Positions 1 through 54,370 of a DNA stretch of 54,370 nucleotides are shown here, piece by piece (positions within the stretch are counted from its first letter, which is position 1; each line of letters opens with the position of its first letter). The DNA comes from Planctomycetota bacterium (GTDB taxonomy: Bacteria > Planctomycetota > Brocadiia > Brocadiales > Bathyanammoxibiaceae). Both the position numbers and the translations under genes were made by a program. The stretch spans positions 6,322 through 60,691 of the forward strand of contig JAHFOV010000005.1 of assembly GCA_023261505.1 (NCBI GenBank), in the 5' to 3' direction. Under the pieces are notes generated by a model. It did no database searches. It saw only the letters and a list, made by a program, of their open reading frames with translations, and had not been told where the DNA came from.

Positions 1-377
1 CGGAAAGCATGGAGGTAATGACGCAACACCTCAAAGGGGTTGCCTTCCATTTCCTTTATTCCGGTATCATCAGCCACCGTAACATTGCGGCCTTTACTTT
101 TAAGTACAAGAAAGGGCTGACATCCCAAAAAGGAGTATCTGGATAGACCAGGGAGTCTAAGGGCGCTGTCCAGGAAGAAGAGGGGTTGGTTGCTACCATG
201 CACGCTTAAGAGACGCTGAAAGGCCGTCACGGCATCGCAGTGATGGCGTATTTCTGTAACAATTAGTTCCCTGCTAAGTGCTGTAGGGGCAGGTTTTAAA
301 CCTGCCCCTACTCGGATTGCCTCAGGCAGTGTAGAGCAAAATGGCACTTCAATATGTCCTGATAAGAGAGATGTCAT
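1..377 (-). CDS. pabB: Aminodeoxychorismate/anthranilate synthase component I (PabB/TrpE family), 5' part, runs off the window
   Basis: Not in the ORF track. Manual translation from ATG 377 is open to the edge: MTSLLSG...LFFLDSALRLPGLSRYSFLGCQPF...GNPFEVLR, the FFLDS...RYSF N-terminal motif. Contains REP-derived VGAGLKPAPT. TrpE not excluded. Confidence 0.6.
   Translation of the reverse strand, partial: MTSLLSGHIEVPFCSTLPEAIRVGAGLKPAPTALSRELIVTEIRHHCDAVTAFQRLLSVHGSNQPLFFLDSALRLPGLSRYSFLGCQPFLVLKSKGRNVTVADDTGIKEMEGNPFEVLRHYLHAF
283..311. repeat. GTAG-type REP palindrome, family A (GTAGGGGCAGGT....ACCTGCCCCTAC), in frame in pabB
   Basis: Near-identical copies at 41456-41484, 47353-47381 and 47480-47507. 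Confidence 0.85.
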
Positions 378-519
378 GCTTTGGAAAGCCTCTCTAGTTG
401 AGCTTCTCCTTATAGAAAGCTTTAAGGAGCTAATTTTACTGGTTAGCCTATTTCACTGTCAAGAAACGGCTTGTGTATTCTAATACAACATCTGTTTTGA
501 AATTTGTAAACTGCTTCTA

Positions 520-2607
520 CTAAATTCCACACCTATTACCAATTATTTCCACAACATCCAGCACCTTTACAGTGCCAATATTTTTTGCTTTTAATCCATT
601 GGTGAGCATTGTTAGACAGAAGGGGCATGCGGTCGCGATGATATTAGCCCCCGTACCAAGGGCTTGCTCTGTGCGCATTTCGTTAATATTTCGCCCCAAC
701 CTGAGTTCCATCCACATGTGCCCTCCCCCACCCCCACAGCAGAAACCTTTGTTTCTGCTACTTTCCATCTCTTTAAACCCCAATCCGAGCCTTTTCAATA
801 TGTTTCTCGGGGGTTCATAAATGTCGTTGTGCCTGCCTAGATAACAGGGGTCGTGGTATGTAATCATTTCTTCCCTAGTCCCCCTCTTTCCCCCTTTATT
901 AAAGGGGGATTTAGGGGGATTATCCATTAGGAATGGCATGCGAGACAGAAGTCGCTCTATGTACTGTGTATGGTGCCACACCTTGAAATGTCCCCCAAAC
1001 TGGGGATACTCATTCTTTAGTGTGTTAAAGCAGTGAGGGCAACAGGTAACGATTTCTTTGATGTTGTATCTTTTCAGAAGTTCTATGTTCTCTCTGGCCA
1101 GGCGCTGGAACTCAAACTCATTACCAACCCTCCTCAGCGGGTCGCCATTACATCGTTCTTCCCTTCCCAGGATGGTAAAATCCACTCCTGCCTTCTGCAA
1201 AATTTTTGCAAAGGCCCTGACCGCCTTCCGGTTACGCTCATCAAAGGCCCCTGCACAGCCCACCCAAAATAGTAGGGGCATGGCGCGCCGTGCCCCTACG
1301 GGTTCCTGATGCAAGACCTTGATGCCCAGTCCTTCTGCCCAAGCCTCCCTTTTCTCCTGACTAAAGCCGTAAGGATTTTTGGTTGTTTCTATGTTCTTCA
1401 TGGTCCTGATAATTTCTGAGGGATACTTACCCAGCATCAGACCATGTCCACGTCTAAGGTCAATAATTTTCTGCAGATGTTCTATTCCTGCGGGGCAGGC
1501 CTCCTGGCAGGTCAGGCAGGCGGTGCAGGACCATGCTTCCATCGGGTCAATTTTGCCATCCATCAAGGGCGTGGGGACATCCTTTTCCATTTGTTCTTTA
1601 ACATCCAGGATAATCTTCTGTGGTCTGAGAGGTTTTCCGCTCAATGTGGCTGGACAGTAGGCATCACACCTGCCGCACCTCATGCAGGCATCCACATCAA
1701 GTAGTTGCTTCCAGGTAAAGTCTTTTGGAGTAATCGCTCCAAAGACATTTTTCTCAGCGGCCTGCCCTGAACCACTACGGTTCAGGGCCTGCTCAAAATC
1801 TATAGGGCTAAGTGCTCCCCTGGGAGTGGCGTGGGGCAAAAATAGGTTCAAAGGGACGGTAATGAGGTGTAAGAGGTTGGAGTAAGGTATATAGGCTATG
1901 AAGAACATAGCCATGCAAAGGTGAAACCACCACAGATTTCTGTGCAGGCTTTTAAGTGACGATTCTCTTAGCAGGGCCTTTAGTAACCCAGCAATTTGAT
2001 ACCCTACCGGCGAACAGGTCTCCCAGGGAGGGTTCAAAACGGCAATCCTGGACCCCTCTATAAGGAAGCCGGTTACAAGTATGAGAAATAATAGGCCCAG
2101 GATTACGGCATCCTCGGGCCTGTTTTTAAAATGCTTATGTTCTGTTAGGTATCGTCTGTAAGAGGCCAATACTATCCCGAGTAGCATCAGGGCGCCAAAG
2201 AGGTCAAGGGTAAAGGAATAATAGAGGTAAAATCTACCGTAAAGGATAGGCCAGTGGAGATGTAGTTGAATGGCTATCAGACAAGTGCCAATAAAGAGGA
2301 CAAAGAATCCAAAAAATATGAGTCCGTGAATAACCCCGGGCCATTTTTCTTTGAGTATTTCCCTGTGGCTGAAGATAAGCCAGAGGGTCTGTAGGGGCAG
2401 GGCTTGCCCCTGCCCAGGTCTTGTCCCAGCCCCATCGTCTTGGGCAACCGTCTGCCTGAGGCGGATTGCCCCTACAGGCCTCCCCTTTGACCAGAAAAGG
2501 TATCTACGATAAATACCGTAAAGAAAGAACCCAAGGGAGAGGGCAAAGAGGACATACATCCATTGATGGTGGTCTATATTCCAGAATATCTCCCTGGTAG
2601 GGAACAT
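520..2607 (-). CDS. Membrane Fe-S oxidoreductase, FadF/HdrD-like (NarI-like TM region, 2x4Fe-4S, CCG domains)
   Basis: CMRCGRC..CP and CTACLTC..CP motifs; CCPHC, YHDPCYLGR, CCGGGGG, ACPFC; N-terminal TM helices; next to an acyl-CoA dehydrogenase. Confidence 0.88.
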   Translation of the reverse strand: MFPTREIFWNIDHHQWMYVLFALSLGFFLYGIYRRYLFWSKGRPVGAIRLRQTVAQDDGAGTRPGQGQALPLQTLWLIFSHREILKEKWPGVIHGLIFFGFFVLFIGTCLIAIQLHLHWPILYGRFYLYYSFTLDLFGALMLLGIVLASYRRYLTEHKHFKNRPEDAVILGLLFLILVTGFLIEGSRIAVLNPPWETCSPVGYQIAGLLKALLRESSLKSLHRNLWWFHLCMAMFFIAYIPYSNLLHLITVPLNLFLPHATPRGALSPIDFEQALNRSGSGQAAEKNVFGAITPKDFTWKQLLDVDACMRCGRCDAYCPATLSGKPLRPQKIILDVKEQMEKDVPTPLMDGKIDPMEAWSCTACLTCQEACPAGIEHLQKIIDLRRGHGLMLGKYPSEIIRTMKNIETTKNPYGFSQEKREAWAEGLGIKVLHQEPVGARRAMPLLFWVGCAGAFDERNRKAVRAFAKILQKAGVDFTILGREERCNGDPLRRVGNEFEFQRLARENIELLKRYNIKEIVTCCPHCFNTLKNEYPQFGGHFKVWHHTQYIERLLSRMPFLMDNPPKSPFNKGGKRGTREEMITYHDPCYLGRHNDIYEPPRNILKRLGLGFKEMESSRNKGFCCGGGGGHMWMELRLGRNINEMRTEQALGTGANIIATACPFCLTMLTNGLKAKNIGTVKVLDVVEIIGNRCGI
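879..919. repeat. CCCCCTTT..TAAAGGGGG-type palindrome, in frame in the Fe-S oxidoreductase
   Basis: Inverted repeat TCCCCCT...CCCCCTTTATTAAAGGGGG...AGGGGGA; encodes NPPKSPFNKGGKRG. Confidence 0.7.
1272..1299. repeat. GTAG-type REP, in frame in the Fe-S oxidoreductase
   Basis: GTAGGGGCATGGCGCGCCGTGCCCCTAC; encodes VGARRAMPL. Confidence 0.8.
2390..2476. repeat. REP doublet with a nested 15-bp hairpin, in frame in the Fe-S oxidoreductase
   Basis: TGTAGGGGCA...TGCCCCTACA ends; TCTGCCTGAGGCGGA at 2451-2465. Confidence 0.8.
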
Positions 2608-2650
2608 TAAAGCTTAAATGTTTAAGGGTTCAAAAGTTTAAGGTTAGTGG

Positions 2651-3808
2651 TCAGGCGAAGGCCTTCAGCCCCAGTATCTCCCGGGCTATAATAAGTTTCT
2701 GTATCTCAGAAGTTCCTTCGTATATAGTAGCTACCCTTGCATCACGATAGTGGCGTTCTATGGGGAATTCGTTAGAGTAACCGTATGCCCCGTGTATTTG
2801 AAGGGCTATGTAGGTAACCTTCTGTGCTGCCTCTGAAGCAAAATACTTGGCTATAGAGGTCACAAAGGTGCTCTTTTCTCCTTTGTTCTTCACATGGGCG
2901 GCCTTATATACCAGAAGCCTTGCGGCCTCCGTCTCCACAACCATCCTGGCAATCATATCCTGTACGAGCTGGAAGGAACCGATGGGTTTATCAAATTGTA
3001 CCCTAGCTCTGGCATAAGACACACTTGCGTCAATGCAGGCCTGACAGGTGCCCACACAACCTGCGGCTACGCTGAACCTGCCATTATCCAGCGCACTCAT
3101 TGCAAGCTTGAAGCCGTTCCCAACGCCTCCCAACATGGCCTCTTCGGGTATGGCGCAGTCCTGAAAAATCATCTCCGCTGTATTAGAGGCCCTGAGACCC
3201 AGCTTATTTTCTATATCACGTGTCTGGTAGCCCTGCACCTTATCACGCTCCACTATAAAGGCAGTAAGCCCTTCGTGTTTTTTTGTCTTATCCGTGCGGG
3301 CAATTACAATGGCAATATCTGCCACGCCTGCATTAGAAATCCAGGTCTTGGTGCCATTAAGAATCCACTTGCCCCCCTTTAGTACAGCAGAGGTACTCAC
3401 ATTGGCCGCATCGCTACCTGCATTGGGTTCCGTAAGGCCAAAGCATCCGATAATTTCACCACTGCAGAGGCGAGGGAGATATTTTCTCTTTTGCTCCTCT
3501 GTGCCCCAGTTAAAGATTAAGAGTTCCACCAGCGAGACCTGCACAGAAAGAGTAGTTCTCACTGAGGAGCACCCTCTGCCTACCTCTTCTGTAATGATGG
3601 CGTGGCTAATAAAATCCAGCCCAGCGCCACCATACTCCTCAGGGATAACAGCCCCCAATAGACCCAGAGGGGCCATCTTCTTGAGAATCTCCCTGGGGAA
3701 GTGACACTTCATGTCATTCTCCCTGGCCACAGGGATAATCTCCTCGTCCACGAACTTCTTTACCATCTCTTTTACAAGCCTCTGTTCCTGGGTCAGCTCA
3801 AAGTCCAT
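2651..3808 (-). CDS. Acyl-CoA dehydrogenase
   Basis: GCFGLTEPNAGSD, LNGTKTWISN, QIHGAYGYSNE, IYEGTSEIQ motifs. Confidence 0.95.
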   Translation of the reverse strand: MDFELTQEQRLVKEMVKKFVDEEIIPVARENDMKCHFPREILKKMAPLGLLGAVIPEEYGGAGLDFISHAIITEEVGRGCSSVRTTLSVQVSLVELLIFNWGTEEQKRKYLPRLCSGEIIGCFGLTEPNAGSDAANVSTSAVLKGGKWILNGTKTWISNAGVADIAIVIARTDKTKKHEGLTAFIVERDKVQGYQTRDIENKLGLRASNTAEMIFQDCAIPEEAMLGGVGNGFKLAMSALDNGRFSVAAGCVGTCQACIDASVSYARARVQFDKPIGSFQLVQDMIARMVVETEAARLLVYKAAHVKNKGEKSTFVTSIAKYFASEAAQKVTYIALQIHGAYGYSNEFPIERHYRDARVATIYEGTSEIQKLIIAREILGLKAFA

Positions 3809-4101
3809 GAGCGCCTCCTCTATAAAGAGTTCAGGGGTTAGGGGGTAGGGGCTAGGGTCTATAGCACCGAGGTTAGCTTATTTACTAACCGCTAATCCCT
3901 AGGGGTGTTATTGCCAATGTACCACGATAGGGAAAAAAGTAAATAGCACCATTCCAAGTTTCAACAGAATTGACAAAGGGAACTTAACACCTTTACAAAG
4001 GTCTCCCTACATATTCTACACTGATGGGGTCTTTGCTCTTGACTTTTAGATGGATTCCTTTAACATAGAATAACATGTTGAGGGGTTGTTAGAGAAAAGA
4101 A

Positions 4102-4485
4102 ATGGATGCAAAAGAAATAGCAGCATTTAAGAAAGCTCTCCTAAGCTTGCGGGAGAGGCTGATGGGTAATGTAAACTCTCTTCACGGAGAAGCCCTGGGC
4201 AAGAACCGCCAGGATGCAGCAGGGGACCTTTCTAACGTTCCTTTCCACATGGCAGACCTGGGTACTGACAATTATGAGAGGGACATTACGATTCACCTTA
4301 TGGAGAACGAATCAGAGGCTGTAAGGAGCATAGATCAAGCCCTGGCAAAAATAGAACAAGGCACATTTGGTGTTTGTGAAGGATGTACAAAAAAGATTCC
4401 TAAGACTCGTCTTGTCGCTATACCCCATGCCGGATTATGCCTGGAGTGCCAGAAGAAGGAGGAATCAGAGGCTGGCGCTAGCTAA
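4102..4485 (+). CDS. TraR/DksA C4 zinc-finger protein
   Basis: HMADLGTD coiled-coil tip; FGVCEGC...IPKTRL.AIP.A.LCLEC. Confidence 0.88.
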   Translation: MDAKEIAAFKKALLSLRERLMGNVNSLHGEALGKNRQDAAGDLSNVPFHMADLGTDNYERDITIHLMENESEAVRSIDQALAKIEQGTFGVCEGCTKKIPKTRLVAIPHAGLCLECQKKEESEAGAS

Positions 4486-4982
4486 TGTATGGACCTTACG
4501 GTCGTCTTTCCCTCATTGTTATATCAGGCATACTCCTGGACCAATTATCTAAGTGGGCTGCCTTTAAATACCTCGCTGTTTCTCAAGTATTGGAACTCAC
4601 CAGTTTTTTCTCCCTGGTTCTAAGTCGTAACAAGGGCGGTGTTTTTGGCCTAATTCAGGGGGCTAATTATCTTTTCATACTGTTTTCTATACTTGCCCTA
4701 TTATTGCTAGTGTGGGTTTATGAACATTCTGAAAAGGGGCGGCTTAGCACGGACCTGGCTTTGGGGTGCATCTTCGCCGGAGCTGTAGGAAATCTCGTGG
4801 ACAGGGTAGTATATGATTATGTAAGAGATTTCATAGACTTACATGCAGGGCTTAGGCACTGGCCCACCTTCAATCTGGCGGATGTGCTTATCTGCGTGGG
4901 GGTAGGGCTTATAGCCTGGAACAGCCTGGTAGCAGGTCACAAAGAAATTAAAAATTCCAGATTACAGATTACAAGTTTCTAA
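4485..4982 (+). CDS. lspA: Lipoprotein signal peptidase II
   Basis: DQLSK, N.GGVFG, GAVGNLVDR, VRDFID, WPTFNLAD motifs. Confidence 0.95.
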   Translation: MYGPYGRLSLIVISGILLDQLSKWAAFKYLAVSQVLELTSFFSLVLSRNKGGVFGLIQGANYLFILFSILALLLLVWVYEHSEKGRLSTDLALGCIFAGAVGNLVDRVVYDYVRDFIDLHAGLRHWPTFNLADVLICVGVGLIAWNSLVAGHKEIKNSRLQITSF

Positions 4983-5012
4983 TTTGTAATTTGCAATTTG
5001 CAATTTGTAATC
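4950..5012. repeat. 7-nt-period inverted tandem array (ATTACAR/TTTGYAA)
   Basis: CAGATTA CAGATTA CAAG ... AATTTGT AATTTGC AATTTGC AATTTGT, between convergent lspA and ilvE. Confidence 0.8.
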
Positions 5013-5014
5013 CT

Positions 5015-5905
5015 TTATACAGTCGGAGTAGTAACCTCTGCGGTTTCCGGGCTTCTGGTAAGTTCCCTGTAGCTCTTCAGGAGGAATTGGGTTACCTTAC
5101 CAGGTTTTCCATTGCCGATAACCCGTCCGTCTATCTTCACAACAGGGACTATCTCTGCAGCCGTCCCCGTCAGGAAACACTCTTCAGCGGTATAGAGTTC
5201 ATATCTGGTAAAAAGTTCCTCCATAACGTGGATGCCACTCCTTTTTGCCAGTTCTATCACAGTATCCCTGGTGATTCCTTTGAGTATACCAGCATTAACG
5301 GGAGGAGTCATAATCTCGCCATGTTTGACAACAAAGATGTTTTCTCCAGTACACTCTGCTACGTAGCCCTCAGCATTGAGCATAACAGCCTCAGAGGCTC
5401 CGGCAATAAGGCTCTCTATCTTGGCCAGAATGTTATTCATGTAGTTGAGGCATTTTATCCTTGGATTGAGGGCCTCAAAGTGATTGCGGATGGTTCTGAC
5501 GGTAACTGCGTCAATACCTACCTCATACAATCTAGGTGGATACAGTTCAATAAAATCAGTAATAATTATTATAGAAGGTTTCTTGCACTTGGTATGCTCC
5601 AGCCCCAGTTTACCCACACCCCTGGTAACCACTAACCTGATATAAGAGTCTTTCAGATTGTTTACCCTCAGAGTATTGTAAAGAGCCTCCATCATCTCTT
5701 CTTTACTGATAGGAATTTGTAGAGCGATAGCCTTGGCGGATTCATAAAGGCGGTCTATGTGTTCCTGAAGTTTGAAGACTTTACCACCATAAGAGCGTAT
5801 ACCTTCGAAGACTCCATCCCCGTAAAGCAGGCCGTGGTCAAAGACAGAAATCTTTGCCTCCTCCTGAGGGAACAATTCGCCATCAATATAAACTTTAAGA
5901 GACAT
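5015..5905 (-). CDS. ilvE: Branched-chain amino acid aminotransferase
   Basis: [35 protein letters not shown]. Confidence 0.93.
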
Positions 5906-5988
5906 TTACTCTCCTTTCTCGGGGTTTTTGGGTTCAGGGTTAGAAAGTTGTCCGTTGTGGGTCTTACTATGGGATACCACGATTCCTC

Positions 5989-6690
5989 CTATTCTACTAT
6001 CCTACCATCCATCATCCTTACCGTTTTGGTGCCCATTTTTGCAAAACGTTCGTCATGTGTAATAACGACGAAGGTCTGCTTGTTCGTCTCATTAAGTAGC
6101 AAGATTAGTTCCCATATGTCTTGTGCATTCTTTGTGTCCAGGTTTCCTGTCGGCTCATCGCAGAAGAGAACCTCGGGGTCGTTCATCAAGGCTCGTGCGA
6201 AGGCTACCCTTTGTCTCTCGCCTCCAGAGAGCTGATCGGGGCGGTGGTTAGCGCGGTCTGCAAGCCCTACGCGCCTCAATAGCTCCATGGCCTTTTCCCG
6301 CCCTTCCCTCCTTAACATAGCCCACCCAGCACCAGAACTGATAAGTCTTGGCAGCATTACATTCTCCAAAGCAATAAAATCTGGCAGCAGATGATAGAAC
6401 TGAAATACGAAACCAAAGTATTTATTCCTGATCTCCGCCTGCTTGCCATGGCTGAGCAGGCTTAAATCTTCTCCTTCATAGAATATCTTCCCTGAAGTGG
6501 GTGTATCCAGCAGACCCATGATGTGAAGTAGGGTACTCTTGCCTGCCCCAGAAGGACCGACAATAATAAGCCTCTCTCCTTTTTCCACAGATAAGGTAAT
6601 GCCATTTAGAACCCTTAACGTACTACGGCCAACTTTATATTCTTTAAAGACGTCCTTTGCAGAAATAAGGACATGGTTATTTTTGCCCAT
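5989..6690 (-). CDS. lolD: ABC ATPase, LolD-like
   Basis: GPSGAGKST, FVFQFYHLL, LSGGERQRVA, DEPTGNLD; lies downstream of lysS. Confidence 0.75.
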   Translation of the reverse strand: MGKNNHVLISAKDVFKEYKVGRSTLRVLNGITLSVEKGERLIIVGPSGAGKSTLLHIMGLLDTPTSGKIFYEGEDLSLLSHGKQAEIRNKYFGFVFQFYHLLPDFIALENVMLPRLISSGAGWAMLRREGREKAMELLRRVGLADRANHRPDQLSGGERQRVAFARALMNDPEVLFCDEPTGNLDTKNAQDIWELILLLNETNKQTFVVITHDERFAKMGTKTVRMMDGRIVE

Positions 6691-8145
6691 CTAAGGAGTT
6701 GTATCCCCATCTGAAGGTCTTGATACTGGTCGGAGGAGGGGAAATAGTATTACTTCTCGAATAGATGTGCAATTAGTCAGTATCATTATAAGCCTGTCAA
6801 TTCCAATGCCTAGTCCCCCCGCGGGGGGCATTCCGTACTTGAGCGCCAGCAAAAAGTCTTCATCCACCTTGCCGGCGGTCATTTCGGTGCCAGCCTGTTC
6901 CATGAACCTCTGCCGTTGTTCCAGAGGGGCGTTGAGTTCGGTGTAGGAATTTGCCAGTTCCATGCCTGCAATGTACAGCTCAAAACGCTGGGCCAATTCT
7001 GGCTTGCCTTCGCACAGCCTGGTCAAGGGGCAGAGTGAAGCAGGGTAGTCCAGGACAAAAGTAGGCTCCCAAAGGTTAGTCTCCACTAATTCTTCAAAGA
7101 TTTCATTAGCAATTTTGTCCCGGTTGCCCCCATGTGTGCTTAGCCCAAGCTCCTCAGCCTTCTTCATAAGACTTTTAAGATCGTAAAAATCTACTTCTGC
7201 ATAGTTTTTGAGGAGTTCAACAAAGGTAATCCTCCTCCAAGGAGGTGTCATATCAACAGTCCTCTCTCCATAGGGAATCCGGTAAGCACCATGGAGTTCC
7301 ATAACCAGGGAGGTAATCATACTCTCTGTTAATTCCATCATGTCATTGTAATCGGCATAGGCCTGGTAGGCTTCAAGCATAGTAAACTCTGGGTTATGAC
7401 GGGTGGAAATGCCCTCATTGCGAAAGTTGCGATTTATCTCGTAGACCCTCTCCATTCCTCCCACCAGGAGCCTCTTAAGATAGAGTTCTGGGGCTATGCG
7501 GAGATAAAGGTCTATGTCAAGGGTGTTATGGTGGGTGATGAAGGGTCTTGCCACTGCTCCACCTGGGATAGGCTGCATCATAGGGGTCTCCACTTCTACG
7601 TAACCCCTTTCGTCAAAAAACCTTCTGGTGCCCCTGATAATTTTTACCCTGTTCAGAGAGGTCTTCATTGTCTCAGGGTTAGAGATAAGGTCAAGGTATC
7701 GCTGTCGGTGTCGCAGTTCAACATCCTTCAGGCCGTGCCATTTTTCTGGTGGAGGCAAGAGCGCCTTGGAGAGGAGAGTAAAATTCTCCACTAGGATAGT
7801 TATTTCGCCTGTTCTAGTTTTGAAGACAGTTCCTTCGGCGCCAATGATGTCTCCAATGTCAAGGAGTTTGAATAGCTCAAATTTACCTTCGCCAATTAGG
7901 TCTTTTTTTATATATAGTTGAATCTTACCAGTCCAATCCTTTATATCCAGAAAGGAGGCCTTACCGTGGGGCCTGAGGGTAGCTATTCTACCCGCGGCCC
8001 GTACATGCTTGCCCTCCTCGTTATTGTAATTTTCTACGATGGATTTCAGGCTTTCCTGCCCATTGAACCTCTTACCATAAGGCTCTACCCCCATGGCTTT
8101 GAGCTTTTCTAACTTCTCTAGACGATCTTGTTCAAACTTCTCCAT
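6691..8145 (-). CDS. lysS: Lysine--tRNA ligase (class II)
   Basis: RQRYLDL, LRIAPELYLKRL, FRNEG..RHNPEF, YGMPPAGGLGIGIDRL. ATG 8145 preferred over the ORF start at 8166. Confidence 0.97.
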   Translation of the reverse strand: MEKFEQDRLEKLEKLKAMGVEPYGKRFNGQESLKSIVENYNNEEGKHVRAAGRIATLRPHGKASFLDIKDWTGKIQLYIKKDLIGEGKFELFKLLDIGDIIGAEGTVFKTRTGEITILVENFTLLSKALLPPPEKWHGLKDVELRHRQRYLDLISNPETMKTSLNRVKIIRGTRRFFDERGYVEVETPMMQPIPGGAVARPFITHHNTLDIDLYLRIAPELYLKRLLVGGMERVYEINRNFRNEGISTRHNPEFTMLEAYQAYADYNDMMELTESMITSLVMELHGAYRIPYGERTVDMTPPWRRITFVELLKNYAEVDFYDLKSLMKKAEELGLSTHGGNRDKIANEIFEELVETNLWEPTFVLDYPASLCPLTRLCEGKPELAQRFELYIAGMELANSYTELNAPLEQRQRFMEQAGTEMTAGKVDEDFLLALKYGMPPAGGLGIGIDRLIMILTNCTSIREVILFPLLRPVSRPSDGDTTP

Positions 8146-8487
8146 TTTCACTTTTCCCAATAACACTTCCTCGCCATTCTATCAAGAAAAGTAGGACTGT
8201 CAAGATTGTTAGCCTGAACTTTGAACAAGAGTTACGACATTAAGTAACTTTTAAATGGCCGGTGGCGATACATCCTTCTTAGATATGCCTTTCTTAAGAT
8301 TATTTTAAGATGTATAATAATTATTTTGTCTGCTTCTACCTCTATGGGCCTGCTTATTTTTTCGAGTTTTACAGCCTATCCTGCATTACTGCAATCTACC
8401 CAGCTACTGCCTTTCAAGACCTTCTTTTTAAGTTTTTTCTTGTAACTGGGTATAATATAGAAAGTAAAATATGAAAAAGGATTAAGC

Positions 8488-8844
8488 ATGCCTGAGAAAA
8501 GTTTTTCCAAGGAAGAGAGGTTGAGGAAGAGAAGGGAATTTGACAGGGTCTTCCAAGGAGGGAAGGTCTTTAAAGGGGCAATCTTCAATGCTTATGCACT
8601 CGGCAATTCTTTGGGACATCCCCGTATCGGAATAGTCGTGGGAAGGAAGTTTGGTGGTGCGGTACAGCGTAACCGCATCAAGCGCCTCCTCCGGGAAGCT
8701 TACAGGTTGAACAAAAACCTCATAGGGGCGGGCCTCGATATAGTGCTTCTCCCCAGGCCAGGCCATGAGGCCAATTTTAAGTTGTTAGAAAAAGAATTCA
8801 AGAATTTAATAGAGAGGATAAAGAGAAGAGACAGTAGACAGTAG
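8488..8844 (+). CDS. rnpA: RNase P protein component
   Basis: RLRKRREF, RIGIVVGRKFGGAVQRNRIKRLLREAYR (RNR motif). Confidence 0.93.
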   Translation: MPEKSFSKEERLRKRREFDRVFQGGKVFKGAIFNAYALGNSLGHPRIGIVVGRKFGGAVQRNRIKRLLREAYRLNKNLIGAGLDIVLLPRPGHEANFKLLEKEFKNLIERIKRRDSRQ

Positions 8845-8939
8845 ACAGCAAGCAGGGAAAAGGTTTTTTTTAACTGTCGGCTGCCTACTTCCTGCTGTGA
8901 TTTTTTTAACTGCCTACTGTCTACTTCCTACTGTCTACT
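8828..8939. repeat. 7-nt-period inverted tandem array (AGACAGT/ACTGTCT)
   Basis: About 3 AGACAGT units, then ACTGYCT-like units; the same family occurs at 9148-9234, 10165-10225 and 27733-27782. Confidence 0.8.
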
Positions 8940-9155
8940 ATGATTAAGGGACTCATAATCATCCTCATAAGGAGGATGTATCAGCGTTTCATAGGACCGC
9001 TGTTGCCCCCTTCTTGCCGCTACTCTCCAAGCTGCTCGGAATATATGGCAGAAGCAATCGAAAAAAAGGGGGTACTGATTGGCAGCATAAAGGGACTTTG
9101 GCGTATCTTGAGGTGCCATCCACTAGGGGGTTCAGGGCACGACCCTGTAGACTGA
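8940..9155 (+). CDS. yidD: Membrane protein insertion efficiency factor
   Basis: [10 protein letters not shown]...[16 protein letters not shown]; follows rnpA. Confidence 0.93.
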
Positions 9156-9236
9156 GTAGAAAGTAGACAGTAGCCAGGGACAAAGTAGAAAATTAATTTT
9201 TCCCTTTATACTGTCTACTGACTACTGTCTACTAAC

Positions 9237-9554
9237 TTACACTTGGTCAGGGGGTGCACTAGAAGGCAATTCTTTATAGAAGCCATTTTCTTTAAGCTTC
9301 TTGTAAATTTCCAGGCCCTTTTCTGAGGGTTTTACCTCGTAGAAGACGGAGCTGTACTCATAATTCTTTTGTCCTTCTATAAGGGAAGAACTAAGTAAGG
9401 CCTCCACATCGTAGAAAGGGCCCCCCAGCCTACCAAAATTACTATACTTCTGGGTAGCCAGGTAATACTCGCATATACTCCCCAGAGTTCTGGCGATGCG
9501 CCTTATAGTCTCAGAATCCTTTATAGCATTCAAAAATTCTTCGTAGGCCTTCAT
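9237..9554 (-). CDS. Hypothetical protein
   Basis: 105-aa ATG ORF filling the gap; no motif recognised. Confidence 0.55.
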   Translation of the reverse strand: MKAYEEFLNAIKDSETIRRIARTLGSICEYYLATQKYSNFGRLGGPFYDVEALLSSSLIEGQKNYEYSSVFYEVKPSEKGLEIYKKLKENGFYKELPSSAPPDQV

Positions 9555-9736
9555 TTTTGCCCAAAAACTTTTAATTTTTGATAAAAACTATACCCTTTTA
9601 CCTATAAATTCAATAAATTTCAATGGCAAAACAGTCGAAATCTATAGAATATGCGGAATCAGTCAGCAGGGGTAAACACTGTACTAATAAGAATGGCTCA
9701 TCGATAGACGTTTTATAAGTTAAGAGAAAATAACGA

Positions 9737-9765
9737 TTGACAATTTTTAGCACGCGGAGTAAAAT
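9737..9765 (+). promoter_or_regulatory. Sigma70-type promoter of the acpS-radical SAM-KS cluster
   Basis: TTGACA-N17-TAAAAT, about 35 bp upstream of acpS. Confidence 0.65.
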
Positions 9766-9800
9766 TTTTCAACAAATTACTAAGGAAGGTCTTTAGATAG

Positions 9801-10181
9801 GTGTACATAGGAATAGACTTAGTGGAAGTGAAAAGGATAGAAAACCTTTTCTCTCGTTATGAATCTTTTTTGGGACATATTTACACCACTAAAGAAGTAG
9901 AATATTGCCAGAACAAAAAGAACAAGTTCCAGCACTTTGCGGCTAGATTTGCGACAAAAGAGGCTGTTATTAAGGCTTTAGGAGGGGGGGCGGGTTGGAA
10001 GGACATAGAACTTCTTAACGATCCCACTGGTCGCCCTTATCTACAGCTCTATGGAAGGGCCAGGGAGCGCGCGGAGGCGAAGGGGATTGGTAACTACGAA
10101 GTTTCTGTAACGCATACTAAGGATTACGCTGTTGCTCAGGTGCTCCTCATACCCAGAACACTTTCAGTAGGCAGTAAGTAG
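9801..10181 (+). CDS. acpS: Holo-ACP synthase
   Basis: IGIDLVE, AARFATKEAVIKA, GRP, VSVTH motifs. Confidence 0.95.
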   Translation: MYIGIDLVEVKRIENLFSRYESFLGHIYTTKEVEYCQNKKNKFQHFAARFATKEAVIKALGGGAGWKDIELLNDPTGRPYLQLYGRARERAEAKGIGNYEVSVTHTKDYAVAQVLLIPRTLSVGSK

Positions 10182-10243
10182 TAAGCAGTAGGCACTGCCT
10201 ACTCCTTAGTCCCTAGTGCCTAGTAATTTTATTGGGAGATAAG

Positions 10244-11719
10244 ATGAAAAAAAGAAAGCTCATCCTCATAAACCCTCATCCCATAGGGAATGTGGGAGAA
10301 GAAAATGTCTCGGTGCTTAACCAGATGCCTGTAAATCTGGGGTACCTGATAACCCTTACCCCCGAACACTGGGAGGTGAATGTTATAGATGAGACCATAG
10401 AGCTTGCATTAGATGAAAATAATCAGCTAACCTTCCAGGGAGCAGACCTTGTTGGGATAACATCTGTGAGTTATCAAGCACCAAGGGCCTACGCTATTGC
10501 TAGTGCCTGCAAAAAGAGAGGCATCCCCGTAGTGATGGGTGGTGTTCATGCTACTACGTATCCCGGCGAAGTTTCACAACATGTAGACACCGTAGTAACA
10601 AAGGAGGCTATATCAGTATGGGGAAAGCTACTCTCAGACTTTGAGCAGGGGAAGCTTCAAAAACTTTATGATGGCGGGTTAACACCGCTGGAGAACCTTA
10701 ATGGTCTTTACCCTGGCAGGGATTTTTTGAAGAAAAAATATAAGTACCGCTATTCTGGTATCATAACTACTGCGGGTTGCCCTTTTAATTGTGAATTCTG
10801 TTCAGTGCCACAATTCCAGGGGAGGAAATATAGGGAAAGACCAATTGAAGATGTTTTGAAAGAGTTTGAGGCCATAAAGGGACAATATAGAGGTCTTGTC
10901 CTAACAGACGAGAACTTTTACGGTCACAGCAAGAAGTCTAACGATAGGGTTAGATACCTTTTTAAGGACATGGTCGAAAGAGGGATATATCAAAACTGGT
11001 TCGGCTTCACCTCTCTTAATATCTATCAGGATGATGAAACTTTGGACTACATGGTAAGAAGCGGTTGTGTGGGGGTGCTCATTGGCATAGAGTCATTAAA
11101 TAAAGATGCCCTTTATTCTATGAACAAAAATGTAAACTTGAGAATAACTATTGAAAGATACTATGAGGCGGTTAAAAACATCCGCAAGCACGGCATCGCC
11201 GTGTGGGGAACCTTTATCTTCGGTAACGACACCGACACCCCTGAGACCTTTGATGAGGTAGCAGACTTTATCTTGAACTCCCAGATTGATATTATGACCT
11301 GCGGTATTCTTTGCCCATTCATCAATACACCCCTTTACAAGCGGCTCGAGGTTGAAAACAGGCTGTTCCGTAACCACTTTCCCGAAGATTGGATTTATTA
11401 CACCTCCCACCACTTAGTCTATATCCTGAAGAAACTCTCTCTTCAAGAATTGATTGATGGGATGGAGAGACTTTATAACAAGCTCTACTCTACAGAGGCC
11501 ATAAGGAAACGTTTCCAGAACTCAAGAGACGTGCTCCAAAACAATAACTCCGCACTATTTGCCTTGAAGGTAAATTGGGATTGGCGAAACGTCTTTAAAC
11601 ATATGTTAGAAAATCTTAAAACTCTTCAGGCCTCAGGAGTGTATGAAGCAGCCCTGAACCGTATTGGTAGAAAAGAAAGGTACGATGAACCATCCAGATT
11701 AGTGGCTACCAAAATATAA
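10244..11719 (+). CDS. Cobalamin-binding radical SAM protein
   Basis: B12-binding-like N-terminus (DLVGIT...VVMGGVHAT), GCPFNCEFC (CxxxCxxC), IGIES. ATG 10244 follows a GGGAG RBS. Confidence 0.9.
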   Translation: MKKRKLILINPHPIGNVGEENVSVLNQMPVNLGYLITLTPEHWEVNVIDETIELALDENNQLTFQGADLVGITSVSYQAPRAYAIASACKKRGIPVVMGGVHATTYPGEVSQHVDTVVTKEAISVWGKLLSDFEQGKLQKLYDGGLTPLENLNGLYPGRDFLKKKYKYRYSGIITTAGCPFNCEFCSVPQFQGRKYRERPIEDVLKEFEAIKGQYRGLVLTDENFYGHSKKSNDRVRYLFKDMVERGIYQNWFGFTSLNIYQDDETLDYMVRSGCVGVLIGIESLNKDALYSMNKNVNLRITIERYYEAVKNIRKHGIAVWGTFIFGNDTDTPETFDEVADFILNSQIDIMTCGILCPFINTPLYKRLEVENRLFRNHFPEDWIYYTSHHLVYILKKLSLQELIDGMERLYNKLYSTEAIRKRFQNSRDVLQNNNSALFALKVNWDWRNVFKHMLENLKTLQASGVYEAALNRIGRKERYDEPSRLVATKI

Positions 11720-11730
11720 AAGGAATTAGT

Positions 11731-12939
11731 ATGCAAAGAGTGGTGGTAACAGGTATTGGTCTAGTAACAGCCCTCGGTGCCAACGTTAAAGAATCATGGG
11801 AGACAATGTTGGCTGGCAAAGACGGTATAGCTGAGATAACCTCCTTTGATACCTCCATGTACAAGGTTCACAAGGCCTGTGAGGTAAGAAAATTAAATTC
11901 CAACGGACACCTAATCACCAAAAAGCCCTTTACGGTGTATGATTGTCTACTGGCGGCGGCCGGGGAGGCCATGGAAGATAGCGGCCTAAATATTTATAAA
12001 CTTTTAAACAGGGAAAGGGTTGGAGTTTCAGTTGGTACCCTTGCCGGGGAACTCTCCCTCTTTGAGCAAAGACTGAGAAATCACCACGAGAACAAGGCAG
12101 ATGGATTTGACATAGACGTGGCCATGAACTATCCACCAATGACCCTTTCCACTCAACTGGCTGAGGCATTTCAATTGGAAGGGCCTAATATAATCCTCAT
12201 AAATGCCTGCTCCTCAGGTAACCACGCCATTTGCTGGGCCTTTGATGCCATACGGGAGGGCAAGGTAGATGCCATGGTGGTAGGGGGCAGTGATGTTGTA
12301 CCTCAGACAGAATTTACTCACTTCCACAACCTGAAGGCCCTTGCTCCTGAAAAATGTCAGCCTTTTGATAAGAATCGACAGGGATTGGTAGTGGGGGCAG
12401 GGGCTGGTGTTCTCATACTGGAATCTCTTGAGATGGCCTCAAAAAGAGAGGCCAAAACATACGCTGAAATAAAGGGATACGGACTCAGTAGTGATGGCTA
12501 TCATATGACAGCTCCCCACCCTAGCGGAGAAGGGGCAGCGAGGGCCATGGAGTTATCCCTACTCTCAGCAAGATTATCCTATAAAGACGTTGATTACATA
12601 AGTGCGCACGGTACCGGTACACCCTTGAACGATAAAATGGAAACCCTCGCCCTTCAGACTGTCTTTCAGGAAAGGGCCCAGCACCTCCCTTGTAGTTCCG
12701 TGAAGTCTATGATAGGCCATACTATGGGGGCAGCTAGCGCTATTGAATCCATAGTCTGCTGTCTGGTTATAAAAGAAGGGGTTATTCCGCCTACTATTAA
12801 CTTTGAGACAAAAGACCCGGAGTGTAACATAGATTGTGTCCCAAATCAGGCCAGGGAATATAAGGCAAATTACACCCTAAATAACTCCTTCGCCTTCGGC
12901 GGGAACAATGCTAGTATTATCTTTGGTAGAACCCAATAG
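11731..12939 (+). CDS. fabF: Beta-ketoacyl-ACP synthase (active KS, FabF-like)
   Basis: Catalytic triad intact: NACSSG, AHGTGT, GHTMGA; C-terminal NSFAFGGNN. Confidence 0.88.
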   Translation: MQRVVVTGIGLVTALGANVKESWETMLAGKDGIAEITSFDTSMYKVHKACEVRKLNSNGHLITKKPFTVYDCLLAAAGEAMEDSGLNIYKLLNRERVGVSVGTLAGELSLFEQRLRNHHENKADGFDIDVAMNYPPMTLSTQLAEAFQLEGPNIILINACSSGNHAICWAFDAIREGKVDAMVVGGSDVVPQTEFTHFHNLKALAPEKCQPFDKNRQGLVVGAGAGVLILESLEMASKREAKTYAEIKGYGLSSDGYHMTAPHPSGEGAARAMELSLLSARLSYKDVDYISAHGTGTPLNDKMETLALQTVFQERAQHLPCSSVKSMIGHTMGAASAIESIVCCLVIKEGVIPPTINFETKDPECNIDCVPNQAREYKANYTLNNSFAFGGNNASIIFGRTQ

Positions 12940-12966
12940 CCCGACAAAAAGAGGGGGTATCTGGAA

Positions 12967-14241
12967 ATGGCCAACCTAAAGAAGGTAGAAAGACAAGCAA
13001 GCACTAAAAAAAAGGTAGTAATAACCGGCATCGGTATTATCTCACCACTAGGTATTGGCCATAAAGCATTCTGGACAAATCTTGTCGAAGGTCGTTCGGG
13101 GGTTTCTCCAATAACTTCCATTGACGTGTCTTCCTACCCATGCAAGCTTGCCGCAGAGGTCAGGGACTTTAATGCAGGAGATTATCTGGGAGATAAAGGT
13201 CTCAAGTACTTAACAAAGGGCACCAAGTTTCTTGCCTCTGCCATTAAACTGGCACTTGAGGATGCTCAGCTACAAAACAATGGTAATTTCCCAGAATATG
13301 CGGGGGTTATAATAGGCTCTGCATTGGGTAATTACTCTCAAACCACAGACTATACTTACAACATATTTAAACTTGGTCCTGACAAACTACTCCCCATGGC
13401 TAGTTACGATGTGGCCCTTAACTCTTCCATCAATTTTGCCTCAGTATTCTTCAAGCTAAAGGGTCCCTCTAGAACCATCTCCTCTGGTTTCACTTCCAGC
13501 ATAGATGCTATAGGCAATGCCTTCAACCTTATTAGAAATAATAGCGATAACCTCCTTATAACCGGCGGTGTGGAGCAAATATCCCTGGATAGCTATCTCC
13601 TATTCCTCCTCCAGGGTCTCCTGTCTGGCTCTCACAACTCAGGGCCTGAAAAGAGCAGTCCCTTCGACAAGCATAGAAATGGTTTCGTCTTAGGTGAAGG
13701 AAGCTATGTCCTTATCCTGGAGGAACTAGACTCAGCCCTCAGGCGTGGAGCAAAAATATATGCTGAGGTAATGGGTTACGGCACAACGTACGTAGGAAGT
13801 AATAGATTCGACTTGGAAGAAAAAACAAGGAGGGTACAAAGGGCCATGGAGCTGGCCCTGGAGGATGGTGCTCTTTCCAGCGACTCTCTTGACCTCATCT
13901 ACGCCAATGGAAATTCCAGTAAACTCCTAGATATGATAGAGGCTCGAGCAATAAAGAATTGTTTGGGAAACACCTTAGGAAATGTATTAATTGCCTCTGC
14001 AAAGCCTCTTGCCGGTGAGTGCTACGGTGCATCTGGTGCTATGCAAGTAGCGTCTTGCGCATTAAGCATGGAAAATTCGCTAGTCCCTCCTATCGCCAAC
14101 CTGCAAGTCCCTGACCCTGAATGCAACCTTAATCTGGTTACAAAGAAGTCGCTTCAAAGAGACGTACATTTTGCTATGGTAAACTCTATAGACCCTGCTG
14201 GGAGTTGTTCTTGTTTGATCCTGGGAAAGGGTCAACCTTAG
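12967..14241 (+). CDS. Catalytically inactive ketosynthase paralogue (chain-length-factor-like)
   Basis: KS fold (VVITGIG, SPFD.HRNGFVLGEG), but the triad positions read SGFTSS, ANGNSS and GECYGA. Confidence 0.85.
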   Translation: MANLKKVERQASTKKKVVITGIGIISPLGIGHKAFWTNLVEGRSGVSPITSIDVSSYPCKLAAEVRDFNAGDYLGDKGLKYLTKGTKFLASAIKLALEDAQLQNNGNFPEYAGVIIGSALGNYSQTTDYTYNIFKLGPDKLLPMASYDVALNSSINFASVFFKLKGPSRTISSGFTSSIDAIGNAFNLIRNNSDNLLITGGVEQISLDSYLLFLLQGLLSGSHNSGPEKSSPFDKHRNGFVLGEGSYVLILEELDSALRRGAKIYAEVMGYGTTYVGSNRFDLEEKTRRVQRAMELALEDGALSSDSLDLIYANGNSSKLLDMIEARAIKNCLGNTLGNVLIASAKPLAGECYGASGAMQVASCALSMENSLVPPIANLQVPDPECNLNLVTKKSLQRDVHFAMVNSIDPAGSCSCLILGKGQP

Positions 14242-14410
14242 ACAATGCCCGAATCGCAACTGCAGCCTTCCTGTAAGTGTTCTTTTAACAACCCATCCTA
14301 TACAGGCAGATGTCGCAGGCGCCCTGAAATGGAAATATCGGAACGCATCCCCTATAATTAATGCAATAGTGGCGTGGCATGTTGTTTCTATTAATTAAAG
14401 TGAAATAACT

Positions 14411-16441
14411 ATGATAAGTCTTTTTGACAAGGCAAATATTGGACCTCTGGAGCTTAAAAACCGGTTGATTATGACGGCCATGGATGTGGGTTTTTCTACA
14501 GATGGCTTTATAAACGACCGCTTCATAGACTTTTACGCTGAGAGGGCAAGGGGTGGAGTGAGCCTAATAATAATAGGAGGTTGCTACCCTCACGAGAGTG
14601 GAAAGCACTGGAAGAGTATACTTGGCCTGGATGAAGACCTCTATATCCCCAGCCTTAAAAGGTTTACCGAAGCCATGCACCAACTCGGGGCTAAAACCGC
14701 CACCCAACTCCTTCATGGAGGTCGTTACGCCTCTAGCCTCTTCACAAAAAGGCAACCTGTATCCGCCTCCAGCGTGCCAAGCCGCCTGGCCAAGGATATT
14801 CCTAGACCCCTTACCATTCCCGAAATAAAAGAGATAATTAACAGTTACGCCAGGGCCGCTTTCAGGGCTAGGGAGGCGGGTTTTGATGCCGTGGAAATCC
14901 ATGGTGGCATGGGGTACCTAATAAACCAATTCTTATCACCTATAACCAATCAGAGAAAAGATGAGTACGGAGGGGATCTGCAGGGCAGACTCAGATTCGC
15001 CAGAGAGGTCGTGCAAGCTACCAGGGAGCTCGTGGAAAAGGATTTTCCTATTATCTTTAGGCTAGCGGGGGATGAGCTAATGATGGGGGGAAACAGGATA
15101 AAAGAGAACATCGAGATTGCCAGAGAATTAGCCAGAGTAGGGGTAGACGCCTTTCATGTCTCTCCAGGATGGCACGAGAGCAAGACCCCTATAATGGTTA
15201 TGGCCATTCCGAGAATGGCCTACACCTTCCTAGCGGCCTCTATCAAAGAGAATGTTAACCTGCCTGTTATAGCAGGTGTAAGGATAAATGACCTCTCGGT
15301 GGCTGAAGAATTCCTTAGAGATGGCCAAGCAGACTTTATAGCCATAGGCCGCCCCCTCATTGCAGACCCTGAACTTCCCAAAAAATATAGAGAAGGAACA
15401 TGGGAAGATATCAGGACGTGCATTGCGTGTAACCAGGGATGCTTTGATGAACTCTTGAATATGAAACCCATCTCCTGTCTTTACAACCCACAGGTGGGCC
15501 ATGAAAGAGAGTATATTATCAAGGAAGCACCTGTAAAGAAGAGGGTAATGATTGTAGGTGGCGGTCCTGGAGGGATGGAGGCTGCCAGAGTGGCTGCCTT
15601 GAGAGGACACCAGGTTGCCCTTTATGAAAAGGACTGCTACCTTGGGGGACAGCTACATTACGCCTACAAGCCTCCTGGTCGGGGAGAGTTCCAACATGTT
15701 ATCAGTTACCTTGAAAGACAAATACTAAAATTAGGGGTAAGTGTGAATCTTGGGATAAAGGTTGATACAGAGCTTATTAAAAAGGAACAACCACAGGTAG
15801 TTATTCTCTCCACAGGCTCCCTACCAATTATTCCCCCCATACTAGGGGTAAATGGCAAAAACGTGGTACTTGCCAGGGATGTCCTGGAGAGGAGGGTGCC
15901 GGTTGGAAATCCTGTGGCTATTATAGGGGGTGGGTCAGTGGGATGCGAAGTGGCCCTTTATGTGGCTAAACTGGGAAGCATGAGCCCAGAAGTAGCCCTC
16001 TTCCTCTTAAAGCACCAGATAATAGACCTTGCTACTGCCCTCCAGAGGACCCTCAGAGGGCACCGCAAGGTCACTGTACTTGAAATGAAGAAAAGACTGG
16101 GAAGCGGATTTGGACTTTCTACCCGTTGGGTCATCCTTCAGGAGATGGAAGAAACAGGTATAGAGACCCTAACCGGGGTAAAGGTAAAAGAGATAAAAGA
16201 ATCCGCCTCAGGCGGACCTGGGGGGATTCTATACGAGAAAGAAGGTAGAGGTGGGAGTGACCCTGCCACCTTTTTGCCTGCTGAAACAATCATCCTGGCA
16301 ACGGGCTACATGCCAAACAACTCCCTCTATCAGCAAATGGACAGCCTGGTGCCGGAGATGTATGCCATAGGGGATTGTGTGAAGGTCAGGACGGCTATGG
16401 AGGCCATCCACGAGGGTTTTAAAATCTCACTGAACATATAA
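14411..16441 (+). CDS. fadH: 2,4-dienoyl-CoA reductase-like NADH:flavin oxidoreductase (FadH family)
   Basis: OYE barrel (EIHGGMGYLINQFLSP.TN.R.D.YGG), CIACNQGC, two Rossmann motifs. Confidence 0.8.
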   Translation: MISLFDKANIGPLELKNRLIMTAMDVGFSTDGFINDRFIDFYAERARGGVSLIIIGGCYPHESGKHWKSILGLDEDLYIPSLKRFTEAMHQLGAKTATQLLHGGRYASSLFTKRQPVSASSVPSRLAKDIPRPLTIPEIKEIINSYARAAFRAREAGFDAVEIHGGMGYLINQFLSPITNQRKDEYGGDLQGRLRFAREVVQATRELVEKDFPIIFRLAGDELMMGGNRIKENIEIARELARVGVDAFHVSPGWHESKTPIMVMAIPRMAYTFLAASIKENVNLPVIAGVRINDLSVAEEFLRDGQADFIAIGRPLIADPELPKKYREGTWEDIRTCIACNQGCFDELLNMKPISCLYNPQVGHEREYIIKEAPVKKRVMIVGGGPGGMEAARVAALRGHQVALYEKDCYLGGQLHYAYKPPGRGEFQHVISYLERQILKLGVSVNLGIKVDTELIKKEQPQVVILSTGSLPIIPPILGVNGKNVVLARDVLERRVPVGNPVAIIGGGSVGCEVALYVAKLGSMSPEVALFLLKHQIIDLATALQRTLRGHRKVTVLEMKKRLGSGFGLSTRWVILQEMEETGIETLTGVKVKEIKESASGGPGGILYEKEGRGGSDPATFLPAETIILATGYMPNNSLYQQMDSLVPEMYAIGDCVKVRTAMEAIHEGFKISLNI

Positions 16442-16446
16442 AAAAG

Positions 16447-16568
16447 TGACTTTAGACTTTGGACTATAGACATTAGACTTTACACTGCGGACTATAGAAC
16501 GTAGACTTTTCTGCTTAAAGTGGAAGAATACCCTGTTTTTAGTCTAAAGTCCAAAGTCTAAAGTCTAA
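16447..16568. repeat. 7-nt-period inverted tandem array (AGACTTT/AAAGTCT)
   Basis: GACTTTA GACTTTG GACTATA GACATTA GACTTT ... AGTCTAA AGTCCAA AGTCTAA AGTCTA, between fadH and fabG. Confidence 0.82.
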
Positions 16569-16588
16569 TATAGAAATGGAGATTATCC

Positions 16589-17332
16589 ATGTCCTTAAAA
16601 GGTAAGGTGGCAATAGTAACAGGTGGAACCAGGGGTATAGGGAGGGCTATTGTACAGGAACTGGCTAAGAACGGTGTGGACGTGGCCTTCAACTTCCTCA
16701 AGAACTTAGAAAAGGCAAAAGAGGTAGAAAACGAGCTAAATAATCTTGGAGTAAAGGCTTTGCCTGTACAATGCAACGTGGCTGACTTCAATCAGTCCAA
16801 AGAAATGGCAACCACCGCCCTAAAGCACTTTGGGAAGATAGATATTCTTGTAAACAACGCAGGCATTACCAGGGATAATCTTATGATGAGGATGAGTGAG
16901 CAGGAATGGAAGGAGGTAATAGACACTAACCTGAATGGAGCATTCAATATTACAAGGGCTGTGGTATTCCCCATGATGAAGCAAAAGAGTGGTTCTATTA
17001 TAAATATAACCTCCGTAAGTGGGATTATAGGCATGATGGGGCAGGCCAACTATGCCGCCTCTAAGGCAGGGCTTATAGGATTCACAAAGTCTCTCGCCAA
17101 GGAACTAGCCAGATTCAATATTTCAGTAAATGCCGTAGCACCAGGATTCATAGACACTGAGATGACCCAGATGCTGGACAAGAAATATATAGAAGAGGCT
17201 CTTAAGCTTATTCCCATGGGACGAATTGGCAAGCCAGAGGAGATAGGTAAGGCTGTTATATTCTTGGTTTCCGATGCCTCGAGCTATATCACGGGCCAAG
17301 TCCTGAGTGTAGATGGCGGCCTGGCCATGTAA
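16589..17332 (+). CDS. fabG: 3-oxoacyl-ACP reductase
   Basis: TGGTRGIG, NNAGITRD, NYAASKAG, APGFIDT. Confidence 0.93.
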   Translation: MSLKGKVAIVTGGTRGIGRAIVQELAKNGVDVAFNFLKNLEKAKEVENELNNLGVKALPVQCNVADFNQSKEMATTALKHFGKIDILVNNAGITRDNLMMRMSEQEWKEVIDTNLNGAFNITRAVVFPMMKQKSGSIINITSVSGIIGMMGQANYAASKAGLIGFTKSLAKELARFNISVNAVAPGFIDTEMTQMLDKKYIEEALKLIPMGRIGKPEEIGKAVIFLVSDASSYITGQVLSVDGGLAM

Positions 17333-17466
17333 AAAAAATTGCAAATTACAAATTTCAAATTTTGATTTTTGATACGAATTTTTCAACGGCTAGACTGGAG
17401 GGCAGATAATAAAGAATACAAATTACAAATTTGTAATCTATAATTTGTAATCTGCAATATGAATTT

Positions 17467-17820
17467 ATGCTCTTTCTTGTAAAGGTTGAAATAGAAAAAC
17501 TTCCTCAAATACCTACTAGAAACTTCTTTGAACTACTCGTCAAGGAATGGGAGTATTACGAGCGGATGAAGAAGAGAGGGAAGGTGCTGGCCGGGGGTAA
17601 ACTGGCGGGTAGACGCGGCGCTGCCGCTATTTTCGATGCAGACTCAAGTGAGGAGATAGAGGCGATTGTAACTAAACTTCCCCTTTTCCCATTCTTTACC
17701 AAGATAGAAATAACCCCGTTAGTCCCTCAGGAGAAGGCCCTTTTAGACGCCAAAAGGATGTACCAGTTGGTAAAAGATTCCAACCTGATGCTCTTCCCCA
17801 CCGGCACCGAGCCTAAATAA
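17467..17820 (+). CDS. Muconolactone delta-isomerase / YCII-like small protein
   Basis: MLFLVK...IFDADS.EE....LPLFPF..IEITPL pattern. Confidence 0.65.
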   Translation: MLFLVKVEIEKLPQIPTRNFFELLVKEWEYYERMKKRGKVLAGGKLAGRRGAAAIFDADSSEEIEAIVTKLPLFPFFTKIEITPLVPQEKALLDAKRMYQLVKDSNLMLFPTGTEPK

Positions 17821-17824
17821 GTAG

Positions 17825-17891
17825 ACAGAATACAGAATTCAGAATATAGAATTTTTAATTCTGACTACTGAATTCTGACTACTGAATTCTG
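17825..17891. repeat. 7-nt-period inverted tandem array (CAGAATW/AATTCTG)
   Basis: CAGAATA CAGAATT CAGAATA TAGAATT ... AATTCTG ACTACTG AATTCTG ACTACTG AATTCTG, between convergent genes. Confidence 0.82.
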
Positions 17892-17899
17892 TGTTTTTG

Positions 17900-19006
17900 C
17901 TAGGATTTCCTTAGGAGGGACTCGTAAATCTTAAACTCTTCATCCGCCTCCTTGGTCATTCCAAGGAGTTCATAGACCAGCCCCAGGCCCTTCCTTGCCT
18001 CAGGGCTAGTGGGATCTAAACGAACTGCTTCTTTAAAAGAGGCCATAGCCTCTTCCAACATACCGGCGTTGTTGTAAAGGTGGGCAAGACCTGTATGGGC
18101 CCTGGCACAGTCAGGGTCGGCCCCAACCGCCGCTTGATAGTGCTTGAGGGCTTCCTCTGCATTTCCCGAGGAAGAATACAAGTCTCCTAAAAGGGCGTTA
18201 GCCTCTGCCAGCCGTGGCTCTATCTCCAGGGCCTTCAATTCCTCCTGAATGGCCTCTTTAGCCATACCCTTCTTTGCCAACACCATCCCCAACCTGGCGT
18301 GGGCCCGTGCATCTTTAGGGTTTAGCTCCAGTAGCGTCTCACATTGTCTTGTAGCCTTCTCAAGGGCATTCTGCGTAACATAGGCCTCTATCAAAAGATA
18401 ATGGGCTTCTACTAGAGAAGGGTTGATTTCTACGGCCTTTTGCAGTTCGCTTATAGCTCTATGAAATATCCTCCTTTTAAGAAACAGTCTTCCCAGGTTA
18501 CAGTGAGGCTCAGCCAGTTCAGAATTCAGCCTTATACTTCGGATATACTCGGCCACTGCCTCCTCAAGCTCTCCCTTCTTTTCCAAAGCGTAGCCCAGGT
18601 TATTGTTCAATTCTGCTGTATCGGGGCTTATCGCCACAGCGTTTTGATGTTCTCTCACCGCCTCTTCCACGAGACCTTTTTCCAGGTACACATTTCCCAG
18701 GTTAGAATGGGCTTCTGGGAGATTATTTTCTAGTTCTAATGCCTTTCTGAAATTGGTGATGGCCTCATCTAGCCGCCCCATCTTCTTGTAAAGAAGTCCC
18801 ATGTAAACGTATGGTCTTGGAGAGTTGGGCTCTCTTTCCAGAGCCCTCTGGCAGGCCTGCAACCCTTCCTCCAAAGCACCCTTCTGGTAACACTCCTGGG
18901 CCAGGCGGTAATATCCCTCTAATTCCTCTGTGTCCGCCAAAAGAGGGCTATCAGAGGTTAATATAAGCGAAAGAAAAAAGAGTACGGGACAGATTAAATG
19001 TTTCAT
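17900..19006 (-). CDS. Secreted tetratricopeptide repeat protein
   Basis: Tandem TPR motifs (AHSNLGNVY, NNLGYAL, AHARLG); signal peptide from ATG 19006 (MKHLIC...). Confidence 0.88.
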   Translation of the reverse strand: MKHLICPVLFFLSLILTSDSPLLADTEELEGYYRLAQECYQKGALEEGLQACQRALEREPNSPRPYVYMGLLYKKMGRLDEAITNFRKALELENNLPEAHSNLGNVYLEKGLVEEAVREHQNAVAISPDTAELNNNLGYALEKKGELEEAVAEYIRSIRLNSELAEPHCNLGRLFLKRRIFHRAISELQKAVEINPSLVEAHYLLIEAYVTQNALEKATRQCETLLELNPKDARAHARLGMVLAKKGMAKEAIQEELKALEIEPRLAEANALLGDLYSSSGNAEEALKHYQAAVGADPDCARAHTGLAHLYNNAGMLEEAMASFKEAVRLDPTSPEARKGLGLVYELLGMTKEADEEFKIYESLLRKS

Positions 19007-19215
19007 GCCAAAAATATTAACAATAATTGAATACCTGGGCAAGTGACAAGATGAAAACCCAATTACAAATTACAAATTGCAGATTACCAATTATAAATTT
19101 GGAATTTGCAATTCGTCTTTTTCACTGGCTATCCCCCAGCCTTTTTTATATATTATGAGTCCAGCTTTCAGCTAACAGACATCAGCAGTCAGCAGAGTAA
19201 AAATTAACGTCTCTA

Positions 19216-19270
19216 GTAGCCGCAGGCTTTAGCCTGCGTGAAATTTGCGCAACCTAAAGGTTGCGGCTAC
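19216..19270. repeat. REP doublet, family B (GTAGCCGCAGGCTTTAGCCTGCG), empty form
   Basis: Inverted doublet; related copies at 20800-20866 and 27709-27732. Confidence 0.85.
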
Positions 19271-19297
19271 AAATGACTGCTGGTCGGGAGACTACCA

Positions 19298-20788
19298 ATG
19301 ATACAGGGAAAGAACTTTATACGTGGGGAATTTGTTGAAAAAAAGGGAGAGTCCTTTGAGAAGAGGAACCCTGCCAATATTGATGAGCTTTTAGGTGTCT
19401 TTCCTCACTCGGACCAGAACGATATTGAAAAGGCCGTAGAGGCCGCAAGGCTTGCCTATCCGCAGTGGAGGGCACTATCCAGGATAGGCAGGGGGGAGTA
19501 TTTAGACAATCTTGTACAAATCTTAAAAAGAGACAAAGAAGAACTCTCCGTTTTGGTGGCCAAAGAGCAGGGGAAGAATATCACCGAGGCCAGGGCCGAG
19601 GTAACTGAGGGCATACACATGTTCCAGTACCAATTTGGCCTCTCAAGGATGCCCTTTGGAGAGGTTGTCTCTTCCGAGATAGAGGAGAAAGACTCTTTTA
19701 TGCGAAGGAAGCCTAAGGGTGTAATAGGGGTTATCACACCATGGAACTTCCCCTTTGCTATACCCACATGGCTCATAGGCCCCTCCTTACTAGAGGGCAA
19801 TACGGTCGTCTTTAAACCCTCCAAAGAGACCCCCTGTGTCGCGCAGAAACTTGTGGAAGCCTTTAAGGAGGTAGGAATACCTCCTGGGGTGATAAATATG
19901 CTCCACGGCAGCGGAGAAAGGGTGGGCACGCTCTTAGTAAGACATCCTAAGATAGTGGTAGTCCTTTTTACAGGCTCTGCAGAGGTAGGACAGCAGATAA
20001 GAAGGGTCTCGGCTGAAATCCCGGATAAGATGTGTGCCTGTGAGATGGGGGGAAAGAACGCCGTTATAGTGCTGGACGATGCCGATATGGAGCTGGCCGT
20101 CAATGCCTCAATTATCAGCGCCTTTAAAACTTCGGGACAGCGCTGTACTGCGGCCAGCCGCCTGATTGTCCACAAGGACGTTGTAAAAGAATTCCAGAAG
20201 CGCTTCGTAGAGGTAGCTAAAAGGATAACAATTGGTGATACCCTGGACCCGGATAATTTTGCAGGCCCCGTGATAAACGAGACCCAGATGAATAAAATCC
20301 TTCGGTATAATGAACTGGCAAAAGAAGAGGGAGCAGAGGTACTTCTGGATGGTGGGAGGTTAAAAGGCCCACAGTACGCTAAAGGCTATTTTCTATCTCC
20401 TTTTGTTTACAGAATGGAACCTAATCCAAAGAGCGTAGTGCTGAAAGAAGAGGTCTTCGGCCCCCACGTGGCCATTATCCCGGTGAAAGACCTGGAGCAG
20501 GCACTAGAGGTACATAATGATACAGAGTACGGCTTGGTAGTCTCAGTCATTACAGAAGACTGCCGAAAGGCCAGGGAAATCAGAGAGAGGTGCGAATATG
20601 GCCTGGGCTATGTGAACTTGCCTACCATAGGGGCAGAGGTCCATCTGCCCTTCGGTGGCGTGAAGAAGAGTGGAACGGGGCTTCCCTCCGCTAGCACGCT
20701 CATTGATGTAGTGACCCATCGTACTGCCTGGACGGTAAACCATGCCAGGGAAATAAAAATGGCCCAGGGACTAAAGGTCAAACTTTAA
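19298..20788 (+). CDS. Aldehyde dehydrogenase family protein
   Basis: ITPWNFP, FTGS, EMGGKN, GQRCTA, EEVFGP, PFGG.K.SG. Confidence 0.93.
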   Translation: MIQGKNFIRGEFVEKKGESFEKRNPANIDELLGVFPHSDQNDIEKAVEAARLAYPQWRALSRIGRGEYLDNLVQILKRDKEELSVLVAKEQGKNITEARAEVTEGIHMFQYQFGLSRMPFGEVVSSEIEEKDSFMRRKPKGVIGVITPWNFPFAIPTWLIGPSLLEGNTVVFKPSKETPCVAQKLVEAFKEVGIPPGVINMLHGSGERVGTLLVRHPKIVVVLFTGSAEVGQQIRRVSAEIPDKMCACEMGGKNAVIVLDDADMELAVNASIISAFKTSGQRCTAASRLIVHKDVVKEFQKRFVEVAKRITIGDTLDPDNFAGPVINETQMNKILRYNELAKEEGAEVLLDGGRLKGPQYAKGYFLSPFVYRMEPNPKSVVLKEEVFGPHVAIIPVKDLEQALEVHNDTEYGLVVSVITEDCRKAREIRERCEYGLGYVNLPTIGAEVHLPFGGVKKSGTGLPSASTLIDVVTHRTAWTVNHAREIKMAQGLKVKL

Positions 20789-20799
20789 GTAGCCTTTAA

Positions 20800-20866
20800 G
20801 TAGCCGCAACCTTTAGGTTGCGATATTTTGCGTGATTATCTTTCGCAGGCTAAAGCCTGCGGCTAC
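20800..20866. repeat. REP doublet, family B, empty form
   Basis: GTAGCCGCAACCTTTAGGTTGCG ... CGCAGGCTAAAGCCTGCGGCTAC. Confidence 0.85.
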
Positions 20867-20932
20867 AAGTTTCTGCCATAGTAATATTTGCGTTAGGCAC
20901 GGCCTGCGTCAATATATAGGAGAATATACTTT

Positions 20933-21757
20933 ATGATAAAGGAAGGCTTTGGCCTTATCGGCGCTGGAAAGATGGGAGAGGCCCTCTTGAGAGGGATCCT
21001 TAAGGCGGGCCTTGTAAGACCAGAGAATTTTGTAATTAATGACATTGACGTAAAAAAATGTAACGACCTTGTGAAGGAATTAGGAGTAAAATTTGTTGCC
21101 AATAGCAAAGCTGTGCCAGAAAAAGCGGGCTGCATCATTCTGGCGGTAAAGCCTCAAGATATAGAAAATGTACTTTCCAGTTTAAAAGAATCGGTAAGTC
21201 CTGAGGAACATCTCATAATCTCTATTGCTGCAGGCATACCTCTCCATATTCTGGAGAACCGCCTTAAACCGAATTGTAGAGTCATAAGGGTCATGCCCAA
21301 TGCAGCCTGCATGGTGGCCGAGGCAGCCTCATGCTACTGTCTGGGAAAAAACGCTACAGAGGCAGATGCCCTTTTAGCAGAAAAGGTACTCAACGCAGTG
21401 GGAAAGGCCTTCAAGGTGGAAGAAAAATACCTGGATGCGGTAACCGGTCTCAGTGGTAGTGGCCCAGCTTATGTGGCACTTATTGTTGAAGCCCTATCGG
21501 ATGGTGGAGTAAAGATGGGCCTGCCACGCGAGATTTCTACCCAGTTAGCCGCTCAGACCCTGCTTGGGGCCGCAAAGATGATGCTCAGCGGCTATCGTCC
21601 TGCACAGGTAAAGGACATTGTTACCTCCCCAGGAGGTACTACCATAGAGGGGCTACAAGTCCTTGAGGAAGGGGCCGTACGGGCCTCTATAATTGGCGCC
21701 GTAGAGGCCGCCACTCTGAAATCAAAGGCACTGGGGGAGAGGCTTTCAGAAAAGTAA
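20933..21757 (+). CDS. proC: Pyrroline-5-carboxylate reductase
   Basis: IGAGKMG, LAVKPQ, RVMPN, GLSGSGPAY, VTSPGGTT. Confidence 0.96.
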   Translation: MIKEGFGLIGAGKMGEALLRGILKAGLVRPENFVINDIDVKKCNDLVKELGVKFVANSKAVPEKAGCIILAVKPQDIENVLSSLKESVSPEEHLIISIAAGIPLHILENRLKPNCRVIRVMPNAACMVAEAASCYCLGKNATEADALLAEKVLNAVGKAFKVEEKYLDAVTGLSGSGPAYVALIVEALSDGGVKMGLPREISTQLAAQTLLGAAKMMLSGYRPAQVKDIVTSPGGTTIEGLQVLEEGAVRASIIGAVEAATLKSKALGERLSEK

Positions 21758-21893
21758 TGGCACGCCATGCCTGCCGGCTACCCTGGCGTTGACAACGGTC
21801 GTCTTTTGTTATAAATTTAATCTAGACTTTCGCTTATGTTGTATACATTAAAGACCTTCTGAGCCATAATGCAAAGGCAGATAGGTGAAAAGT

Positions 21894-22058
21894 ATGAGGT
21901 TTAAGGTAATAATAGAACCTGACGGGGATGGCTTCCATGCAAAGATACCTAGCCTTCCTGGTTGTGGTACGTGGGGGCGCACTGTCGAGGAGGCCCTTTC
22001 AAACATCAAAGAGTCTATAGAGTTGTATTTAGAACCTGAAGAGGTAACAAGTAGCTAA
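21894..22058 (+). CDS. HicB-family antitoxin-like small protein (54 aa)
   Basis: Not in the ORF track. MRFKVIIEPDGDGFHAKIPSLPGCGTWGRTVEEALSNIKESIELYLE is the classic HicB N-terminal pattern; AGGTG RBS upstream. Confidence 0.8.
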   Translation: MRFKVIIEPDGDGFHAKIPSLPGCGTWGRTVEEALSNIKESIELYLEPEEVTSS

Positions 22059-22066
22059 AGAAGTAG

Positions 22067-23308
22067 ATGGCTCTTATTGTCCAAAAATTTGGTGGCACCT
22101 CGGTAGCCGATGCGCAGAAAATAAAAAGGGCTGCTCAGAGGGTTGCTCAGGCCTACAAAGAGGGCAACCAGGTGGTGGTAGTAGTGTCTGCCATGGGGCG
22201 TACCACTGATGAGCTCTTCGACCTGGCCCATCAGATTACTGAAAGACCTCCGGCAAGGGAGATGGATATGCTGGCCTCTACGGGAGAGCAGATTTCCATT
22301 GCCCTAATGGCCATGGCCATTCATGCTTTAGGATACGAGGCCATATCTTTCACCGGAGGCCAGGTAGGCATTATTACAGACAGTCGCCACACCAAGGCCA
22401 GAATTCTAAAGATAGATACAAAAAGGATACTTCAAGAATTGGATAGCGGGCGGATAGTTGTGGTGGCTGGCTACCAAGGGGTGGATGCCTACAATAACAT
22501 CACCACCCTGGGCCGTGGAGGTTCAGACGCTACGGCCGTGGCCCTTGCGGCTAAGCTTAAGGCAGACATGTGCGACATCTTTACAGACGTAAATGGTATC
22601 TATACAGCAGACCCAAGGATAGTGCCTGAAGCCAGCAAATTGGAAAAGATTTCTTACGATGAACTGCTGGAGCTTGCCAGCCTGGGAGCCCAGGTGATGC
22701 AAGCCAGGAGCATAGAGTTTGCCAAAAAGTATAATGTACCTCTCAGGGTGAGACCCAGTTATAATGAATCTTTGGGAACCCTTGTTTGTCAGGAGGCTAA
22801 GGAGATGGAAGATATTGTAGTAAGCGGTGCGGCAGTAACCAAGGACGAGGCCAAATTAACCATTAGGGGAGTGCCAGATAGGCCAGGCGTAGCAGCAAGG
22901 CTTTTCGGGGAAATTGCACGTCATAATATAAATGTAGATATAATTATACAAAACATAGGTTCTCATGGAATGACAGATGTCACCTTCACTGTCCCCAAAG
23001 ACGACCTCCCGGAAGCCGTCGATGTCGCTAAAAGGATGAAGGAGGAACTCAAGGCCCAGGAGGTCAGCGCAGACAGCCACATAGCTAAACTCTCTGTGGT
23101 AGGAATCGGCATGAGGAGCCACTGTGGAGTAGCAGAGAAGATGTTCAGCGCGTTGGCCCAGGAAGGGATAAACATACAGATGATAAGTACCTCCGAAATA
23201 AAGATTTCATGTGTCATTGATGAGGCTCAGGCAGAGCGGGCCCTGAAGGCCGTTCACAAGGCCTTTGAACTCCACAAAGTGGGGGAAAGAACAGGGGTTA
23301 GGGGGTAG
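22067..23308 (+). CDS. lysC: Aspartate kinase
   Basis: VQKFGGTSV, TTLGRGGSD, two ACT domains, STSEIKIS. Confidence 0.96.
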   Translation: MALIVQKFGGTSVADAQKIKRAAQRVAQAYKEGNQVVVVVSAMGRTTDELFDLAHQITERPPAREMDMLASTGEQISIALMAMAIHALGYEAISFTGGQVGIITDSRHTKARILKIDTKRILQELDSGRIVVVAGYQGVDAYNNITTLGRGGSDATAVALAAKLKADMCDIFTDVNGIYTADPRIVPEASKLEKISYDELLELASLGAQVMQARSIEFAKKYNVPLRVRPSYNESLGTLVCQEAKEMEDIVVSGAAVTKDEAKLTIRGVPDRPGVAARLFGEIARHNINVDIIIQNIGSHGMTDVTFTVPKDDLPEAVDVAKRMKEELKAQEVSADSHIAKLSVVGIGMRSHCGVAEKMFSALAQEGINIQMISTSEIKISCVIDEAQAERALKAVHKAFELHKVGERTGVRG

Positions 23309-23405
23309 GGACTAGTGAAAATAAAGAATACAGAATTCAGTAGTCAGAATTCAGAATATTCTCTATTCTGTATTCTGAATTCTAGTTCCTGACCCCTAAC
23401 CCCTA
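23292..23405. repeat. Nested 7-nt arrays: GGGGTTA arms enclosing a CAGAATT hairpin
   Basis: CAGGGGT TAGGGGG TAGGGAC TAG [AGAATAC AGAATTC ... TATTCTG TATTCTG AATTC] TAGTTCC TGACCCC TAACCCC TA. Confidence 0.8.
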
Positions 23406-23415
23406 TTAATATGCC

Positions 23416-25011
23416 ATGAAAAACATAATAATTTATGATACCACCCTCAGGGACGGTGCCCAGGCTGAAGGTATCTCCTTCTCCCTACAGGATAAACTTA
23501 GCATCGCCTTTAAGCTCGATGAACTGGGGATGGATTACATTGAGGGGGGGTATCCTGCCTCTAACCCAAAGGATAGGCAATTTTTCAAGGAACTTCTATC
23601 CCACCCCTTAAGTCACACTATCCCGGTAGCCTTTGGAAGTACCCGCAGGGCGGATAAAAAGGCTGAAGAAGACCAGGGGCTACAGGCACTACTTAAGGCT
23701 GAGACGCAAACGGTGACAATTGTTGCCAAGGCCTGGGACCTCCATGTTAAGGAAGTGCTAAGGGTATCCCTGAAAGAAAACCTTAAGATGCTTTCTGAAA
23801 GTATTAACTTCCTGAGGGCTAACGGAAGGGAGGTCTTAGTAGACCTGGAACATTTTTTCCAGGGTTACAAGCACAACCCTGAGTATGCCCTTAAGGTACT
23901 GAAGGTAGCAGAGGAAAACGGGCCAAACACTCTGGTGCTTTGCGATACCAATGGTGGAAGTTTACCTGAAGAGATAGAAACGGCAGTAAAAAAGGCCAAA
24001 AGTCATGTAAAGACCCCCATTGGTATTCATGCACACAATGACGGAGATTTGGCGGTGGCTAACACACTGGTAGCTGTAACGGCCGGAGCAAGCCACGTTC
24101 AAGGCACCATCAACGGCTTTGGAGAACGATGCGGTAACGCCGACCTCTGCTCTATAATCCCTAATCTGGTATTAAAATTTGGCTATCAATGTCTCGGTCC
24201 TGATAGACTCAAAAAACTCACGGAGGTATCAAAATACGTAAATGAGGTCTCCAATCTCAACCCACAACCAAACCAGCCCTTTGTAGGTCCAAGCGCCTTT
24301 GCTCATAAAGGGGGATTACACGTGGACGCCATGAGAAAGCATGAGGCCACTTACGAACACATCTCCCCTGAGGCCGTTGGCAATGAACGGCGTATACTAC
24401 TCTCCGAGCTATCTGGAAGTTCCACTATACTCGCCAAGATAGAGAAGTATAACATCACCCACGAAAAGGAACTCATGAGGAAGATACTAAGAGAGGTCCA
24501 GGAAAGGGAGAACCAGGGATACCACTACGAATCCGCCGAAGCCTCCTTTGAAATCCTGGTAAAGAAGCTATTAGGAAAGCATAGAAAATTCTTTGACCTT
24601 GAAGGTTACAGAACCATTGTGGAGAAGCGGAAGGGAAGGCCGGTTACAGAGGCTACGGTCAAAATAAGGGTGAACGGAGTGGAAGAGCTCACGGTAGCAG
24701 AAGGGGAAGGTCCCGTGAATGCCCTTGATACCGCCTTGCGAAAGGCCCTAGGGGGACACTACCCCAGCGTTAAAGAGACCCAACTGGTAGATTACAAGGT
24801 GAGAGTAATCAACACAAGGGAAGGCACCGCCGCTAGGGTACGAGTGATAATCCAGACTAGAGACCACCAGAACCTCTGGGGCACCGTGGGGGTCTCTGAA
24901 AACATTATAGAAGCAAGCTGGCAGGCACTTGTGGACAGCATAGAATATAAACTCTTCAAAGAGGAAGAGAAGCACTTATCCTCTCTACAACCACTTAAAG
25001 CTAATACATGA
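23416..25011 (+). CDS. cimA: Citramalate synthase
   Basis: YDTTLRDGAQAEG, HAHND, AFAHKGGLH, WGTVGVSENIIEASW. Confidence 0.9.
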   Translation: MKNIIIYDTTLRDGAQAEGISFSLQDKLSIAFKLDELGMDYIEGGYPASNPKDRQFFKELLSHPLSHTIPVAFGSTRRADKKAEEDQGLQALLKAETQTVTIVAKAWDLHVKEVLRVSLKENLKMLSESINFLRANGREVLVDLEHFFQGYKHNPEYALKVLKVAEENGPNTLVLCDTNGGSLPEEIETAVKKAKSHVKTPIGIHAHNDGDLAVANTLVAVTAGASHVQGTINGFGERCGNADLCSIIPNLVLKFGYQCLGPDRLKKLTEVSKYVNEVSNLNPQPNQPFVGPSAFAHKGGLHVDAMRKHEATYEHISPEAVGNERRILLSELSGSSTILAKIEKYNITHEKELMRKILREVQERENQGYHYESAEASFEILVKKLLGKHRKFFDLEGYRTIVEKRKGRPVTEATVKIRVNGVEELTVAEGEGPVNALDTALRKALGGHYPSVKETQLVDYKVRVINTREGTAARVRVIIQTRDHQNLWGTVGVSENIIEASWQALVDSIEYKLFKEEEKHLSSLQPLKANT

Positions 25012-27671
25012 CAGTAACACCTTCCACAAGATATAACCCAAAGGAAGTCGAAGACAGGTGGTATGCCTACTGGGAGGAAAAGGGCTATTTCCACAGCGAA
25101 CCCGATTCTAAAAGAAAGAGCTTCACAATTGTAATTCCCCCTCCAAATATAACGGGCGTCCTCCACATGGGGCACGCCCTGAACTGCATCCTGCAGGACG
25201 TACTTATCCGCTGGAGGCGCATGCAGGGATATAACACACTGTGGATGCCCGGAACCGACCACGCAGGAATTGCCACCCAAAATGTCGTTGAGAGAGAACT
25301 GCTCCAGAAGGGACTCCGTCGCCAGGACTTGGGCAGGGAGAAATTTGTTGAGGCCGTCTGGAAATGGCGGGAAGAATATGGCTCTACCATAATAAAACAG
25401 CTCAAGAAGATAGGAAGTTCCTGCGACTGGCAGAGGGAGCGCTTCACTATGGATCAAGGTCTCTCAATGGCCGTTAGAGAGGCCTTCTTAAGATTATGGA
25501 AGAAAGGCCTCATATACAAAGGCAAGTATATCATTAACTGGTGTCCAAGGTGTCAGACTGCCCTGGCCGATGACGAGGTGGACCATGATACCCACGAGGG
25601 CTTTCTATGGTATCTCAGGTACCCCTTCAAAGACGCACCTCACCTGAGCATTACAGTTGCTACAACCAGGCCTGAGACCATGCTAGGAGACGTGGCAGTA
25701 GCGGTAAATCCTAGCGATGAGCGCTACAAGGAATTTGTAGGCGAGAAGCTCCTGCTGCCTATTGTGGAGAGGGAGATACCCATCATTGCAGACGAGATGG
25801 TGGACAAAGAATTTGGCACGGGAGCCGTGAAGGTTACCCCTGCCCATGACCCTAACGACTTTGAGATGTCCCTGCGCCACCACCTCCAACCACTCATCGT
25901 TATGGCAGAGGATGGAACCATGAATACCCAGGCAGGGGAATTTTCCGGTATGGATAGATTTGAGTGCAGAGAGGCCCTGGTAGAGGAATTAAGGCAGAAA
26001 AAACTCCTTGCAAAGATAGAACTCTATTCCTACTCTGTGGGACACTGCTATCGCTGCCATACAGTTATAGAGCCTTACCTCTCAGACCAGTGGTTCGTCA
26101 GGATGAAACCCCTTGCCCAGGCCGCCATTAAAGCCACCGAAGAGGGCAGGGTAACCTTTTATCCAGAGAGATGGACTAAGGTCTATCTAAACTGGCTGGA
26201 AAACGTGAGAGACTGGTGCATCTCTCGCCAGATATGGTGGGGGCATCAAATTCCTGCCTGGTATTGTAAGGACTGCGGACATATAAATGTTGCCATAGAA
26301 AACCCCGGTGCGTGTACCCAATGCAAGGGTAAGAACCTGCAGCAAGATTTAGATGTATTGGATACCTGGTTCAGTTCGGCCTTATGGCCTTTCTCTACCC
26401 TGGGCTGGCCAGAAGAAGCCCCAGAACTTAAGACCTACTATCCCACCAGCGTCCTGGTCACTGGAAGGGATATCCTTTACTTCTGGGTGGCGAGGATGGT
26501 GATGATGGGATTGGAGATGCTGGGGGAAGAACCTTTCGGGAAGGTTTATATCCACGGCACTATACTGGACGAACAAGGTAGAAGAATGAGCAAATCCCTC
26601 GGCAATGGGATTGACCCCCTTGAGATGATAGAACGTTATGGGACAGACGCCGTGCGTATGTCCCTGCTGCTCCTTACCACAGAAGGACAGGACATAAAGC
26701 TCTCGGAGACAAAGTTTGGAATGGGGCGAAACTTCACTAACAAGATATGGAACGCTGCCAGGTTTGTTATCATGCAATTCAATCAATCTGAAATCGACCA
26801 GCCACCGTACCCTGTTGAAGGAGTATCTATGGCTTTTGAGGACAGATGGATCCTTAGCCGTCTAAGCAATGCTGTTACAAGCACTACAGAAGCCCTAGAA
26901 CATTTCAAGTTCAATGAAGCCCTACAAACCGTTTATGATTTCTTCTGGCATGACCTTTGCGATTGGTACCTGGAAATAATAAAACCAAGGCTTTACGAGC
27001 CTGAAAACCAAGCAGATAAGAAGTCTGCCCTTTCTACATTGTTCAATGTCTTCCATAACACCCTGAGGCTTCTCCATCCCTTTGCCCCGTTCCTTACTGA
27101 GGAGATATGGTCTTCCGTAAGTAAAAAGGGCACCATCCTATTAGAAGAGAATCTGATTATAGCTAAATGGCCAGAAGCTGGACCGAAAGACTTAGAAATC
27201 GAGAAGACCATGGAACTCCTACAGGAGTTGGTAAAAGCCGTTAGAAACATAAGGCGAAATTTTAATATACCCGATAGACAATCGTTAAAGGCAATTATAT
27301 CATCACCTGGAGTTTCAGAAGCCGAGAGTTTGAAGAACTTCAGCAATTTTCTCAAACAAAGGGCCTACCTGGAAGAGCTAGCGATTGGCCTTAATCTAGT
27401 CAGGCCAGATTCTTCCGCCAGCGCTGTTGTAGGGGCATTCCAGCTTTTTATACCCCTGGCAGGTATCATTGATGTGGAGGCGGAGAAGATACGTCAGGAT
27501 AAACAACTTCACCAACTAGAGGAGTATCTCCAAAAGGTAAAGAAAAAACTTTCTAGCAAAAACTTCCTCGAAAAAGCCCCTCCTGAGGTGGTGGAGAAGG
27601 AACAGACAAAGGAAAAGGAACTCGACGAACAGATTAGAAGATTGAGACTTGTCCTCGCCGAACTCAAATGA
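25008..27671 (+). CDS. valS: Valine--tRNA ligase
   Basis: PPPNITGVLHMGH, GTDHAGIATQ, WCISRQIWWGH, RMSKS, C-terminal coiled coil. Confidence 0.97.
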   Translation: MTVTPSTRYNPKEVEDRWYAYWEEKGYFHSEPDSKRKSFTIVIPPPNITGVLHMGHALNCILQDVLIRWRRMQGYNTLWMPGTDHAGIATQNVVERELLQKGLRRQDLGREKFVEAVWKWREEYGSTIIKQLKKIGSSCDWQRERFTMDQGLSMAVREAFLRLWKKGLIYKGKYIINWCPRCQTALADDEVDHDTHEGFLWYLRYPFKDAPHLSITVATTRPETMLGDVAVAVNPSDERYKEFVGEKLLLPIVEREIPIIADEMVDKEFGTGAVKVTPAHDPNDFEMSLRHHLQPLIVMAEDGTMNTQAGEFSGMDRFECREALVEELRQKKLLAKIELYSYSVGHCYRCHTVIEPYLSDQWFVRMKPLAQAAIKATEEGRVTFYPERWTKVYLNWLENVRDWCISRQIWWGHQIPAWYCKDCGHINVAIENPGACTQCKGKNLQQDLDVLDTWFSSALWPFSTLGWPEEAPELKTYYPTSVLVTGRDILYFWVARMVMMGLEMLGEEPFGKVYIHGTILDEQGRRMSKSLGNGIDPLEMIERYGTDAVRMSLLLLTTEGQDIKLSETKFGMGRNFTNKIWNAARFVIMQFNQSEIDQPPYPVEGVSMAFEDRWILSRLSNAVTSTTEALEHFKFNEALQTVYDFFWHDLCDWYLEIIKPRLYEPENQADKKSALSTLFNVFHNTLRLLHPFAPFLTEEIWSSVSKKGTILLEENLIIAKWPEAGPKDLEIEKTMELLQELVKAVRNIRRNFNIPDRQSLKAIISSPGVSEAESLKNFSNFLKQRAYLEELAIGLNLVRPDSSASAVVGAFQLFIPLAGIIDVEAEKIRQDKQLHQLEEYLQKVKKKLSSKNFLEKAPPEVVEKEQTKEKELDEQIRRLRLVLAELK

Positions 27672-29044
27672 CGCAGTTCTTGCCCCTTCTCTTTAGTGCC
27701 TACTACTTACGCAGGCTGAAGCCTGCGGCTACTTACTGCTTACTGCTTACTGCCTACTGTCTACTGTCTACTGTCTACTGCTTTGCAGAGGAGGCCCTTA
27801 AGATATGCCCAAAGTGCTTCAAGAGCTACCCTGCCGAGAGCAACTTCTGCTCGGTAGATGGAGAGAAGCTGATTACTGCAGTCTCTAAACTAGTGTGTCC
27901 CAAATGTGGCAGGAGGGGCGAAACTGGAGAGAAATTCTGCCCACAGGACGGAGAAAAACTGGTACCAGAGGGAGAAGAAGGGATAGAAAAAAAGAGGCTG
28001 GAGGCCTTGAAACATTATGAGGAAGGAAACCGCCTGTCAGACCAAAAGGAATATGACAAAGCCCTGGAAGAGTATTTAGCGGCAGAAAGGCTCTACGAGG
28101 AGCTGCCTGAACTCCATTACAACATCGGTTGGCTATACAGCAAGCTAGGCGCTGCAGAAGAGGCAATAAAACACATGAAGAGATATATAGCCCTTAAACC
28201 CCAGGCTGCGGATATAAACGATGCACTTGTTTATATTAATCTCCTCCAGAAGGGCATTGACGAGGCACAAAAGAGAAGTACTACTCTTCAGGACAGAAAC
28301 GAGGCCATGGAAAATGCGCTGGCAAAAAACAGAGAAAAATGGGATATGGTTCTCGTGGGAGCCGGGGAATTTATTATGGGCTCAGATGACCAGAGAGACG
28401 ATTGTTACCCAAACCATAATGTGTATCTTCCCGCCTTTTACATTGACCGTTACGAGGTAACCAACGCCCAGTACTATGAATTCCTTGAGTATATAAAAAA
28501 GACAGGAGACCACAGCAAATGCCATAGGGATGAACCTCCTGGAAAAGACCACACGCCCAGGAACTGGGAAGACAGCTATTATGACAACCCAGATTTCCCT
28601 GTTACAAGGATAGACTGGTACGATGCCTACGCTTACGCCGCCTGGGCAGGCAAGCGCCTTCCCACAGAGGCTGAGTGGGAAAAGGCAGCCAGGGGGCCAA
28701 ATGGTAACCGCTTCCCCTGGGGAAACGAGTGGAATCCCGAAAACTGTAATGTGGGGGGGGAGCAGAAGCCTGTGGGGAGTTATCCGCAAGGAGTCAGCCC
28801 CTATGGATGCCATGACATGGCAGGAAGTGTGGCAGAATGGGTGGCCGATTGGTATGACCCTGAATACTATCAAAGAAGTCACTCCAATAACCCCCAGGGC
28901 CCAGAAAAAGGGGTAAAAAAGGTCATTAGAGGTGGCTCGCGTTTCGGCAGGGGCTTCCTGCTCCGCTCCACCGCGCGCAAGTGCGAGGCCCCTAACATTC
29001 ATAACCAGGCCGTAGGCTTCCGCTGTGTCAAAAAACCTTCCTAA
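27668..29044 (+). CDS. Exported protein: double zinc ribbon + TPR + FGE-sulfatase (SUMF1) domain
   Basis: CPKC...FC..DG twice, TPR, YEVTNAQY, RLPTEAEWEKAARG, DMAGSVAEW, GFRC. Confidence 0.88.
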   Translation: MTQFLPLLFSAYYLRRLKPAATYCLLLTAYCLLSTVYCFAEEALKICPKCFKSYPAESNFCSVDGEKLITAVSKLVCPKCGRRGETGEKFCPQDGEKLVPEGEEGIEKKRLEALKHYEEGNRLSDQKEYDKALEEYLAAERLYEELPELHYNIGWLYSKLGAAEEAIKHMKRYIALKPQAADINDALVYINLLQKGIDEAQKRSTTLQDRNEAMENALAKNREKWDMVLVGAGEFIMGSDDQRDDCYPNHNVYLPAFYIDRYEVTNAQYYEFLEYIKKTGDHSKCHRDEPPGKDHTPRNWEDSYYDNPDFPVTRIDWYDAYAYAAWAGKRLPTEAEWEKAARGPNGNRFPWGNEWNPENCNVGGEQKPVGSYPQGVSPYGCHDMAGSVAEWVADWYDPEYYQRSHSNNPQGPEKGVKKVIRGGSRFGRGFLLRSTARKCEAPNIHNQAVGFRCVKKPS

Positions 29045-29139
29045 ATTAGAAATTAATTAGAGCTAGATTCAATTTGTATTACTACGGGGTTGGAATTGGT
29101 AGCTTCTTCTATCAGGGTAACTTTGGGTCTCCTGACTGC

Positions 29140-29220
29140 TTCCCCCTCCCTTGAAGGGAGGGGGAAGGGGGAGGGTGACATTCACCCCCACCCCACCCTC
29201 CCCCATCAAGAGGGAGGGAA
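29140..29220. repeat. G/C-run REP-like doublet
   Basis: TCCCCCTCCCTTGAAGGGAGGGGGAAGGGGGAGGGTG ... CACCCCCACCCCACCCTCCCCCATCAAGAGGGAGGGAA, intergenic. Confidence 0.7.
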
Positions 29221-29253
29221 TTTGTGTTACCACTTTTTAAGACGCTTCTGTCC

Positions 29254-30018
29254 ATGGGAATACTGTCCAAGATATTAGGTACAGACGGGTTAATCCCTTT
29301 TGAAAAGCAAACCCTTACCCGTCAACACTGGCACAGCGTACAGGGCAAGTTTGTACGTGAAGTGGTCTTCGGTATGAACGATGGCATGGTGGAGACCCTG
29401 GGGTTCGTAACCGGCGTCTTTGGGGCGGTGGCCTCAAATAAGATTATAGTAATCACTGGACTTGCCCAGATCCTGGCGGGGTCTATTTCCATGGGCATCG
29501 GGGCCTACCTCTCTCAGAAGGCCTATGCCGAATTCTATGCACGTGAGGAAGAAACTGAAAGAAAGGAGATGGAAATGGCGCCAGAAGAGGAAGGGGATGA
29601 GATAAAAGCCATCTTCCGAAAAAAGGGGTTCAAGGGGGAGGAACTGGAGATGGTTGTCCGGAGAATAATCTCCAATAAAGAGGTTTGGTTACAAACCATG
29701 ATGGAACAGGAACTGGGCCTTACTAAAGAAGGTTATACAGACCCTTTAAAGTCCGGGTTAGTTACGGGTTTTTCCTATTTTGCTGGTGCAATCCCCCCAC
29801 TAGCTCCTTACTTCTTCTTTGGTGGTTTCGAGTCTTTTTTTCTCTCTATATTTTTCTCGTTAATTTTCTTATTTATAGTGGGTAGTATAAGGGGCCGCTG
29901 GATTGGAAGGGAGTGGTGGTGGAAGGGGCTTGAGATGGTAGGCTTTGGAGGAGGGGCGGTAATTGTGACTTACTACATCGGCAGGGTCATATCTTTAGTT
30001 TTTGGAGTTGGGGTTTAA
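29254..30018 (+). CDS. VIT1/CCC1 family Fe/Mn transporter
   Basis: VFGMNDG, AGSISMGIGAYLS, MMEQELG; ATG 29254 preferred. Confidence 0.9.
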   Translation: MGILSKILGTDGLIPFEKQTLTRQHWHSVQGKFVREVVFGMNDGMVETLGFVTGVFGAVASNKIIVITGLAQILAGSISMGIGAYLSQKAYAEFYAREEETERKEMEMAPEEEGDEIKAIFRKKGFKGEELEMVVRRIISNKEVWLQTMMEQELGLTKEGYTDPLKSGLVTGFSYFAGAIPPLAPYFFFGGFESFFLSIFFSLIFLFIVGSIRGRWIGREWWWKGLEMVGFGGGAVIVTYYIGRVISLVFGVGV

Positions 30019-30042
30019 TCCCTAGCTAGGCGATGCGTCTTC

Positions 30043-31005
30043 ATGGCTAATCTAATCCTGCGTGTAAATGGCGTACTCCCTGCCTTTATGCAGGAGATGG
30101 GTCATTACCATAAGAGGGCAGAAGAATTGGCCCAGAAGGCCTGGCCTCTGGTCAATACTTCCTGTTCCTTATTCATAGAGAACGGCGGACACCCCCTGTT
30201 TCATCTATTAGTGGATATTGGTTCTGGAGTTGTCGAAAGCCTTCTAAAGTACGAGTATACAAAGAGACTTAAAATTCCTGGGTATAAGCTGAGGCCACCG
30301 GACTGCCTTCTGTTTACTCATTCACATCCAGACCACTGCGTAGAACTTTATATACTGCTAGAAGGATTAATGAGGAGGAGGCCCCAGGCACAATATAAGA
30401 ACTGGAAACTACCACTAATAGGAACGCCAAGGTGCCTAGACACACTTATCGAAAGGTTTTTCTGGCTTAAACCTCATTTAGAGCCAAAGGCGGTAGATTT
30501 CGATCAGTCTTCGGAAATACCTATAAAAGGTGTTGGGAACATTTCTTTGACCGCCATTGAGGTCTGCCACGCTGAACATGCACCAGGGGCTGCAATATAT
30601 CTGCTGAAGTGCAATGGTAAGAAGATACTCTTTGGCTGGGATTTCCTTTCTATAAAGGGGAATGCTAACAGCCTTCTGGCTGGGGCTGATATAGCCTTCC
30701 TGGACGGTAACACATGGAACCCGCACCCCGAGACGGGTCACATCTCCATAACGGAGGGACTGGAATTGGTGAGGCTTTGGCAACCAAGACATACCTTTTT
30801 CATACACTACAGCGGTTATGAAGATCAGGAGGATGAGGACAAAGGCTTACCTGGACCGATGACTACAGCGGAATTAGAGACGAGAATAGCTGAGGTTACC
30901 TCTCACTGGGATTGGCCTCCTCACAGAATACAGATGGCTAGACCAGGGATGGAAATTCATCTCAAGGAGAATCAAGGCCCAGAGGTGTTTTATGCTGAAC
31001 TTTGA
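30043..31005 (+). CDS. MBL-fold metallo-hydrolase
   Basis: THSHPDH motif with downstream H/D ligands (TGH, IHYS). Confidence 0.82.
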   Translation: MANLILRVNGVLPAFMQEMGHYHKRAEELAQKAWPLVNTSCSLFIENGGHPLFHLLVDIGSGVVESLLKYEYTKRLKIPGYKLRPPDCLLFTHSHPDHCVELYILLEGLMRRRPQAQYKNWKLPLIGTPRCLDTLIERFFWLKPHLEPKAVDFDQSSEIPIKGVGNISLTAIEVCHAEHAPGAAIYLLKCNGKKILFGWDFLSIKGNANSLLAGADIAFLDGNTWNPHPETGHISITEGLELVRLWQPRHTFFIHYSGYEDQEDEDKGLPGPMTTAELETRIAEVTSHWDWPPHRIQMARPGMEIHLKENQGPEVFYAEL

Positions 31006-31447
31006 TTCTTTACATAATCTTTTGGTCTGAAAATAAGAAAACGACTAACTTCAGCAGTTTTCCCGCTGCCAGGCCATCCTTCCTTAAGAGAGGGCCTTTC
31101 CTAAAAGGGCCAACCGTAGAGGATCCCACAAAAAGCTTGGTGCATTTGACTGGAATCCTGTACTACGTAAGTAACCTTTAGGCTTTAAATCTGCAGATAC
31201 CCCATTGACAATCCTCGTCCCGTAGTTAAACTTATTAGACTGTTCTGTAATGACAAAGTGTACAAAAGGCAAATCTGTCCGCCACGTTGATTGGTGAATC
31301 CACCAATTCTTTTGGTGCAATGTAGGATTTTTGTTTCGCTATTTTTGAAAATGCCGAGCAAATTCACCTTAGTGATACACTAGACTGCACTCAGTGCTGA
31401 GCGATCCCGGTTACTACACTGGACATTAGTGTAACCAGAGAAACTAT

Positions 31448-32737
31448 ATGTTTATCAGGATGGTAAAGACAACGACGGGGTCACAGAAAAAGACCCACTG
31501 CTATCTCAGGGTAGTGGAGAGTTATCGGTCTAACGGCAAGGTAAAGCAGAGGGTCTTGTGGAACATGGGTAAGTTGGAGAGGGTACGCCCTGGCCTTAAT
31601 GGTTTGTTAAAGTCTCTAATTAGATTCTCCGGGGAACAATTCTTAAACGTAAGAGAGATAAAAGATAGACGAGTAAGTGAATATGGAAATATCCTCCTAC
31701 TAAAATATCTATGGGAAGGCTCGGGATTTAGAAAAATCCTGGAGTCCAACTTAGGGAAGGATGCAGACTGTATAATGGCTATGGTTTTTTATAGGTTATG
31801 CCAGCCAGCCACATACGCCTGCGGTGCTACCGCCCTGCTAAGCTGGTTAAAGAGGATTAATCTGCCTGAAGCGGAGAGGCTGGCTAGGTTAGGCCAGGGG
31901 AGGTTGAGGAAGAGACTATTAAACGGCATAAACACTTTGGGCAGGCTGGAATGGTCAGAAAGGCAAAAATCCGTGTCAGGTCATACTTTGAGAAAATTAC
32001 CCGCAGCAAAAAGAAGCTTCATTATAGAGATAGGTCCTTTATCTTATAGAGGAAAAAGGTATAGAAACAATTACCTGGCAATCCTTCCACTGGGCAGTAA
32101 TAACTTTACACGGTTCAGGGTTCATACCAGGAAAGAATTCGTGGCAATGCTCCAGAAATTAAAGAGTACCAAGGGGATTCTCATAGTAAGGTACTCCACA
32201 CTAGGAAGGAAAGGAGTAGCCTTTCTGGACAAGGAATCCGTTCCTTATCTGGCCTTTTTTAAAAAGCTTCAGCCAACTCGCCGTAGGCCCAGGAGGAGGC
32301 ACCTTACCATTGGGTACGGCAATCAAAAAGTTCAGCTAAGGACAAATATTGCAAAGAGTACCAGCCTCTACCAGGCAAAAAGGGCCTTTAAAGGCCTCCT
32401 GGAAGCAGAGTCCGCCCTTGGTCGGCCAGCTTTACCCCCTTTTATGCCACCAGGGAAGGCTTATTTGAAGGGTTACATACTAGTGCTCATGCTGGCGTAT
32501 CTAATAGAAAAGCTCCTACAGAAAGGACTTGCCAAGCATGGCATTCGATTTCAACCGAAAGAAGCCCTGGATACGCTAAAAGAGGTCAGGATAGTAAGTA
32601 ATCTCTTAGCAGGTAGAAGGTGGGATTATCTAACTGGCATGACGCGTGAGCGGTGTACCTTGCTAAAAATCTTCGGAATAAAGAGGCCCTCTCTCAATCT
32701 CAAAGCCCAAATGACAAATGCAACTTTTGGAGTTTGA
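31448..32737 (+). CDS. IS1634-family transposase-derived protein with no recognisable DDE core
   Basis: N-terminus MFIR...YLRVVESYR.NGKVKQRVL.N.G and C-terminus KGYILVLMLAYLIEKLL match IS1634 transposase ends; acidic catalytic motifs not recognisable. Confidence 0.65.
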   Translation: MFIRMVKTTTGSQKKTHCYLRVVESYRSNGKVKQRVLWNMGKLERVRPGLNGLLKSLIRFSGEQFLNVREIKDRRVSEYGNILLLKYLWEGSGFRKILESNLGKDADCIMAMVFYRLCQPATYACGATALLSWLKRINLPEAERLARLGQGRLRKRLLNGINTLGRLEWSERQKSVSGHTLRKLPAAKRSFIIEIGPLSYRGKRYRNNYLAILPLGSNNFTRFRVHTRKEFVAMLQKLKSTKGILIVRYSTLGRKGVAFLDKESVPYLAFFKKLQPTRRRPRRRHLTIGYGNQKVQLRTNIAKSTSLYQAKRAFKGLLEAESALGRPALPPFMPPGKAYLKGYILVLMLAYLIEKLLQKGLAKHGIRFQPKEALDTLKEVRIVSNLLAGRRWDYLTGMTRERCTLLKIFGIKRPSLNLKAQMTNATFGV

Positions 32738-32758
32738 GTTTTATAATTTGAATTTTCT

Positions 32759-33115
32759 ATGGCAGAGGTAGAAATGTTACCCTTTTTGATAGCCATTTTG
32801 ACCTTCAGCATCGCCGCTTTCTTGTATTTCAATCGCAAGATAATATTTAGTCTCCTCTTTCTCTTTATCTTCTACGGGCTAAACCTATGGATTGCAATTG
32901 AAGTCTTTCTTCCACAACACAAGGCAATATTTCTTTTACTGGCAGGGACGTTTGAATTCTTCCCCCTTTCGCTCTTATTGGCCTTCTTTCTAGATACAAG
33001 ATATGGGTGGTTCTGCTTTGATATGTCTTACTCCTGGGCATTTGTCTGGGGTTTTGGCCTTATATTTCTAGGTATAAACTTTGTGAGTAAAAGTATATCA
33101 TTTCTACTGGGGTAA
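32759..33115 (+). CDS. Small hydrophobic membrane protein
   Basis: About 4 TM segments; abuts lpxB. Confidence 0.6.
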   Translation: MAEVEMLPFLIAILTFSIAAFLYFNRKIIFSLLFLFIFYGLNLWIAIEVFLPQHKAIFLLLAGTFEFFPLSLLLAFFLDTRYGWFCFDMSYSWAFVWGFGLIFLGINFVSKSISFLLG

Positions 33116-33118
33116 ACG

Positions 33119-34261
33119 TTGAGTAACAAAAGGATATTTATTAGTGCTGGTGAGGCCTCCGGGGACCTACATGGAGCCAATCTTATCAAAGAAATATTAA
33201 GGAAGGCTCCGGAGGTAGAAATCTATGGGCTTGGCAGACGGAGGATGGTTGAGGCTGGACTACACTGCCTACATTCTATGGATAATCACTCTGTTATGTG
33301 GGCAGAGACTTTATTCAGTATACCTACCCTATGGGGTGTTTACAAAGATTGTGTAAGTTTCTTTCAATCTCATAGACCGCAGGCGGTAATCCTTATTGAT
33401 TATGCAGGGTTTAATCTATACCTTGCCCAGGCCGCACGCAGATTAAATATCCCCGTTATCTATTACATCTGCCCCCAGCTCTGGGCCCACGGAGCATGGC
33501 GAGTAAAGAAACTAAAGAGGCTGGTTAGTAAGGTGCTTGTTATCTATCCATTTGAAGAAGAGTTTTATGAGAGAGCTGGAATACCTGTACGCCATGTGGG
33601 CCACCCTCTCTTTGATGAACTCTCAAACAGAAGTGTGGATAACGAATTAGTGGACAAACTCAGGTCGAAAGGAAAATCTGTTTCAGGCGAAATAGTCTCC
33701 ATCCTCCCTGGCAGCCGCCCACAGGAAATAAAGAAACTCCTGCCTATATTCCTTAAGGCTGCGGGGATCATAAAAGAGAAGCTTCCGAGGAGCCACTTTC
33801 TCGTTTCTTGTGGTCATATAGACCACTTGCCACTTATTCATACGTTGGTAAAGAAACATGGTCTGGATGCTGAAATTGTAATAGGTTCGCTCGGTGAGAT
33901 TATTGAAGCCTCTACCCTTTGCCTGACAGCCTCAGGTACCGTTAACCTGGAAGTCGCCTATCATCTTAAACCCATGGTCACTGCCTACAGGGTTACCCCC
34001 TTTGCCTATTTTGTTGCAAGGCCTTATATGGACACCCCATTCCTATGCCTTGTGAATGTGATAGCAAAGAAGCCCCTTGTACCAGAAAAACTCATGTATA
34101 AGGATGATCACTTCTGGGTCGCCCAGCAAGCCCTGAAATTGCTTACAAAAGAAGAAAAAAGGAATGAAGTAATAAAGGAGCTTTCTAGTGTTATAAAGGA
34201 CTTTGCCCTACCCGGGGCCTCAGCCCTGTCCGCACAGGAGATATTGGCGATAATACAATAA
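33119..34261 (+). CDS. lpxB: Lipid-A-disaccharide synthase
   Basis: AGEASGDLHG, IDYAGFN, PQLWA, VGHPL, LPGSR, SGT.NLE. Confidence 0.95.
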   Translation: MSNKRIFISAGEASGDLHGANLIKEILRKAPEVEIYGLGRRRMVEAGLHCLHSMDNHSVMWAETLFSIPTLWGVYKDCVSFFQSHRPQAVILIDYAGFNLYLAQAARRLNIPVIYYICPQLWAHGAWRVKKLKRLVSKVLVIYPFEEEFYERAGIPVRHVGHPLFDELSNRSVDNELVDKLRSKGKSVSGEIVSILPGSRPQEIKKLLPIFLKAAGIIKEKLPRSHFLVSCGHIDHLPLIHTLVKKHGLDAEIVIGSLGEIIEASTLCLTASGTVNLEVAYHLKPMVTAYRVTPFAYFVARPYMDTPFLCLVNVIAKKPLVPEKLMYKDDHFWVAQQALKLLTKEEKRNEVIKELSSVIKDFALPGASALSAQEILAIIQ

Positions 34262-34303
34262 ACAAACTATTTACAAGGCCCACAAATCGTTTATAATTTT
34301 GCT

Positions 34304-34489
34304 ATGTATTTATTGCAAGCCATAGTGGCAGGTCTGGTCATAATGATACTAGTGTTGGGCTTCTTTGCCTTCCATGTCCTTTTTCGCATGTACGTTTGGC
34401 CAGAAACTTATAGAAAAAGAGAGGGGGGGGAAATGGAAGGTGGAATGAAGGTTCAAAAAAGGCTAAAATCCCCTGAAAAGGGGCAGTAA
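34304..34489 (+). CDS. Small single-TM hypothetical protein
   Basis: 61 aa with an N-terminal TM helix; TTTACA...TATAAT just upstream (about 34270-34297), possibly leaderless. Confidence 0.5.
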   Translation: MYLLQAIVAGLVIMILVLGFFAFHVLFRMYVWPETYRKREGGEMEGGMKVQKRLKSPEKGQ

Positions 34490-34529
34490 ATTAAACTTGT
34501 CATTCTGAGTCCGCCTCAGGCGGAACAGC

Positions 34530-34774
34530 TTTTACCCAGGATTTTTCAGAGACCCCAATATCTCTACTACGATACTTTCCCTTCCACCGTCCTCTGAAAT
34601 CCAGCCCCTACCCTCAGTTGTCTCAGTCGGGTTGTTCACGGGAATTCCCCCAAAACCTAACTGGACTCAATAAAGGCCGGAGGCCGGCCTCCCCTATATA
34701 TTCCCTATATATTCTTCTAATAAAAAAAATATATAGGGTTCTCGCGGCTGAGATTAAAGAACCGGTGGGTAAAA
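34530..34774 (+). ncRNA. Candidate structured ncRNA, unassigned
   Basis: Closing stem TTTTACCCA/TGGGTAAAA with several nested helices; G-U pairs favour the + strand. Confidence 0.35.
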
Positions 34775-34837
34775 CGCCAAAGCGCAAGGCGCCACAGATG
34801 CGTGGTACGCGACTTTAGTGTCGCCCTAGAGAAACCA

Positions 34838-34952
34838 ACGTGCCAGACAAGTCATTCCAGAGATCCACCAAAAAGATAGGCGGATTCGCTTAATTCGGAT
34901 TCGCCAATCATTGTGGCGAACAAATCCACTTGCGGCGTGACTGGCACGCTAC
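34838..34952. repeat. REP carrying a nested 89-bp composite insert (34852-34940)
   Basis: Host ACGTGCCAGACAAG^CTGGCACGCTAC; the 57-bp core at 34864-34920 is shared with the other copies. Confidence 0.82.
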
Positions 34953-34963
34953 ATTACACAACT

Positions 34964-35202
34964 TCCCCCGCTCCTGGCAGTTCGTAAGGGTGAGATTAGG
35001 TGGAAGCTGACGTCATACCTCCACATTTATACGCGGTAGGCGGGTAACCTCCGCAAATTTTGAAAGAGCTTTAAGGCCTTACACCTTTTACAGCCTTAAG
35101 ATGGTGGTTCACCCACAGGCCTTTGATAACGAGCATCCCCAAGATGTCTCCTTATCTAGCTCAACGGCACCCTTCACGAATCACTGCCAGGGAGCAAGGG
35201 GA
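34964..35202 (-). ncRNA. ssrS: 6S RNA-like ncRNA (longer than usual, about 240 nt)
   Basis: About 28-bp interrupted closing stem (CCCTTGCTCCCTGGCAGTGATTCGTGAAGGGTG / CACCCTTACGAACTGCCAGGAGCGGGGGA); 5' arm resembles 6S; TATAAT on the minus strand at 35207-35212, just upstream. Confidence 0.5.
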
Positions 35203-35416
35203 TAAAATTATACTATAAGTTTACCACCTTTTTTTCAAAATGGCAACCTGGATGAAAAACTTTTTTGTAAACCTTTGGGCTAACTACACTTATGTAAACA
35301 AATAAACAGTTAACTACATCAAGCTTAGGGTATGGTGGAGGCTTTGCACCTGTACATTTGTAGTCAAAAATTAAAATGAGACCGCGCTGCAAAAGCAGCA
35401 AAATTGCATGTTTAAT

Positions 35417-35557
35417 GTAGCCGCACCCTTTTATGGGTGCGTATAACGCAGGCTAAAGTTCGCCATAGGCGAATCTGTTCGCCACAAAAATTGGCGAATC
35501 CGAAATAAGCGAATCCGCCTATCTTTTTGGTGGACCTCAGGCATGACCTGCGGCTAC
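35417..35557. repeat. Family B REP doublet carrying a nested 88-bp composite insert (35459-35546)
   Basis: Removing the insert restores CGCAGGCTAAAG^CCTGCGGCTAC as at 20844-20866. Confidence 0.88.
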
Positions 35558-35594
35558 CCTTAAATTTGTGATTAGACTACTTTTTCAGAAGTCT

Positions 35595-36467
35595 CTACTT
35601 CTTGAAAAAATCCCTCCCCAGGGCTGTCCTTGAGTAGTAATAGAGGTACTGCTGGGCATAACCTCCATAGTTGCCAAAGTAGTCCCTAGCGAAGGAGTTA
35701 ATCAATTTAGGTGAAACTTTTTGGCCCTTAAAATAAAAGGTGCGTAATGCCCTCTCTATCCATCTATCTACAGGAAAGGCCTCTACAAAGCCCAGGGAAA
35801 ATAGGAGTACACAATCCGCCACCTTTTCTCCTACCCCTGGCAGTTCCATTAATCTCCCCTTCGCCTCAGTATAAGGCAATGACTTCAAGGATTCTAAAAA
35901 ACGCCTGTCCGCAGTCCGAGAAATCTCGCAAATGTAATTAGACCTAAAGCCCAGGCCTGTTTCTTTGAGCAGGGGCACGGCATGCCGCGCCGCTACGTTT
36001 CTTACATCGTCAGGTTCCGGCAGGCTGTACCCCTTGACCTCGCCCAGGCGAACTTCTCTTCCGAATGCCCTGGCCAGGCCATCCAGACATCTCTGTATCT
36101 TTGGGATGTTAGAGGCAATAGAACAGATATAGGATAAGAGACAGTCCCAGGGGTCTTGTCTTATAAGCCTGAGGCCGTAGTACAAGTGGAAGGCCTTCTT
36201 AGTGTACCTGTCCTGTGGTATCTCAGCTAATATATCTTTTAGAGCGGTATCAAGAGAAAAAAAATGTCTAATAAAATCCTTATCTGCCCCTGAAAACTCC
36301 AGTCGGTCGCTATCCTGTCTTACCCTAAAAAATTTATTTCCTGAATGGATGTAGTACCAATCCCCCACCCTTTTGTATCTGAAGAACTGTCCACACTCCA
36401 TTGTGTGGATTAGATGAAAATCTCTCACCTTAACAGAAGATGTCTGTTCAATAGATTTTTTAATCAA
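35595..36467 (-). CDS. 8-oxoguanine DNA glycosylase (OGG1-like HhH-GPD)
   Basis: MECGQFFR, LRLIRQDPW, GLGFR, LPGVGEKVADC, FPVD, GYAQQYLY. Confidence 0.9.
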   Translation of the reverse strand: MIKKSIEQTSSVKVRDFHLIHTMECGQFFRYKRVGDWYYIHSGNKFFRVRQDSDRLEFSGADKDFIRHFFSLDTALKDILAEIPQDRYTKKAFHLYYGLRLIRQDPWDCLLSYICSIASNIPKIQRCLDGLARAFGREVRLGEVKGYSLPEPDDVRNVAARHAVPLLKETGLGFRSNYICEISRTADRRFLESLKSLPYTEAKGRLMELPGVGEKVADCVLLFSLGFVEAFPVDRWIERALRTFYFKGQKVSPKLINSFARDYFGNYGGYAQQYLYYYSRTALGRDFFKK

Positions 36468-36814
36468 CGTCTTTTGATAGTGGAGAGGTTTACTGAATTT
36501 TTATACTTGCAAGTCTTTCTAAAAATACGATTTAAGTTTTCTTAGGATAGAAACATTAAATGTATTACAAGCCTGTGTTAAGTAAAACTAATTTCGCATA
36601 AAAAATCTTACGAAAACTTACGCTCTCCAATCTTATTGATAGAGTGAGTCTTATAAATATTATACAGTTTATAATTAAAGGTCAGTTGAAAATTCTAATA
36701 CCTTTTGTTTTGACATTCCATAATTTTCTAGTAACATGCGTATCGAAAACTTGCGAAGCCTACCGTAGAGGATACGATGCCCGCAGAGAGTTTTCTAACT
36801 TTTAGGGTGGCGGT

Positions 36815-38200
36815 TTGGGACATAGTAACAATGAACTCTGGGCCAAAGTCTTAGAAAATATCCAGAATCAGGTTGGCCCTTTTACCTTTAATCTCTGGTT
36901 CAGGAACACAGAACTCCTTTCCTGTTGCAGTGGCCGCTGCGAGATAGGCGTACCTAACTCCTTCACAGGTGTGTGGCTCCAGAGACATTTCCTGTCCGTA
37001 ATACAAGAAAAGCTTGCTAATGCCATAGGAAAGGGTGTGGAAGTTGGGTTCTCCATTAACGGTAATAATCCCGAACTTTCTCAGGCAGTTTGCAATGTTC
37101 CTAGTGAGGCAGCAAAGGAAGAATCCCAGGTAAACAATAAAGGCATAAAGGACCAGGCCCCTCTCCCGCTACCTTCGAGGGTCTATAGGCTTGAGGATTT
37201 CATAGTAGGGCCTTCTAACCAGCTCGCCTATGTTTCAGCACTGGAGATTCTAAAGGATTCCAGGCCTTCTAATTTCAACTCCCTGTTCATATACGGCCCG
37301 GTTGGACTAGGGAAGACCCATATCTTACAAGGCATATGGAATTTCTTTAAGGAAGGGGGTCAGCCCCTAAAAGCAGTATACATGCCGGCTGAAGACTGGA
37401 CTAATGAGTTTATTCAAGCCCTTAAGGGTGGAAAGGTTGAAGACTTCAGGCGTAAGTATAGAAAAGTGGATGTCTTGCTTATGGATGATGTACATTTCCT
37501 CTCCAGTAAAGAGGGCATTCAGGAGGAGCTTACCCATACTATAAACTCCTTGGCCCATGCCTCCAAGAGGATTATTTTTGCCAGTGACGCCCATCCAAAG
37601 CTAATAAGGGAACTTAAAGAGAGTCTGGCGAATCGCATGATGGGCGGAATGATTGCGGAGATACATCCACCAGATTTTAGTACTACCTTTGCCATTGTTA
37701 AAGCAAAAGTTGAAAAGCTTGGACACAATTTTTCTGAAGAAGTATTGCAATGCATGGCTGAAGGTCTTAAAGGACGCAGTATAAGAGGGATTGAGAGCAC
37801 GCTGACCGCAATACTTGCCCATACAGTTACCTATAAAAAAGAAGTAGATGTAAAGCTTGTTAAGGAAGTTCTGACCCAGTTATTTGGCCAGAAGAGGAGA
37901 CAGGTGAGCCTGGAAGATATAGGGCTAGTAATTAGGAACCACTTTAATCTTACCGCCCACGAATTACATTCCCCAGAAAGAAGGCGCTCCCGCCTCCTTC
38001 CCAGGCGGCTTTGTTGTTATTTTGCCAGGATGCTGACTAATTATTCACATGAAGAAATAGGTCGCCATTTCGGTAACAAAAAGCACACTTTTTGTGTAAC
38101 TTCTATAGCGAAAATGAAAATAAGGCTTGAAAAAGATGTTGAATTCCTTAAACTTGTGGAAAAACTGCAGGGAGAAATAACGCGCAGGACTTTTGTCTAG
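36815..38200 (+). CDS. dnaA: DnaA-family replication initiator (divergent paralogue)
   Basis: Domain I (FNLWF...VPNSF), F.VGPSN.LA, GPVGLGKTH, LMDDVHFL, atypical domain IV. Confidence 0.85.
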   Translation: MGHSNNELWAKVLENIQNQVGPFTFNLWFRNTELLSCCSGRCEIGVPNSFTGVWLQRHFLSVIQEKLANAIGKGVEVGFSINGNNPELSQAVCNVPSEAAKEESQVNNKGIKDQAPLPLPSRVYRLEDFIVGPSNQLAYVSALEILKDSRPSNFNSLFIYGPVGLGKTHILQGIWNFFKEGGQPLKAVYMPAEDWTNEFIQALKGGKVEDFRRKYRKVDVLLMDDVHFLSSKEGIQEELTHTINSLAHASKRIIFASDAHPKLIRELKESLANRMMGGMIAEIHPPDFSTTFAIVKAKVEKLGHNFSEEVLQCMAEGLKGRSIRGIESTLTAILAHTVTYKKEVDVKLVKEVLTQLFGQKRRQVSLEDIGLVIRNHFNLTAHELHSPERRRSRLLPRRLCCYFARMLTNYSHEEIGRHFGNKKHTFCVTSIAKMKIRLEKDVEFLKLVEKLQGEITRRTFV

Positions 38201-38486
38201 AGACGATTCTAAGAACTTTAAAATGAATAGCTTACGCACCTGAATGAATATCTAAGCTTTTTATTCAAAATTGACGTTTATTTTATTAAAAATTCACCAT
38301 TTTTGACCATTTTTCACACATTTTAGGTAATATTTTGCTAAGGGGGGTAAGGGGGGGAACGGCTGGAGATTATAATTTTATATCTGTGATAAGGCACAAC
38401 TCTGGCAGCATTGCACCTTCTTCCTTTGCAGATTTTATATTAATTGAGACTGTCTTACCTCATCACGGACTTGCGAAGAAAGATCC

Positions 38487-39560
38487 TTGAATATTAACAA
38501 CCGGCTTCACCTTTTACAGCAGAAAATAGCTAAGAAAGGCCTGGAAGGGCTTGTTATTACAAAACTCCCTAATATAAGGTATTTAAGCGGCTTCACAGGC
38601 TCAGAGGCACTCATCCTCCTTTCCATGGACAAGTCCATTTTTCTTACTGATTTCCGTTATATCGAACAGGCTCAAGGAGAATGCAGAGGCCTGGAAATAG
38701 TAGAAAGAAAAAAACCCGCCATCAAGGCCCTGGTGAACTTGGTGAAAAAACTGCGGCTAAAGGTGCTGGGTTTTGAATCTGAGTCATTGACTTTTGCTCA
38801 GTATTCGGAGCTCAAGTCAAAGGTAAGAAAAGTGATACCTGTAAAAGGAATGGTAGAAGAGATGAGGGAGGTGAAGGAAGAAGAGGAAATAAATTTAATA
38901 AGGGGCGTATTGAAAGTGACAGAGCAGGCCTTTGAAAAGGTGTTAAAGGATATTAGCCCCGGTCTGACAGAGAAGCAGATTGCCAACAGATTAGAGTTTA
39001 ACATGAAGGAGGGCGGGGCTGAAGGAACATCCTTTGACACGATATGTGCAGTGGGAGAAAGGGCCTCTCTGCCCCACGCCCACCCGTCGGATGTAGCAGT
39101 TAAGCCTGGAGTTGGCCTCCTGATAGACTGGGGTGCAAAGTGGATGTCATATAATTCTGACTTGACAAGGGTTCTATTCCTTAATAGAATCTCACATCAG
39201 GCTCGAAAGATATACCAGATTGTGAAAAAGGCCCAAAGCCTTGCCATTGAAATGGTAAGGGAAGGTGTGAGTGCAAGGGAAGTAGACCTGGCAGCCAGGA
39301 GGTATATAGAGAGTCAAGGCTACGGTAAAAATTTTGGTCACGGCCTTGGGCATGGTATTGGTCTAGAGGTTCATGAAAGCCCCCGTATATGCAAAACTAA
39401 CCGAAAACCTCTTAAAGCGGGGATGGTTATTACCATAGAACCAGGAATATACTTGCCTAAGTGGGGAGGTGTGAGGATAGAGGATATGGTGCTCGTAAAG
39501 AAGGCGGGTTGTGAAGTCTTGAGCCATACCCCAAAAGCACTAGAAGCGGTAATACTGTGA
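38487..39560 (+). CDS. Xaa-Pro aminopeptidase (M24)
   Basis: RYLSGFTGS, TDFRY, YNSDLTR, HGLGHGIGLEVHE, TIEPGIY, GVRIED. Confidence 0.93.
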   Translation: MNINNRLHLLQQKIAKKGLEGLVITKLPNIRYLSGFTGSEALILLSMDKSIFLTDFRYIEQAQGECRGLEIVERKKPAIKALVNLVKKLRLKVLGFESESLTFAQYSELKSKVRKVIPVKGMVEEMREVKEEEEINLIRGVLKVTEQAFEKVLKDISPGLTEKQIANRLEFNMKEGGAEGTSFDTICAVGERASLPHAHPSDVAVKPGVGLLIDWGAKWMSYNSDLTRVLFLNRISHQARKIYQIVKKAQSLAIEMVREGVSAREVDLAARRYIESQGYGKNFGHGLGHGIGLEVHESPRICKTNRKPLKAGMVITIEPGIYLPKWGGVRIEDMVLVKKAGCEVLSHTPKALEAVIL

Positions 39561-39614
39561 CACCTTATGAAGACGGAAAGAATTTATAGCCTGAGCAAGA
39601 GGGCTTTTAGAAGT

Positions 39615-40079
39615 ATGGAGACTATGAATAAAATAAAAGAGCTCATCTCTTTGATGAACACCAACAACCTTGTAGAAATTGAAGTTCAGGAGGATGACCT
39701 CCGTATAAAGGTGAGGCGCGGCGACGGTATCCAACACTCTGTCCTCCCCGCCCATCAGCTTACTGGTGTCGCTGAGGAAAGACAACCCCTCCTGACGCAG
39801 AAGGACAACCTCCTCGCTATATCTTCTCCCATGGTTGGTACTTTCTACAAGGCTCCTACACCTGGGGCAAAACCTTTTGTTGAAGCAGGTGATACGGTAG
39901 AACCTGAATCGGTAGTTTGTGTCATTGAAGCCATGAAGATTATAAATGAAATTAAGGCAGAACTATCTGGTAAGATAGTAGAGGTACTAGTGGAGGACGG
40001 GAAAGCAGTGGAGTATGGACAACCTCTCTTCAGGGTTTTACCTGTCTCACCTGAACAGTCAGCCCAACAACAGAGATAA
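39615..40079 (+). CDS. accB: Biotin carboxyl carrier protein
   Basis: [14 protein letters not shown] biotinylation motif; start uncertain (39567, 39615 or 39624). Confidence 0.93.
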
Positions 40080-40081
40080 AG

Positions 40082-41431
40082 ATGTTTTCTAGAATATTAG
40101 TTGCCAACAGGGGGGAAATAGCACTAAGAATTATCAGGGCTTGTCGTGAGCTCGGCATCGAGACCGTTGCAGTCTTCTCCAAAGCGGATGAAAATGCCAG
40201 ATACCTCAGACATGCCGATGACAGGGTATGCATAGGCCCTCCTCCATCTGAGCAAAGCTACCTCAATATCCCCAGCATTATCAGCGCAGCAGAAATTACA
40301 GATGTGGAGGCCATCCACCCAGGTTACGGATTCCTCTCTGAGTCCAGTCATTTTGCAGAAATCTGTGAATCCTCCAACATCACCTTTATTGGACCCTCCT
40401 CTAAAGCCATGCAGCTTATGGGCAACAAGTCTCAGGCCAGAAAGGTCGCCATAGAAAACAAAATACCCGTCATACCAGGCAGCGCCTCCACCATTGCCAA
40501 CCAGCAAGAGGCCCTGGATATTGCCCATAAGATAGGCTACCCTGTACTGATAAAGGCCGCCGCAGGCGGAGGTGGAAGGGGCATGAGGATAGCCCATAAT
40601 GATGCCAGCCTGGTGAATGCCTTGGCCGTGGCCCAGAGAGAGGCCGAGGCTGCCTTTAAAGATTCCTCTATTTACATTGAAAAATATATAGAACGTGCCC
40701 GTCATGTAGAGGTCCAGATACTGGCGGACCAATACGGTAATATGATGCACCTTGGGGAGAGAGACTGCAGTCTACAGCGCCGCCACCAGAAACTTCTGGA
40801 GGAAACTCCCTCGCCAGGTATAACGCCGCAACTAAGAGGGGAACTTTATAAGGCCGCCCTTAAGATAGCCAAGGCCGTGAACTATACTAACGTCGGGACC
40901 GTAGAGTTCCTGGTGGACGAGAATGGCAAGTTCTATTTTATTGAAATGAACACCCGCCTTCAGGTAGAACACCCAATTACGGAAATGGTCACGGGCATAG
41001 ACCTTGTAAAAGAGCAGATAAAGATTGCTGCTGGTGAACCATTAAAGTATCGTCAAAAACACGTAAGGTTTGATGGTGTTGCAATAGAGTGTCGCATATA
41101 TGCCGAGGACCCTGATAACGGGTTCAGACCTCATCCGGGAAGGATTTCCACGTATCATGTCCCTGGAGGGAAAGGCGTAAGGGTAGACTCCCACGTCCAC
41201 CAGGGGTATGAGATACCACCTTTTTATGACTCTCTTATCAGCAAGCTCATAGTGCACCAGGCCACACGTCAGGAGAGTATCGCCTGTCTCAAGAGGGCAC
41301 TAGAAGAGTACGTTATAGAGGGCGTAAAGACCACCTTACCTCTTCACATGAAACTCCTCAACCACACTAACTTCCTCAACGGAAATTTTACCACCACCTT
41401 TGTTGAAGGGCTGATGGAACGCGAGCAGTAG
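40082..41431 (+). CDS. accC: Biotin carboxylase
   Basis: [45 protein letters not shown]. Confidence 0.97.
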
Positions 41432-41455
41432 GGCAGCACTTCTCTAAAAGAGCTT

Positions 41456-41484
41456 GTAGGGGCAGGTTTCAAACCTGCCCCTAC
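41456..41484. repeat. Family A REP between convergent accC and rh50, possible terminator
   Basis: GTAGGGGCAGGTTTCAAACCTGCCCCTAC followed by TTTT. Confidence 0.85.
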
Positions 41485-41535
41485 TTTTAAACCCTTAAAC
41501 CTAATCTTGACCCCCTGGCCTCTATCTCTTTTGCA

Positions 41536-42711
41536 CTAGGCAAGGATTTCTTCCTCATCCGTGTATGGCACGCGCCGCCTGCCAAAGTAGGCTAGCACCT
41601 GCCCGGTAACGTAGCCTGTCACGAGTGCCAGCACGATTGCTATTATTATGCCTTTGAACTGATTATTGGCAGTTATTCCCGGCACCAAGAAAGCAGCAAT
41701 TATCCCACCCATAAGTCCTGGCCATCCGTGCAGGTTCGTTACTCCACAGGTATCTATTCCCTTTACCCAGTTCTGGAGGGCGGGCTGGATGGATACAAAA
41801 CCGATAGTGCTAAGAGTGCCTGCCAGTATCCCGATAATAAAGGCTGCAGGATGGCCAGCCGTGTCACAGGTGGCTCCTACACCAACGCCCCCTGCCAGCG
41901 CAGCATTGGCAATATCCCCAATGGCAATCTTTCCCCTGAGATTTGCCGAAACGATGTAGGTAGCTATAGTGGCCCCACAGAGTGCCAGGAACACGTTAAC
42001 TGCTGTAAAAGGTACCAGTTTCGGTTCGACCAGCCCCGCACAAAAACTGGGCCAGAAAAGCCACAAGACCATACTACCAAGCATGGAGAACTGGTCGCTG
42101 GTATGGTCTGCTTCTATAGGTGCAGTAAATTCCTCTTTGGTAGTCATAGTCATTACAACCGCTAACCCAAAGAGGGCACCAAAGGCATGTATTAATATAG
42201 AACCTCCTGTATCCACAAAGCCCCCTTTAGGGATAAGGCCTAACCCCGATTCCAACAGTATCCATTCATTTATCATATAACATGGAGTAAAGAGCAGTCC
42301 CAGGAGGAGGTACTGGGACATTTTCAGCCTCCCTAAAGGCGCCCCTGCACAGATAAGCAGGCTCGCCCCGGCAAATTCCGCCAGCAGGAGAGTGTCTACC
42401 TCACTCTTCGGTTCACCAATAAGCCCCTTGCTGCTTATGAATATGTATACAGGTACAGCAATGCTTACTAAAAGATAAGTAGCCGTTACGGCGCTACGTC
42501 CGTATTTCTTCACAAAAACCATAAGAAAACCGAATCCTACCAGTAACATGGCCATTACATGGATGGAGCGGTTATATTTTTGGACATCAACTATATGTTC
42601 TATGGCAGCTTCCGCTCCCTTCTTTTCTGTGGCCCACACGTTGGAAGTAGCCCACACTATCATCCCTGCCAGGAACAATGTTACTACTAATAAGAATGTA
42701 CCCTTACGCAT
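41536..42711 (-). CDS. Rhesus-type (Rh50) ammonium/gas channel, Amt/Mep/Rh family
   Basis: AMLLVGFGFLMVFV..YG, SILIHAFG, SD.FSMLGSMVLWLFWPSF, NAALAGGV, IDTCGV.NLHG: Rh-type rather than AmtB-type motifs. Confidence 0.88.
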   Translation of the reverse strand: MRKGTFLLVVTLFLAGMIVWATSNVWATEKKGAEAAIEHIVDVQKYNRSIHVMAMLLVGFGFLMVFVKKYGRSAVTATYLLVSIAVPVYIFISSKGLIGEPKSEVDTLLLAEFAGASLLICAGAPLGRLKMSQYLLLGLLFTPCYMINEWILLESGLGLIPKGGFVDTGGSILIHAFGALFGLAVVMTMTTKEEFTAPIEADHTSDQFSMLGSMVLWLFWPSFCAGLVEPKLVPFTAVNVFLALCGATIATYIVSANLRGKIAIGDIANAALAGGVGVGATCDTAGHPAAFIIGILAGTLSTIGFVSIQPALQNWVKGIDTCGVTNLHGWPGLMGGIIAAFLVPGITANNQFKGIIIAIVLALVTGYVTGQVLAYFGRRRVPYTDEEEILA

Positions 42712-43054
42712 CTTGACCTCCTCTGGATTAAACGCTTAATAAGAAGAAAAGAGCTATGGATAACACTTTATCACCAAAAGGCCTTCTGCTATGTAAAGGC
42801 CTCGTACCTCCCAGGCGGTTTACAGTTATAATCTTTAACAAGCTAACTAGCACACAGGCAGTTTAGGGCAAAATGGTACTCCTTTTGAAAAAAATATCAA
42901 GGGAAAATCTTTAATCTTGACATTGAGATTGCAGAGTATTATAGATGAGGCTCACGATAGTTTGTGTGTTAACTGGAATGCATCCGTCTACAGTGTAACG
43001 GAGGGTTTCATTGGAGACAACATTACTATATCTTAAAGCGGAGGAGGGAAAGCC

Positions 43055-43933
43055 ATGGCCGAGATGATTGAGAAGTTAGGAATGGGGTGGTTGCCAGACT
43101 ACCCTGATTTCAGAGATTATACGGCAGAGCACGAAAAGATTAAACCTATGCTCAAGAAAGCAGGAGTAGCAGACCCGGGGAGATTAAGACTTCCAGCTTC
43201 TGCAGATTTAAGGGCATGGTGCTCTCCAATAGAGAATCAATTGTCGCTCGGTTCATGCACGGCAAATGCCGGCGTTGGGGTAGTGGAATATTTTGAGAGG
43301 AGGGCGTTTGGAAACCATATTGATGCCTCCAGGCTCTTCCTTTATAAGGTAACGCGAAACTTGATGCGTGCGACAGGAGACACCGGGGCATTTCTTCGGA
43401 CCACCATGGGCGCCCTTGTGCTCTTTGGTGTGCCTCCAGAGGAATACTGGCCCTATGATGTTGCAAGCTTTGATAATGAGCCGTCTCCCTTCTGCTATGC
43501 CTTTGCCCAAAACTATCAGGCAATCCAGTACGTTAGACTAGACCCTCCCGGAACTACTACAGACGTACTTTTAAATCGAATCAAGGCAAATCTGGGAGCG
43601 GGCTTACCTTCAATGTTTGGGTTTACAGTCTATAGTTCCATCTCACAGGCGTCAACCACTGGCAAGATACCTTACCCAACCCCTGGTGAGAGGATTCTCG
43701 GCGGTCATGCCATTGTTGCAGTTGGCTACGATGACACTATGAAGATTAAGAACACCAATCCTGGAGCCGTAGAAACCACAGGGGCATTACTCATCAGAAA
43801 CTCCTGGGGTGAAGACTGGGGTGACAATGGTTATGGTTGGCTGCCCTATGAATATGTTTTGAGGGAACTTGCCGATGATTGGTGGACGCTACTAAAGGGC
43901 GAATGGATTGATACGGGGGTGTTCAAGGTTTAA
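43055..43933 (+). CDS. Papain-family (C1A) cysteine protease
   Basis: NQLSLGSCTAN, GGHAIVAVGYDD, IRNSWG..WG..GY; GGAGG RBS. Confidence 0.93.
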   Translation: MAEMIEKLGMGWLPDYPDFRDYTAEHEKIKPMLKKAGVADPGRLRLPASADLRAWCSPIENQLSLGSCTANAGVGVVEYFERRAFGNHIDASRLFLYKVTRNLMRATGDTGAFLRTTMGALVLFGVPPEEYWPYDVASFDNEPSPFCYAFAQNYQAIQYVRLDPPGTTTDVLLNRIKANLGAGLPSMFGFTVYSSISQASTTGKIPYPTPGERILGGHAIVAVGYDDTMKIKNTNPGAVETTGALLIRNSWGEDWGDNGYGWLPYEYVLRELADDWWTLLKGEWIDTGVFKV

Positions 43934-44046
43934 ACAGCTTTGAATAAGGAAAGACCTTAGAAAATTTCCGCCAGCTAAACCATTCCACATTTTAAAACCT
44001 TGTAGGGTGCGTCAAGACGCACCTTACACCTACTACTTTCTGAATG

Positions 44047-44214
44047 GTCATTGCGAGCGGAGCGAAGCAATCTCATTATTAAAAGATAATACGTGGTTGT
44101 TCGCCAAGGCGAATCTGTTCGCCACAAAAATTGGCGAATCCGAATTAAGCGAATCCGCCTATCTTTTTGGCGGACCTCTGGCATGACTTCGGGGCTAACA
44201 CCCCTCGCAATGAC
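44047..44214. repeat. GTCATTGCGAG-type REP carrying a nested 87-bp composite insert (44100-44186)
   Basis: GTCATTGCGAG...CTCGCAATGAC ends; the insert is the near-exact reverse complement of 48252-48338. Confidence 0.88.
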
Positions 44215-44221
44215 AGAGTTC

Positions 44222-45763
44222 CTAACCTTCCCTTGGTGTAACAGTGGACTTAAAAAGACCCAGGTGAGGCTCCTTATAGGAATAGAGCCCATGGACACCA
44301 CCTTCCACCTGGGCGGAGGGGCTTCTGGTCTCAAATCGTAGGGTTCCATTGTAGAGGGCCTCATGGAGGTCCTGAATGGTCCTGCAGCCCAGATCCTGGA
44401 GGGCATGTTTTAGGCTCTGCATGAAGTATTCCATAAGGTCTACCACAGACCCCCTATCCATCACAGCACCAGAGACCCCCTGGGCCACTTTGATTTTATC
44501 TCCTTCCGAGAAATACCTCTTAGCCCCCCCTTCCTTCAGGGCCTCCATAGAGGCCATCCCTCTGTATTTTTTAAGTCTTACCCCACCCTCATAGAAGTAC
44601 TCCCCAGGGGCTTCGGCAGTTCCTGCAAGCAATGCCCCAAGCATTACGTTGCTAGCCCCTAAGGCCAGGGCCTTGGTGATATGGCCCAGATTGGAAACAC
44701 CCCCATCTGCTATCACAGGGATGTTACCGTAATTCCTTGCAAATTTGGCACAGTGGTAAACAGCAGAACCCTGCGGCCTGCCCACTGCAAGGGTCTCCTG
44801 AGTAATACATATACTCCCACTACCCATTCCTATCCTTAGGGCATCTACCCCTGCGTCAATCAGGTTCTGGCACTGTTGGGTCGTTACTACATTGCCGCCT
44901 ATGACTTCTATATGGGGGTACTTCTTTTTGATGTACTTAATCATGTTTATCTGGAAGACGCTGTCTCCCTGAGAAGAGTCTATAACTATCACATCCACTC
45001 CTGCCTTCACCAGCTCTTCCAGTCTCTCTCTATCCTCCTCTTTCGTAGATAGGGCTGCCCCTACAAGTAGCTGTTTTGTGGCATTCTTCGAGGAGTAAGG
45101 GAAGTCTTCATTCTTTAGAAGGTCTGTCCGACTCATAAGGGAGACGAGCCGCCCCTCTTTATCTACTATGGGGAGTTTGCCCTTTTTACACTCCTTGAGG
45201 ATTCGGTTGCCATCCTGAAGGGTTATTCCTAGCGGAGCCATGACCACTTCTTTGGTCATGACCTCCTTTACTTTGCGCTGGCGATTAGTCTCAAAACATA
45301 TATCCCTGTTGGTAACTATTCCTATGAGCTTAGAACCAAGCTTGCCATCCTCAGTGATGGGTATGCCAGAAAAGCCGTACGTTTTTTTAATCCTATCTAT
45401 ATCGGCAATAGTATTTTCTGGACTCAGGACTACAGGGTCGGTGATAAAGCCGTTTTCAAACCTTTTTACCAGCCTAACGTGTCTGGTTTGCTCCTCTATT
45501 GTATTGTTGTAATGAATGATACCTATACCCCCGCAAAGGGCCATGTAAATAGCCATCTTGGACTCGGTAACAGTGTCCATCGGGGAACTTACCGTGGGCC
45601 TCTTGAGTTTTAGGCTTCTGGTGAGGCGGGTTTCTAAATCTACCTCGTCCACACCAAAATTAATGTGACCTGGTAAGAGGATAAAATCATGGTAAGTAAG
45701 ACCTCCCTTGCTATCAAAGAAGGCCTCTGCGCTTAATCCGTTTCCACCGTTTTCGAATAACAT
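44222..45763 (-). CDS. guaB: IMP dehydrogenase (eukaryote-type signatures)
   Basis: [12 protein letters not shown] pair, [12 protein letters not shown] catalytic loop, IADGG, YRGM. Confidence 0.95.
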
Positions 45764-45803
45764 ATTTTTACACTCCTTGAAATTTATCTTTTATAAAGTA
45801 ATT

Positions 45804-48089
45804 CTATAACATACTGTAAGGGTCTACGTCTACAATAATCCTCATGCCACCTCTATTGCTTTTAGGCACTCCCTGTAAAATGCCTAAGGCTGACTGTAAC
45901 GCCTCCTTCTGTGGGGACCTTAGGCTCAACTGCCAGCGGAATTGGTTCTTGATTTTAGGGATAGGCGCCGGTGCTGGGCCCACCACCTCCACTTTCTGGG
46001 TATTGGCTTTCTCCCTCAACATATTTGCCAGCTTTTGGGCCTTATCCAGTACCCCTTCTGCTTTACGCCCCACAAGGACTATTCTGGCCATATAACCAAA
46101 GGGAGGATAGCCTAGCTCCCTGCGGTACTCCAGTTCTCTATCGGCGAAACCTTCATAGTCGTGGGCAGCCGCCTTTACGATAGCATATTGTTTAGGGCTA
46201 AAAGTCTGAATGACCACCTTACCCCCCTTTGGACCTCTACCTGTCCTACCTGCCACCTGTGCCAGGAGTTGGAAAGTCCTCTCACAGGCCCTGAAGTCTG
46301 GCATGTTCAATATGGTATCGGCCGAGATGACTCCCACCAGGGTGACATTGGGAAAGTCTAACCCCTTGGCAATCATCTGGGTCCCTACAAGGATCTGTAC
46401 CTCTCCCTTTTCAAAGGCCTTGAGTGCCTTTTCATGAACACCCCTCCCCTTCATAGTATCGCTATCCATCCTCAGCGCCTTATACCCGGGAAAGTAGTGT
46501 GCCAGCTCTTCCTCAATCCTCTCCGTGCCTAGCCCAAAATAATTCATCTTTGCCCCTGCACACTCCGGACAGCCTTCCGGAGGCTCCGCTTCAAAGGAGC
46601 AGTAATGGCATAAGGCACTGTGCCTTTTTTTGTGATAAGTCAGGGGTATGTCACACCTTTTGCACCTAAGAACGTAACCACACCTCATACAACTCACGAA
46701 GGGAGAAAAACCCCTGCGATTAAGGAAAAGGAGTGCCTGCTCTCCCCTTGCGAGGCAGTCTTTCATGTAAAGTTCTAGTTTTCTGGATACGAGCGTGGTG
46801 CGTCTGCCTTTGTGGAATTCTTCCCTCAAGTCCACTATTTCTACTTTGGGCATGGGGCGGTGTCCAATCCTCTGGCTGAGTATTGCCCTTTGGTACCTTC
46901 CCATCAAGGCATTAAAATAGGTTTCTAAAGAAGGCGTAGCAGAACCGAGAATAACTGTTGCCCCTTCCTCTCTTGCCCTCATAAGGGCTACTTCTCTGGC
47001 ATGATAACGTGGAGAGGTATCCTGTTTGTAAGTTACTTCATGTTCTTCATCTACCACTATCAGGCCCAGGTTCTCTACAGGGGCGAAGACGGCGGAGCGG
47101 GCTCCTATCACTACCCTGGCCTTCCCTTCTCTTATAGCCTGCCACTGCCTGTAACGCTCGGCCCCAGTAAGATTGCTGTGAAGGACGGCGACGTTATCAA
47201 AACGAGCGCTGAAGCGCTCCACGGCCTGCGGGGTAAGGGATATCTCTGGCACCAGGACTATCGCCCCACGCCCCATAGCCAGCACTTCTTCTATGGCCCT
47301 TAGATATACCTCGGTCTTCCCACTCCCTGTCACCCCCTGGAGGAGCACTACTGAAGGGGCAGGTTTCACACCTGCCCCTACAGAAAGTTTCCTTATAAGG
47401 CTTAGGGCCTGCTCTTGCTCGGGGGTAAGTTCAGGTCCGCATGAGGCGGGTGACAATTTCTCGTCGGCAAATATTCCACTAGGGGCAGGTGTGAAACCTG
47501 CCCCTACATTGGGCTGGTCATATATCTCCACGAACCCCTTCCTGACGAGCTCCTTTAACCCACCCAGTTTACAACCGCTCTGTTGGGAAAGTTCTCTAAG
47601 GGGGATGCCATTGTTAGACTTTAAGAGTACTTCCAGGGCACTGGCCTGCCTGGGGGCCTTTTTTTTGAACTCTTCTAGCGTCTTAAGGACGGTATCTTTG
47701 TCTTTTATGAGTCTAAGGGCTTTGAAGGTCTGTCGGGAGTGGCCCTGCCACTTTAGCCCCTTCTTTACAGCAAAAGGAAGGGCCGCCTCCACAGCCTCTC
47801 CCCAGGTACATTGATAGTACTGGGCTATCTCCCGGGTAATGCGCAGCATCTTCTCCCCGAGGAGTGGCTGGCGGTCCAGTACCTCTTTTATTTCCTTTAG
47901 TTCCATGGCTGCGGGTGAATCGGGGAAACCCACACAGTAGCCATCCACCAGCCTGTGCCCTAAGGGCACTTTTACCCGGCTTCCAATCCTTAGGACGGGC
48001 ATAAGGGTGTCGGGGACCTTATAATATAAGGTCTTGTAAAGAGGGGCGTTAACTACCACCTCGACAAAATTAGGATACACCTCCGCCAC
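45804..48089 (-). CDS. priA: Primosomal protein N'
   Basis: GVTGSGKTEVY, LVPEISLTPQ, DEEHE, Cys-rich region, GTQMIAKGLDFP, QVAGRTGR; start uncertain. Confidence 0.96.
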   Translation of the reverse strand: MAEVYPNFVEVVVNAPLYKTLYYKVPDTLMPVLRIGSRVKVPLGHRLVDGYCVGFPDSPAAMELKEIKEVLDRQPLLGEKMLRITREIAQYYQCTWGEAVEAALPFAVKKGLKWQGHSRQTFKALRLIKDKDTVLKTLEEFKKKAPRQASALEVLLKSNNGIPLRELSQQSGCKLGGLKELVRKGFVEIYDQPNVGAGFTPAPSGIFADEKLSPASCGPELTPEQEQALSLIRKLSVGAGVKPAPSVVLLQGVTGSGKTEVYLRAIEEVLAMGRGAIVLVPEISLTPQAVERFSARFDNVAVLHSNLTGAERYRQWQAIREGKARVVIGARSAVFAPVENLGLIVVDEEHEVTYKQDTSPRYHAREVALMRAREEGATVILGSATPSLETYFNALMGRYQRAILSQRIGHRPMPKVEIVDLREEFHKGRRTTLVSRKLELYMKDCLARGEQALLFLNRRGFSPFVSCMRCGYVLRCKRCDIPLTYHKKRHSALCHYCSFEAEPPEGCPECAGAKMNYFGLGTERIEEELAHYFPGYKALRMDSDTMKGRGVHEKALKAFEKGEVQILVGTQMIAKGLDFPNVTLVGVISADTILNMPDFRACERTFQLLAQVAGRTGRGPKGGKVVIQTFSPKQYAIVKAAAHDYEGFADRELEYRRELGYPPFGYMARIVLVGRKAEGVLDKAQKLANMLREKANTQKVEVVGPAPAPIPKIKNQFRWQLSLRSPQKEALQSALGILQGVPKSNRGGMRIIVDVDPYSML

Positions 48090-48146
48090 AATTATTGGCG
48101 AATCCGCCTATCTTTCGGCAAGCTCAAGACAAGCCTTTTTGGCGGA
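48082..48146. repeat. Partial composite module stack with a further 23-bp insert
   Basis: TCCGCCACAATTATTGGCGAA + TCCGCCTAT[CTTTCGGCAAGCTCAAGACAAGC]CTTTTTGGCGGA. Confidence 0.75.
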
Positions 48147-48240
48147 TTTCTGCCTCCCAGGTCTTTTTAAAAAGCTTAACATACCTGAGGGGTTATGTCA
48201 ATTGGAGAAAGATTCCAGAGGTTATACTAAACCCCTTCGT

Positions 48241-48350
48241 GTAGCCGCAGGTCGTGCCAGAGGTCCGCCAAAAAGATAGGCGGATTCGCTTAATTCGGAT
48301 TCGCCAATTTTTGTGGCGAACAGATTCGCCTTGGCGAACTTTGGCCTGCG
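48241..48350. repeat. Family B REP carrying a nested 87-bp composite insert (48252-48338)
   Basis: GTAGCCGCAGG[...]CTTTGGCCTGCG. Confidence 0.88.
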
Positions 48351-48424
48351 TTGTAAATCGAAATGAAAAGGCTAGACACATTGGAAGGAGACGGGTAAAC
48401 TGTCAAGCCATATCGGACGTATAC

Positions 48425-48510
48425 GCAGGGACAGACAGTTCGGCTGAGCTCACTGTCGAAGCCTTTAGGTCTGTCCACTTCTTTGGACAGGGCTGAAGCC
48501 CTGTCCCTAC
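48425..48510. repeat. REP doublet with a nested 26-bp TTCGGCTGAGCTCA element
   Basis: GCAGGGACAGAC[AGTTCGGCTGAGCTCACTGTCGAAGC]CTTTAGGTCTGTCC...GGACAGGGCTGAAGCCCTGTCCCTAC. Confidence 0.72.
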
Positions 48511-48514
48511 ATTT

Positions 48515-49507
48515 TTGTCTGGAGGCAGTGTGAAGAGGACAAGGAGCGCCAGGATAAAGGAAGTAGTGCTTGACTACGTAATAGTTATTGCCCTTGTAGT
48601 AATGTCAATATACTATGCCATAGATGCCCGTGGCTTTGCAACGCTGGCGAATTTCACAAATATCCTCAATCAGAATTCCGTTTATATTATCCTGGCAGTG
48701 GGGATGACGCTGGTTATCCTCACAGGCGGGATAGACCTCTCCGTTGGTTCCATACTGGCCTTGAGCGCAGTGGTCTGTGCAGATGTGGCCAAGCGTATGG
48801 AGGTAGTTGTCGGGAGTGGCCCTGCCGCCTGGGGTATTATTCCCATCGCCTGGCTGGTGGCCCTGGCGATAGGCTCAGCCCTGGGGGCCTTTAATGGCGT
48901 CATGATTATTACCTTTAGGATTCCACCCTTTATAGCCACACTGGCCATGATGACAATGGCCCGAGGGGCTGCAAATATTTATTGCGATGCAAGGCCCATA
49001 GGTAATCTCCCGGATGAGTTTAAGCTTATTGGCACCGGATCCCTGGGCACCATACCTATACCCGTCTTTATCATGGCCATCCTTTCTGCCACTATTTTTG
49101 TAATTGCCCGTTATACAGTTTTTGGGCGTTACGTTTATGCTGTGGGAGGCAATGAGGAAGCTGCCAGGTTATCAGGGATAAATGTCAAAGAGGTGAAGTT
49201 CTGGGTTTATGTGGTGAGTGGGATGTTCTCGGGTATATGCGGGATAATCCTGGCCAGTCGTCTGGGGTCAGGGGACCCGAAACTGGGTTTCATGTATGAA
49301 CTAATTGCTATTGCTGCCGTGGTGTTGGGAGGTACAAGCCTCATGGGAGGGAGGGGATCCGTGATAGGTACTGTCTTTGGAGCCCTTTTTATCGGCGTGC
49401 TAGAAAATGGACTACTACTCAAAGGCGTTCCCACCTTTTATCAATGGGTGGTAAAGGGGCTAGTGATATTAGTGGCGGTGATAGTAGACCAGTTGAAGAA
49501 GCGTTAA
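48515..49507 (+). CDS. Sugar ABC transporter permease (RbsC-like)
   Basis: GMTLVILTGGIDLSVGS, IPPFIATL, AVGGNEEAARLSGI, YELIAIAAVVLGGTSL.GG.G. Confidence 0.9.
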   Translation: MSGGSVKRTRSARIKEVVLDYVIVIALVVMSIYYAIDARGFATLANFTNILNQNSVYIILAVGMTLVILTGGIDLSVGSILALSAVVCADVAKRMEVVVGSGPAAWGIIPIAWLVALAIGSALGAFNGVMIITFRIPPFIATLAMMTMARGAANIYCDARPIGNLPDEFKLIGTGSLGTIPIPVFIMAILSATIFVIARYTVFGRYVYAVGGNEEAARLSGINVKEVKFWVYVVSGMFSGICGIILASRLGSGDPKLGFMYELIAIAAVVLGGTSLMGGRGSVIGTVFGALFIGVLENGLLLKGVPTFYQWVVKGLVILVAVIVDQLKKR

Positions 49508-49613
49508 ATAAAATCTAATTTCAAATTACAGATTACAAATTTAAGATATTAAAGAAGAGATGACATGAACAAAAAGGAAAATATTGTTTATTTTTTGACC
49601 AGGGGCGCCGCTT

Positions 49614-50402
49614 ATGTCAGTAAAGGTTGAGGTGGGAAAAGCTGTAGATACTGGCCTGGTTCGCAGGCAGAATGAAGATAGTATCTTGACTACGGAGTTA
49701 ACGCTTAGCGCCGGGGATGGTACATCCTTTGGTCTTTACGCTGTGGCAGATGGAATGGGTGGTCTTGAGGCAGGTGAGGTTGCAAGTGACCTTGCACTCA
49801 GGGTTCTGGCTGATAGTGTAACCAGGGGTCTCCTCCTGCCCCAGGCGCAAGGAGAACTATCCGTTTTAGATGAGGCATTTCTGTCGAGAACGCTCTTATA
49901 TGCGCTAAAGGTAGCCAATGGCTGGGTTCATTCACAAAGTCAAGCTAAAGGCATTGTCATGGGTACAACCCTGGCAGGGGCGTTAATAATGAACGATATG
50001 GCTTATATCTTCAATGTAGGAGACAGCCGGGTTTATCTCTTGGAAGGTAAGCATCTTCGGCAGGTAACTAAAGACCATTCCCTCGTGGCCGAACTGGTGG
50101 CTGCTGGAAAGATTACCCCTGAAGACATTTACACCCATCCGCAACGGAACATTATCACCCGCTGTCTGGGGACACATGATAGCGTTGAGGTTGACCTCTT
50201 TGTAGAAAGGCTAAAATCAGGCATGTCTCTCCTTATCTGTTCCGATGGACTATGGGAGATGGTGCGAGACGATGAGATGAAGAATACCCTGTTAAAGGCA
50301 GATAAACCCCAGGCCGCTTGTGACCAATTGGTGAGAAAGGCTAACGAGAATGGTGGCGTTGACAACATCTCAGTTATTATTGTGAGAATGAGAGAAAGTT
50401 AA
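49614..50402 (+). CDS. PP2C-family Ser/Thr phosphatase (Stp1-like)
   Basis: R..NED, VADGMGG, MGTT, NVGDSR, CSDGL, GGVDNI. Confidence 0.93.
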   Translation: MSVKVEVGKAVDTGLVRRQNEDSILTTELTLSAGDGTSFGLYAVADGMGGLEAGEVASDLALRVLADSVTRGLLLPQAQGELSVLDEAFLSRTLLYALKVANGWVHSQSQAKGIVMGTTLAGALIMNDMAYIFNVGDSRVYLLEGKHLRQVTKDHSLVAELVAAGKITPEDIYTHPQRNIITRCLGTHDSVEVDLFVERLKSGMSLLICSDGLWEMVRDDEMKNTLLKADKPQAACDQLVRKANENGGVDNISVIIVRMRES

Positions 50403-50417
50403 GCCTGATTTTTCAGC

Positions 50418-51143
50418 CTAACCATTCCCTGAGTCCAGCCAGCCCTTCTTCCATTTCGTTAGGATAAACCACTGCACTATTATGCAGGCGGAAAATATAC
50501 CTATTAAGTAAAACCATACATCAAAAGCCCCTTTAATCTTTATCTCTTTGACTAACTCGCAGGCACACCATAAAAGTAAGACTGTAGAATAGGTATTTTG
50601 CTCTTTCCTGAAGAAACGCTTCCACGACCACTTTTCCCACGGAATTGCCTTGTACTGATTTGACTTGAAAGAAAGAAAGAATCTGGGCACGGTTTCCCTA
50701 TACTTATCGTATTCCGCTTCAAATGTTTTGCTAAGAAATTTTTCTTCACTGGCTACTACGGCGTATGTAATGAGCCAAAAACCTAAAACACTTACCACTG
50801 CTAGATATAAATTAGAAAATACAGCAGCGAATCCCAGGCAGATAAAAAAGTTGCCCAGGTACCTGGGATTTCTGGTATAGGCGTATGCACCTGAAACAAG
50901 GAGTCTTCTTGTCTTTGTTTCTTCATTTCCATTACGGACCCCTCGGCTTCCAGCCGCTATTGCCACAGCCCTAATCGCTTCTCCCATTAAAATAGAAATC
51001 AACCCCGCCAGGTCTACGAGCCTCTCTATTGTCATACTTCCAAGGACGAATTTGTCTCTCATGTAGAAAAAGGCAATGATAAGAAAAGGTAAGGGCAATA
51101 TACCTCTGAATTTGTCGAGACCCTTGAGCCTCTTTAATGTCAT
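50418..51143 (-). CDS. Isoprenylcysteine carboxylmethyltransferase / PEMT-family membrane protein
   Basis: LLVSGAYAYTRNPRYLG...EEKFL...Y..Y...VPRF. Confidence 0.82.
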   Translation of the reverse strand: MTLKRLKGLDKFRGILPLPFLIIAFFYMRDKFVLGSMTIERLVDLAGLISILMGEAIRAVAIAAGSRGVRNGNEETKTRRLLVSGAYAYTRNPRYLGNFFICLGFAAVFSNLYLAVVSVLGFWLITYAVVASEEKFLSKTFEAEYDKYRETVPRFFLSFKSNQYKAIPWEKWSWKRFFRKEQNTYSTVLLLWCACELVKEIKIKGAFDVWFYLIGIFSACIIVQWFILTKWKKGWLDSGNG

Positions 51144-51238
51144 AAAATTGTCTCTTAATTTAAAAAGGATTTTATTAAATCATGAAGGCCTTGGTATGTA
51201 ATCTATCCTGATGTTTATTTTGCTATTTATTAAAAAAA

Positions 51239-52606
51239 CTACTCTGTTGCCCCTACTTTATAGCCCTTTCTTCCGAGGAGGGCGAAGGTATTGACCTTTC
51301 CAGCCTCCACTCCAGGCTGGTCAAAGGGATTTATACCGAAGAGTTTTCCAGCCAGGGCCGTTTGAACCTGGAACATGTAGAGGAGTCCCCCTACATGGAA
51401 GGCCGTGATTTCAGGGAGGTATATAGTGTAGTTAGGGCGTCCTGCCTGGGTAAGGGCTAGTTCTGTCCCTCTACGTTCTGCCTCCATAAGCCCTGCCAGG
51501 GTATGTCCAGAAAGATATTCAAAATCCGTTTCAGGGGATAGGGGGATTTTCACCCTTGATTTAAACTTATCGACTGCCAGGAAGGTTATGACCTTATCAA
51601 AAGGTCCTTCCATGTAGAGCTGGAGCTGAGAGTGCTGGTCGGTGGGTCCCACAGCTTTTACGGGTGTGGGACCGCAGTGAATAATTTTACCTTTAACGGA
51701 GAACTTCTTGCCCAGGCTCTCAGCCCAGAGCTGGCAAAACCATTCTCCAACAGCCTTCAGGGCCGCTGAGTAGGGCATTAGCACCGTAATATGTTTACCT
51801 TTTTTGTAGCTTAAGTATTGAAGGCAGGCCCCAAGCACGGCAGGATTTTCTTCTACAGTCTCTTTTTGGCACTGGAGATCCATCTCCGCCGCGCCTGCAA
51901 GGAGTGCATTAATATCGATACCGCTCACGGCCGCAGAAAGTAGACCCACAGGGCTAAGAACTGAATATCTACCACCTACCCCTTTAGGAATACACAGCTT
52001 TTCATAACCCTCCTTTGCTGCCAGCCTTCTCAAGGCCCCGTCTTCAGGGTCTGTAGTGGTTATGATATGCTTTGTGTAGGCGTTCCCCAGGCTTTTCTTC
52101 AGCATCTCCTTGACTATTAAAAACTGGGCCACGGTCTCCACTGTGGCACCAGATTTAGAAATAACATTGAAGACAGTTTGCTTCAGGTCAAGGGTCTCAA
52201 GCAACCCGGCAAAAAGGTCTGGGTCTATAGTGTCTATAACATGAATTCTAGGCGTAGGGGCGTATCGCAATACGCCCCTACTTTTCCCCTCCTGGCTGTG
52301 ATAGGGTGGGTTAAGAGCCTGATGCAGGGCTATATTACCGAGCGCAGAACCCCCAATACCCAGCACTACAAAATCTGTCATCCAAGACCTTAATTCATCG
52401 GCAAGTTTTTTTATCTTTTCAGCAACTTCCTTTTGATAAGGCAGGTCCAGGAATTGATGCTGTCCGTTAGACCTCTCCTCCTTCAGCTCCTGGAGGTAGC
52501 GTAGGGCCTGCCTTCCTGGCTTTTGCAACTCAGCGGGGGTCGCGCCGTGCCTGCCCACGGTATCCCTGAGCATATTTCTAAAATCAAGCCGTAGTATTTC
52601 TTTCAT
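51239..52606 (-). CDS. pgi: Glucose-6-phosphate isomerase
   Basis: GIGGSALG, ISKSG.T.ET, GGRYSVLS, QLWAESLGK, DQHSQLQLY, PFDQPGVE.GK. ATG 52606; the ORF-track extension upstream is repeat-derived. Confidence 0.95.
   Translation of the reverse strand: MKEILRLDFRNMLRDTVGRHGATPAELQKPGRQALRYLQELKEERSNGQHQFLDLPYQKEVAEKIKKLADELRSWMTDFVVLGIGGSALGNIALHQALNPPYHSQEGKSRGVLRYAPTPRIHVIDTIDPDLFAGLLETLDLKQTVFNVISKSGATVETVAQFLIVKEMLKKSLGNAYTKHIITTTDPEDGALRRLAAKEGYEKLCIPKGVGGRYSVLSPVGLLSAAVSGIDINALLAGAAEMDLQCQKETVEENPAVLGACLQYLSYKKGKHITVLMPYSAALKAVGEWFCQLWAESLGKKFSVKGKIIHCGPTPVKAVGPTDQHSQLQLYMEGPFDKVITFLAVDKFKSRVKIPLSPETDFEYLSGHTLAGLMEAERRGTELALTQAGRPNYTIYLPEITAFHVGGLLYMFQVQTALAGKLFGINPFDQPGVEAGKVNTFALLGRKGYKVGATE
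52254..52281. repeat. GTAG-type REP, in frame in pgi
   Basis: GTAGGGGCGTATCGCAATACGCCCCTAC; encodes RGVLRYAPT. Confidence 0.82.
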
Positions 52607-52617
52607 ATCAGAAAAGC

Positions 52618-52671
52618 GTAGCCGCAGGTCATGCCAGAGGCAGATTCGCCTATGGCGAACTTTAGCCTGCG
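52618..52671. repeat. Family B REP with a 31-bp insert (intermediate nesting state)
   Basis: GTAGCCGCAGG[TCATGCCAGAGGCAGATTCGCCTATGGCGAA]CTTTAGCCTGCG; degenerate REPs follow to about 52780. Confidence 0.88.
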
Positions 52672-53184
52672 TGGTGCAATAATGCAGCAAACCTAAAGGT
52701 TCGCCCTACCTTGCAAAATGTAGGGCAAGGCTTTACTTTTGACCGTAAAACTGTAGCCGAAAGCTTTAGTCCGCGTGCGCCAAGAAAAGAAGATAATGAA
52801 AGGAGGGCTAATAGTCAAGAGGCTGAAGCATAAACTCGAAAGATAACCATGATATCTTACCTAAAGTGTTACCCATGTCCATATACTCCACAAAATACCA
52901 ACATTTTTTTCTTGGCTTTCTAGAGAAAAGTTGTATATATACAGCTTTAGAGTGCCCTCTTAGCACGCTTTGGACAGACCTACTAGGAAAAGATAGGGGG
53001 CGTTAGCCAGGCGTTTAACGGCGTCCGCCTCATACGGATGGCGGGCCGATTAGTGGGATAAAGCAGAAATCCCGCACCAGAAGTCTAGAGGTGGGGTATG
53101 GGGGTTATTTTGATTAACCTCTAGTCCCTATCCCCTAATCTCTGGCCCCTTACTCAATTGTTTATTAACCTGGAGGTCTGTCTT

Positions 53185-54370
53185 ATGAAGTCAACGACAA
53201 GGCAAGTATCCCGCATCCTATTTCCTTCACTTCTTATCCTGATGATTTGCCTGGGCCAGGCTCTGGCCCAGAGTTCTCCCACAGAGCCACAAAAAACCGA
53301 GGTCATAAATTACCTGGGCAACCTCCCCGCCTTCTTCATTGAGAACCAGGGCCAGACGGCCGAAGAAGTAAGATATTACTTCAAGGGAAAAGACTCTGTA
53401 TATTTCACAGAGGAGGGCGTTGTTTTTCAAAAGGCGGGGGCTAGGGCTCGTGAACTAGGGGCCAGTGCCGATGTAGGGGCATCCGCCTCAGGCGGACTCG
53501 TGCCCCTACACGATGGCGGGGGAGAAAACGTCCCAGACGAACCGACACGCTACACTTCCCAAGATGCAAGGGGGGAGGGTGAACATACCCAATCCCTGTC
53601 CTATCATCTAGAATTTGTGGGCGCCAACCCCACCTCCCCTCAGGCAAGAAACGCCCTGGAGGGTAAGGTGAATTACTTTATTGGCAATGACCCCTCCAAA
53701 TGGCATAGCGATATTTCTACCTATCAGGAGATTCTTTATCCCAGACTTTACGAGGGAATAGATGCAGTATACAAAGGCGTCCCTGGCGGGATGAAGTATG
53801 AGTTCATAGTCCACCCCGGGACCAATCCTGAGGACATAAAACTGGCCTACACAGGGATAGAGGGCCTCAGCCTAGATGAATCAGGCAATTTAATAATCCA
53901 TACTGCCCTGGGAGAGGTAAAGGACGAGAAGCCCTATACCTATCAGGAGATAGATGGAAGACAGGTGGAGGTAGAGTGCAAATTTGCAATCCAGTCTAGT
54001 TGTCATGCTGAGCGAAGCGAAGCATCTAGATTCTTCGCTAACGCTCAGAATGACAGATTACTTGACGCAGAGGCAAGAGCAGTCGGTGAAAGAAAATTCG
54101 TCTACGGTTTTGAGGTCACTTCCTACGACCCGCGCTACCCCCTCATCATAGACCCAGGCCTGGTGTACTCTACCTTCCTCGGGGGGAGTAATAACGATGG
54201 GGGCATTGCCATAGCCGTGGACTCCTCAGGTAATGCCTATGTGACGGGATATACTAACTCAAGCGGCTTCCCCACCACCCCGGGGGCGTTTGATGTAACC
54301 CTTGGAGGGGGAGGGAATGCCTTTGTGACCAAGCTGAATCCTACAGGCTCAGGCCTTATCTACTCCACCT
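53185..54370 (+). CDS. Secreted SBBP-repeat (beta-propeller) surface protein, 5' part, runs off the window
   Basis: Not in the ORF track. GGAGG RBS, signal peptide, FIENQGQ, VNYFIGNDPSKW, KYEFIVHPG, LIIDPGLVYSTFLGG, IAVDSSGNAYVTG; open to the edge. Confidence 0.9.
   Translation, partial: MKSTTRQVSRILFPSLLILMICLGQALAQSSPTEPQKTEVINYLGNLPAFFIENQGQTAEEVRYYFKGKDSVYFTEEGVVFQKAGARARELGASADVGASASGGLVPLHDGGGENVPDEPTRYTSQDARGEGEHTQSLSYHLEFVGANPTSPQARNALEGKVNYFIGNDPSKWHSDISTYQEILYPRLYEGIDAVYKGVPGGMKYEFIVHPGTNPEDIKLAYTGIEGLSLDESGNLIIHTALGEVKDEKPYTYQEIDGRQVEVECKFAIQSSCHAERSEASRFFANAQNDRLLDAEARAVGERKFVYGFEVTSYDPRYPLIIDPGLVYSTFLGGSNNDGGIAIAVDSSGNAYVTGYTNSSGFPTTPGAFDVTLGGGGNAFVTKLNPTGSGLIYST
54001..54055. 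repeat. GTCAT.CTGAG-type REP, in frame in the SBBP gene
   Basis: TGTCATGCTGAGCG...CGCTCAGAATGACA; encodes CHAERSEASRFFANAQND. Confidence 0.82.

What the first reader, a model, noticed from the sequence alone, without database searches (positions are those of the whole stretch)
283..54055. REP-like palindromes from several families inserted in frame in at least eight intact genes
Seen: palindromes that also occur between genes are translated inside pabB (VGAGLKPAPT), the Fe-S oxidoreductase (3 inserts), fadH, the FGE-domain gene, ogg (VAARHAVPL), priA (2), pgi (RGVLRYAPT) and the SBBP gene (2). All ORFs stay open, different frames and strands are used, and catalytic motifs are intact. Known: in-frame palindromic inserts are described for Rickettsia palindromic elements, whereas typical REPs are extragenic. 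Inference: about a dozen coding inserts from several families in 54 kb is an unusually heavy load, and is a mechanism for adding new peptide loops to core enzymes.
Basis: partly seen in the sequence, partly recalled or inferred. Interest (0 to 1): 0.82.

Follow-up and report, generated by a model that had tools for sequence, protein, structure and literature searches.

The report
In-frame REP palindromes inside core genes
Short GTAG-tagged palindromic repeats, of the kind moved by REP-associated transposases, sit in frame inside many intact housekeeping genes of this groundwater Brocadiales bacterium and account for about half of the recent length changes examined in six of its proteins; this is a known phenomenon seen here at high load.

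Summary
Palindromes of 28-29 nt that start GTAGGG and end CCCTAC, plus other short repeat families, lie inside open reading frames of pabB, an Fe-S/CCG oxidoreductase (4 sites), fadH (2 tiny ones), an FGE-domain gene (N-terminus), ogg, priA (2-3), pgi and an SBBP gene (2). Orthologue alignments show they are lineage-specific additions in variable, gap-prone stretches. The genes keep conserved motifs.

Named relatives place the genome in Planctomycetota, order Brocadiales. Most families are canonical GTAG-tagged REPs. A relative's intact RAYT transposase gene is flanked by them, and this genome has three weaker RAYT-like genes.

Genome-wide, 31 of 75 intact GTAGGG palindromes lie well inside long ORFs (random positions: 69%). 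None is read in the frame that contains TAG. Among close relatives, 11 of 23 protein indels carry such an element, against 9% of matched control segments.

Intragenic GTAG REPs were already described (Di Nocera et al. 2013) and in-frame Rickettsia RPEs earlier, so this is a new, heavily loaded member of a known kind.

Three things remain unexplained. The same GTAG anchor carries different hairpin subfamilies in different species. A 15-nt palindrome adds exactly three codons in the five clean cases seen. The RAYT-like genes themselves contain in-frame REP inserts.

The parts
283..311 (-). 29-nt perfect GTAGGGGC...GCCCCTAC palindrome in the N-terminal tail of pabB (peptide VGAGLKPAPT, aa 23-32)
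   Evidence: Orthologue N-termini are unconserved, and a relative (G010) carries a different 28-nt copy nearby, net +24 nt versus two congeners.
876..922 (-). Double CCCCCTTTA-type palindrome without a GTAG tag, in a hypervariable stretch of the Fe-S/CCG oxidoreductase (aa 562-578)
   Evidence: Relatives carry unrelated GTAG palindromes in the same stretch.
1272..1299 (-). 28-nt GTAG palindrome in the Fe-S/CCG oxidoreductase (VGARRAMPL, aa 437-445)
   Evidence: It sits at the same codon position in four species of genus g2 with two perfect interior variants, is decayed in G004, and is not seen in the more distant orthologues.
1760..1792 (-). Hairpin of a different family (GCCCTGNACC stem) in the Fe-S/CCG oxidoreductase (aa 272-283)
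   Evidence: At this spot relatives have a 29-nt GTAG palindrome, and G012 has a doublet of this hairpin family nested in that palindrome's loop.
2391..2475 (-). 85-nt REP doublet with GTAG at both outer ends, carrying a nested copy of the 15-nt palindrome (one mismatch); encodes aa 45-72 of the Fe-S/CCG oxidoreductase
   Evidence: Present in G010 and G001, absent from G008 and G012 (same genus) and from all more distant orthologues.
16202..16216 (+). 15-nt palindrome TCCGCCTCAGGCGGA in fadH, net +9 nt (+3 aa)
   Evidence: The family has 183 copies genome-wide, against 18 for the next most common palindrome of the same form.
16253..16270 (+). 18-nt dispersed repeat (GGGAGTGNCCCTGCCACC type) in fadH, net +15 nt (+5 aa)
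   Evidence: 36 copies genome-wide with at most 1 mismatch.
27707..27780 (+). GTAG-tagged CGCAGGCT...AGCCTGCG palindrome followed by heptamer tandem repeats; together they encode the basic and hydrophobic N-terminal segment of the FGE-domain ORF
   Evidence: G008 shares the arrangement; two congeners have an ordinary signal-like N-terminus. Translation of this part is not shown.
35969..35996 (-). Decayed 28-nt GTAG palindrome in ogg (VAARHAVPL, aa 158-166)
   Evidence: Intact variants sit at the same column in G001 and G008. Absent from G004 and 16 more distant orthologues.
47349..47385 (-). GTAG palindrome (one end mutated) in priA just upstream of the Walker A motif (VGAGVKPAPS, aa 237-246)
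   Evidence: It aligns largely to a gap against solved PriA.
47478..47508 (-). GTAG palindrome (one end mutated) in the priA linker (VGAGFTPAPS, aa 203-212)
   Evidence: G001 and G008 carry two other REP types a few codons away.
47731..47749 (-). Copy of the 18-nt dispersed repeat in priA (QGHSR segment), identical to a copy in livH at 48808-48826
52254..52281 (-). 28-nt perfect GTAG palindrome in pgi, read in the second open frame (RGVLRYAPT, aa 138-146), net +30 nt versus genus g2
   Evidence: It lies just before the invariant P147. The protein retains all 72 columns that are invariant in a 30-sequence alignment.
51249..51256 (-). Half-site GCCCCTAC at the very C-terminus of pgi; the tail conserved in more distant orthologues is missing. 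Possible REP-borne stop.
   Evidence: Weak: one arm only.
53473..53509 (+). 37-nt GTAG palindrome with the 15-nt palindrome nested at its apex, in the SBBP/DUF7948 gene (VGASASGGLVPL)
   Evidence: A paralogue on contig C25 and the G009 homologue carry plain 28-nt variants at the same alignment column.
54001..54055 (+). 55-nt hairpin repeat in a hypervariable linker of the SBBP gene
   Evidence: Metagenome contig depth at this place is far above that of the flanks.
41456..41484 (.). Intergenic copy of the same 29-nt palindrome, 25 nt after the accC stop; reference for the extragenic state

Best explanation
These are REP elements of the GTAG-tagged superfamily: short hairpin-forming repeats spread by REP-associated tyrosine transposases (RAYTs) through single-stranded DNA. 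A few other very short dispersed palindromes accompany them. They land in genes as well as between genes. Purifying selection removes copies that shift the frame, bring a stop (the frame that reads TAG) or hit structured parts of the protein. What is left is net-3n, stop-free copies in permissive variable segments, read as Gly/Ala/Arg/Pro-rich peptides (VGA...PL or RG...APT). They then persist through speciation and decay into ordinary-looking sequence. The same segments are hit again, or their hairpins are replaced.

Shown: repeat families, GTAG tags, in-frame location, lineage specificity, frame filter, RAYT association. Inferred: RAYT-driven mobility, selection as the only filter, translation of the inserts.
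For: - Family structure and excess over chance: 85 GTAGGG...CCCTAC sites, of which 65 are good palindromes, mostly 28-29 nt. Seven permuted hexamers gave 2-13 sites. The reversed-pattern control gave 0 in 31 genomes.
- GTAG tags: families F2, F3, F5 and F6 carry GTAG on exactly one side in 44 of 49, 69 of 71, 38 of 44 and 26 of 33 copies.
- RAYT link: the family model NF047646 matches 27 of 31 related genomes, 22 of them above its cut-off. The intact RAYT of G008 has GTAGGGTGCGT-type hairpins directly upstream and downstream. G000 has three RAYT-like ORFs with HUH and Tyr motifs, all below cut-off.
- Selection filter: 0 of 31 interior copies are read in the TAG frame; 20 use one open frame and 11 the other. 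Copies with two stop-free frames are interior in 26 of 51 cases, with one frame 5 of 22, with none 0 of 2. Interior fractions are below the random 69% in the eight families with 20 or more copies; F9, with 2 copies, has both interior.
- Lineage specificity and variable-segment location.
- Host genes look intact: pgi keeps 72 of 72 invariant columns; the priA Walker A motif is conserved next to an insert.
- Indel census: 11 of 23 blocks against 41 of 441 controls.
Against: - No clean target-site signature. Filled and empty alleles differ by +12, +15, +18, +21, +24 and +30 nt, and adjacent bases are often replaced. Simple cut-and-paste of a fixed unit is therefore not demonstrated.
- G000's own RAYT-like genes score below the family cut-off and carry inserts.
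- Interior copies are no more decayed than the others (mean 1.06 against 1.07 arm mismatches). That is unexpected if they were simply old neutral relics.
- Translation across an insert is not shown.
- Two families (CCCCCTTT type and the 15-nt palindrome) have no GTAG tag and may spread differently.
Confidence: 0.8

Rival explanations
1. Hairpin exchange at a fixed anchor. Once a GTAG REP sits in a gene, its interior is repeatedly replaced by that of another subfamily, either by RAYT-mediated exchange at the GTAG or by gene conversion from dispersed copies. Independent insertion is not needed. The host segment becomes a swappable peptide cassette.
For: At five sites the GTAG lies in the same alignment column in two or more genomes while the interior belongs to different discrete subfamilies that are each multi-copy elsewhere:
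- Fe-S site 3: two perfect variants that differ by two compensating pairs.
- Fe-S columns 591-623.
- ogg: three variants.
- SBBP: three variants, seen at protein level only.
- priA column 209: a one-sided REP against a two-sided REP.

Interior copies stay as well paired as the others.
Against: Within one Fe-S gene, insert presence/absence supports all three possible splits of the four g2 species, and at columns 652-660 the flanks co-vary with the insert. Homologous recombination between lineages can therefore shuffle alleles without any exchange mechanism. Independent hits on the only tolerated spot are also possible. No event has been caught in progress.
Confidence: 0.25
2. The palindromes are ordinary native coding sequence or chance matches, not inserted repeats.
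For: This is shown for one place: fadH 15183-15239 is conserved in 15 of 15 orthologues. I also judge it true for the GTAGGGGC matches in valS (27429) and guaB (45057), which have no matching inverted copy of the motif. That judgement rests on recalled family conservation.
Against: For the listed parts, orthologues lack the segment. The same 28-29-nt sequences recur tens to hundreds of times per genome. Shuffles and reversed patterns give almost none.
Confidence: 0.03
3. The inserts are kept because they are useful, for example as intragenic mRNA hairpins that tune translation or decay, as protein binding sites on DNA, or as functional peptide segments. They are not merely tolerated.
For: Some are retained at the same site across genera with intact pairing. 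Subfamily sequences are conserved across genera whose proteins are only about 60-80% identical. Di Nocera et al. noted a bias towards replication and repair genes; here priA and ogg carry inserts.
Against: Host proteins are functionally unrelated. Presence varies between congeners. Decayed copies exist in ogg, in priA and in G004's Fe-S gene. The fraction of copies inside genes tracks the number of stop-free frames, as expected from passive filtering.
Confidence: 0.1
4. The inserts are not translated: the affected ORFs are pseudogenes, or the hairpins are removed from the RNA.
For: No direct evidence of translation was obtained. The RNA contigs laid did not span any insert.
Against: All host ORFs are full length with strong family matches and conserved residues. 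Every interior copy avoids the stop-containing frame. No known mechanism excises 28-nt hairpins from bacterial mRNA (established knowledge, not tested).
Confidence: 0.03

Closest known systems
GTAG-tagged REPs and their RAYT transposases (REPtrons); intragenic GTAG REPs of Di Nocera, De Gregorio and Rocco 2013 (PMC3733652; passages read)
   Same: Terminal GTAG. A 20-40-nt stem-loop. Several families and subfamilies with alternative complementary stem bases in one genome. Singlets, dimers and clusters. RAYT genes flanked by the repeats. GTAG ends supplying TAG stops. A minority of copies inside genes, many of them in replication and repair genes. Occurrence in Planctomycetes and other PVC bacteria.
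   Different: The commonest family here is a full palindrome with the tag at both ends. About 40% of its intact copies lie deep inside long ORFs. Nesting is seen (a 15-nt palindrome or a hairpin doublet inside a REP loop, inside a gene). The same anchor carries different subfamilies in different species. I could not see that paper's Figure 7 or Additional file 3 (supplements closed), so loads per species cannot be compared.
Rickettsia palindromic elements (RPE)
   Same: Palindromic repeats inserted in frame in unrelated housekeeping genes, with the proteins apparently still functional. The 2024 review passage reports nearly half of 44 copies inside ORFs (PMC10969869).
   Different: RPEs are about 150 bp, encode a conserved peptide of tens of residues and occur in obligate intracellular alphaproteobacteria. 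Here the units are 15-37 nt (one 85-nt doublet), add 3-28 residues and occur in a free-living groundwater planctomycete lineage. Di Nocera et al. place RPE-4 and RPE-6 in the CGTC superfamily, not the GTAG one. No sequence comparison was made here.
REPINs (REP doublets forming hairpins; Bertels and Rainey 2011, PMC3116915; passages read)
   Same: RAYT-associated REPs. The 85-nt element at 2391-2475, and a doublet nested in G012's Fe-S gene, are inverted REP pairs with a spacer.
   Different: Most copies here are singlets whose two arms already form the palindrome. REPINs are described as extragenic.
Small dispersed repeats of heterocystous cyanobacteria (Elhai et al. 2008; seen only as a cited title, content recalled)
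   Same: Mobile-looking repeats of about 20-27 nt or less, some found inside other repeats and in conserved regions (recalled). This resembles the 15-nt and 18-nt families here.
   Different: Different phylum and different sequences. No comparison was made.

Membership tests
GTAG-tagged REP / RAYT system | Conserved GTAG tetranucleotide at an end of the repeat | tested here: met
   All 75 F1 copies meet it by definition. F2 44 of 49, F3 69 of 71, F5 38 of 44 and F6 26 of 33 copies carry GTAG on exactly one side. F4 (0 of 50) and the 15-nt palindrome (4 of 126) do not.
GTAG-tagged REP / RAYT system | Short (20-40 nt) imperfect palindrome able to form a stem-loop | tested here: met
   Stems of 10-14 bp with loops of 0-5 nt. 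65 of 85 sites are good palindromes, mostly 28-29 nt.
GTAG-tagged REP / RAYT system | Dispersed, multi-copy, far above chance | tested here: met
   41 exact-ended copies in G000 and up to 181 in relatives; reversed-pattern control 0. 19 octamer matches against 2.28 in window shuffles.
GTAG-tagged REP / RAYT system | A RAYT (HUH/Tyr transposase) gene flanked by copies of the repeat | tested here: met
   G008: a 198.8-bit RAYT with GTAGGGTGCGT-type hairpins on both sides. G000: three RAYT-like ORFs of about 60 bits or less, below the 80-bit cut-off. REPs were seen next to all three: clusters on both sides of the C118 ORF, two hairpins upstream of the C40 ORF and one about 870 nt downstream of the C14 ORF.
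GTAG-tagged REP / RAYT system | Predominantly extragenic location | tested here: inconclusive
   Copies are depleted in genes relative to random positions (F1 31 of 75 interior against 69%; other families 0-37%). The interior share is nonetheless large.
GTAG-tagged REP / RAYT system | Binding, cleavage and mobilisation by the RAYT | not testable with these tools
   Needs biochemistry or genetics.
Rickettsia palindromic elements | Units of about 100-150 bp encoding a conserved peptide module | tested here: not met
   Units here are 15-37 nt, with one 85-nt doublet.
Rickettsia palindromic elements | In-frame insertion in functional ORFs at permissive sites | tested here: met
   Surface position in a 3-D structure was not tested.
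REPIN | Two REPs in inverted orientation with a spacer, forming one long hairpin, as the replicating unit | tested here: inconclusive
   One doublet in the window (2391-2475) and one nested in a relative. Most copies are singlets. No genome-wide ratio of singlets to doublets was computed.
MITE | 70-300 bp with terminal inverted repeats of an IS and target-site duplications | tested here: not met
   The elements are shorter. No constant duplication was seen at filled against empty sites.

The most novel reading that the evidence does not exclude
Inside genes of this Brocadiales lineage, a GTAG-anchored REP behaves as a replaceable cassette. The anchor stays at one codon while the hairpin, and so the encoded 8-12 residues, is swapped between discrete subfamilies. 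An untagged 15-nt palindrome adds exactly three codons wherever it lands, including the apex of REP hairpins. If so, REP/RAYT activity is a built-in, largely frame-preserving generator of peptide variation in core enzymes, including the RAYT genes themselves.
Probability: 0.2. Interest if true: 0.7.

Novelty: new member of a known kind. Interest (0 to 1): 0.45.

Why it matters
REPs are usually treated as extragenic. Here a large share of copies is tolerated inside essential genes, and about half of the recent protein length changes examined in six proteins trace to them. That makes selfish hairpin repeats a measurable source of protein indels in a free-living lineage, not only in Rickettsia.

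It also matters for annotation. Recurrent peptides such as VGA...PL in MAG proteins mark repeat insertions, and repeat-borne N-termini can mislead start-codon calls.

The lineage has many filled and empty alleles among close species. That makes it a good natural system for asking how RAYT-type elements choose targets and whether hairpins are exchanged in place.

Tried and rejected
- Cyanobacterial origin. I assumed this at first from the heptamer repeats and GC content. It was rejected when named relatives turned out to be Planctomycetota/Brocadiales MAGs.
- The fadH palindrome at 15183-15239 as an insert. Rejected: it is conserved native sequence.
- Expression and RNA-level excision. Four coded runs (2 DNA, 2 metatranscriptome, one study, possibly the source sample) were laid on 34400-54370. 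All are contigs that break at the repeats. No RNA contig spans an insert. The joints listed have short sides and look like cross-matches between repeat copies. No conclusion was drawn.
- Structure prediction of pgi (alignment A1) to place the insert on a fold. The tool was not accepting jobs, so surface-loop location rests only on alignment gaps and on pairwise alignments to solved PriA and PGI sequences.
- A constant target-site duplication or fixed net length for the 28-29-nt elements. None was found.
- Age difference between copies inside genes and the others, judged by arm mismatches. None was found.
- Whether the +9-nt rule of the 15-nt palindrome is mechanistic. All four nested 37-nt copies lie in long ORFs, where 3n is enforced anyway, so this stays undecided.
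- A Pfam scan of a neighbouring split ORF failed on stop codons and was not repeated.
- Literature. The terms 'anammox' plus 'repetitive extragenic palindrom' returned one irrelevant paper. I found nothing in the held library on REPs in Brocadiales.
Full report
**What is in the window.** The 54-kb window is contig C64:6322-60691 of a 2.5-Mb assembly that is 96.5% complete. It is densely packed with ordinary housekeeping genes, all with strong Pfam matches. These include an Fe-S/CCG oxidoreductase, acyl-CoA dehydrogenase, lysyl/asparaginyl-type tRNA synthetase, ketosynthases, fadH-like reductase, aldehyde dehydrogenase, proC, aspartokinase, leuA, valS, an FGE-domain protein, lpxB, ogg, dnaA, accB/accC, amt, guaB, priA, livH and pgi, plus the N-terminal part of pabB at the window's start. 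I first took the heptamer repeats and 46% GC for a cyanobacterium. That was wrong. The closest named records are Planctomycetota/Brocadiales MAGs, and the runs that hold the DNA are groundwater metagenomes.

**The observation.** GTAGGGGC occurs 19 times, against 2.28 expected and at most 7 in 100 shuffles. Perfect or near-perfect palindromes that start GTAGGGGC and end GCCCCTAC lie at 283-311, 1272-1299, 41456-41484, 52254-52281 and 53473-53509. Copies with a mutated end lie at 47349-47385 and 47478-47508. Further elements are:
- an 85-nt doublet at 2391-2475;
- a hairpin of another family at 1760-1792;
- a double CCCCCTTTA-type palindrome at 876-922 (all three in the Fe-S gene);
- a decayed copy in ogg;
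- a 55-nt hairpin at 54001-54055 in the SBBP gene;
- a CGCAGGCT-type palindrome plus heptamer repeats in the first 40 codons of the FGE ORF.

In fadH the conspicuous imperfect palindrome at 15183-15239 is native, conserved in 15 of 15 orthologues. Two tiny repeats (16202-16216 and 16253-16270) account for the only two lineage-specific indels of that protein.

**Are they inserts?** I fetched the orthologues of seven genes from 30 related genomes: 13 of the same family and 17 of the same order.
- priA: both segments fall in gaps of all more distant orthologues and largely in gaps against solved PriA. The second lies a few residues before the conserved Walker A motif.
- pgi: the nine-residue segment is unique to this genome, net +30 nt against the sister genus. 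It abuts the invariant P147. The protein keeps all 72 columns that are invariant in a 30-sequence alignment.
- Fe-S protein: all four segments lie in indel-prone stretches.
- ogg: present in this genome and in two species of genus g2; absent from G004 and 16 further orthologues.
- SBBP: a paralogue on contig C25 and a homologue in G009 carry related palindromes at the same column.
- pabB and FGE: the elements lie in unconserved N-terminal stretches. For pabB no canonical start codon lies between the element and the conserved core. For FGE the repeat-encoded stretch looks like a basic plus hydrophobic signal segment that replaces an ordinary one seen in two congeners. Translation of these two is plausible but unproven.

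**What they are.** Genome-wide there are 85 GTAGGG...CCCTAC sites, 65 of them good palindromes, mostly 28 or 29 nt. They fall into discrete subfamilies that differ by compensating changes in the inner stem. Seven permuted hexamers give 2-13 sites. Other families (F2, F3, F5, F6) are hairpins with GTAG on exactly one side in 44 of 49, 69 of 71, 38 of 44 and 26 of 33 copies. That is the canonical shape of GTAG-tagged REPs.

The REP-associated tyrosine transposase model NF047646 matches 27 of 31 related genomes, 22 of them above its cut-off. The intact RAYT of G008 is flanked on both sides by GTAGGGTGCGT-type hairpins, which makes it a REPtron. G000 has three RAYT-like ORFs with HUH and Tyr motifs. 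They score only up to about 60 bits, below the 80-bit cut-off, because each is interrupted by repeat-derived in-frame segments just after the HUH motif.

Exact-ended copies number 41 in G000, 94-181 in the four species of genus g2, 76 in G005 and 96 in G017. Six of the 31 genomes have none and six more have one. A reversed-pattern control gives 0 everywhere.

**Load and filter.** As a gene proxy I used stop-to-stop ORFs of at least 150 codons, and required at least 30 codons to either ORF end. By that measure, 69% of random 28-mers are 'interior'. The repeat families score as follows:

| Family | Interior copies |
|---|---|
| F1 (GTAGGG palindromes) | 31 of 75 |
| F2 | 7 of 50 |
| F3 | 5 of 71 |
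| F4a | 8 of 30 |
| F4b | 0 of 20 |
| F5 | 13 of 45 |
| F6 | 11 of 33 |
| 15-nt palindrome | 46 of 126 |

So the elements are depleted in genes, but many survive there: 123 intact interior copies in 2.5 Mb. The window holds 7, against 2.67 expected, and it also holds decayed copies that the patterns miss.

Of the 31 interior F1 copies, 20 are read as GTA-GGG (VGA...), 11 in the other open frame (xRG...APT), and none in the frame that contains TAG. Copies with two stop-free frames are interior in 26 of 51 cases, with one frame in 5 of 22, and with none in 0 of 2. This is what a passive selection filter predicts.

**Contribution to protein indels.** I took six gene families and the four to six closest genomes of each, and listed every internal indel block of at least three columns. 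In 11 of 23 blocks the longest allele carries GTAGGG/CCCTAC or a hairpin of at least 8 pairs. The same holds for 41 of 441 length-matched control segments from the same genes. By eye, several of the remaining blocks contain the 15-nt or 18-nt repeats or decayed copies.

**What does not fit a simple insertion model.**
- Filled and empty alleles within genus g2 differ by +12 to +30 nt, and adjacent bases are often replaced. No constant duplication is seen.
- At five sites the GTAG sits in the same column in different genomes while the interior belongs to different subfamilies.
- In one Fe-S gene, insert presence/absence supports all three possible groupings of the four g2 species. At one of those sites the flanks co-vary with the insert, which points to recombination between lineages.
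- Copies inside genes are as well paired as the others.

I therefore keep 'hairpin exchange or conversion at a fixed anchor' as a live add-on hypothesis at about 0.2-0.25.

**Very small repeats.**
- TCCGCCTSAGGCGGA is by far the commonest 6-N-6 palindrome in the genome: 183 copies with any loop base, against 18 for the next and a median of 1. Exact copies number 104 here, 119-222 in genus g2 and 107 in G017. None was found in the seven f4 genomes, the five g9 genomes or the two f3 genomes searched.
- In the five clean cases seen it adds exactly 9 nt: fadH, two REP loops in Fe-S genes, the SBBP REP and a priA segment. All of these lie in coding sequence, where 3n is enforced anyway.
- An 18-nt repeat of the GGGAGTGGCCCTGCCAC type has 36 copies and lies in fadH, priA and livH.

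**Comparison with the literature.**
- Di Nocera et al. 2013 (PMC3733652; passages read) defined GTAG and CGTC REP superfamilies in more than 80 species, including Planctomycetes. They reported REPs wholly inside ORFs in several species, many of them in replication and repair genes. They cautioned that N-terminal cases may be misannotated starts, and argued that surviving inserts sit in linkers or loops. I could not see their Figure 7 or Additional file 3, so loads cannot be compared.
- Rickettsia RPEs are the classic in-frame case (review PMC10969869).
- REPINs and RAYTs: PMC3116915.
- RAYT biochemistry and IS200/IS605-like single-strand transposition are recalled knowledge (Nunvar 2010 and Ton-Hoang 2012, not read here).
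- I found nothing in the held library on REPs in anammox or Brocadiales genomes.

**Verdict.** This is a heavily loaded, well-resolved new example of intragenic GTAG REPs. Three side observations are worth following up: anchor-fixed hairpin variation, a 15-nt palindrome that adds three codons, and RAYT-like genes that carry their own in-frame REPs.

Noticed in passing
window 16202-16216, 34510-34524 and 53482-53496, and genome-wide: The 15-nt palindrome TCCGCCTSAGGCGGA is the dominant short palindrome of the genome: 183 copies with any loop base, next best 18. It is confined to this family and a few related genera (104-222 exact copies per genome in the richest; 0 in the seven f4, five g9 and two f3 genomes searched). 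It has no GTAG tag.
   Followed up: partly
window 16253-16270 (fadH), 47731-47749 (priA), 48808-48826 (livH): An 18-nt dispersed repeat (GGGAGTGGCCCTGCCAC type) has 36 copies with unique flanks genome-wide. The priA and livH copies are 19 of 19 identical. Whether livH gained residues from it was not checked.
   Followed up: partly
G000 contigs C118 (L031 1393-2223, minus strand), C40 (L253 1426-2004, minus strand), C14 (L255 1126-1749): All three RAYT-like ORFs of this genome keep the HUH and Tyr motifs but carry repeat-derived in-frame segments right after the HUH motif. The C40 insert resembles the 85-nt doublet of the Fe-S gene. The C14 insert is of the GTTGAAAAT subfamily. The C118 ORF is flanked by clusters of one-sided GTAG REPs.
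   Followed up: partly
window 35467-35547 and 44107-44187; inverted 34848-34925 and 48248-48325: About 80-nt intergenic repeats, 90-96% identical and in both orientations (MITE-like). Metagenome contig depth rises sharply at 43724-44389.
   Followed up: no
window 4943-5019, 8867-8940, 9197-9234, 17390-17466, 17827-17888, 19044-19120, 23325-23392, 27729-27780: Heptamer tandem repeats (AATTACA-like and CTGTCTA-like) fill many intergenic spacers. In the FGE ORF they encode a hydrophobic N-terminal stretch. They resemble cyanobacterial STRR repeats but occur here in a planctomycete.
   Followed up: no
Fe-S oxidoreductase orthologues L033-L036 (genus g2): Presence/absence of three different inserts supports all three possible pairings of the four species within one 2-kb gene. 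At one site the flanks differ between allele classes. This suggests a mosaic gene shaped by recombination between species.
   Followed up: partly
window 54001-54055; L247 about 1405-1459 and 2125-2175: The 55-nt hairpin in the SBBP gene has very high depth in the metagenome contigs (about 2446 at 54040, against bin means of about 13-36 over 44390-53713). By eye, a similar sequence lies on both sides of the intact RAYT of G008.
   Followed up: no
window 53751-54001: DNA contigs of two runs join 53751 to 54001 with three other letters between (a 249-nt skip). The sides are only 26-28 nt, so this may be the C25 paralogue or a strain variant of the SBBP gene.
   Followed up: no
L037 (G004 Fe-S orthologue), L064 (G009 pgi), L115 (G030 ogg): These orthologues show in-frame stop codons in the search tables (1 TAA; 1 TGA; 1 TGA plus 1 TAG). 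They may be pseudogenes, assembly errors or recoding. Not examined.
   Followed up: no
window 19215-19280 and 20799-20876: Pairs of GTAG-tagged CGCAGGCT/CGCAACCT hairpins bracket the aldehyde dehydrogenase gene on both sides. This is a classic extragenic REP arrangement beside the intragenic ones.
   Followed up: no

Follow-up and report, generated by a model that had tools for sequence, protein, structure and literature searches.

Tandem heptamer arrays with a fixed arm order behind the genes of an anammox-order bacterium

Array loci in the window

The window, by which we mean the whole 54,370-nt stretch of DNA analysed here, carries 16 loci of tandem 7-base units, ten of which fold with z of -3 or lower. 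Of the 45 rows that TRF returned for it, 20 have period 7, seven have period 14 and one has period 28, and reading of the sequence revealed a period-7 array at every place listed in a preliminary description of this DNA. The presence of a hydrazine synthase alpha gene (HZS_alpha) indicates an anammox-order host. A filamentous cyanobacterium was considered as host and ruled out: the cyanobacterial octamer GCGATCGC occurs 3 times, and HZS_alpha, lolD and lpxB are present.

The first locus, 3833..3861, is a single G-rich arm of about four AGGGGNT-type units (TRF period 7, 4.1 copies) that forms no hairpin (z +0.8) and lies in the divergent gap between an acyl-CoA dehydrogenase gene (2651-3808, minus strand) and a dksA-like gene (from 4102, plus strand). 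At 4954..5011, ATTACAG units followed by TTTGTAA units (TRF 4954-4973 and 4976-5011) form a hairpin (MFE -17.5 kcal/mol, z -4.9) that overlaps the ends of the convergent lspA (4485-4982, plus strand) and ilvE-like (5015-5905, minus strand) genes. The hairpin at 8829..8939 (MFE -41.2, z -5.6) consists of an AGACAGT arm, a centre of an A-run and a T-run, and an ACTGCCT/ACTGTCT arm with a 36-base duplication inside it; this array supplies the rnpA stop codon (8842-8844). It is followed at 9155..9237 by an AGTAGAN arm and a TACTGNC arm, detected by TRF (MFE -35.0, z -7.2), and at 10165..10224 by a CAGTAAG/CAGTAGG arm with a partner that grades from CCTACTC into CCTAGTC (MFE -25.6, z -4.1), which covers the acpS stop codon (10179-10181) and ends 8 bases ahead of the next start.

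Between an OYE-type oxidoreductase gene and fabG, a GACTTTA arm and an AGTCTAA arm (16443..16568, TRF) form a hairpin with an MFE of -47.7 and z of -8.2. In a sister genus, two genomes carry an array of this unit family at the orthologous position and a third carries none; in a further genus the gap measures 17 bases only. A single A-rich arm of AAATTNC units (17336..17362, TRF, z -1.0) stands immediately behind the fabG stop, followed by a short hairpin of TACAAAT and then TTGTAAT/CTATAAT units (17417..17460, TRF, z -3.0). The convergent gap at 17825..17891 holds a hairpin (TRF, MFE -21.0, z -5.5) with a CAGAATN arm first and a second arm in which AATTCTG and ACTACTG units alternate, giving a 14-base period. 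In the divergent gap at 19061..19115 an AATTACA arm precedes an AATTTGN arm (TRF, MFE -15.7, z -5.6), and a weak degenerate array of CAGCNNN units at 19160..19200 was found by sequence reading, with no TRF score and z of 0.0.

The hairpin at 23292..23410 (MFE -55.2, z -11.0) is nested, with outer GGGGTTA- and TAACCCC-type arms enclosing inner CAGAATN and ATTCTGN arms; its outer arm supplies the lysC stop codon (23306-23308), so that array-borne stops, claimed in the preliminary description for rnpA and lysC, are present at both genes. Behind valS, a single pyrimidine-rich arm of 6.9 TACTGNN units (27734..27781, TRF) adjoins half of a REP-like motif and does not fold (z +1.3); it is an exception to the rule, given below, by which the sense strand is the purine-rich one. 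The remaining loci are a weak periodic hairpin, A-rich and then T-rich, seen by sequence reading at the end of the ORF 31448-32737 (32696..32750, MFE -12.1, z -2.1), a single arm of 3.6 AATTACA units behind a sugar ABC permease gene of 48515-49507 (49517..49547, TRF, z +0.2), and a hairpin in a divergent gap, G-rich arm before C-rich arm, seen by sequence reading (53085..53140, z -4.9), with an MFE of -24.7 on the plus strand and -14.6 on the minus strand.

Period, position and turnover of the arrays

The excess of period 7 extends over the whole of this small genome. Among arrays of at least 3 copies, TRF found 255 of period 7 in 2.5 Mb, against 32 of period 6 and 29 of period 8, and the counts in a third-order Markov simulation were 7, 5 and 6 at these periods; among arrays of at least 4 copies the counts are 155 against 7 and 13, with none in the simulation. 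Perfect repeats of at least 2.5 copies number 49 at period 7 versus 4 in the simulation, and intergenic autocorrelation peaks at lag 7, where it reaches 0.279 (versus 0.266-0.271 at lags 5, 6 and 8), and again at lags 14 and 21. The period is constant across many different units, which are degenerate, 81% of the units within an array being distinct. The five units named in the preliminary description do differ from each other, but to call the families unrelated was an overstatement: 72 of the 74 unit classes of the genome are linked in one single-substitution network with 144 edges, compared with 63 ± 6 in shuffles. Units drift via point mutation within this connected heptamer network.

Arrays occupy short gaps behind stop codons, in agreement with their earlier placement at gene ends. 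Of array bases, 71% lie outside ORF calls, which are crude and cover 88% of the genome. Loci occur at 0.75 per kb of co-directional gap, 0.9 of convergent gap and 0.19 of divergent gap, and arrays in co-directional gaps lie a median of 6 bases from the stop, which 52 of 130 loci touch. For annotation this means that arrays overlap genes and supply their stop codons, and that they enlarge intergenic gaps that are tight in relatives.

Slippage in a fixed register, as had been proposed for these arrays, can be followed among co-occurring strains. Near-identical contigs of two runs differ over 20 kb by four indels outside a REP-like element, three of which are 14 bases long and lie in arrays, the remaining one being of 1 base; at each of these three arrays one run's contig departs by 14 bases, with two units more behind 8828, 14 bases fewer at 17857 and 14 bases more behind 19095. 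Arrays thus grow and shrink in place through misalignment in a 7-base register. One gap that is wholly different between two close relatives looks like replacement, not slippage.

Within one family, sister genera either have the trait or lack it. Samples of array-rich genomes contain 78 period-7 arrays per 200 kb (G008), 10 in 51 kb (G001) and 12 in 65 kb (G007), and those of array-free genomes contain 1 per 200 kb (G004, G002 and G016) or none (95 kb of G005, 86 kb of G006). Since the trait occurs in some genera and is missing in their sisters, a lineage-specific cause is needed. Two array-rich genera have 32 of 43 unit classes in common, versus 4.3 ± 1.9 by chance, and arrays in both at 11 of 31 syntenic gaps, so the unit vocabulary is kept while loci turn over. 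Slippage alone is insufficient, because the array-free sister genera also possess MutS, MutL and Rho, and because the vocabulary is common to this extent though so few of the syntenic gaps are co-occupied.

Arm order and possible origins

The arrays had been described as usually a forward run followed by its reverse complement. An inverted partner (a reverse-complement double unit of 14 bases with at most 2 mismatches, within 120 bases) accompanies 129 of 271 arrays in the genome, compared with 1, 13 and 12 in three controls; pairing is therefore far more frequent than chance, but "usually" applies to only about half of the arrays. The order of the arms agrees within each family at all 102 hairpin loci, and in this genome the purine-rich arm comes first at 92 loci and the pyrimidine-rich arm at 7. 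The same polarity is found in G008 (26:4) and in a Pyrinomonadaceae genome, an acidobacterium (22:1). An excess of A over T (87:10) tells the two arms apart more cleanly than one of G over C does (65:33). Among 124 CAGTANN arrays from several phyla, the inverted arm lies downstream in 24, upstream in none and is absent from 100. Single arms have their purine-rich strand as sense strand in 32 cases versus 13. Stability favours the sense-strand hairpin over its antisense counterpart only weakly (29:13, Wilcoxon p = 0.07). Shuffling the unit order of the 3' arm leaves the fold unweakened (median z -0.12, n = 45, p = 0.66), and so both arms change independently of one another. Of 65 hairpin loci searched for intrinsic-terminator features, 18 have TTTT downstream and 4 upstream, and 15 have AAAA upstream and 4 downstream.

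On balance, we lean towards the reading that these are heptamer arrays of the STRR or "long SSR" type, which change length by slippage, drift, and would be tolerated mainly as purine-first hairpins behind stops. The arrays would lie in transcribed gaps, where the tolerated form would mainly be a purine-rich arm, a loop and a pyrimidine-rich arm. Such a form may yield a long, register-tolerant RNA hairpin in whichever direction the gap is read, may act like a REP as a 3'-end or inter-cistronic barrier, and would keep the pyrimidine-rich RNA always paired. In Rho-containing bacteria, this pairing would avoid unwanted Rho loading.

A stronger form of the last point, which we regard as rather doubtful, is that the Rho termination factor imposes the arm layout and its fixed order as a kind of grammar. 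An array in a transcribed, untranslated gap would then survive only if its pyrimidine-rich strand is never unpaired RNA; selection would favour purine-first hairpins, safe in both directions, and purine-sense single arms, and Rho-less cyanobacteria would retain unpaired arrays in both orientations. Rho is present in five of five family genomes tested and, as fragments, in the acidobacterium, and was not found in two sampled cyanobacteria. These two have few inverted pairs (7 hairpin loci among 50 arrays and 9 among 94), no polarity of arm order (4:3 and 5:4) and no sense bias (21:16 and 26:22), in a contrast of three Rho-plus lineages with two cyanobacteria that is confounded by phylogeny. The cyanobacterial units are also less purine/pyrimidine-skewed. 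The A-over-T split of the arms agrees no less with A-tract/U-tract terminator logic than with Rho's preference for C. That the arm-order rule is unseen in the two Rho-less cyanobacteria makes for a simple, testable hypothesis; if true, it would account for the form taken by an entire class of repeats between bacterial genes and, with the contrast between sister anammox genera, offer a route to what starts the arrays.

The on/off contrast within one family, the common vocabulary and a patchy distribution across phyla would also be expected of a dedicated generator, an enzyme confined to array-rich lineages that writes heptamer arrays from a limited vocabulary, such as a short-template polymerase, a primase-polymerase or a nuclease-ligase. 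We consider this unlikely. The co-occurrence of reverse transcriptase or HUH genes suggested in the preliminary description is not borne out: RVT_1 has no match in five array-rich genomes (G000 and the four g2 genomes G001, G008, G010 and G012, representing genera g1 and g2), and Y1-HUH transposases (Y1_Tnp) do not track the trait, with clear matches in array-free relatives and only a sub-threshold one in G000 (E 9.2e-4). No candidate generator gene was found among the nine families tested, array length changes occur in place, and G008 also has an array at 10 of 14 syntenic G000 loci, so that much of the common vocabulary can be put down to shared ancestry and loss.

The gap that differs completely between close relatives is more easily accommodated if preformed hairpins are mobile and are copied into new gaps, often into older loops, in the manner of REPINs or MITEs. 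Nested hairpins of different families exist at three places (23292-23410 of the window, C99:20000-20183 and C54:14806-14976), and the arrays exist alongside a REP-like element with a GTAG head, which is similar to the CAGTAGG unit at its stem base and occupies equivalent gaps in relatives. Purine-first order is unchanged by inversion, so every copy would inherit it. This origin nonetheless appears improbable: a near-identical second copy (at least 85% identity over at least 80% of the locus) exists for only 7 of 205 loci, each near contig ends, apex sequences are not conserved within array families, no sign was noticed of terminal repeats or target duplications, and the Y1 transposase match of G000 is below threshold.

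With 74 unit classes, and 81% of an array's units distinct, little room is left for a sequence-specific binder, which was also considered; HutP, an RNA binder with a period of 7, was not found. Very unlikely, in our view, are binding-site or structure arrays, whose period would fit a multimeric RNA- or DNA-binding protein or whose G-rich arms would be regulatory G-quadruplexes: parts of the Beggiatoaceae (PMC4679880) and Nostoc (bioRxiv 10.1101/2022.06.06.494920) studies propose heptamer repeats as protein sites, G-rich heptamers form quadruplexes in vitro according to PMC4692102, and G-rich families are frequent in this genome, with 16, 12 and 11 arrays, but arrays lie behind stops and not in promoter gaps, and most unit families are unable to form quadruplexes.

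Relation to known heptamer repeats

The arrays belong to a known kind, that of STRRs, heptamer simple-sequence repeats and the heptamers of Rehm et al (2015). With 255 arrays of at least 3 copies they are dispersed 7-base tandem repeats in many copies, as STRRs are, and with 155 arrays of at least 4 copies against none simulated they also fall among long SSRs, defined by units of 5-11 bases and runs beyond chance. Heptamer arrays have been known since 1990 and are used for strain typing; Mazel et al are said to have described the STRR heptamers of filamentous cyanobacteria in that year. Mrazek et al (2007) reportedly found heptanucleotides to be the commonest long-SSR class in scattered bacterial lineages and proposed polymerase slippage with a 7-base contact. 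In contrast to those long SSRs, the arrays here are on or off between sister genera, which argues that a general polymerase property is insufficient.

Imperfect palindromes in transcribed gaps behind genes, also inside operons, are typical of REP, BIME and REPIN elements, and REPs occur as near-identical copies that are linked to a RAYT transposase. The hairpins described here are likewise imperfect palindromes in gaps behind genes; however, each of them is unique and periodic, a near-identical second copy existing for only 7 of 205 loci, and no RAYT tracks the arrays, the Y1 transposase match in G000 lying below the cut-off.

The passages on STRRs in PMC2670836 describe tandem 7-base units of several families, dispersed intergenically and in part forming hairpins between genes, which were suggested to be transcript stabilisers or terminators, their function being unknown; the terminator or stabiliser role that the preliminary description put forward for the present hairpins thus has a published precedent. 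Our arrays resemble them in unit length, number of families, intergenic position and the occurrence of hairpins. They differ in their host, an anammox-order, planctomycete-type bacterium and not a cyanobacterium, and in that about half are inverted with a fixed order, compared with 10-14% and no polarity in the two sampled cyanobacteria.

For Xanthomonas and Nostoc PCC 7120, Rehm et al (2015; PMC4692102) describe G-rich heptamers that are enriched in non-coding DNA and are placed between aligned ORFs but seldom between divergent ones, at most 50 bases from the stop and on the sense strand, with 70 and 75 inverted pairs of Xanthomonas in "convergent orientation". As described there, this orientation, G-rich first, is the purine-first order found here (102 of 102 loci consistent, 92:7), and the position between aligned ORFs near the stop is likewise the same (0.75-0.9 versus 0.19 loci per kb, median 6 bases). 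That study deals with one G-rich family, whose G-tract unit can form quadruplexes with a preference for four units, and emphasises these structures, whereas here G-rich units make up the smaller part of the 74 classes and A-rich families obey the order rule too. The TAACTGA direct repeats that MacGregor (2015; PMC4679880) describes in marine Beggiatoaceae, some Cyanobacteria and Bacteroidetes are also intergenic heptamer arrays, patchy across phyla and with strain differences in 7-base increments; they have one unit, in 169 direct sets versus one indirect, just upstream of start codons, in contrast to the many units found here, half of them inverted, behind stops.

To these known systems the present genome adds a family with trait-positive and trait-negative sister genera, in which the cause can be searched for by comparison of gene content, and direct evidence of two-unit length steps among co-occurring strains. 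It also adds a near-absolute rule of arm order that is repeated in an unrelated phylum and matches the description of Xanthomonas by Rehm et al.

Period-7 arrays behind genes

Every place named in the preliminary description of this DNA holds a degenerate 7-base array when the sequence is inspected, and tandem-repeat finding (TRF) in the window returned 45 rows, with period 7 in 20, period 14 in seven and period 28 in one. Over the whole assembly of the genome carrying the window (G000; 2.5 Mb, 147 contigs, 96.5% complete), arrays of at least three copies number 255 at period 7 versus 32 at period 6 and 29 at period 8, and arrays of at least four copies 155 versus 7 and 13, which bears out the predicted excess over neighbouring periods. 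A genome simulated with a third-order Markov model holds, at period 7, 7 arrays of at least three copies and none of at least four, and perfect repeats of at least 2.5 copies at this period number 49 in the real genome versus 4 in the simulated one. The autocorrelation analysis proposed earlier agrees: the base autocorrelation of intergenic DNA peaks at lags 7, 14 and 21, and that of coding DNA shows a period of 3 alone. The window gave no match to Rfam families and no tRNA.

The arrays lie behind genes. Crude ORF calls (longest non-overlapping ORFs of at least 70 codons), which take up 88% of the genome, leave 71% of array bases in non-coding DNA. Out of 205 array loci, 130 fall in co-directional gaps (1676 gaps, 0.75 loci per kb), 36 in convergent gaps (298 gaps, 0.9 per kb) and 13 in divergent gaps (292 gaps, 0.19 per kb), while 16 lie inside ORFs and 10 at contig ends. 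Arrays in co-directional gaps lie a median of 6 bases behind the preceding stop, versus 48 before the next start, and the array touches or overlaps the stop at 52 of the 130 loci. That arrays at gene ends can supply stop codons, as first noted, holds for rnpA and lysC, both of whose stops lie inside arrays. In array-free relatives the same genes are closely packed; the gap between an oxidoreductase gene and fabG measures 17 bases in G004 (genus g5) versus 147 in the window, where the hairpin at 16443-16568 occupies it.

A cyanobacterial host was considered and rejected on the cyanobacterial octamer GCGATCGC (three occurrences), on gene content (the window carries lolD, lpxB, acyl-CoA dehydrogenases and a gene for an HdrD/DsrK-like protein) and on the hydrazine synthase alpha gene, present in G000 and in all four relatives tested. 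Groundwater metagenome runs contain near-identical DNA. Elsewhere in the window, 34262-36814 includes 1.3 kb in which no ORF reaches 100 codons, beside ogg and upstream of dnaA (36815-38200), and the cumulative GC skew is highest near 40 kb; this is possibly the replication origin region. The N-terminus of the ORF at 31448-32737 weakly matches IS1634-family transposases (E 7.6e-11, below the cut-off). Whole G000 contains only 1759 GATC sites in 2.5 Mb, far under the expectation from composition.

Inverted arms and their order

An inverted partner, defined as the reverse complement of a double unit (14 bases, at most 2 mismatches) no more than 120 bases away, accompanies 129 of 271 non-overlapping arrays of the genome. 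Controls using the reversed unit, the complemented unit or the flanks of another array gave 1, 13 and 12. The inverted layout thus stands far above its controls, but "usually", as it had been worded, amounts to about half genome-wide. Since both the period-7 excess and the pairing exceed their controls, neither of the two outcomes that would have spoken against the preliminary description, no excess at 7 and no excess of pairing, was found.

Ten of 16 window loci fold at z <= -3, with energies down to -55 kcal/mol, and the strongest array locus of the genome reaches -101 kcal/mol. The unit order of the 3' arm does not mirror that of the 5' arm: shuffling it leaves the fold unweakened (median z -0.12, 45 loci, p = 0.66), so each arm evolves on its own, and a shift of register makes little difference to how well the hairpin pairs. 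The same test gave no sign that one arm is copied from the other by folding back, or that changes in single units of one arm are compensated in the other. We also rejected a conserved apex core as the mark of a mobile element, the apices being rich in A-runs and T-runs and lacking conservation, and seeding from REP stems, as CAGTAGG-like stem bases occur in few REP hairpins and the REP core is absent from most arrays. A small dispersed pyrimidine-first hairpin of G000 (CCCCTCC, short loop, GGAGGGG, with C-rich and G-rich flanks) recurs and sits in loops of heptamer hairpins, at C17:19656-19789, C85:159-312, C1:4092-5396 and C63:1574 (contig:position).

Because a run with its reverse complement behind it looks alike on either strand, the order of the arms belongs to the element and not to the strand. 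Within families the order agrees in all 102 hairpin loci of G000 (33 families). Purines predominate in the first arm in 92 versus 7, with A exceeding T in 87 versus 10 and G exceeding C in 65 versus 33; in G008, a relative of genus g2, the order is 26:4. The idea that the near arm serves to close all reading frames fails, as stop triplets do not differ between arms (41 versus 42). Purine-first order is not a general trait of G000 hairpins either, since its non-array intergenic hairpins stand at 132:86, with pyrimidine-first forms abundant. As proof of selection at the RNA level, the sense-strand G-U asymmetry is too weak (29:13, Wilcoxon p = 0.07).

The rule extends to other phyla. A scan for CAGTANN (four units, one genome per species) found at least 124 loci in many phyla, with Acidobacteriota, Chloroflexota, Bacteroidota, Cyanobacteria, Planctomycetota and Nitrospirota among the matches listed; of the 124 listed, 24 have the inverted arm downstream, none has it upstream and 100 lack it. 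A Pyrinomonadaceae genome, on contigs not chosen by pattern (170 kb), holds 38 period-7 arrays, 21 with inverted partners, in the order 14:1; its pattern-chosen contigs gave 8:0 with one tie. For two Xanthomonas genomes Rehm et al. (2015; PMC4692102) reported inverted pairs in "convergent orientation", 70 in one and 75 in the other; this is the same arm order, so the layout has a published precedent.

The arm-order rule points to the RNA level, because the order of synthesis alone tells the mirror forms apart. We propose that the arrays would be transcribed together with the upstream gene and would act as, or be tolerated as, REP-like hairpins. The order fits a terminator-like logic: among 65 hairpins, A-runs lie upstream in 15 and T-runs downstream in 18, versus 4 and 4 on the opposite sides. 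A second account, to which we give low credence, is that the order might avoid unpaired pyrimidine-rich RNA, which would load Rho. Such avoidance would also cover the bias of single arms, which in co-directional gaps of G000 are purine-rich on the sense strand in 32 versus 13, and the absence of the rule in Rho-less cyanobacteria, but its support comes from few lineages. G000 and its relatives encode Rho, the Pyrinomonadaceae acidobacterium has it in fragments, and none was found above the cut-off in the three cyanobacteria tested. In 200 kb each, Microcoleus and Tychonema genomes hold 45 and 75 period-7 arrays; their few hairpin loci (7 from 50 arrays, 9 from 94) are ordered 4:3 and 5:4, and the sense bias over all their arrays is 21:16 and 26:22. 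In the Tychonema (G032) and Microcoleus (G033) genomes the backward CAGTANN control is several-fold commoner than the motif itself (987/794 versus 153/111 in G032), and therefore other heptamer families dominate there; arrays in both reach about 18 copies.

Unit vocabulary, length change and distribution

The arrays lengthen and shorten where they stand, keeping their register. Near-identical contigs from two runs differ from the window over 20 kb, REP-like element excluded, by four indels: +14 bases behind 8828, -14 bases at 17857 and +14 bases behind 19095, all in arrays, and a single-base deletion outside them. Each array indel spans two units and is confined to one arm, which is the strain polymorphism anticipated from fixed-register slippage.

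The families had been called unrelated in sequence, which is overstated. Within an array 81% of units are distinct, several arrays grade from family to family (for example at 10165-10224), and a network of single substitutions joins 72 of the 74 unit classes (276 of 278 arrays), with 144 edges versus 63 +/- 6 in composition-matched shuffles. A second near-identical copy exists for just 7 of 205 loci, each near contig ends, so recent copy-and-paste is not evident.

A separate dispersed element, a REP-like doublet of two inverted hairpins each starting GTAG (19215-19271), has dozens of copies at about 90% identity in G000, G001, G005, G007, G008, G010, G012 and G017, and many metagenome contigs terminate or join there. 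In all three runs contigs jump from about 19239 to about 20844, omitting an aldehyde dehydrogenase gene (19298-20788) flanked by repeat copies at 19236-19269 and 20796-20867. The jump probably reflects other copies of this repeat, though it may be a deletion variant.

The array trait switches between present and absent among genera of one family. Counting period-7 arrays of at least three copies, G008 has 78 in 200 kb, whereas G004 (g5), G002 (g3) and G016 (another family) have 1 each in 200 kb. On contigs picked from earlier matches, whose densities are therefore biased, G001 (g2) has 10 in 51 kb, G007 (g8) 12 in 65 kb, its bias favouring arrays, and G005 (g6) and G006 (g7) 0 in 95 and 86 kb; 15 kb of G003 (g4), with 0, is too small a sample to judge. 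This contrast between sister genera means that a general property of bacterial polymerases is not the whole cause.

Of the 43 unit classes of G008, 32 are shared with G000, versus 2.75 expected if uniform and 4.3 +/- 1.9 (maximum 11) in composition-matched shuffles. Syntenic flanks exist in G000 for 31 G008 loci; at 20 of these G000 lacks an array, and the 11 co-occupied loci have units within one substitution in just 5; in the reverse direction, G008 has an array at 10 of 14 G000 loci. The pattern fits an array-rich ancestor, heavier loss in G000 and turnover of units within loci. Because one gap differs wholly between the close relatives G008 and G001, arrays may also be replaced or inserted.

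Candidate determinants and precedent

Which gene could account for the arrays? The nine families searched yielded no candidate. The suggested co-occurrence with reverse transcriptase or HUH genes did not hold: RVT_1 has no match in G000 or four g2 genomes, and Y1_Tnp (RAYT/IS200) is frequent in array-free relatives and below the cut-off in G000. MutS, MutL and Rho occur in all five genomes compared, and RecJ was unfound in G008 alone. In g2 genomes mutS matches as two in-frame parts about 80 bases apart (G008:C8:5807-8485, G001:C37:2970-5462), which suggests an in-frame insertion in the gene. Neither SbcD nor the large subunit of exonuclease VII (XseA) was found in G000, G001, G004 or G008 (93-98% complete); as determinant their loss is rejected, since array-free G002 alone has both and array-free G004 has neither, and at best it could have a permissive role for long palindromes and slippage. 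No match was found to HutP, whose hexamer recognises triplets spaced 7 bases apart.

No paper naming "anammox" was among the ten best-ranked literature matches for heptamer repeats, and on that basis the host lineage is new. New as well are the sister-genus contrast, the 14-base polymorphisms, the conserved unit vocabulary and the generality of the arm-order rule over families and phyla. Both the terminator or stabiliser idea and the slippage idea for heptamer repeats already appear in published work. The arrays themselves belong to a recognised class that takes in heptamer long SSRs (Mrazek 2007, summarised in PMC4679880), cyanobacterial STRR (PMC2670836) and the G-rich heptamer repeats of Xanthomonas and Nostoc (PMC4692102).

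Follow-up and report, generated by a model that had tools for sequence, protein, structure and literature searches.

Is a seven-gene lipid locus that combines a B12-type radical SAM enzyme (rSAM) with an active ketosynthase (KS) and an inactive ketosynthase paralogue (KS') part of the machinery that builds ladderanes, or does it serve other acyl chains? The genes lie in a 54,370-nucleotide stretch of contig JAHFOV010000005.1 (assembly GCA_023261505.1, Planctomycetota bacterium), hereafter the window. A first-pass annotation, made from the letters alone, had read the genes as a possible locus for a specialised lipid of ladderane type, tailored by radical chemistry, and this proposal is supported in that host, synteny and orthology all fit it. 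Three caveats apply: the locus has been published as a candidate before, so it is no discovery; judged by sequence its link to ladderanes is that of a candidate only; and genomes without a detected hydrazine synthase carry orthologous modules.

Host and layout of the locus

The host is a groundwater anammox bacterium of the small-genome family Bathyanammoxibiaceae, and its genome is 96.5% complete. Its assignment as an anammox bacterium follows from the presence of hydrazine synthase alpha (HzsA; NF052339, 1518.6 bits against a cut-off of 800), so the objection that the host might be unrelated to anammox lineages does not apply. An octahaem HDH-like gene, scoring 379 and thus under its cut-off of 900, adjoins the HzsA gene.

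All seven genes are on the + strand and span 9801-17820 (Table 1), in the places and the common orientation first given for them. The catalytic triad of KS is intact and KS' has F/N/E at the aligned columns, again as first read. The near-consensus promoter proposed ahead of acpS stands as a consensus match: it agrees at 11 of 12 positions and ranks first among the 21 matches in 8800-18100, where shuffled sequence gave a mean of 13.9 (sd 4.5) and where Planctomycetota promoters fall outside the consensus used for the scan. The gaps between the first four genes are 50, 11 and 27 bp. The next three are 169, 147 and 134 bp, and the FadH-like, fabG and muconolactone-isomerase-like (MIase-like) genes each have a weaker promoter-like match ahead or nearby; given gaps of this length, co-transcription of these three genes is putative only. 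Contigs from two RNA libraries of one study overlap rSAM, KS and FadH, and as overlap alone is no proof of transcription we take them as a weak hint of expression.

Table 1. Features of the locus, in window coordinates
Feature	Position	Strand	Remarks
Sigma-70-like promoter match	9737..9765	+	TTGACA, 17 nt spacer, TAAAAT; 36 bp before acpS
acpS, holo-ACP synthase, kuste2802 orthologue	9801..10181	+	PF01648, TIGR00516
Radical SAM with putative B12-binding domain, kuste2803 orthologue	10232..11719	+	Radical_SAM, DUF4070, Cys motif
Active ketosynthase KS, kuste2804 orthologue	11731..12939	+	C160/H293/H330
Inactive ketosynthase KS', kuste2805 orthologue	12967..14241	+	F/N/E at catalytic columns
FadH-type Fe-S flavoenzyme	14411..16441	+	Oxidored_FMN (OYE domain) and Pyr_redox_2 (FAD/NAD(P) domain)
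fabG, 3-oxoacyl-ACP reductase	16589..17332	+	TIGR01830
Muconolactone-isomerase-fold protein	17467..17820	+	PF02426

A domain search of the window agreed with the first-pass annotation in finding no ACP or FabZ, and it found no CrtI-like gene either. The host genome as a whole holds two PP-binding matches, on contigs C15 and C128, and FabZ homologues on C128 and C143. The canonical acpP-fabF pair is on C15, and the host's own Cluster I, consisting of genes for an ACP, FabZ, KS, KS', a CrtI-like flavoenzyme and a B12 radical SAM enzyme, is on C128.

A known core and its extension

By sequence, the first four genes correspond as orthologues to Kuenenia kuste2802-2805. That core is already known: Rattray et al. 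2009 (PMC2649909) and Javidpour et al. 2016 (PMC4790861) present kuste2802-2805 as a ladderane candidate, the latter under the label 'operons 3 + 4, a complete cluster'. The 2016 paper reports that kuste2802-2805, when expressed in E. coli, yielded insoluble protein and that new fatty acids did not appear. Both loci have the order acpS, B12 radical SAM, KS, inactive KS on one strand. The window KS' matches the Phe/Asn/Asn/Lys/Glu tabulated for Kuste2805 (Phe163/Asn298/Asn300/Lys328/Glu333, printed FNNCKE, in Table 2 of PMC2649909) and reads FNNSKE over the six columns of that table, the difference being Ser at position 302 where Kuenenia (including Kuenenia hertensis), Brocadia and Jettenia have Cys (FNNCKE). 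The pattern F-N-N-x-K-E was found in 12/12 KS' orthologues examined.

Unlike kuste2802-2805, the window locus continues into FadH, fabG and the MIase-like gene. Kuenenia hertensis likewise has the four core genes (48-71% identity), whereas its fabG and MIase-like genes are on another contig and its FadH is 71 kb off. Orthologues of all seven genes are present across anammox genera. They stand together in Bathyanammoxibiaceae, Scalinduaceae and Jettenia, but in Brocadia and Kuenenia they are dispersed; the last three genes, still joined to the core here, are kept elsewhere in those two genera. We counted gene order in 73 public loci, using as denominators the loci with enough flank. The rSAM gene lies upstream of KS' in 54/55 loci and acpS in 49/51, KS is within 700 bp of KS' in 55/63, and FadH directly follows KS' in 34/59. 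The acpS-rSAM-KS-KS' core is thus kept across anammox genera, which answers the call for a synteny check in favour of the original proposal.

The ketosynthase pair

KS is sister to the active KS of Cluster I and KS' is sister to the inactive KS' of Cluster I; the two pairs go back to a pairwise duplication. In careful IQ-TREE analyses the active-KS clade (21 rows, 100/100) splits into a Cluster I type and a window type, meaning orthologous to this locus, with support of 100/99, and the inactive-KS clade (21 rows, 100/100) splits in the same way with 87/99 and 86/95. The 12-row window-type clades, which stand apart from those of Cluster I and FabF, had support of 100 for both proteins in a first tree and of 97/97 (KS) and 92/94 (KS') in the careful analysis. 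A placement of the two proteins with a characterised non-ladderane pathway, which had been named as a way to overturn the proposal, was not found; they are orthologues of kuste2804 and kuste2805. KS' is a single-copy gene in 84/132 Brocadiia genomes and occurs in 0/40 outside the anammox order. In the reduced Bathyanammoxibiaceae genomes there are only five KS genes, namely FabF and the two pairs.

Each of the two pairs comes with a B12 radical SAM paralogue. Cluster I differs in having an ACP, FabZ and CrtI-like gene, all absent from the window, and in the residue that replaces the catalytic Cys of KS', which is Phe in the window, where the copies of Cluster I have Val, Thr or Glu. Cluster I corresponds to kuste3603-3608 (FabZ paper, PMC10139942), and its pair, amxFabF2/amxFabFmut, is reported to form a KS/CLF-like heterodimer (preprint 10.64898/2026.05.19.726425). 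Because the window pair is paralogous to it, a heterodimer is expected here as well, and the sequence suggests that KS' is likely a chain-length-factor-like partner of KS. The best solved structures point the same way: KS scores highest with 9s5h_B (424 bits; next 310) and KS' with 9s5h_C (273.8 bits), two different chains of one entry, which we infer to be the amxFabF heterodimer of Cluster I.

An active KS also adjoins an inactive paralogue in type II polyketide systems (actinorhodin, 1tqy; ishigamide, 6kxd), and KS' matches these structures (1tqy_A 185.8, 1tqy_B 156.2, 6kxd_A 176.6 bits). The window proteins are nevertheless closer to FabF, with 9s5h and FabF structures scoring higher. Classical CLFs have Gln at the Cys position, which the window KS' lacks.

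AcpS and the radical SAM enzyme

The acpS product scores 70.1 bits with PF01648 and 86.3 with TIGR00516 (cut-off 59.8). It is the sole PF01648 match of the 96.5% complete host genome, in which no further phosphopantetheinyl transferase was found.

No other protein of the locus is as conserved as the rSAM enzyme, with 70-75% identity to the Scalindua, Brocadia and Kuenenia copies. It has Radical_SAM (82 bits) and DUF4070 (27.1, cut-off 22) domains and a visible C-x3-C-x2-C motif; the B12-binding domain PF02310 scores 28.1, under the Pfam cut-off of 32.1, compared with 46.9 for the paralogue on contig C99. The suggested phylogeny of this enzyme yielded a window-type clade in two trees (100/100 and 100/97), and the window and Cluster I enzymes are paralogues with 52% identity. 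Membership of TIGR04072 (rSAM_ladder_B12) was not found, as the window protein scores 71.1 bits and the best protein of the host genome 112.7, where the cut-off is 360. P- and C-methyltransferases are among the top NCBIfam matches, and the sequence does not tell a cyclase from a methylase.

FadH, FabG and the isomerase-like protein

The FadH-like protein aligns over its full length with E. coli 2,4-dienoyl-CoA reductase (1ps9_A residues 4-670 with residues 3-675; 413.6 bits, E 1.6e-122). It shares the full-length architecture and the four-Cys motif of FadH (1ps9) and 2-naphthoyl-CoA reductase (6qkg), and the motif, C-x2-C-x3-C-x11-C, is one we take to be a form of the FadH-type Fe-S Cys motif. 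It is, however, only moderately identical to them and falls below every NCBIfam equivalog cut-off; a dienoyl- or enoyl-thioester reductase, with ACP or CoA as carrier, is likely. Orthologues with 56-61% identity were found in 5/5 anammox genomes tested, and among five non-anammox Brocadiia four had OYE-domain matches of 34-37% only and the fifth had none.

FabG scores 335.3 with TIGR01830 (equivalog cut-off 297.75) and is the only FabG above that cut-off in the host genome, the next best scoring 241.3. Its gene adjoins the MIase-like gene in 4/4 and 27/27 loci examined.

The MIase-like protein belongs to PF02426 (56 bits, cut-off 26.7), and with 42.9 against 130.6 for TIGR03221 it does not qualify as a muconolactone Delta-isomerase equivalog. 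Its AlphaFold2 model (pLDDT 90.9) has a ferredoxin-like fold and resembles muconolactone isomerase and 5-chloromuconolactone isomerase ClcF with a target TM of 0.78-0.85; for 1mli, 3znu and 3zo7 the target TM is 0.81-0.85 and the rmsd 1.5-1.8 Å over 87 columns. As in ClcF, for which an E27A mutant entry exists, residue 27 is Glu, and it is nearly invariant in the family. The window protein differs in its identity to these enzymes (20-28%), in an extra C-terminal helix and tail, and in its setting among lipid genes rather than in aromatic catabolism. The family is narrow: it was found in 83/132 Brocadiia genomes and 0/40 outside the anammox order, with 60-70% identity between Bathyanammoxibiaceae and Scalindua or Brocadia. 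The predicted and likely activity is that of a double-bond (1,3-proton-shift) isomerase.

Carriers without hydrazine synthase

Three genomes in which hydrazine synthase alpha was searched for and not found, their completeness not being given, carry related genes: the 'delta proteobacterium' MFD00822.bin.1.250 (L277/L288), Planctomycetota PNC 17 (L204) and Bin8 (L205). All three have Cluster I-type genes and fabG in one operon, and two also hold a window-type module; Bin8 has one module only. The order, on one strand, is ACP-FabZ-KS-KS'-PDH-rSAM-rSAM-rSAM-KS-KS'-FabG in L277/L288 and ACP-FabZ-KS-KS'-PDH-rSAM-rSAM-KS-KS'-FabG in L204. These joined clusters carry orthologues of the KS and KS' of both anammox pairs, have rSAM of the window type and of the Cluster I type, and show a FabG directly after the second, window-type KS'; the L277 rSAM beside the second KS is sister to the window-type rSAM clade (96/93). 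They differ from the anammox loci in having everything in one cluster on one strand, with no acpS and no FadH. A MIase-like gene lies 5-6 kb off on the other strand in PNC 17 and Bin8, and the delta proteobacterium genome has a weak match only, on another contig. The presence of these modules in genomes lacking a detected HzsA indicates that the pathway is not confined to known ladderane producers, and it argues against a ladderane-exclusive reading.

More distantly, 63 of 72 non-anammox loci have a KS'-like gene in a related KS/KS' pair, and 31 of these 63 also have a CrtI-like gene. KS/KS' with a CrtI-like gene and without a close rSAM is common in Acidobacteriota, Omnitrophota and others, which fits a more general unsaturated-lipid chemistry.

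Interpretation

We favour, with a probability of roughly 0.6, the reading that the locus is the kuste2802-2805 copy and supplies, after Cluster I as the first part, the second of two condensing modules in a specialised, ACP-dependent fatty-acid or polyketide-like pathway. The joined gene orders of L277/L288 and L204 speak for one pathway with Cluster I, and the conservation of rSAM and the MIase-like protein speaks for selective constraint. Points against this reading are the wider gaps and promoter-like matches of the last three genes, their separation from the core in Brocadia and Kuenenia, the low TIGR04072 score and the outcome of the E. coli expression. A link of the locus to ladderanes is plausible, at slightly less than even odds. 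In the pathway that we infer, AcpS would activate a carrier protein; as the window lacks one, the ACP of Cluster I is the probable partner. KS and KS' would form a KS/chain-length-factor-type heterodimer that extends an ACP-bound chain with malonyl-ACP, KS' shaping the substrate tunnel; FabG would reduce the 3-keto group and the FabZ of Cluster I would carry out the dehydration. The FadH-type and MIase-fold enzymes may adjust the number and position of thioester double bonds, and the B12 radical SAM enzyme would functionalise a C-H position of the chain by radical chemistry, giving a C-C bond or ring, or a methyl group.

A bolder version, which we regard as distinctly unlikely, is that Cluster I and the seven-gene locus together are the whole core machinery for ladderane chains and that the carriers without HzsA make ladderane-like or radical-cyclised lipids. 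Such a set may comprise one ACP, one FabZ, two KS/CLF-type heterodimers, a CrtI-like flavoenzyme and three paralogous B12 radical SAM enzymes, along with FabG, the FadH-type reductase and the MIase-fold isomerase. If this were true, the last two would be overlooked steps that place double bonds for radical ring closure, and anammox bacteria would not be the only makers of ladderane-like or radical-cyclised lipids.

Non-anammox carriers weaken the exclusivity of a ladderane role, and a somewhat unlikely alternative is that the locus makes a specialised non-ladderane lipid, with a polyunsaturated or otherwise tailored acyl chain, as it presumably does in the non-anammox carriers, and that ladderanes arise via other genes or further anammox-only steps. 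The joined clusters with orthologous KS, KS', rSAM and FabG in HzsA-less genomes are in keeping with this, as are the many related non-anammox pairs, about half of them with a CrtI-like gene, and the report of Rattray et al. (PMC2649909) that polyunsaturated hydrocarbons, and no ladderanes, were found in Desulfotalea, which has syntenic clusters. Against it, within Brocadiia the anammox order alone has KS' and the MIase-like gene, and with only five KS genes the reduced Bathyanammoxibiaceae genomes offer few other candidates if ladderanes are made. We consider it very unlikely that the locus is mainly housekeeping, with acpS and fabG serving FAS II, KS/KS' carrying out ordinary elongation and rSAM acting as a C-methyltransferase for methyl-branched fatty acids. 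Such fatty acids are typical of anammox bacteria, methyltransferases make up the majority of characterised B12 radical SAM enzymes and occur among the top NCBIfam matches here, and the genome has no AcpS, and no FabG over the cut-off, besides those of the window. Yet the canonical acpP-fabF pair is already present on C15, ordinary or methyl-branched chains need no inactive KS partner, FadH-type reductase or isomerase, and the module's ancestral cluster had its own ACP, FabZ and CrtI-like enzyme.

It is more improbable still that FadH, fabG and the MIase-like gene, with a crotonase in Scalinduaceae, form an auxiliary beta-oxidation-type set for unsaturated acyl-CoAs that is unrelated to the KS module and adjoins it by history alone. 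Degradation of unsaturated fatty acids does use these enzyme classes (FadH, a crotonase-family enzyme, an SDR and a double-bond isomerase), a crotonase sits between FadH and FabG in the Scalinduaceae locus L041, and Brocadia and Kuenenia keep the genes apart from the core, while here they are set off by gaps of 134-169 bp. The two-part ACP-dependent pathway accommodates better that FabG passes the 3-oxoacyl-ACP reductase equivalog model and comes straight after KS' in the non-anammox joined clusters; moreover, the host genome has no orthologue of the Scalindua crotonase (best match 32%), and FadH directly follows KS' in more than half of the loci scored.

Identity and content of the locus

The core of the locus is already known as a published ladderane candidate. 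In the accessible part of Rattray et al. (2009; Table 2, PMC2649909), Kuste2802 is identified as acpS, Kuste2803 is assigned to the B12 radical SAM enzymes, and the residues listed for Kuste2805 are Phe163, Asn298, Asn300, Cys302, Lys328 and Glu333. At the same six columns the window's inactive ketosynthase paralogue (KS') reads FNNSKE, differing from Kuste2805 in carrying Ser instead of Cys302 and agreeing with it at the other five positions. FNNCKE is the reading in the KS' proteins of Brocadia pituitae, Jettenia ecosi and Kuenenia hertensis, and F-N-N-x-K-E was present in 12 of the 12 KS' orthologues examined. Judged by sequence, the window's acpS, B12-type radical SAM enzyme (rSAM), active ketosynthase (KS) and KS' genes are the kuste2802-2805 locus, and the first-pass annotation was correct in reading a ladderane-candidate lipid locus here. 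As far as the available text of Javidpour et al. (2016, PMC4790861) goes, kuste2802-2805 was termed 'a complete cluster' and when expressed in E. coli it gave protein that was largely insoluble, without any new fatty acid; a 2022 review citing Rattray (PMC9204698, available in part) mentions Kuste2803 as a potential cyclobutane-forming catalyst.

The remaining first-pass observations also held up. ORF calls and domain searches recovered the seven co-oriented ORFs, including acpS, rSAM, an FadH-like gene, fabG and a gene for a muconolactone-isomerase-fold protein (MIase-like), and an alignment of 59 ketosynthases placed Cys160, His293 and His330 in KS and Phe, Asn and Glu at the catalytic-triad columns of KS'. 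The near-consensus promoter, TTGACA-17-TAAAAT, is there as claimed; it is a match to consensus only, the top one of 21 in 9.3 kb, with 13.9 +/- 4.5 matches in shuffled-sequence controls. Gaps of 50, 11 and 27 bp separate the packed first four genes, and gaps of 169, 147 and 134 bp precede the last three. In profile and homology searches of the genome contigs neither ACP nor FabZ was found within the window, again as described; the window copies are the genome's sole AcpS and its sole FabG above the equivalog cut-off.

With dnaA, accB (biotin carboxyl carrier protein), accC (biotin carboxylase) and lpxB 16-24 kb downstream within the window, the locus is near the replication origin region and other lipid genes. 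The locus neighbourhood is old yet rearranged. The genes lysS and rnpA stand upstream of the locus in the window; in six Scalindua-type loci (L048, L053, L055, L073, L076 and L088) rnpA and lysS are inverted and lie 3-4 kb downstream of the MIase-like gene.

Coordinates and search results for the locus, its surroundings and related loci
Feature	Location	Description	Search result
Seven-gene locus	window 9801-17820, + strand	acpS to MIase-like	ORF calls and domain searches
acpS		holo-ACP synthase, first of seven genes	domain search
rSAM		radical SAM core, DUF4070, weak B12-binding domain	core 82 bits; B12-binding 28.1 bits vs cut-off 32.1
KS and KS'		two FabF-like ketosynthases	domain search
FadH-like		FadH/OYE and pyridine-nucleotide-disulphide-oxidoreductase protein	domain search
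fabG			TIGR01830 335.3 vs cut-off 297.75
MIase-like		117 residues	PF02426 56 vs 26.7
lysS	window 6691-8166
rnpA	window 8488-8844
Promoter-like match	window 9737-9765
Two co-oriented ORFs	window 31448-33115	429 and 118 residues, directly ahead of lpxB	no Pfam match at E <= 1e-5
lpxB	window 33119-34261
dnaA	window 36815-38200
accB + accC	window 39567-41431
HzsA, octahaem protein	C79:193-4594 (L103)	HzsA 817 aa, 2 CxxCH, start 193 bp from contig end; then octahaem protein, 8 CxxCH
Cluster I and five further genes	C128:9642-23405 (L104)	same strand
Two ORFs, PNC 17	L204:17167-19451	393 and 337 residues, right after FabG	no Pfam match at E <= 1e-4
KS'-like and KS-like genes	L277:3643-8344	ahead of the joined cluster	34% and 40% to Cluster I pair

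Host genome

The assembly that holds the window, as contig C64, measures 2.5 Mb and is 96.5% complete. A host unrelated to anammox bacteria, named in the first-pass annotation as a case against the ladderane link, does not apply: contig C79 encodes the hydrazine synthase alpha subunit (HzsA; NF052339, 1518.6 bits vs a cut-off of 800), adjoined by an octahaem protein that scores 379 bits with the hydrazine dehydrogenase (HDH) model, below its cut-off of 900. The genes hzsB and hzsC would fall past the contig end. HzsA was over the cut-off in 60 of the 132 genomes of the class, all 60 within five families of one order, among them the window's own family (f1, comprising 14 genomes between 1.4 and 2.5 Mb in size). 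The nearest public KS' copies (75-81% identity) come from MAGs labelled Planctomycetes RIFCSPHIGHO2_12_FULL_52_36, Candidatus Brocadiales and Brocadiia.

For two samples of the one study that holds the DNA, which may include the source sample, contigs of the RNA libraries cover rSAM, KS and FadH at 95-100% identity; such cover does not show transcription, strand or level. No RNA-library contig fell on acpS, KS', fabG or the MIase-like gene, and this lack of cover is no evidence either way.

Conservation among anammox bacteria

Synteny across Brocadiia, a check that the first-pass annotation had proposed, revealed a gene order kept across anammox genera. A pattern search of a species-level genome collection, run with an alignment of KS' orthologues, yielded 73 loci, of which only those with enough flank were counted (see table). 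Nearly all were labelled Scalindua, Brocadia, Jettenia, Kuenenia, Loosdrechtia, Anammoxibacter, Wunengus, Subterrananammoxibius or Brocadiales, and 72 of the 73 contained a KS' match at an identity of at least 45%. The window's family, Scalinduaceae and Jettenia ecosi show the complete seven-gene order. In one Scalinduaceae locus (L041) a crotonase additionally separates FadH from fabG, and a PAP2/NUDIX gene follows the isomerase. The fabG and MIase-like genes were adjacent in 27 of 27 loci counted. They also stayed side by side in all four genomes examined in which the pair lies away from the core (Brocadia pituitae, Brocadia DTUAMX2, Kuenenia hertensis and Loosdrechtia). A full-length FadH orthologue (56-61% identity) was found in each of five anammox genomes tested, beside KS' in two of them.

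Gene order around KS' in public loci, and identity of window proteins to Scalindua, Brocadia or Kuenenia copies
Gene	Position	Loci	Identity
acpS	upstream of KS'	49/51
rSAM	upstream of KS'	54/55	70-75%
KS	<=700 bp upstream of KS'	55/63	55-62%
KS'			47-54%
FadH	immediately 3' of KS'	34/59	55-64%
FadH	anywhere downstream of KS', flank >=8.5 kb	29/42
fabG	anywhere downstream of KS', flank >=8.5 kb	23/42	52-56%
MIase-like	anywhere downstream of KS', flank >=8.5 kb	23/42	59-70%

Across the class, a KS' orthologue (E <= 1e-110, one per genome) occurred in 84 of 132 genomes and the MIase-like gene in 83; besides the window's own genome the anammox order accounts for 83 and 82 of 91, respectively, and neither gene was found in the 40 genomes of six other families. 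Five non-anammox genomes of the class gave 29-38% matches to rSAM; for FadH, four of them had only 34-37% OYE-domain matches and the fifth had none. Queried with the MIase-like protein, a word-based search of 5.8 billion proteins returned just 74 clusters, and the named ones were all Brocadiales or Planctomycetota. One MAG labelled 'uncultured Thermodesulfobacteriota' (L087, L173 and L253; contigs CAXMPV0100000xx) holds a window-type locus and a Cluster I at Scalindua-like identities (52-83%); it is probably a mis-binned or mislabelled anammox genome and no real non-anammox carrier.

Relationship to Cluster I

The window's genome encodes five ketosynthases: FabF beside acpP on contig C15, the window pair and a pair on contig C128. 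The order on C128 is ACP, FabZ, KS, KS', CrtI-like flavoenzyme and B12 radical SAM, a composition that matches 'Cluster I' (kuste3603-3608) as described in the accessible text of Granatino et al. (2026; preprint 10.64898/2026.05.19.726425), where the Cluster I pair is reported as a KS/chain-length-factor-like heterodimer with malonyl-ACP decarboxylation and a short-chain preference.

The phylogeny of both KS proteins, also proposed at first pass, places the window-type halves sister to the Cluster I halves. In a maximum-likelihood tree of 59 rows (omitting six long-branch rows of a first tree), a single 21-row clade (100/100) unites the active KS of both loci and divides into Cluster I and window-type halves (100/99), and the inactive KS' form a second 21-row clade (100/100) with the same halves (87/99 and 86/95). 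Since both clades split alike, KS and KS' were duplicated as a pair. The top solved structures for KS and KS', 9s5h_B (424 bits, next 310) and 9s5h_C (273.8, next 250.6), are two different chains of one entry, which we take to be the preprint's Cluster I heterodimer, the structure table itself not stating so.

The window rSAM shares 52% identity with the Cluster I enzyme and 55% with a third, stand-alone paralogue on contig C99, whose context beside Mla and menaquinone genes is uninformative. Five same-strand genes follow Cluster I on C128, encoding a GltD-like Fe-S flavoprotein, a Rieske protein, a b-type cytochrome membrane protein, a UshA-like protein and a second HDH-like multihaem protein (137.5 bits). 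The C128 KS' has Glu instead of Val at the Cys position (ENNSKD).

Candidate enzymes and proposed function

NCBIfam matches to the window rSAM all fall far below their cut-offs (PhpK 95.5, BchE 82.2, HpnJ 82.1 and TIGR04072 71.1 bits), and membership of TIGR04072 ('rSAM_ladder_B12', cut-off 360) was rejected; solved-structure matches are all distant (AprD4 at 51 bits, 9ccb and a Trp methyltransferase). No close TIGR04072 match was found in the 14 genomes of f1 (best at most 146 bits; the window's genome reaches 112.7). One such match each, at 309-417 bits, is present in Brocadia pituitae, Kuenenia hertensis, a Scalinduaceae MAG, Jettenia ecosi and Subterrananammoxibius, and the kuste3335-3352-type cluster seems to have been lost from the small f1 genomes.

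The FadH-like protein matches E. coli 2,4-dienoyl-CoA reductase (1ps9_A) over its full length at 413.6 bits, the next match being 2-naphthoyl-CoA reductase, and carries a C-x2-C-x3-C-x11-C motif, presumably a four-Cys Fe-S motif. For the MIase-like protein, the fold, predicted at high confidence (pLDDT 90.9), is a beta-alpha-beta-beta-alpha-beta core with a C-terminal helix; its top Foldseek match is the 5-chloromuconolactone isomerase ClcF (E 7e-9, rmsd 1.5-1.8 Å over 87 columns), and further matches include muconolactone isomerase and TftG. Glu27, nearly invariant across the family, shares its number with the mutated position of the 'ClcF E27A' entry and, judged by that numbering, may be its equivalent. 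Neither protein was found discussed as an anammox lipid gene in the accessible portions of the literature searched, and we regard the FadH-type reductase and the MIase-fold protein as two conserved, undiscussed candidates for the ladderane pathway.

The most likely scenario is that KS and KS' act as a heterodimer that extends an ACP-bound chain, with keto-reduction by FabG and dehydration by the Cluster I FabZ; the FadH-type and MIase-fold enzymes would set double-bond number and position, and rSAM would carry out radical chemistry on the chain, either cyclising or methylating it. This scenario fits the iterative scheme discussed by Dietl et al. (PMC10139942, available in part); that proposal needs a keto-reductase, and Cluster I lacks one. 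Ladderane biosynthesis is a long-standing open problem in bacteria without genetic access, which the window copy narrows and does not solve. What is added here is the extended conserved set of genes travelling together across anammox genera, the fabG-isomerase pair and the minimal f1 ketosynthase complement; that f1 genomes keep just FabF and two KS/KS' pairs, without a close TIGR04072-type rSAM, suggests a minimal set for reconstitution.

Joined clusters in genomes without detected hydrazine synthase

More distant MIase-like proteins lead to two Planctomycetota MAGs without stated completeness, PNC 17 (L204) and Bin8 (L205), in which HzsA was not found at the cut-off of 800 (best 52 bits and no match, respectively). 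PNC 17 carries, on one strand, ACP, FabZ, KS, KS', CrtI-like, rSAM, rSAM, KS, KS' and FabG, with a MIase-like gene about 6 kb off on the opposite strand; Bin8 has ACP-FabZ-KS-KS'-CrtI-like-rSAM-FabG and a MIase-like gene 5 kb off. In the KS tree the first PNC 17 pair is sister to the Cluster I clades and the second to the window-type clades, its KS' on a long branch. The second PNC 17 rSAM is unsupported as a window-type orthologue, the two PNC 17 copies being 74% identical to each other and grouping together and with Bin8.

Widening the search, with relatives of the second PNC 17 KS as seeds, gave 79 further loci, 72 of them outside the anammox lineage. A KS'-like gene stood beside KS in 63 of the 72 (34 from Acidobacteriota), 31 of these 63 also having a CrtI-like gene. 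An rSAM at an identity of at least 50% was present in a single one (L277), from a 6.9-Mb MAG labelled 'delta proteobacterium' without an HzsA match. Its gene order joins both modules (see table). In the rSAM tree, a further check proposed at first pass, the window-type clade was recovered with the third tandem L277 copy as sister (96/93); the first copy groups with the Cluster I type (98/98) and the second, weakly, with the C99 type (80/63).

Gene order of the joined cluster in L277/L288 and best matches in the window's genome
Gene	Product	Best match	Identity
1	ACP	Cluster I ACP	46%
2	FabZ	Cluster I FabZ	54%
3	KS	Cluster I KS	58%
4	KS'	Cluster I KS'	49%
5	CrtI-like	Cluster I PDH	48%
6	rSAM	Cluster I rSAM	59%
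7	rSAM	C99 paralogue	57%
8	rSAM	window rSAM	56%
9	KS	window KS	54%
10	KS'	window KS'	41%
11	FabG	window FabG	55%
12	distant rSAM	window rSAM	30%

From the order of the joined clusters, taken with the trees, Cluster I and the window module emerge as the halves of a single older cluster to which FabG also belongs. An anammox-only FadH-fabG-MIase set is partly rejected, given FabG in non-anammox clusters and MIase-like genes near two Planctomycetota ones. MIase-like, FadH and acpS genes were each absent from all 72 non-anammox loci of the wider search and FadH and acpS were not found in L204 or L205; FadH itself, and the linkage of acpS to the cluster, were seen only in the anammox lineage. The occurrence of both modules in one operon, in bacteria where hydrazine synthase was not found, is likewise added here; it points to other organisms in which to seek the product and calls into question whether the cluster is unique to ladderane producers. 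Searching the L277 genome with the window KS' gave 11 KS-family matches, and further KS'-like and KS-like genes lie ahead of its joined cluster.

Follow-up and report, generated by a model that had tools for sequence, protein, structure and literature searches.

Ultra-small hairpin elements nested in REPs and in one another are probably mobile DNA in an uncultured planctomycete

REP-A and its inserts in the window

The stretch of DNA analysed here (the window, 54,370 nucleotides) belongs to a 2.5 Mb metagenome-assembled genome (MAG) of an uncultured groundwater bacterium, 96.5% complete. It carries several copies of REP-A, a classical GTAG REP with the sequence GTAGCCGCAGG^CTTTAGCCTGCG, in which the caret marks the junction where inserts are found. 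An unfilled target was read at 19216-19238 (+ strand), with a predicted fold of a 7-bp stem and a 4-nt loop (z -4.4). At 52618-52671 (+) the same REP holds a 31-nt element made of two hairpins (52629-52659), which we call E31, and the single-stranded DNA of this locus is predicted to retain the REP stem and to form two branch hairpins (z -3.5). The copy at 48241-48350 (+) contains an 87-nt composite (48252-48338), in which an E31 itself holds a 57-mer, M3-M2-M1 (48264-48320), at AGG^CAGA. Finally, a REP-A in reverse orientation at 35447-35557 (- strand) carries an 88-nt composite (35459-35546, with the 57-mer at 35478-35534) and forms half of a REP doublet, the partner REP being at 35417-35441. 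A previous sequence-only reading had placed this last copy at 35417; a filled REP does lie nearby, but 35417 is the start of the neighbouring REP, which is of another subtype. Its other positions, and the filled and empty REP states that it described, were recovered both in the window and genome-wide.

Among 84 REP-A pairs in the genome, 61 were empty, nine carried a 31-nt insert and six the 87-88 nt composite, with single cases of 13, 40, 59 and 73 nt; the remaining four pairs had long spacers or N gaps. The intermediate nesting states that had been claimed are thus present, as a REP-A series of 31, 59, 73 and 87-88 nt. Paralogous REP doublets were found empty (C5:5526), with E31 alone (C84:2747) and with the composite (C83:10853), and filled and empty paralogues have long flanks in common. 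All of the approximately 17 inserts in REP-A occupy one site in one orientation, although both strands of this REP offer AG^C, so many copies may descend from a few insertions that spread together with the REP.

Related structures were located elsewhere in the window. An 87-nt composite (44100-44186, -) interrupts a long palindromic repeat, host B (approximately 44048-44215), within one of its arms at GAAG^CAA, just downstream of guaB, and a degenerate 89-nt composite (34852-34940, +; 92% identity over positions 15-89) lies inside a GTAGCGTGCCAG-type REP, the head of which is on the - strand at 34941-34952. The proposal that the composite sits in two further, unrelated REP hosts holds as far as the two hosts are concerned, but host B is not a GTAG REP and the second copy is degenerate. 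In all, the composite is present in three unrelated hosts. Moreover, a 65-nt hairpin doublet (48082-48146, -), formed by an M1 variant and an M3 with a further 23-nt insert, is embedded in unique DNA, where it separates the GGGAGG ribosome-binding site from the conserved GTG start of priA; this element was spanned by independent contigs from two samples. Solo 15-mer hairpins, TCCGCCTCAGGCGGA, with the same frame as the modules, occur at 16201-16215, 34509-34523 and 53481-53495 (positions given without strand). The frame CGCC-N2-12-GGCGRA appears 32 times in the window versus 0.83 expected, and none of 100 shuffles reached 32, so chance does not explain the hairpin modules. Solo 15-mers of the form TCCGCCnnnGGCGGA were detected at 178 loci genome-wide, with no excision signal (6/178, equal to background); they are not demonstrably insertions, and some of them take the place of host loop bases, as in GTAGCCGC[15-mer]TAGCCTGCG.

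Precision of insertion, nesting and distribution

E31 consists of approximately 31 nt in two adjoining hairpins, TC-R-TGCC-nnA-GGCA-GA and TYCGCC-nnn-GGCGRA, so that its ends are separate hairpins and not inverted copies of one another. Its stems covary (TA 51 / CG 6 and TA 43 / CG 9), with a Watson-Crick fraction of 0.874 versus a maximum of 0.845 upon shuffling (0/500 shuffles reached the observed value). The element was found beside the loop of GTAG REPs and of another palindromic repeat and at approximately 20 further sites. Overall, it lies in at least six unrelated host families, every one of which also has empty copies. The 47 solo copies lie in 29 distinct 10-nt junction contexts, with G^C at the junction in 34 of them, a C after it in 43 and a G before it in 37, and most junctions are (A/G)G^C(T/A) steps. 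In an offset-excision test, exact removal of E31 recreated a 14-mer present elsewhere in the genome in 18 of 28 cases; for the inner 42/57-mer and for the whole composite the corresponding values were 11/17 and 6/9, compared to 0-8 restored with shifted cuts. As only exact removal restores a known 14-mer, the elements are inserted without target duplication. An unbiased scan of 11+11-mer flanks gave insert-length peaks at 15, 28, 30-32, 42, 57 and 88 nt. These junctions and excisions bear out the earlier claim of precise insertion, without target duplication and mostly at G^C, into REPs and into the elements' own hairpins.

Two 21-nt hairpins, M3 and M1, make up the 42-mer as an inverted doublet, which shares its insertion site within E31 with the 57-mer. 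The 57-mer contains in addition the 15-nt M2, which was never found solo in the genome; a 9-nt direct repeat, GCGAATCCG, lies on either side of it, so that it looks more like a duplication than like an insertion at G^C. Smaller pieces of 28, 23 and 42 nt were also found within the hairpins of these elements. Stepwise insertion, which had been proposed for all modules, therefore does not extend to M2, apparently a local duplication, and is not demonstrable for the solo 15-mers with their lack of excision signal. In 13 composites, the per-site pairwise diversity of the E31 triloops was 0.41 and 0.51, versus 0.03, 0.05 and 0.00 for the loops of M1, M2 and M3, respectively, and the E31 loop variants were those of solo E31 copies from the same host family. 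Such a near-invariant 57-mer surrounded by highly diverse E31 loops suggests that the 57-mer spread recently into older E31 copies. The 42-type copies, which lack M2, are diverged, older forms. Neither E31 nor the M modules carry the GTAG of their host REPs, as they start with TCRTGCC or TYCGCC.

Orthologous sites agree with the filled and empty states. In a related metagenome contig (L038, with 87% amino-acid identity in GuaB) two sites that are filled in the window are empty: the ortholog of the host B composite site, and that of the priA leader, unique DNA which there reads GGGAGGCAAAAGGTG, without the 65-nt doublet. Another contig, L037, carries a whole empty host B. E31 is present in all 13 genomes of the host's family and in 14/28, 1/47, 0/2 and 1/1 genomes of other families, 30 of 92 in the order, whereas the reversed pattern gave no match across these 92 genomes, compared to up to 49 in the forward sense. 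Beyond these, the modules were found only in Brocadiales/Planctomycetota and in two Omnitrophota MAGs, as far as which the M3-M1 hairpin pair is conserved; in relatives the nesting is repeated with different modules in the middle, and the same structures recur in independently assembled genomes. No filled/empty polymorphism was seen in public runs, where the k-mer contigs break inside repeats; one apparent empty form was rejected as a paralogue. Rfam gave no match at the gathering score in the window and none at E<=1 in 34800-35600, and no association with genes was found at seven distant loci.

Search for an enzyme and orientation of the elements

The absence of a candidate enzyme from the window, already pointed out, extends to its whole contig. 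Genome-wide searches for Y1, TnpB, IS110, reverse transcriptase and tyrosine recombinase families returned a Y1 gene, a tyrosine recombinase and a weak IS110-like match, all on other contigs; neither TnpB nor, in this 96.5%-complete genome, a reverse transcriptase domain was found. The single Y1 gene is RAYT-like (REP-associated tyrosine transposase; 60 bits versus a curated cut-off of 80), and REPs of a different family, of the GTAGGGGCGGACC type, both lie on its flanks and interrupt it. Among Y1 loci of five relatives (23 of the 25 returned were looked at), none of the 23 had E31 alongside; their repeats were classical REPs, with REP-A at five loci and REP-C/D at two. Module hairpins were likewise missing beside six IS200-type genes of the order. 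Y1 genes occur in 87 of the 92 genomes versus 30 for E31, and a family with Y1 in 47/47 genomes has E31 in one of them. According to PMC8266576, RAYT cleavage occurs at C|T or CA, beside (outside) the REP stem. The junction here is G^C(T/A), unambiguously so in REP-A; as judged from the sequence, it appears to lie inside the stem and would be one base off that published site.

The orientation of the elements showed no bias with respect to GC skew (11/9 versus 13/12, p = 1.0, n = 45); skew here, however, follows the coding strand (rho 0.85), and no replication origin can be placed on these contigs. No bias was detected relative to the local coding strand either (p = 0.43, n = 28), nor a preference relative to flanking genes (14 same, 10 opposite). 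The HUH/Y1 mechanism put forward in the sequence-only reading is thus left without support from gene neighbourhood, distribution, cleavage site or strand.

Possible mode of movement and known systems

Precise filled and empty states, a target preference, an order of nesting, stem covariation and family-wide spread are directly observed, and the explanation that we favour is that of families of ultra-small hairpin elements without a protein of their own, which are probably mobile now or were so very recently, moving as folded single-stranded DNA with an enzyme supplied in trans. E31 would be the base unit, inserted precisely, with no duplication of the target and mainly at (A/G)G^C(T/A) steps; the 42-nt inverted doublet would then insert into E31, gain later the duplication-like M2 to become the 57-mer, and in this form would have spread recently into many pre-existing E31 copies. 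Passage through folded single-stranded DNA is the most likely route, since every target and every element is a hairpin and insertion leaves no duplication. The enzyme acting in trans would both cleave and reseal the DNA at the junction; a RAYT-type Y1/HUH enzyme is the leading candidate, with some unknown enzyme about as likely. More tentatively, for we hold it possible rather than probable, the elements (31-57 nt) may form a class of mobile DNA, consisting of hairpins alone, that has so far gone unrecognised. It would recognise the loop-side G^C of folded single-stranded hairpins, those of REPs and its own, and so nest in itself, with a domesticated Y1 enzyme or an unknown hairpin-joining activity acting in trans, and would correspond in planctomycetes to the SDR elements of cyanobacteria.

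The whole case for mobility holds equally if the elements are moved by an enzyme or pathway other than Y1/HUH. This could be an unrecognised structure-specific recombinase or nuclease-ligase working on hairpin loops, or a repair process in which hairpin oligonucleotides mend breaks in loops. We regard this as rather unlikely but worth serious attention: the elements have no link to Y1 genes, their G^C junction differs from the C|T given for RAYTs in PMC8266576, strand bias was not detected and some events are loop replacements, although no candidate gene for such a route appeared among the families searched. It is improbable that no dedicated mechanism exists and that a few chance events were amplified by the copying of host repeats (REPs, REP doublets, host B) and gene conversion. 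The uniform orientation of the REP-A inserts, the long flanks common to filled and empty paralogues and the fact that host REPs have RAYT genes of their own in relatives would fit such copying; in contrast, the variety of E31 junction contexts, the three unrelated hosts of the composite, the doublet in unique DNA upstream of priA and the near-identical 57-mer within mutually different E31 copies argue against it.

Movement by reverse-transcribed RNA copies, a route reportedly proposed by Elhai et al. in 2008 for SDR elements, appears very improbable here. Composite-bearing transcripts are present among RNA contigs, and in RNA the single G-T mismatches of M2 and M3 would pair as wobbles; nevertheless, the strand that allows such pairing is not the same for M2 as for M3, the genome lacks a detected reverse transcriptase domain and orientation is unbiased relative to genes. 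Least credible of all, practically to the point of dismissal, is that the structures are immobile, being either selected functional motifs (protein-binding sites, terminators, small RNAs) or assembly artefacts. Covarying stems with variable loops and the M3-M1 pair conserved out to Omnitrophota might be read in this way, but there is no Rfam match, no gene association at the seven distant loci and no strand preference, and selection by itself would not be expected to yield precise filled and empty states in hosts that are unrelated. Recurrence in independently assembled genomes and the priA element spanned in two samples speak against artefacts.

Returning to the mobile hairpin elements that we favour, their closest precedent would be the SDR elements, apparently the same unexplained kind in a different phylum. 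These were reportedly described by Elhai et al. in 2008 in Nostoc and relatives as elements only some tens of bases long that code for no protein, have a predicted hairpin that is conserved and insert precisely at specific sites, including into their own copies. Very small size, a conserved hairpin and precise, site-specific and self-nested insertion are all found here, measured against that definition, the comparison being one of description. Heptamer tandem arrays are abundant in the host genome, as they are in SDR genomes. As an example of SDR precision, SDR5 enters HIP1 precisely after its third base (PMC4390886). Unlike these, the present elements belong to Brocadiales-like Planctomycetota and Omnitrophota MAGs, and HIP1 is almost absent; they target REP hairpins as well as G^C steps, their units are 31 and 42/57-nt hairpin doublets and no reverse transcriptase was found. 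As the host is not a cyanobacterium, they are at most an SDR analogue.

With REPs and REPINs they share being short palindromic repeats acted on as folded single-stranded DNA without target duplication, the 42-mer being an inverted doublet like a REPIN (for the concept, see PMC3116915, in part), and their hosts are GTAG REPs, which in relatives are found on either side of RAYT genes; in contrast, E31 and the M modules have no GTAG head, lie beside no Y1 gene and are sited inside REP stems. IS200/IS605 elements lack terminal inverted repeats, have hairpin ends and insert without target duplication by a short specific sequence (as described in parts of PMC8266576 and PMC6006769). Absence of target duplication, hairpin ends and a short specific target are common to them, to their derivatives without a protein (PATEs) and to the elements described here, but no autonomous copy with the same ends, no TnpB and no strand bias were detected. 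Typical PATEs are also 10-fold larger. BIMEs, the mosaic REP clusters of E. coli (PMC3333891, in part), are likewise mosaics of palindromic units, arranged side by side and not nested. REP loops are preferred targets of the insertion sequences IS1397 and IS1111-type, judging by titles cited in PMC3116915. The latter resemble our elements in their target, but are of kilobase size and have their own transposase. Insertion sequences that target REPs mostly make short duplications. Classical MITEs differ as well, since neither target-site duplication nor terminal inverted repeats are found here.

To our knowledge, mobile DNA of less than approximately 50 bases has been argued for only once, for the SDR elements of Nostoc in 2008, and its mechanism was never found. 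SDR-like behaviour is now seen in another phylum in a more tractable form, with filled and empty states that are cleanly distinguished, targeting by the simple rule (A/G)G^C beside hairpin loops, a datable burst of the 57-mer and textbook REP hosts with identifiable RAYT genes in sister genomes, so that a few recombinant proteins and oligonucleotides allow a direct test of what moves these elements. If they are indeed the planctomycete counterpart of SDR elements, sub-50-nt mobile DNA would be a general bacterial phenomenon with a shared mechanism awaiting discovery. In any case, annotation is affected, as the elements land in 5' leaders, such as that of priA between ribosome-binding site and start codon, and in gene-end repeats, and they break short-read assemblies.

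Hairpin elements inserted into REPs and into each other

An empty copy of REP-A, the classical GTAG REP, was read in the sequence at 19216-19238 (GTAGCCGCAGG^CTTTAGCCTGCG, where the caret marks the insertion junction), and the same REP at 52618-52671 carries a 31-nt insert of two hairpins (E31, 52629-52659) with the consensus TC-R-TGCC-nnA-GGCA-GA for the first hairpin and TYCGCC-nnn-GGCGRA for the second. Two further REP-A copies, one at 48241-48350 and one at 35447-35557 (in reverse orientation), contain an 87-88-nt composite, in which E31 itself holds 57 nt at AGG^CAGA; this 57-mer is formed by three modules, M3 (21 nt), M2 (15 nt) and M1 (21 nt). Another composite lies in host B, a long palindromic repeat (44100-44186), and a degenerate one inside a GTAGCGTGCCAG-type REP (34852-34940). 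All of these had been claimed in the sequence-only reading (the empty REP, the E31 insert, the 57-nt insert in E31 and the composite in further hosts) and were found in the window as described, confirming the observation of nested, precise hairpin inserts. For the hairpin frame, 32 occurrences were counted in the window where 0.83 would be expected, and 0 of 100 shuffles gave as many. Host B, a palindrome of ~100 nt (GTCATTGCGAGG...CGAAGCAATCTC...GAGATTGCTTCG...CTCGCAATGAC; about 44048-44215 in the window, 3900-3990 in metagenome locus L037), includes smaller hairpins and has two G^C target steps placed symmetrically; relatives carry it as well.

The window corresponds to contig C64 in a 147-contig, 2.5-Mb assembly with a completeness rating of 96.5%, across which modules, junctions and nesting order were tabulated. 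Among 84 REP-A head-tail pairs, 61 were empty, nine held the 31-nt E31 and six the full composite of 87-88 nt. Single pairs showed inserts of 40 nt (a REP fragment plus E31), 59 nt (E31 with an extra 28 nt in one hairpin) and 73 nt (E31 plus M3-M1 without M2), and the remaining ones corresponded to a 13-nt partial duplication (one) and to long spacers or N gaps (four). Every REP-A insert was located at one phosphodiester bond and in one orientation. In total, the genome has roughly 70 loci with E31 or a composite. An unbiased scan for 11-mer pairs that adjoin at one place in the genome and lie 8-250 nt apart at another, with tandem cases removed, returned 1117 events, whose length peaks at 15, 28, 30-32, 42, 57 and 88 nt are those of the modules. 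Empty copies elsewhere were found for several E31 hosts, namely REP-A, GTAGCGTGCCAG^CTTGTCTGGCACG, GTAGCGTGCGAG^CTTGCCTCGCACG, GTAGGGGCGTATTG^CAATACGCCCCTAC, host B (CCCCGAAG^CAATCTC) and the CACCCCCACCCTAC^CCTCCCCC repeat. A 28-nt piece sits in one or the other of the two E31 hairpins, at the same AGG^C step, and M3 and M1 are separated either by the 15-nt M2 or by an alternative module of 42 nt.

The k-mer contigs from public runs end inside the repeats, and therefore neither span the composites nor report on polymorphism. A joint that skips the 57-mer at 35477-35535 was discarded as an empty form, being most simply the 52618 locus, with which it has an identical 32-nt stretch in common; likewise, a joint with 28 extra letters in these runs was assigned to a paralogue at C5:5526.

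Stem covariation was seen within E31 at pair 4-14 (TA 51, CG 6, other 2) and pair 18-30 (TA 43, CG 9, other 7), with a Watson-Crick fraction of 0.874 compared to a shuffle maximum of 0.845. In the predicted ssDNA fold, the filled REP retains its own stem and the inserts protrude as side hairpins (z from -3.5 to -4.0). As M3 is approximately the reverse complement of M1, the 57-mer could also fold as a single long imperfect palindrome. No Rfam family matched.

Precision of the junctions and orthologous empty sites

Each element was removed in silico with the cuts shifted from -5 to +5 on each side, and the joined 7+7-mer was sought elsewhere. Exact removal restored an existing 7+7-mer for 18 of 28 E31 copies, 11 of 17 42/57-mers (the 42-mer being the M3-M1 doublet) and 6 of 9 composites, compared to 0-8 for all shifted cuts, the larger of these values lying on the diagonal of one-base ambiguity. 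The insertions are therefore without target duplication, in agreement with the sequence-only reading. Its assertion that almost all junctions are G^C steps held for the majority of solo E31 copies but not for every one: in 47 junctions with 29 distinct 10-nt contexts, G^C was found in 34, C after the junction in 43 and G before it in 37.

The proposed modular, stepwise insertion fits E31, the 42/57-mer and the composite, but M2 and the solo 15-mers are not readily explained by it. M2 was never found alone and has a 9-nt direct repeat at its borders, and thus resembles a local duplication. Solo 15-mers (TCCGCCnnnGGCGGA) gave no excision signal (6 of 178 genome-wide loci) and were rejected as insertions; in several REPs, the 15-mers substitute for loop bases rather than being added to them.

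Metagenome contigs scanned with the neighboring GuaB protein yielded two relatives with 87% amino acid identity and ~80% identity at the DNA level. Two sites filled in the window are empty in one of them (L038). Directly 3' of guaB, its repeat reads GTCATTGCGAGGGGCGTTAGCCCCGAAG^CAATCT, while in the window the 87-nt composite lies exactly between GAAG and CAA; locus L037 also has a complete and empty host B. Upstream of priA, where L038 reads GGGAGGCAAAAGGTG, a 65-nt hairpin doublet (48082-48146) is present in the window, with GGGAGGCAGAAA on one side and GGTG on the other; the DNA there is unique and the junction is an A^G step. Because of this position, the doublet, which is spanned by contigs from two samples, separates the ribosome-binding site (GGGAGG) from the conserved GTG of priA. 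E31 was absent from all 80 metagenome loci. Altogether, mobility of the elements is judged well supported. In a relative, only 6 nt lie between the priA ribosome-binding site and the GTG start, compared to the 65-nt doublet in the window, and the hairpins may have to fold and bring both back together for priA to be translated.

Proposed order of assembly, and distribution

Loop diversity was measured in 13 composites recovered with a strict pattern. Pairwise diversity per site was 0.41 and 0.51 in the two three-base loops of E31, and 0.03, 0.05 and 0.00 in the loops of M1 (9 bases), M2 (7 bases) and M3 (9 bases). Composites and solo E31 copies that occupy the same host family agree in their E31 loop variants; one REP doublet family includes an empty copy (C5:5526), one with E31 only (C84:2747) and one with the composite (C83:10853), the E31 variant being identical. 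Copies of the 42-type, lacking M2, are diverged. The simplest history suggested by these sequences is that E31 would be an old element entered by an M3-M1 doublet, that M2 would have arisen inside this doublet, and that the resulting 57-mer would have spread recently into many differing E31 copies. Alternatively, hypermutation limited to the triloops would account for the contrast in loop diversity between E31 and the M modules.

The E31 pattern, with 28 copies in this genome, was detected in all 13 other genomes of the family (1-49 copies each) and in 14/28, 1/47, 0/2 and 1/1 genomes of the order's other families; the relatives searched all lie outside the organism's genus. A backwards control pattern had no matches in any genome searched. 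The relatives contain REP-A with E31 and also REP-A with a composite bearing a different middle module. A scan for M1 plus a following TCYGCC, in which each species was represented by a single genome, returned only seven stretches, all of them in MAGs of Planctomycetes/Brocadiales or, in two cases, Omnitrophota, and no conserved neighbor gene was seen beside the M3-M1 pair at seven distant loci. In the MAGs labeled Omnitrophota, a pair of the M3-M1 type (TCCGCC-N9/10-GGCGGA directly followed by TTCGCCAAT-N-GGCGAA) lies at ~6863 in L015 and ~6268 in L018, for which horizontal spread, shared ancestry and binning error are candidate readings.

Candidate enzymes and precedents

The modules were not found beside any of the RAYT or other Y1 genes inspected, an association looked for following the sequence-only reading. 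The only Y1 match in the genome is a REP-associated tyrosine transposase (60 bits, cut-off 80; G000:C118, locus L011, 1393-2223, - strand), split by in-frame REPs and flanked by GTAGGGGCGGACC-type REPs. The flanks are dense in these REPs, and the in-frame copies are found both at the 5' end of the gene and in the stretch separating the HUH motif from the tyrosine motif. In five relatives, 23 of the 25 Y1 loci returned were inspected; five were flanked by REP-A, two by REP-C/D and none by E31. The hosts are therefore ordinary REPs of REPtrons (RAYT genes with their cognate REPs). Y1 genes are present in 87 of 92 genomes of the order, compared to 30 with E31 and 62 lacking it, and do not track E31; being nearly universal, their co-occurrence with E31 is uninformative, and identification of the enzyme by this approach was dropped. 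Searches of the genome for TnpB and reverse transcriptase were negative, an IS110-like match fell below the cut-off (23.7 bits, within a 667-aa frame), and the three tyrosine recombinases are presumably Xer-type housekeeping enzymes. E31 orientation was not associated with flanking genes, GC skew or the local coding strand. Our best guess, at less than even odds, is a single-strand route of the Y1 type. According to PMC8266576, RAYTs are guided by GTAG and cleave next to the REP at C|T (in one system at CA). The junctions here, G^C(T/A), fall within the stem and are offset by one base.

Another REP family, TGTAGGGGCAGGTTTYAAACCTGCCCCTAC, has four copies in the window (282-312, 41455-41485, 47352-47382 and 47478-47508), and a REP resembling it lies beside a Y1 gene at locus L126 of the relative G008.

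The closest precedent is the SDR elements of Nostoc, which behave alike. Those of Elhai et al. 2008 are reportedly 21-27 nt long, some sharing a hairpin, often located in heptamer arrays and nested in themselves. The present elements belong to another phylum, have other sequences, target REP hairpins and G^C, and are built of units that are hairpin doublets; the literature searched contained nothing relevant on such elements outside cyanobacteria. Heptamer arrays host SDR elements in heterocystous cyanobacteria, and those of the window look similar: numerous tandem arrays with a 7-nt period, often adjoining REPs (4976-5011, 8829-8939, 16448-16568, 17336-17362, 17825-17891, 19061-19099, 23357-23383 and 27734-27781), with units TTTGTAA, ACTGCCT, AATTACA, TACTGCC and others. 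The cyanobacterial origin that they prompted was ruled out by the GC content of 46%, the near lack of the cyanobacterial HIP1 octamer (six occurrences over both strands) and the restriction of module-pattern matches to Planctomycetes/Brocadiales and Omnitrophota MAGs. According to PMC4390886, SDR5 inserted precisely into HIP1, between its bases 3 and 4.

Finally, a 177-nt metatranscriptome contig with a depth of 120 maps to 34967-35143, between two composites. Neither an Rfam match nor a fold signal (both strands tested) was obtained for it, and it may represent a 5' leader or a small transcript of high abundance.
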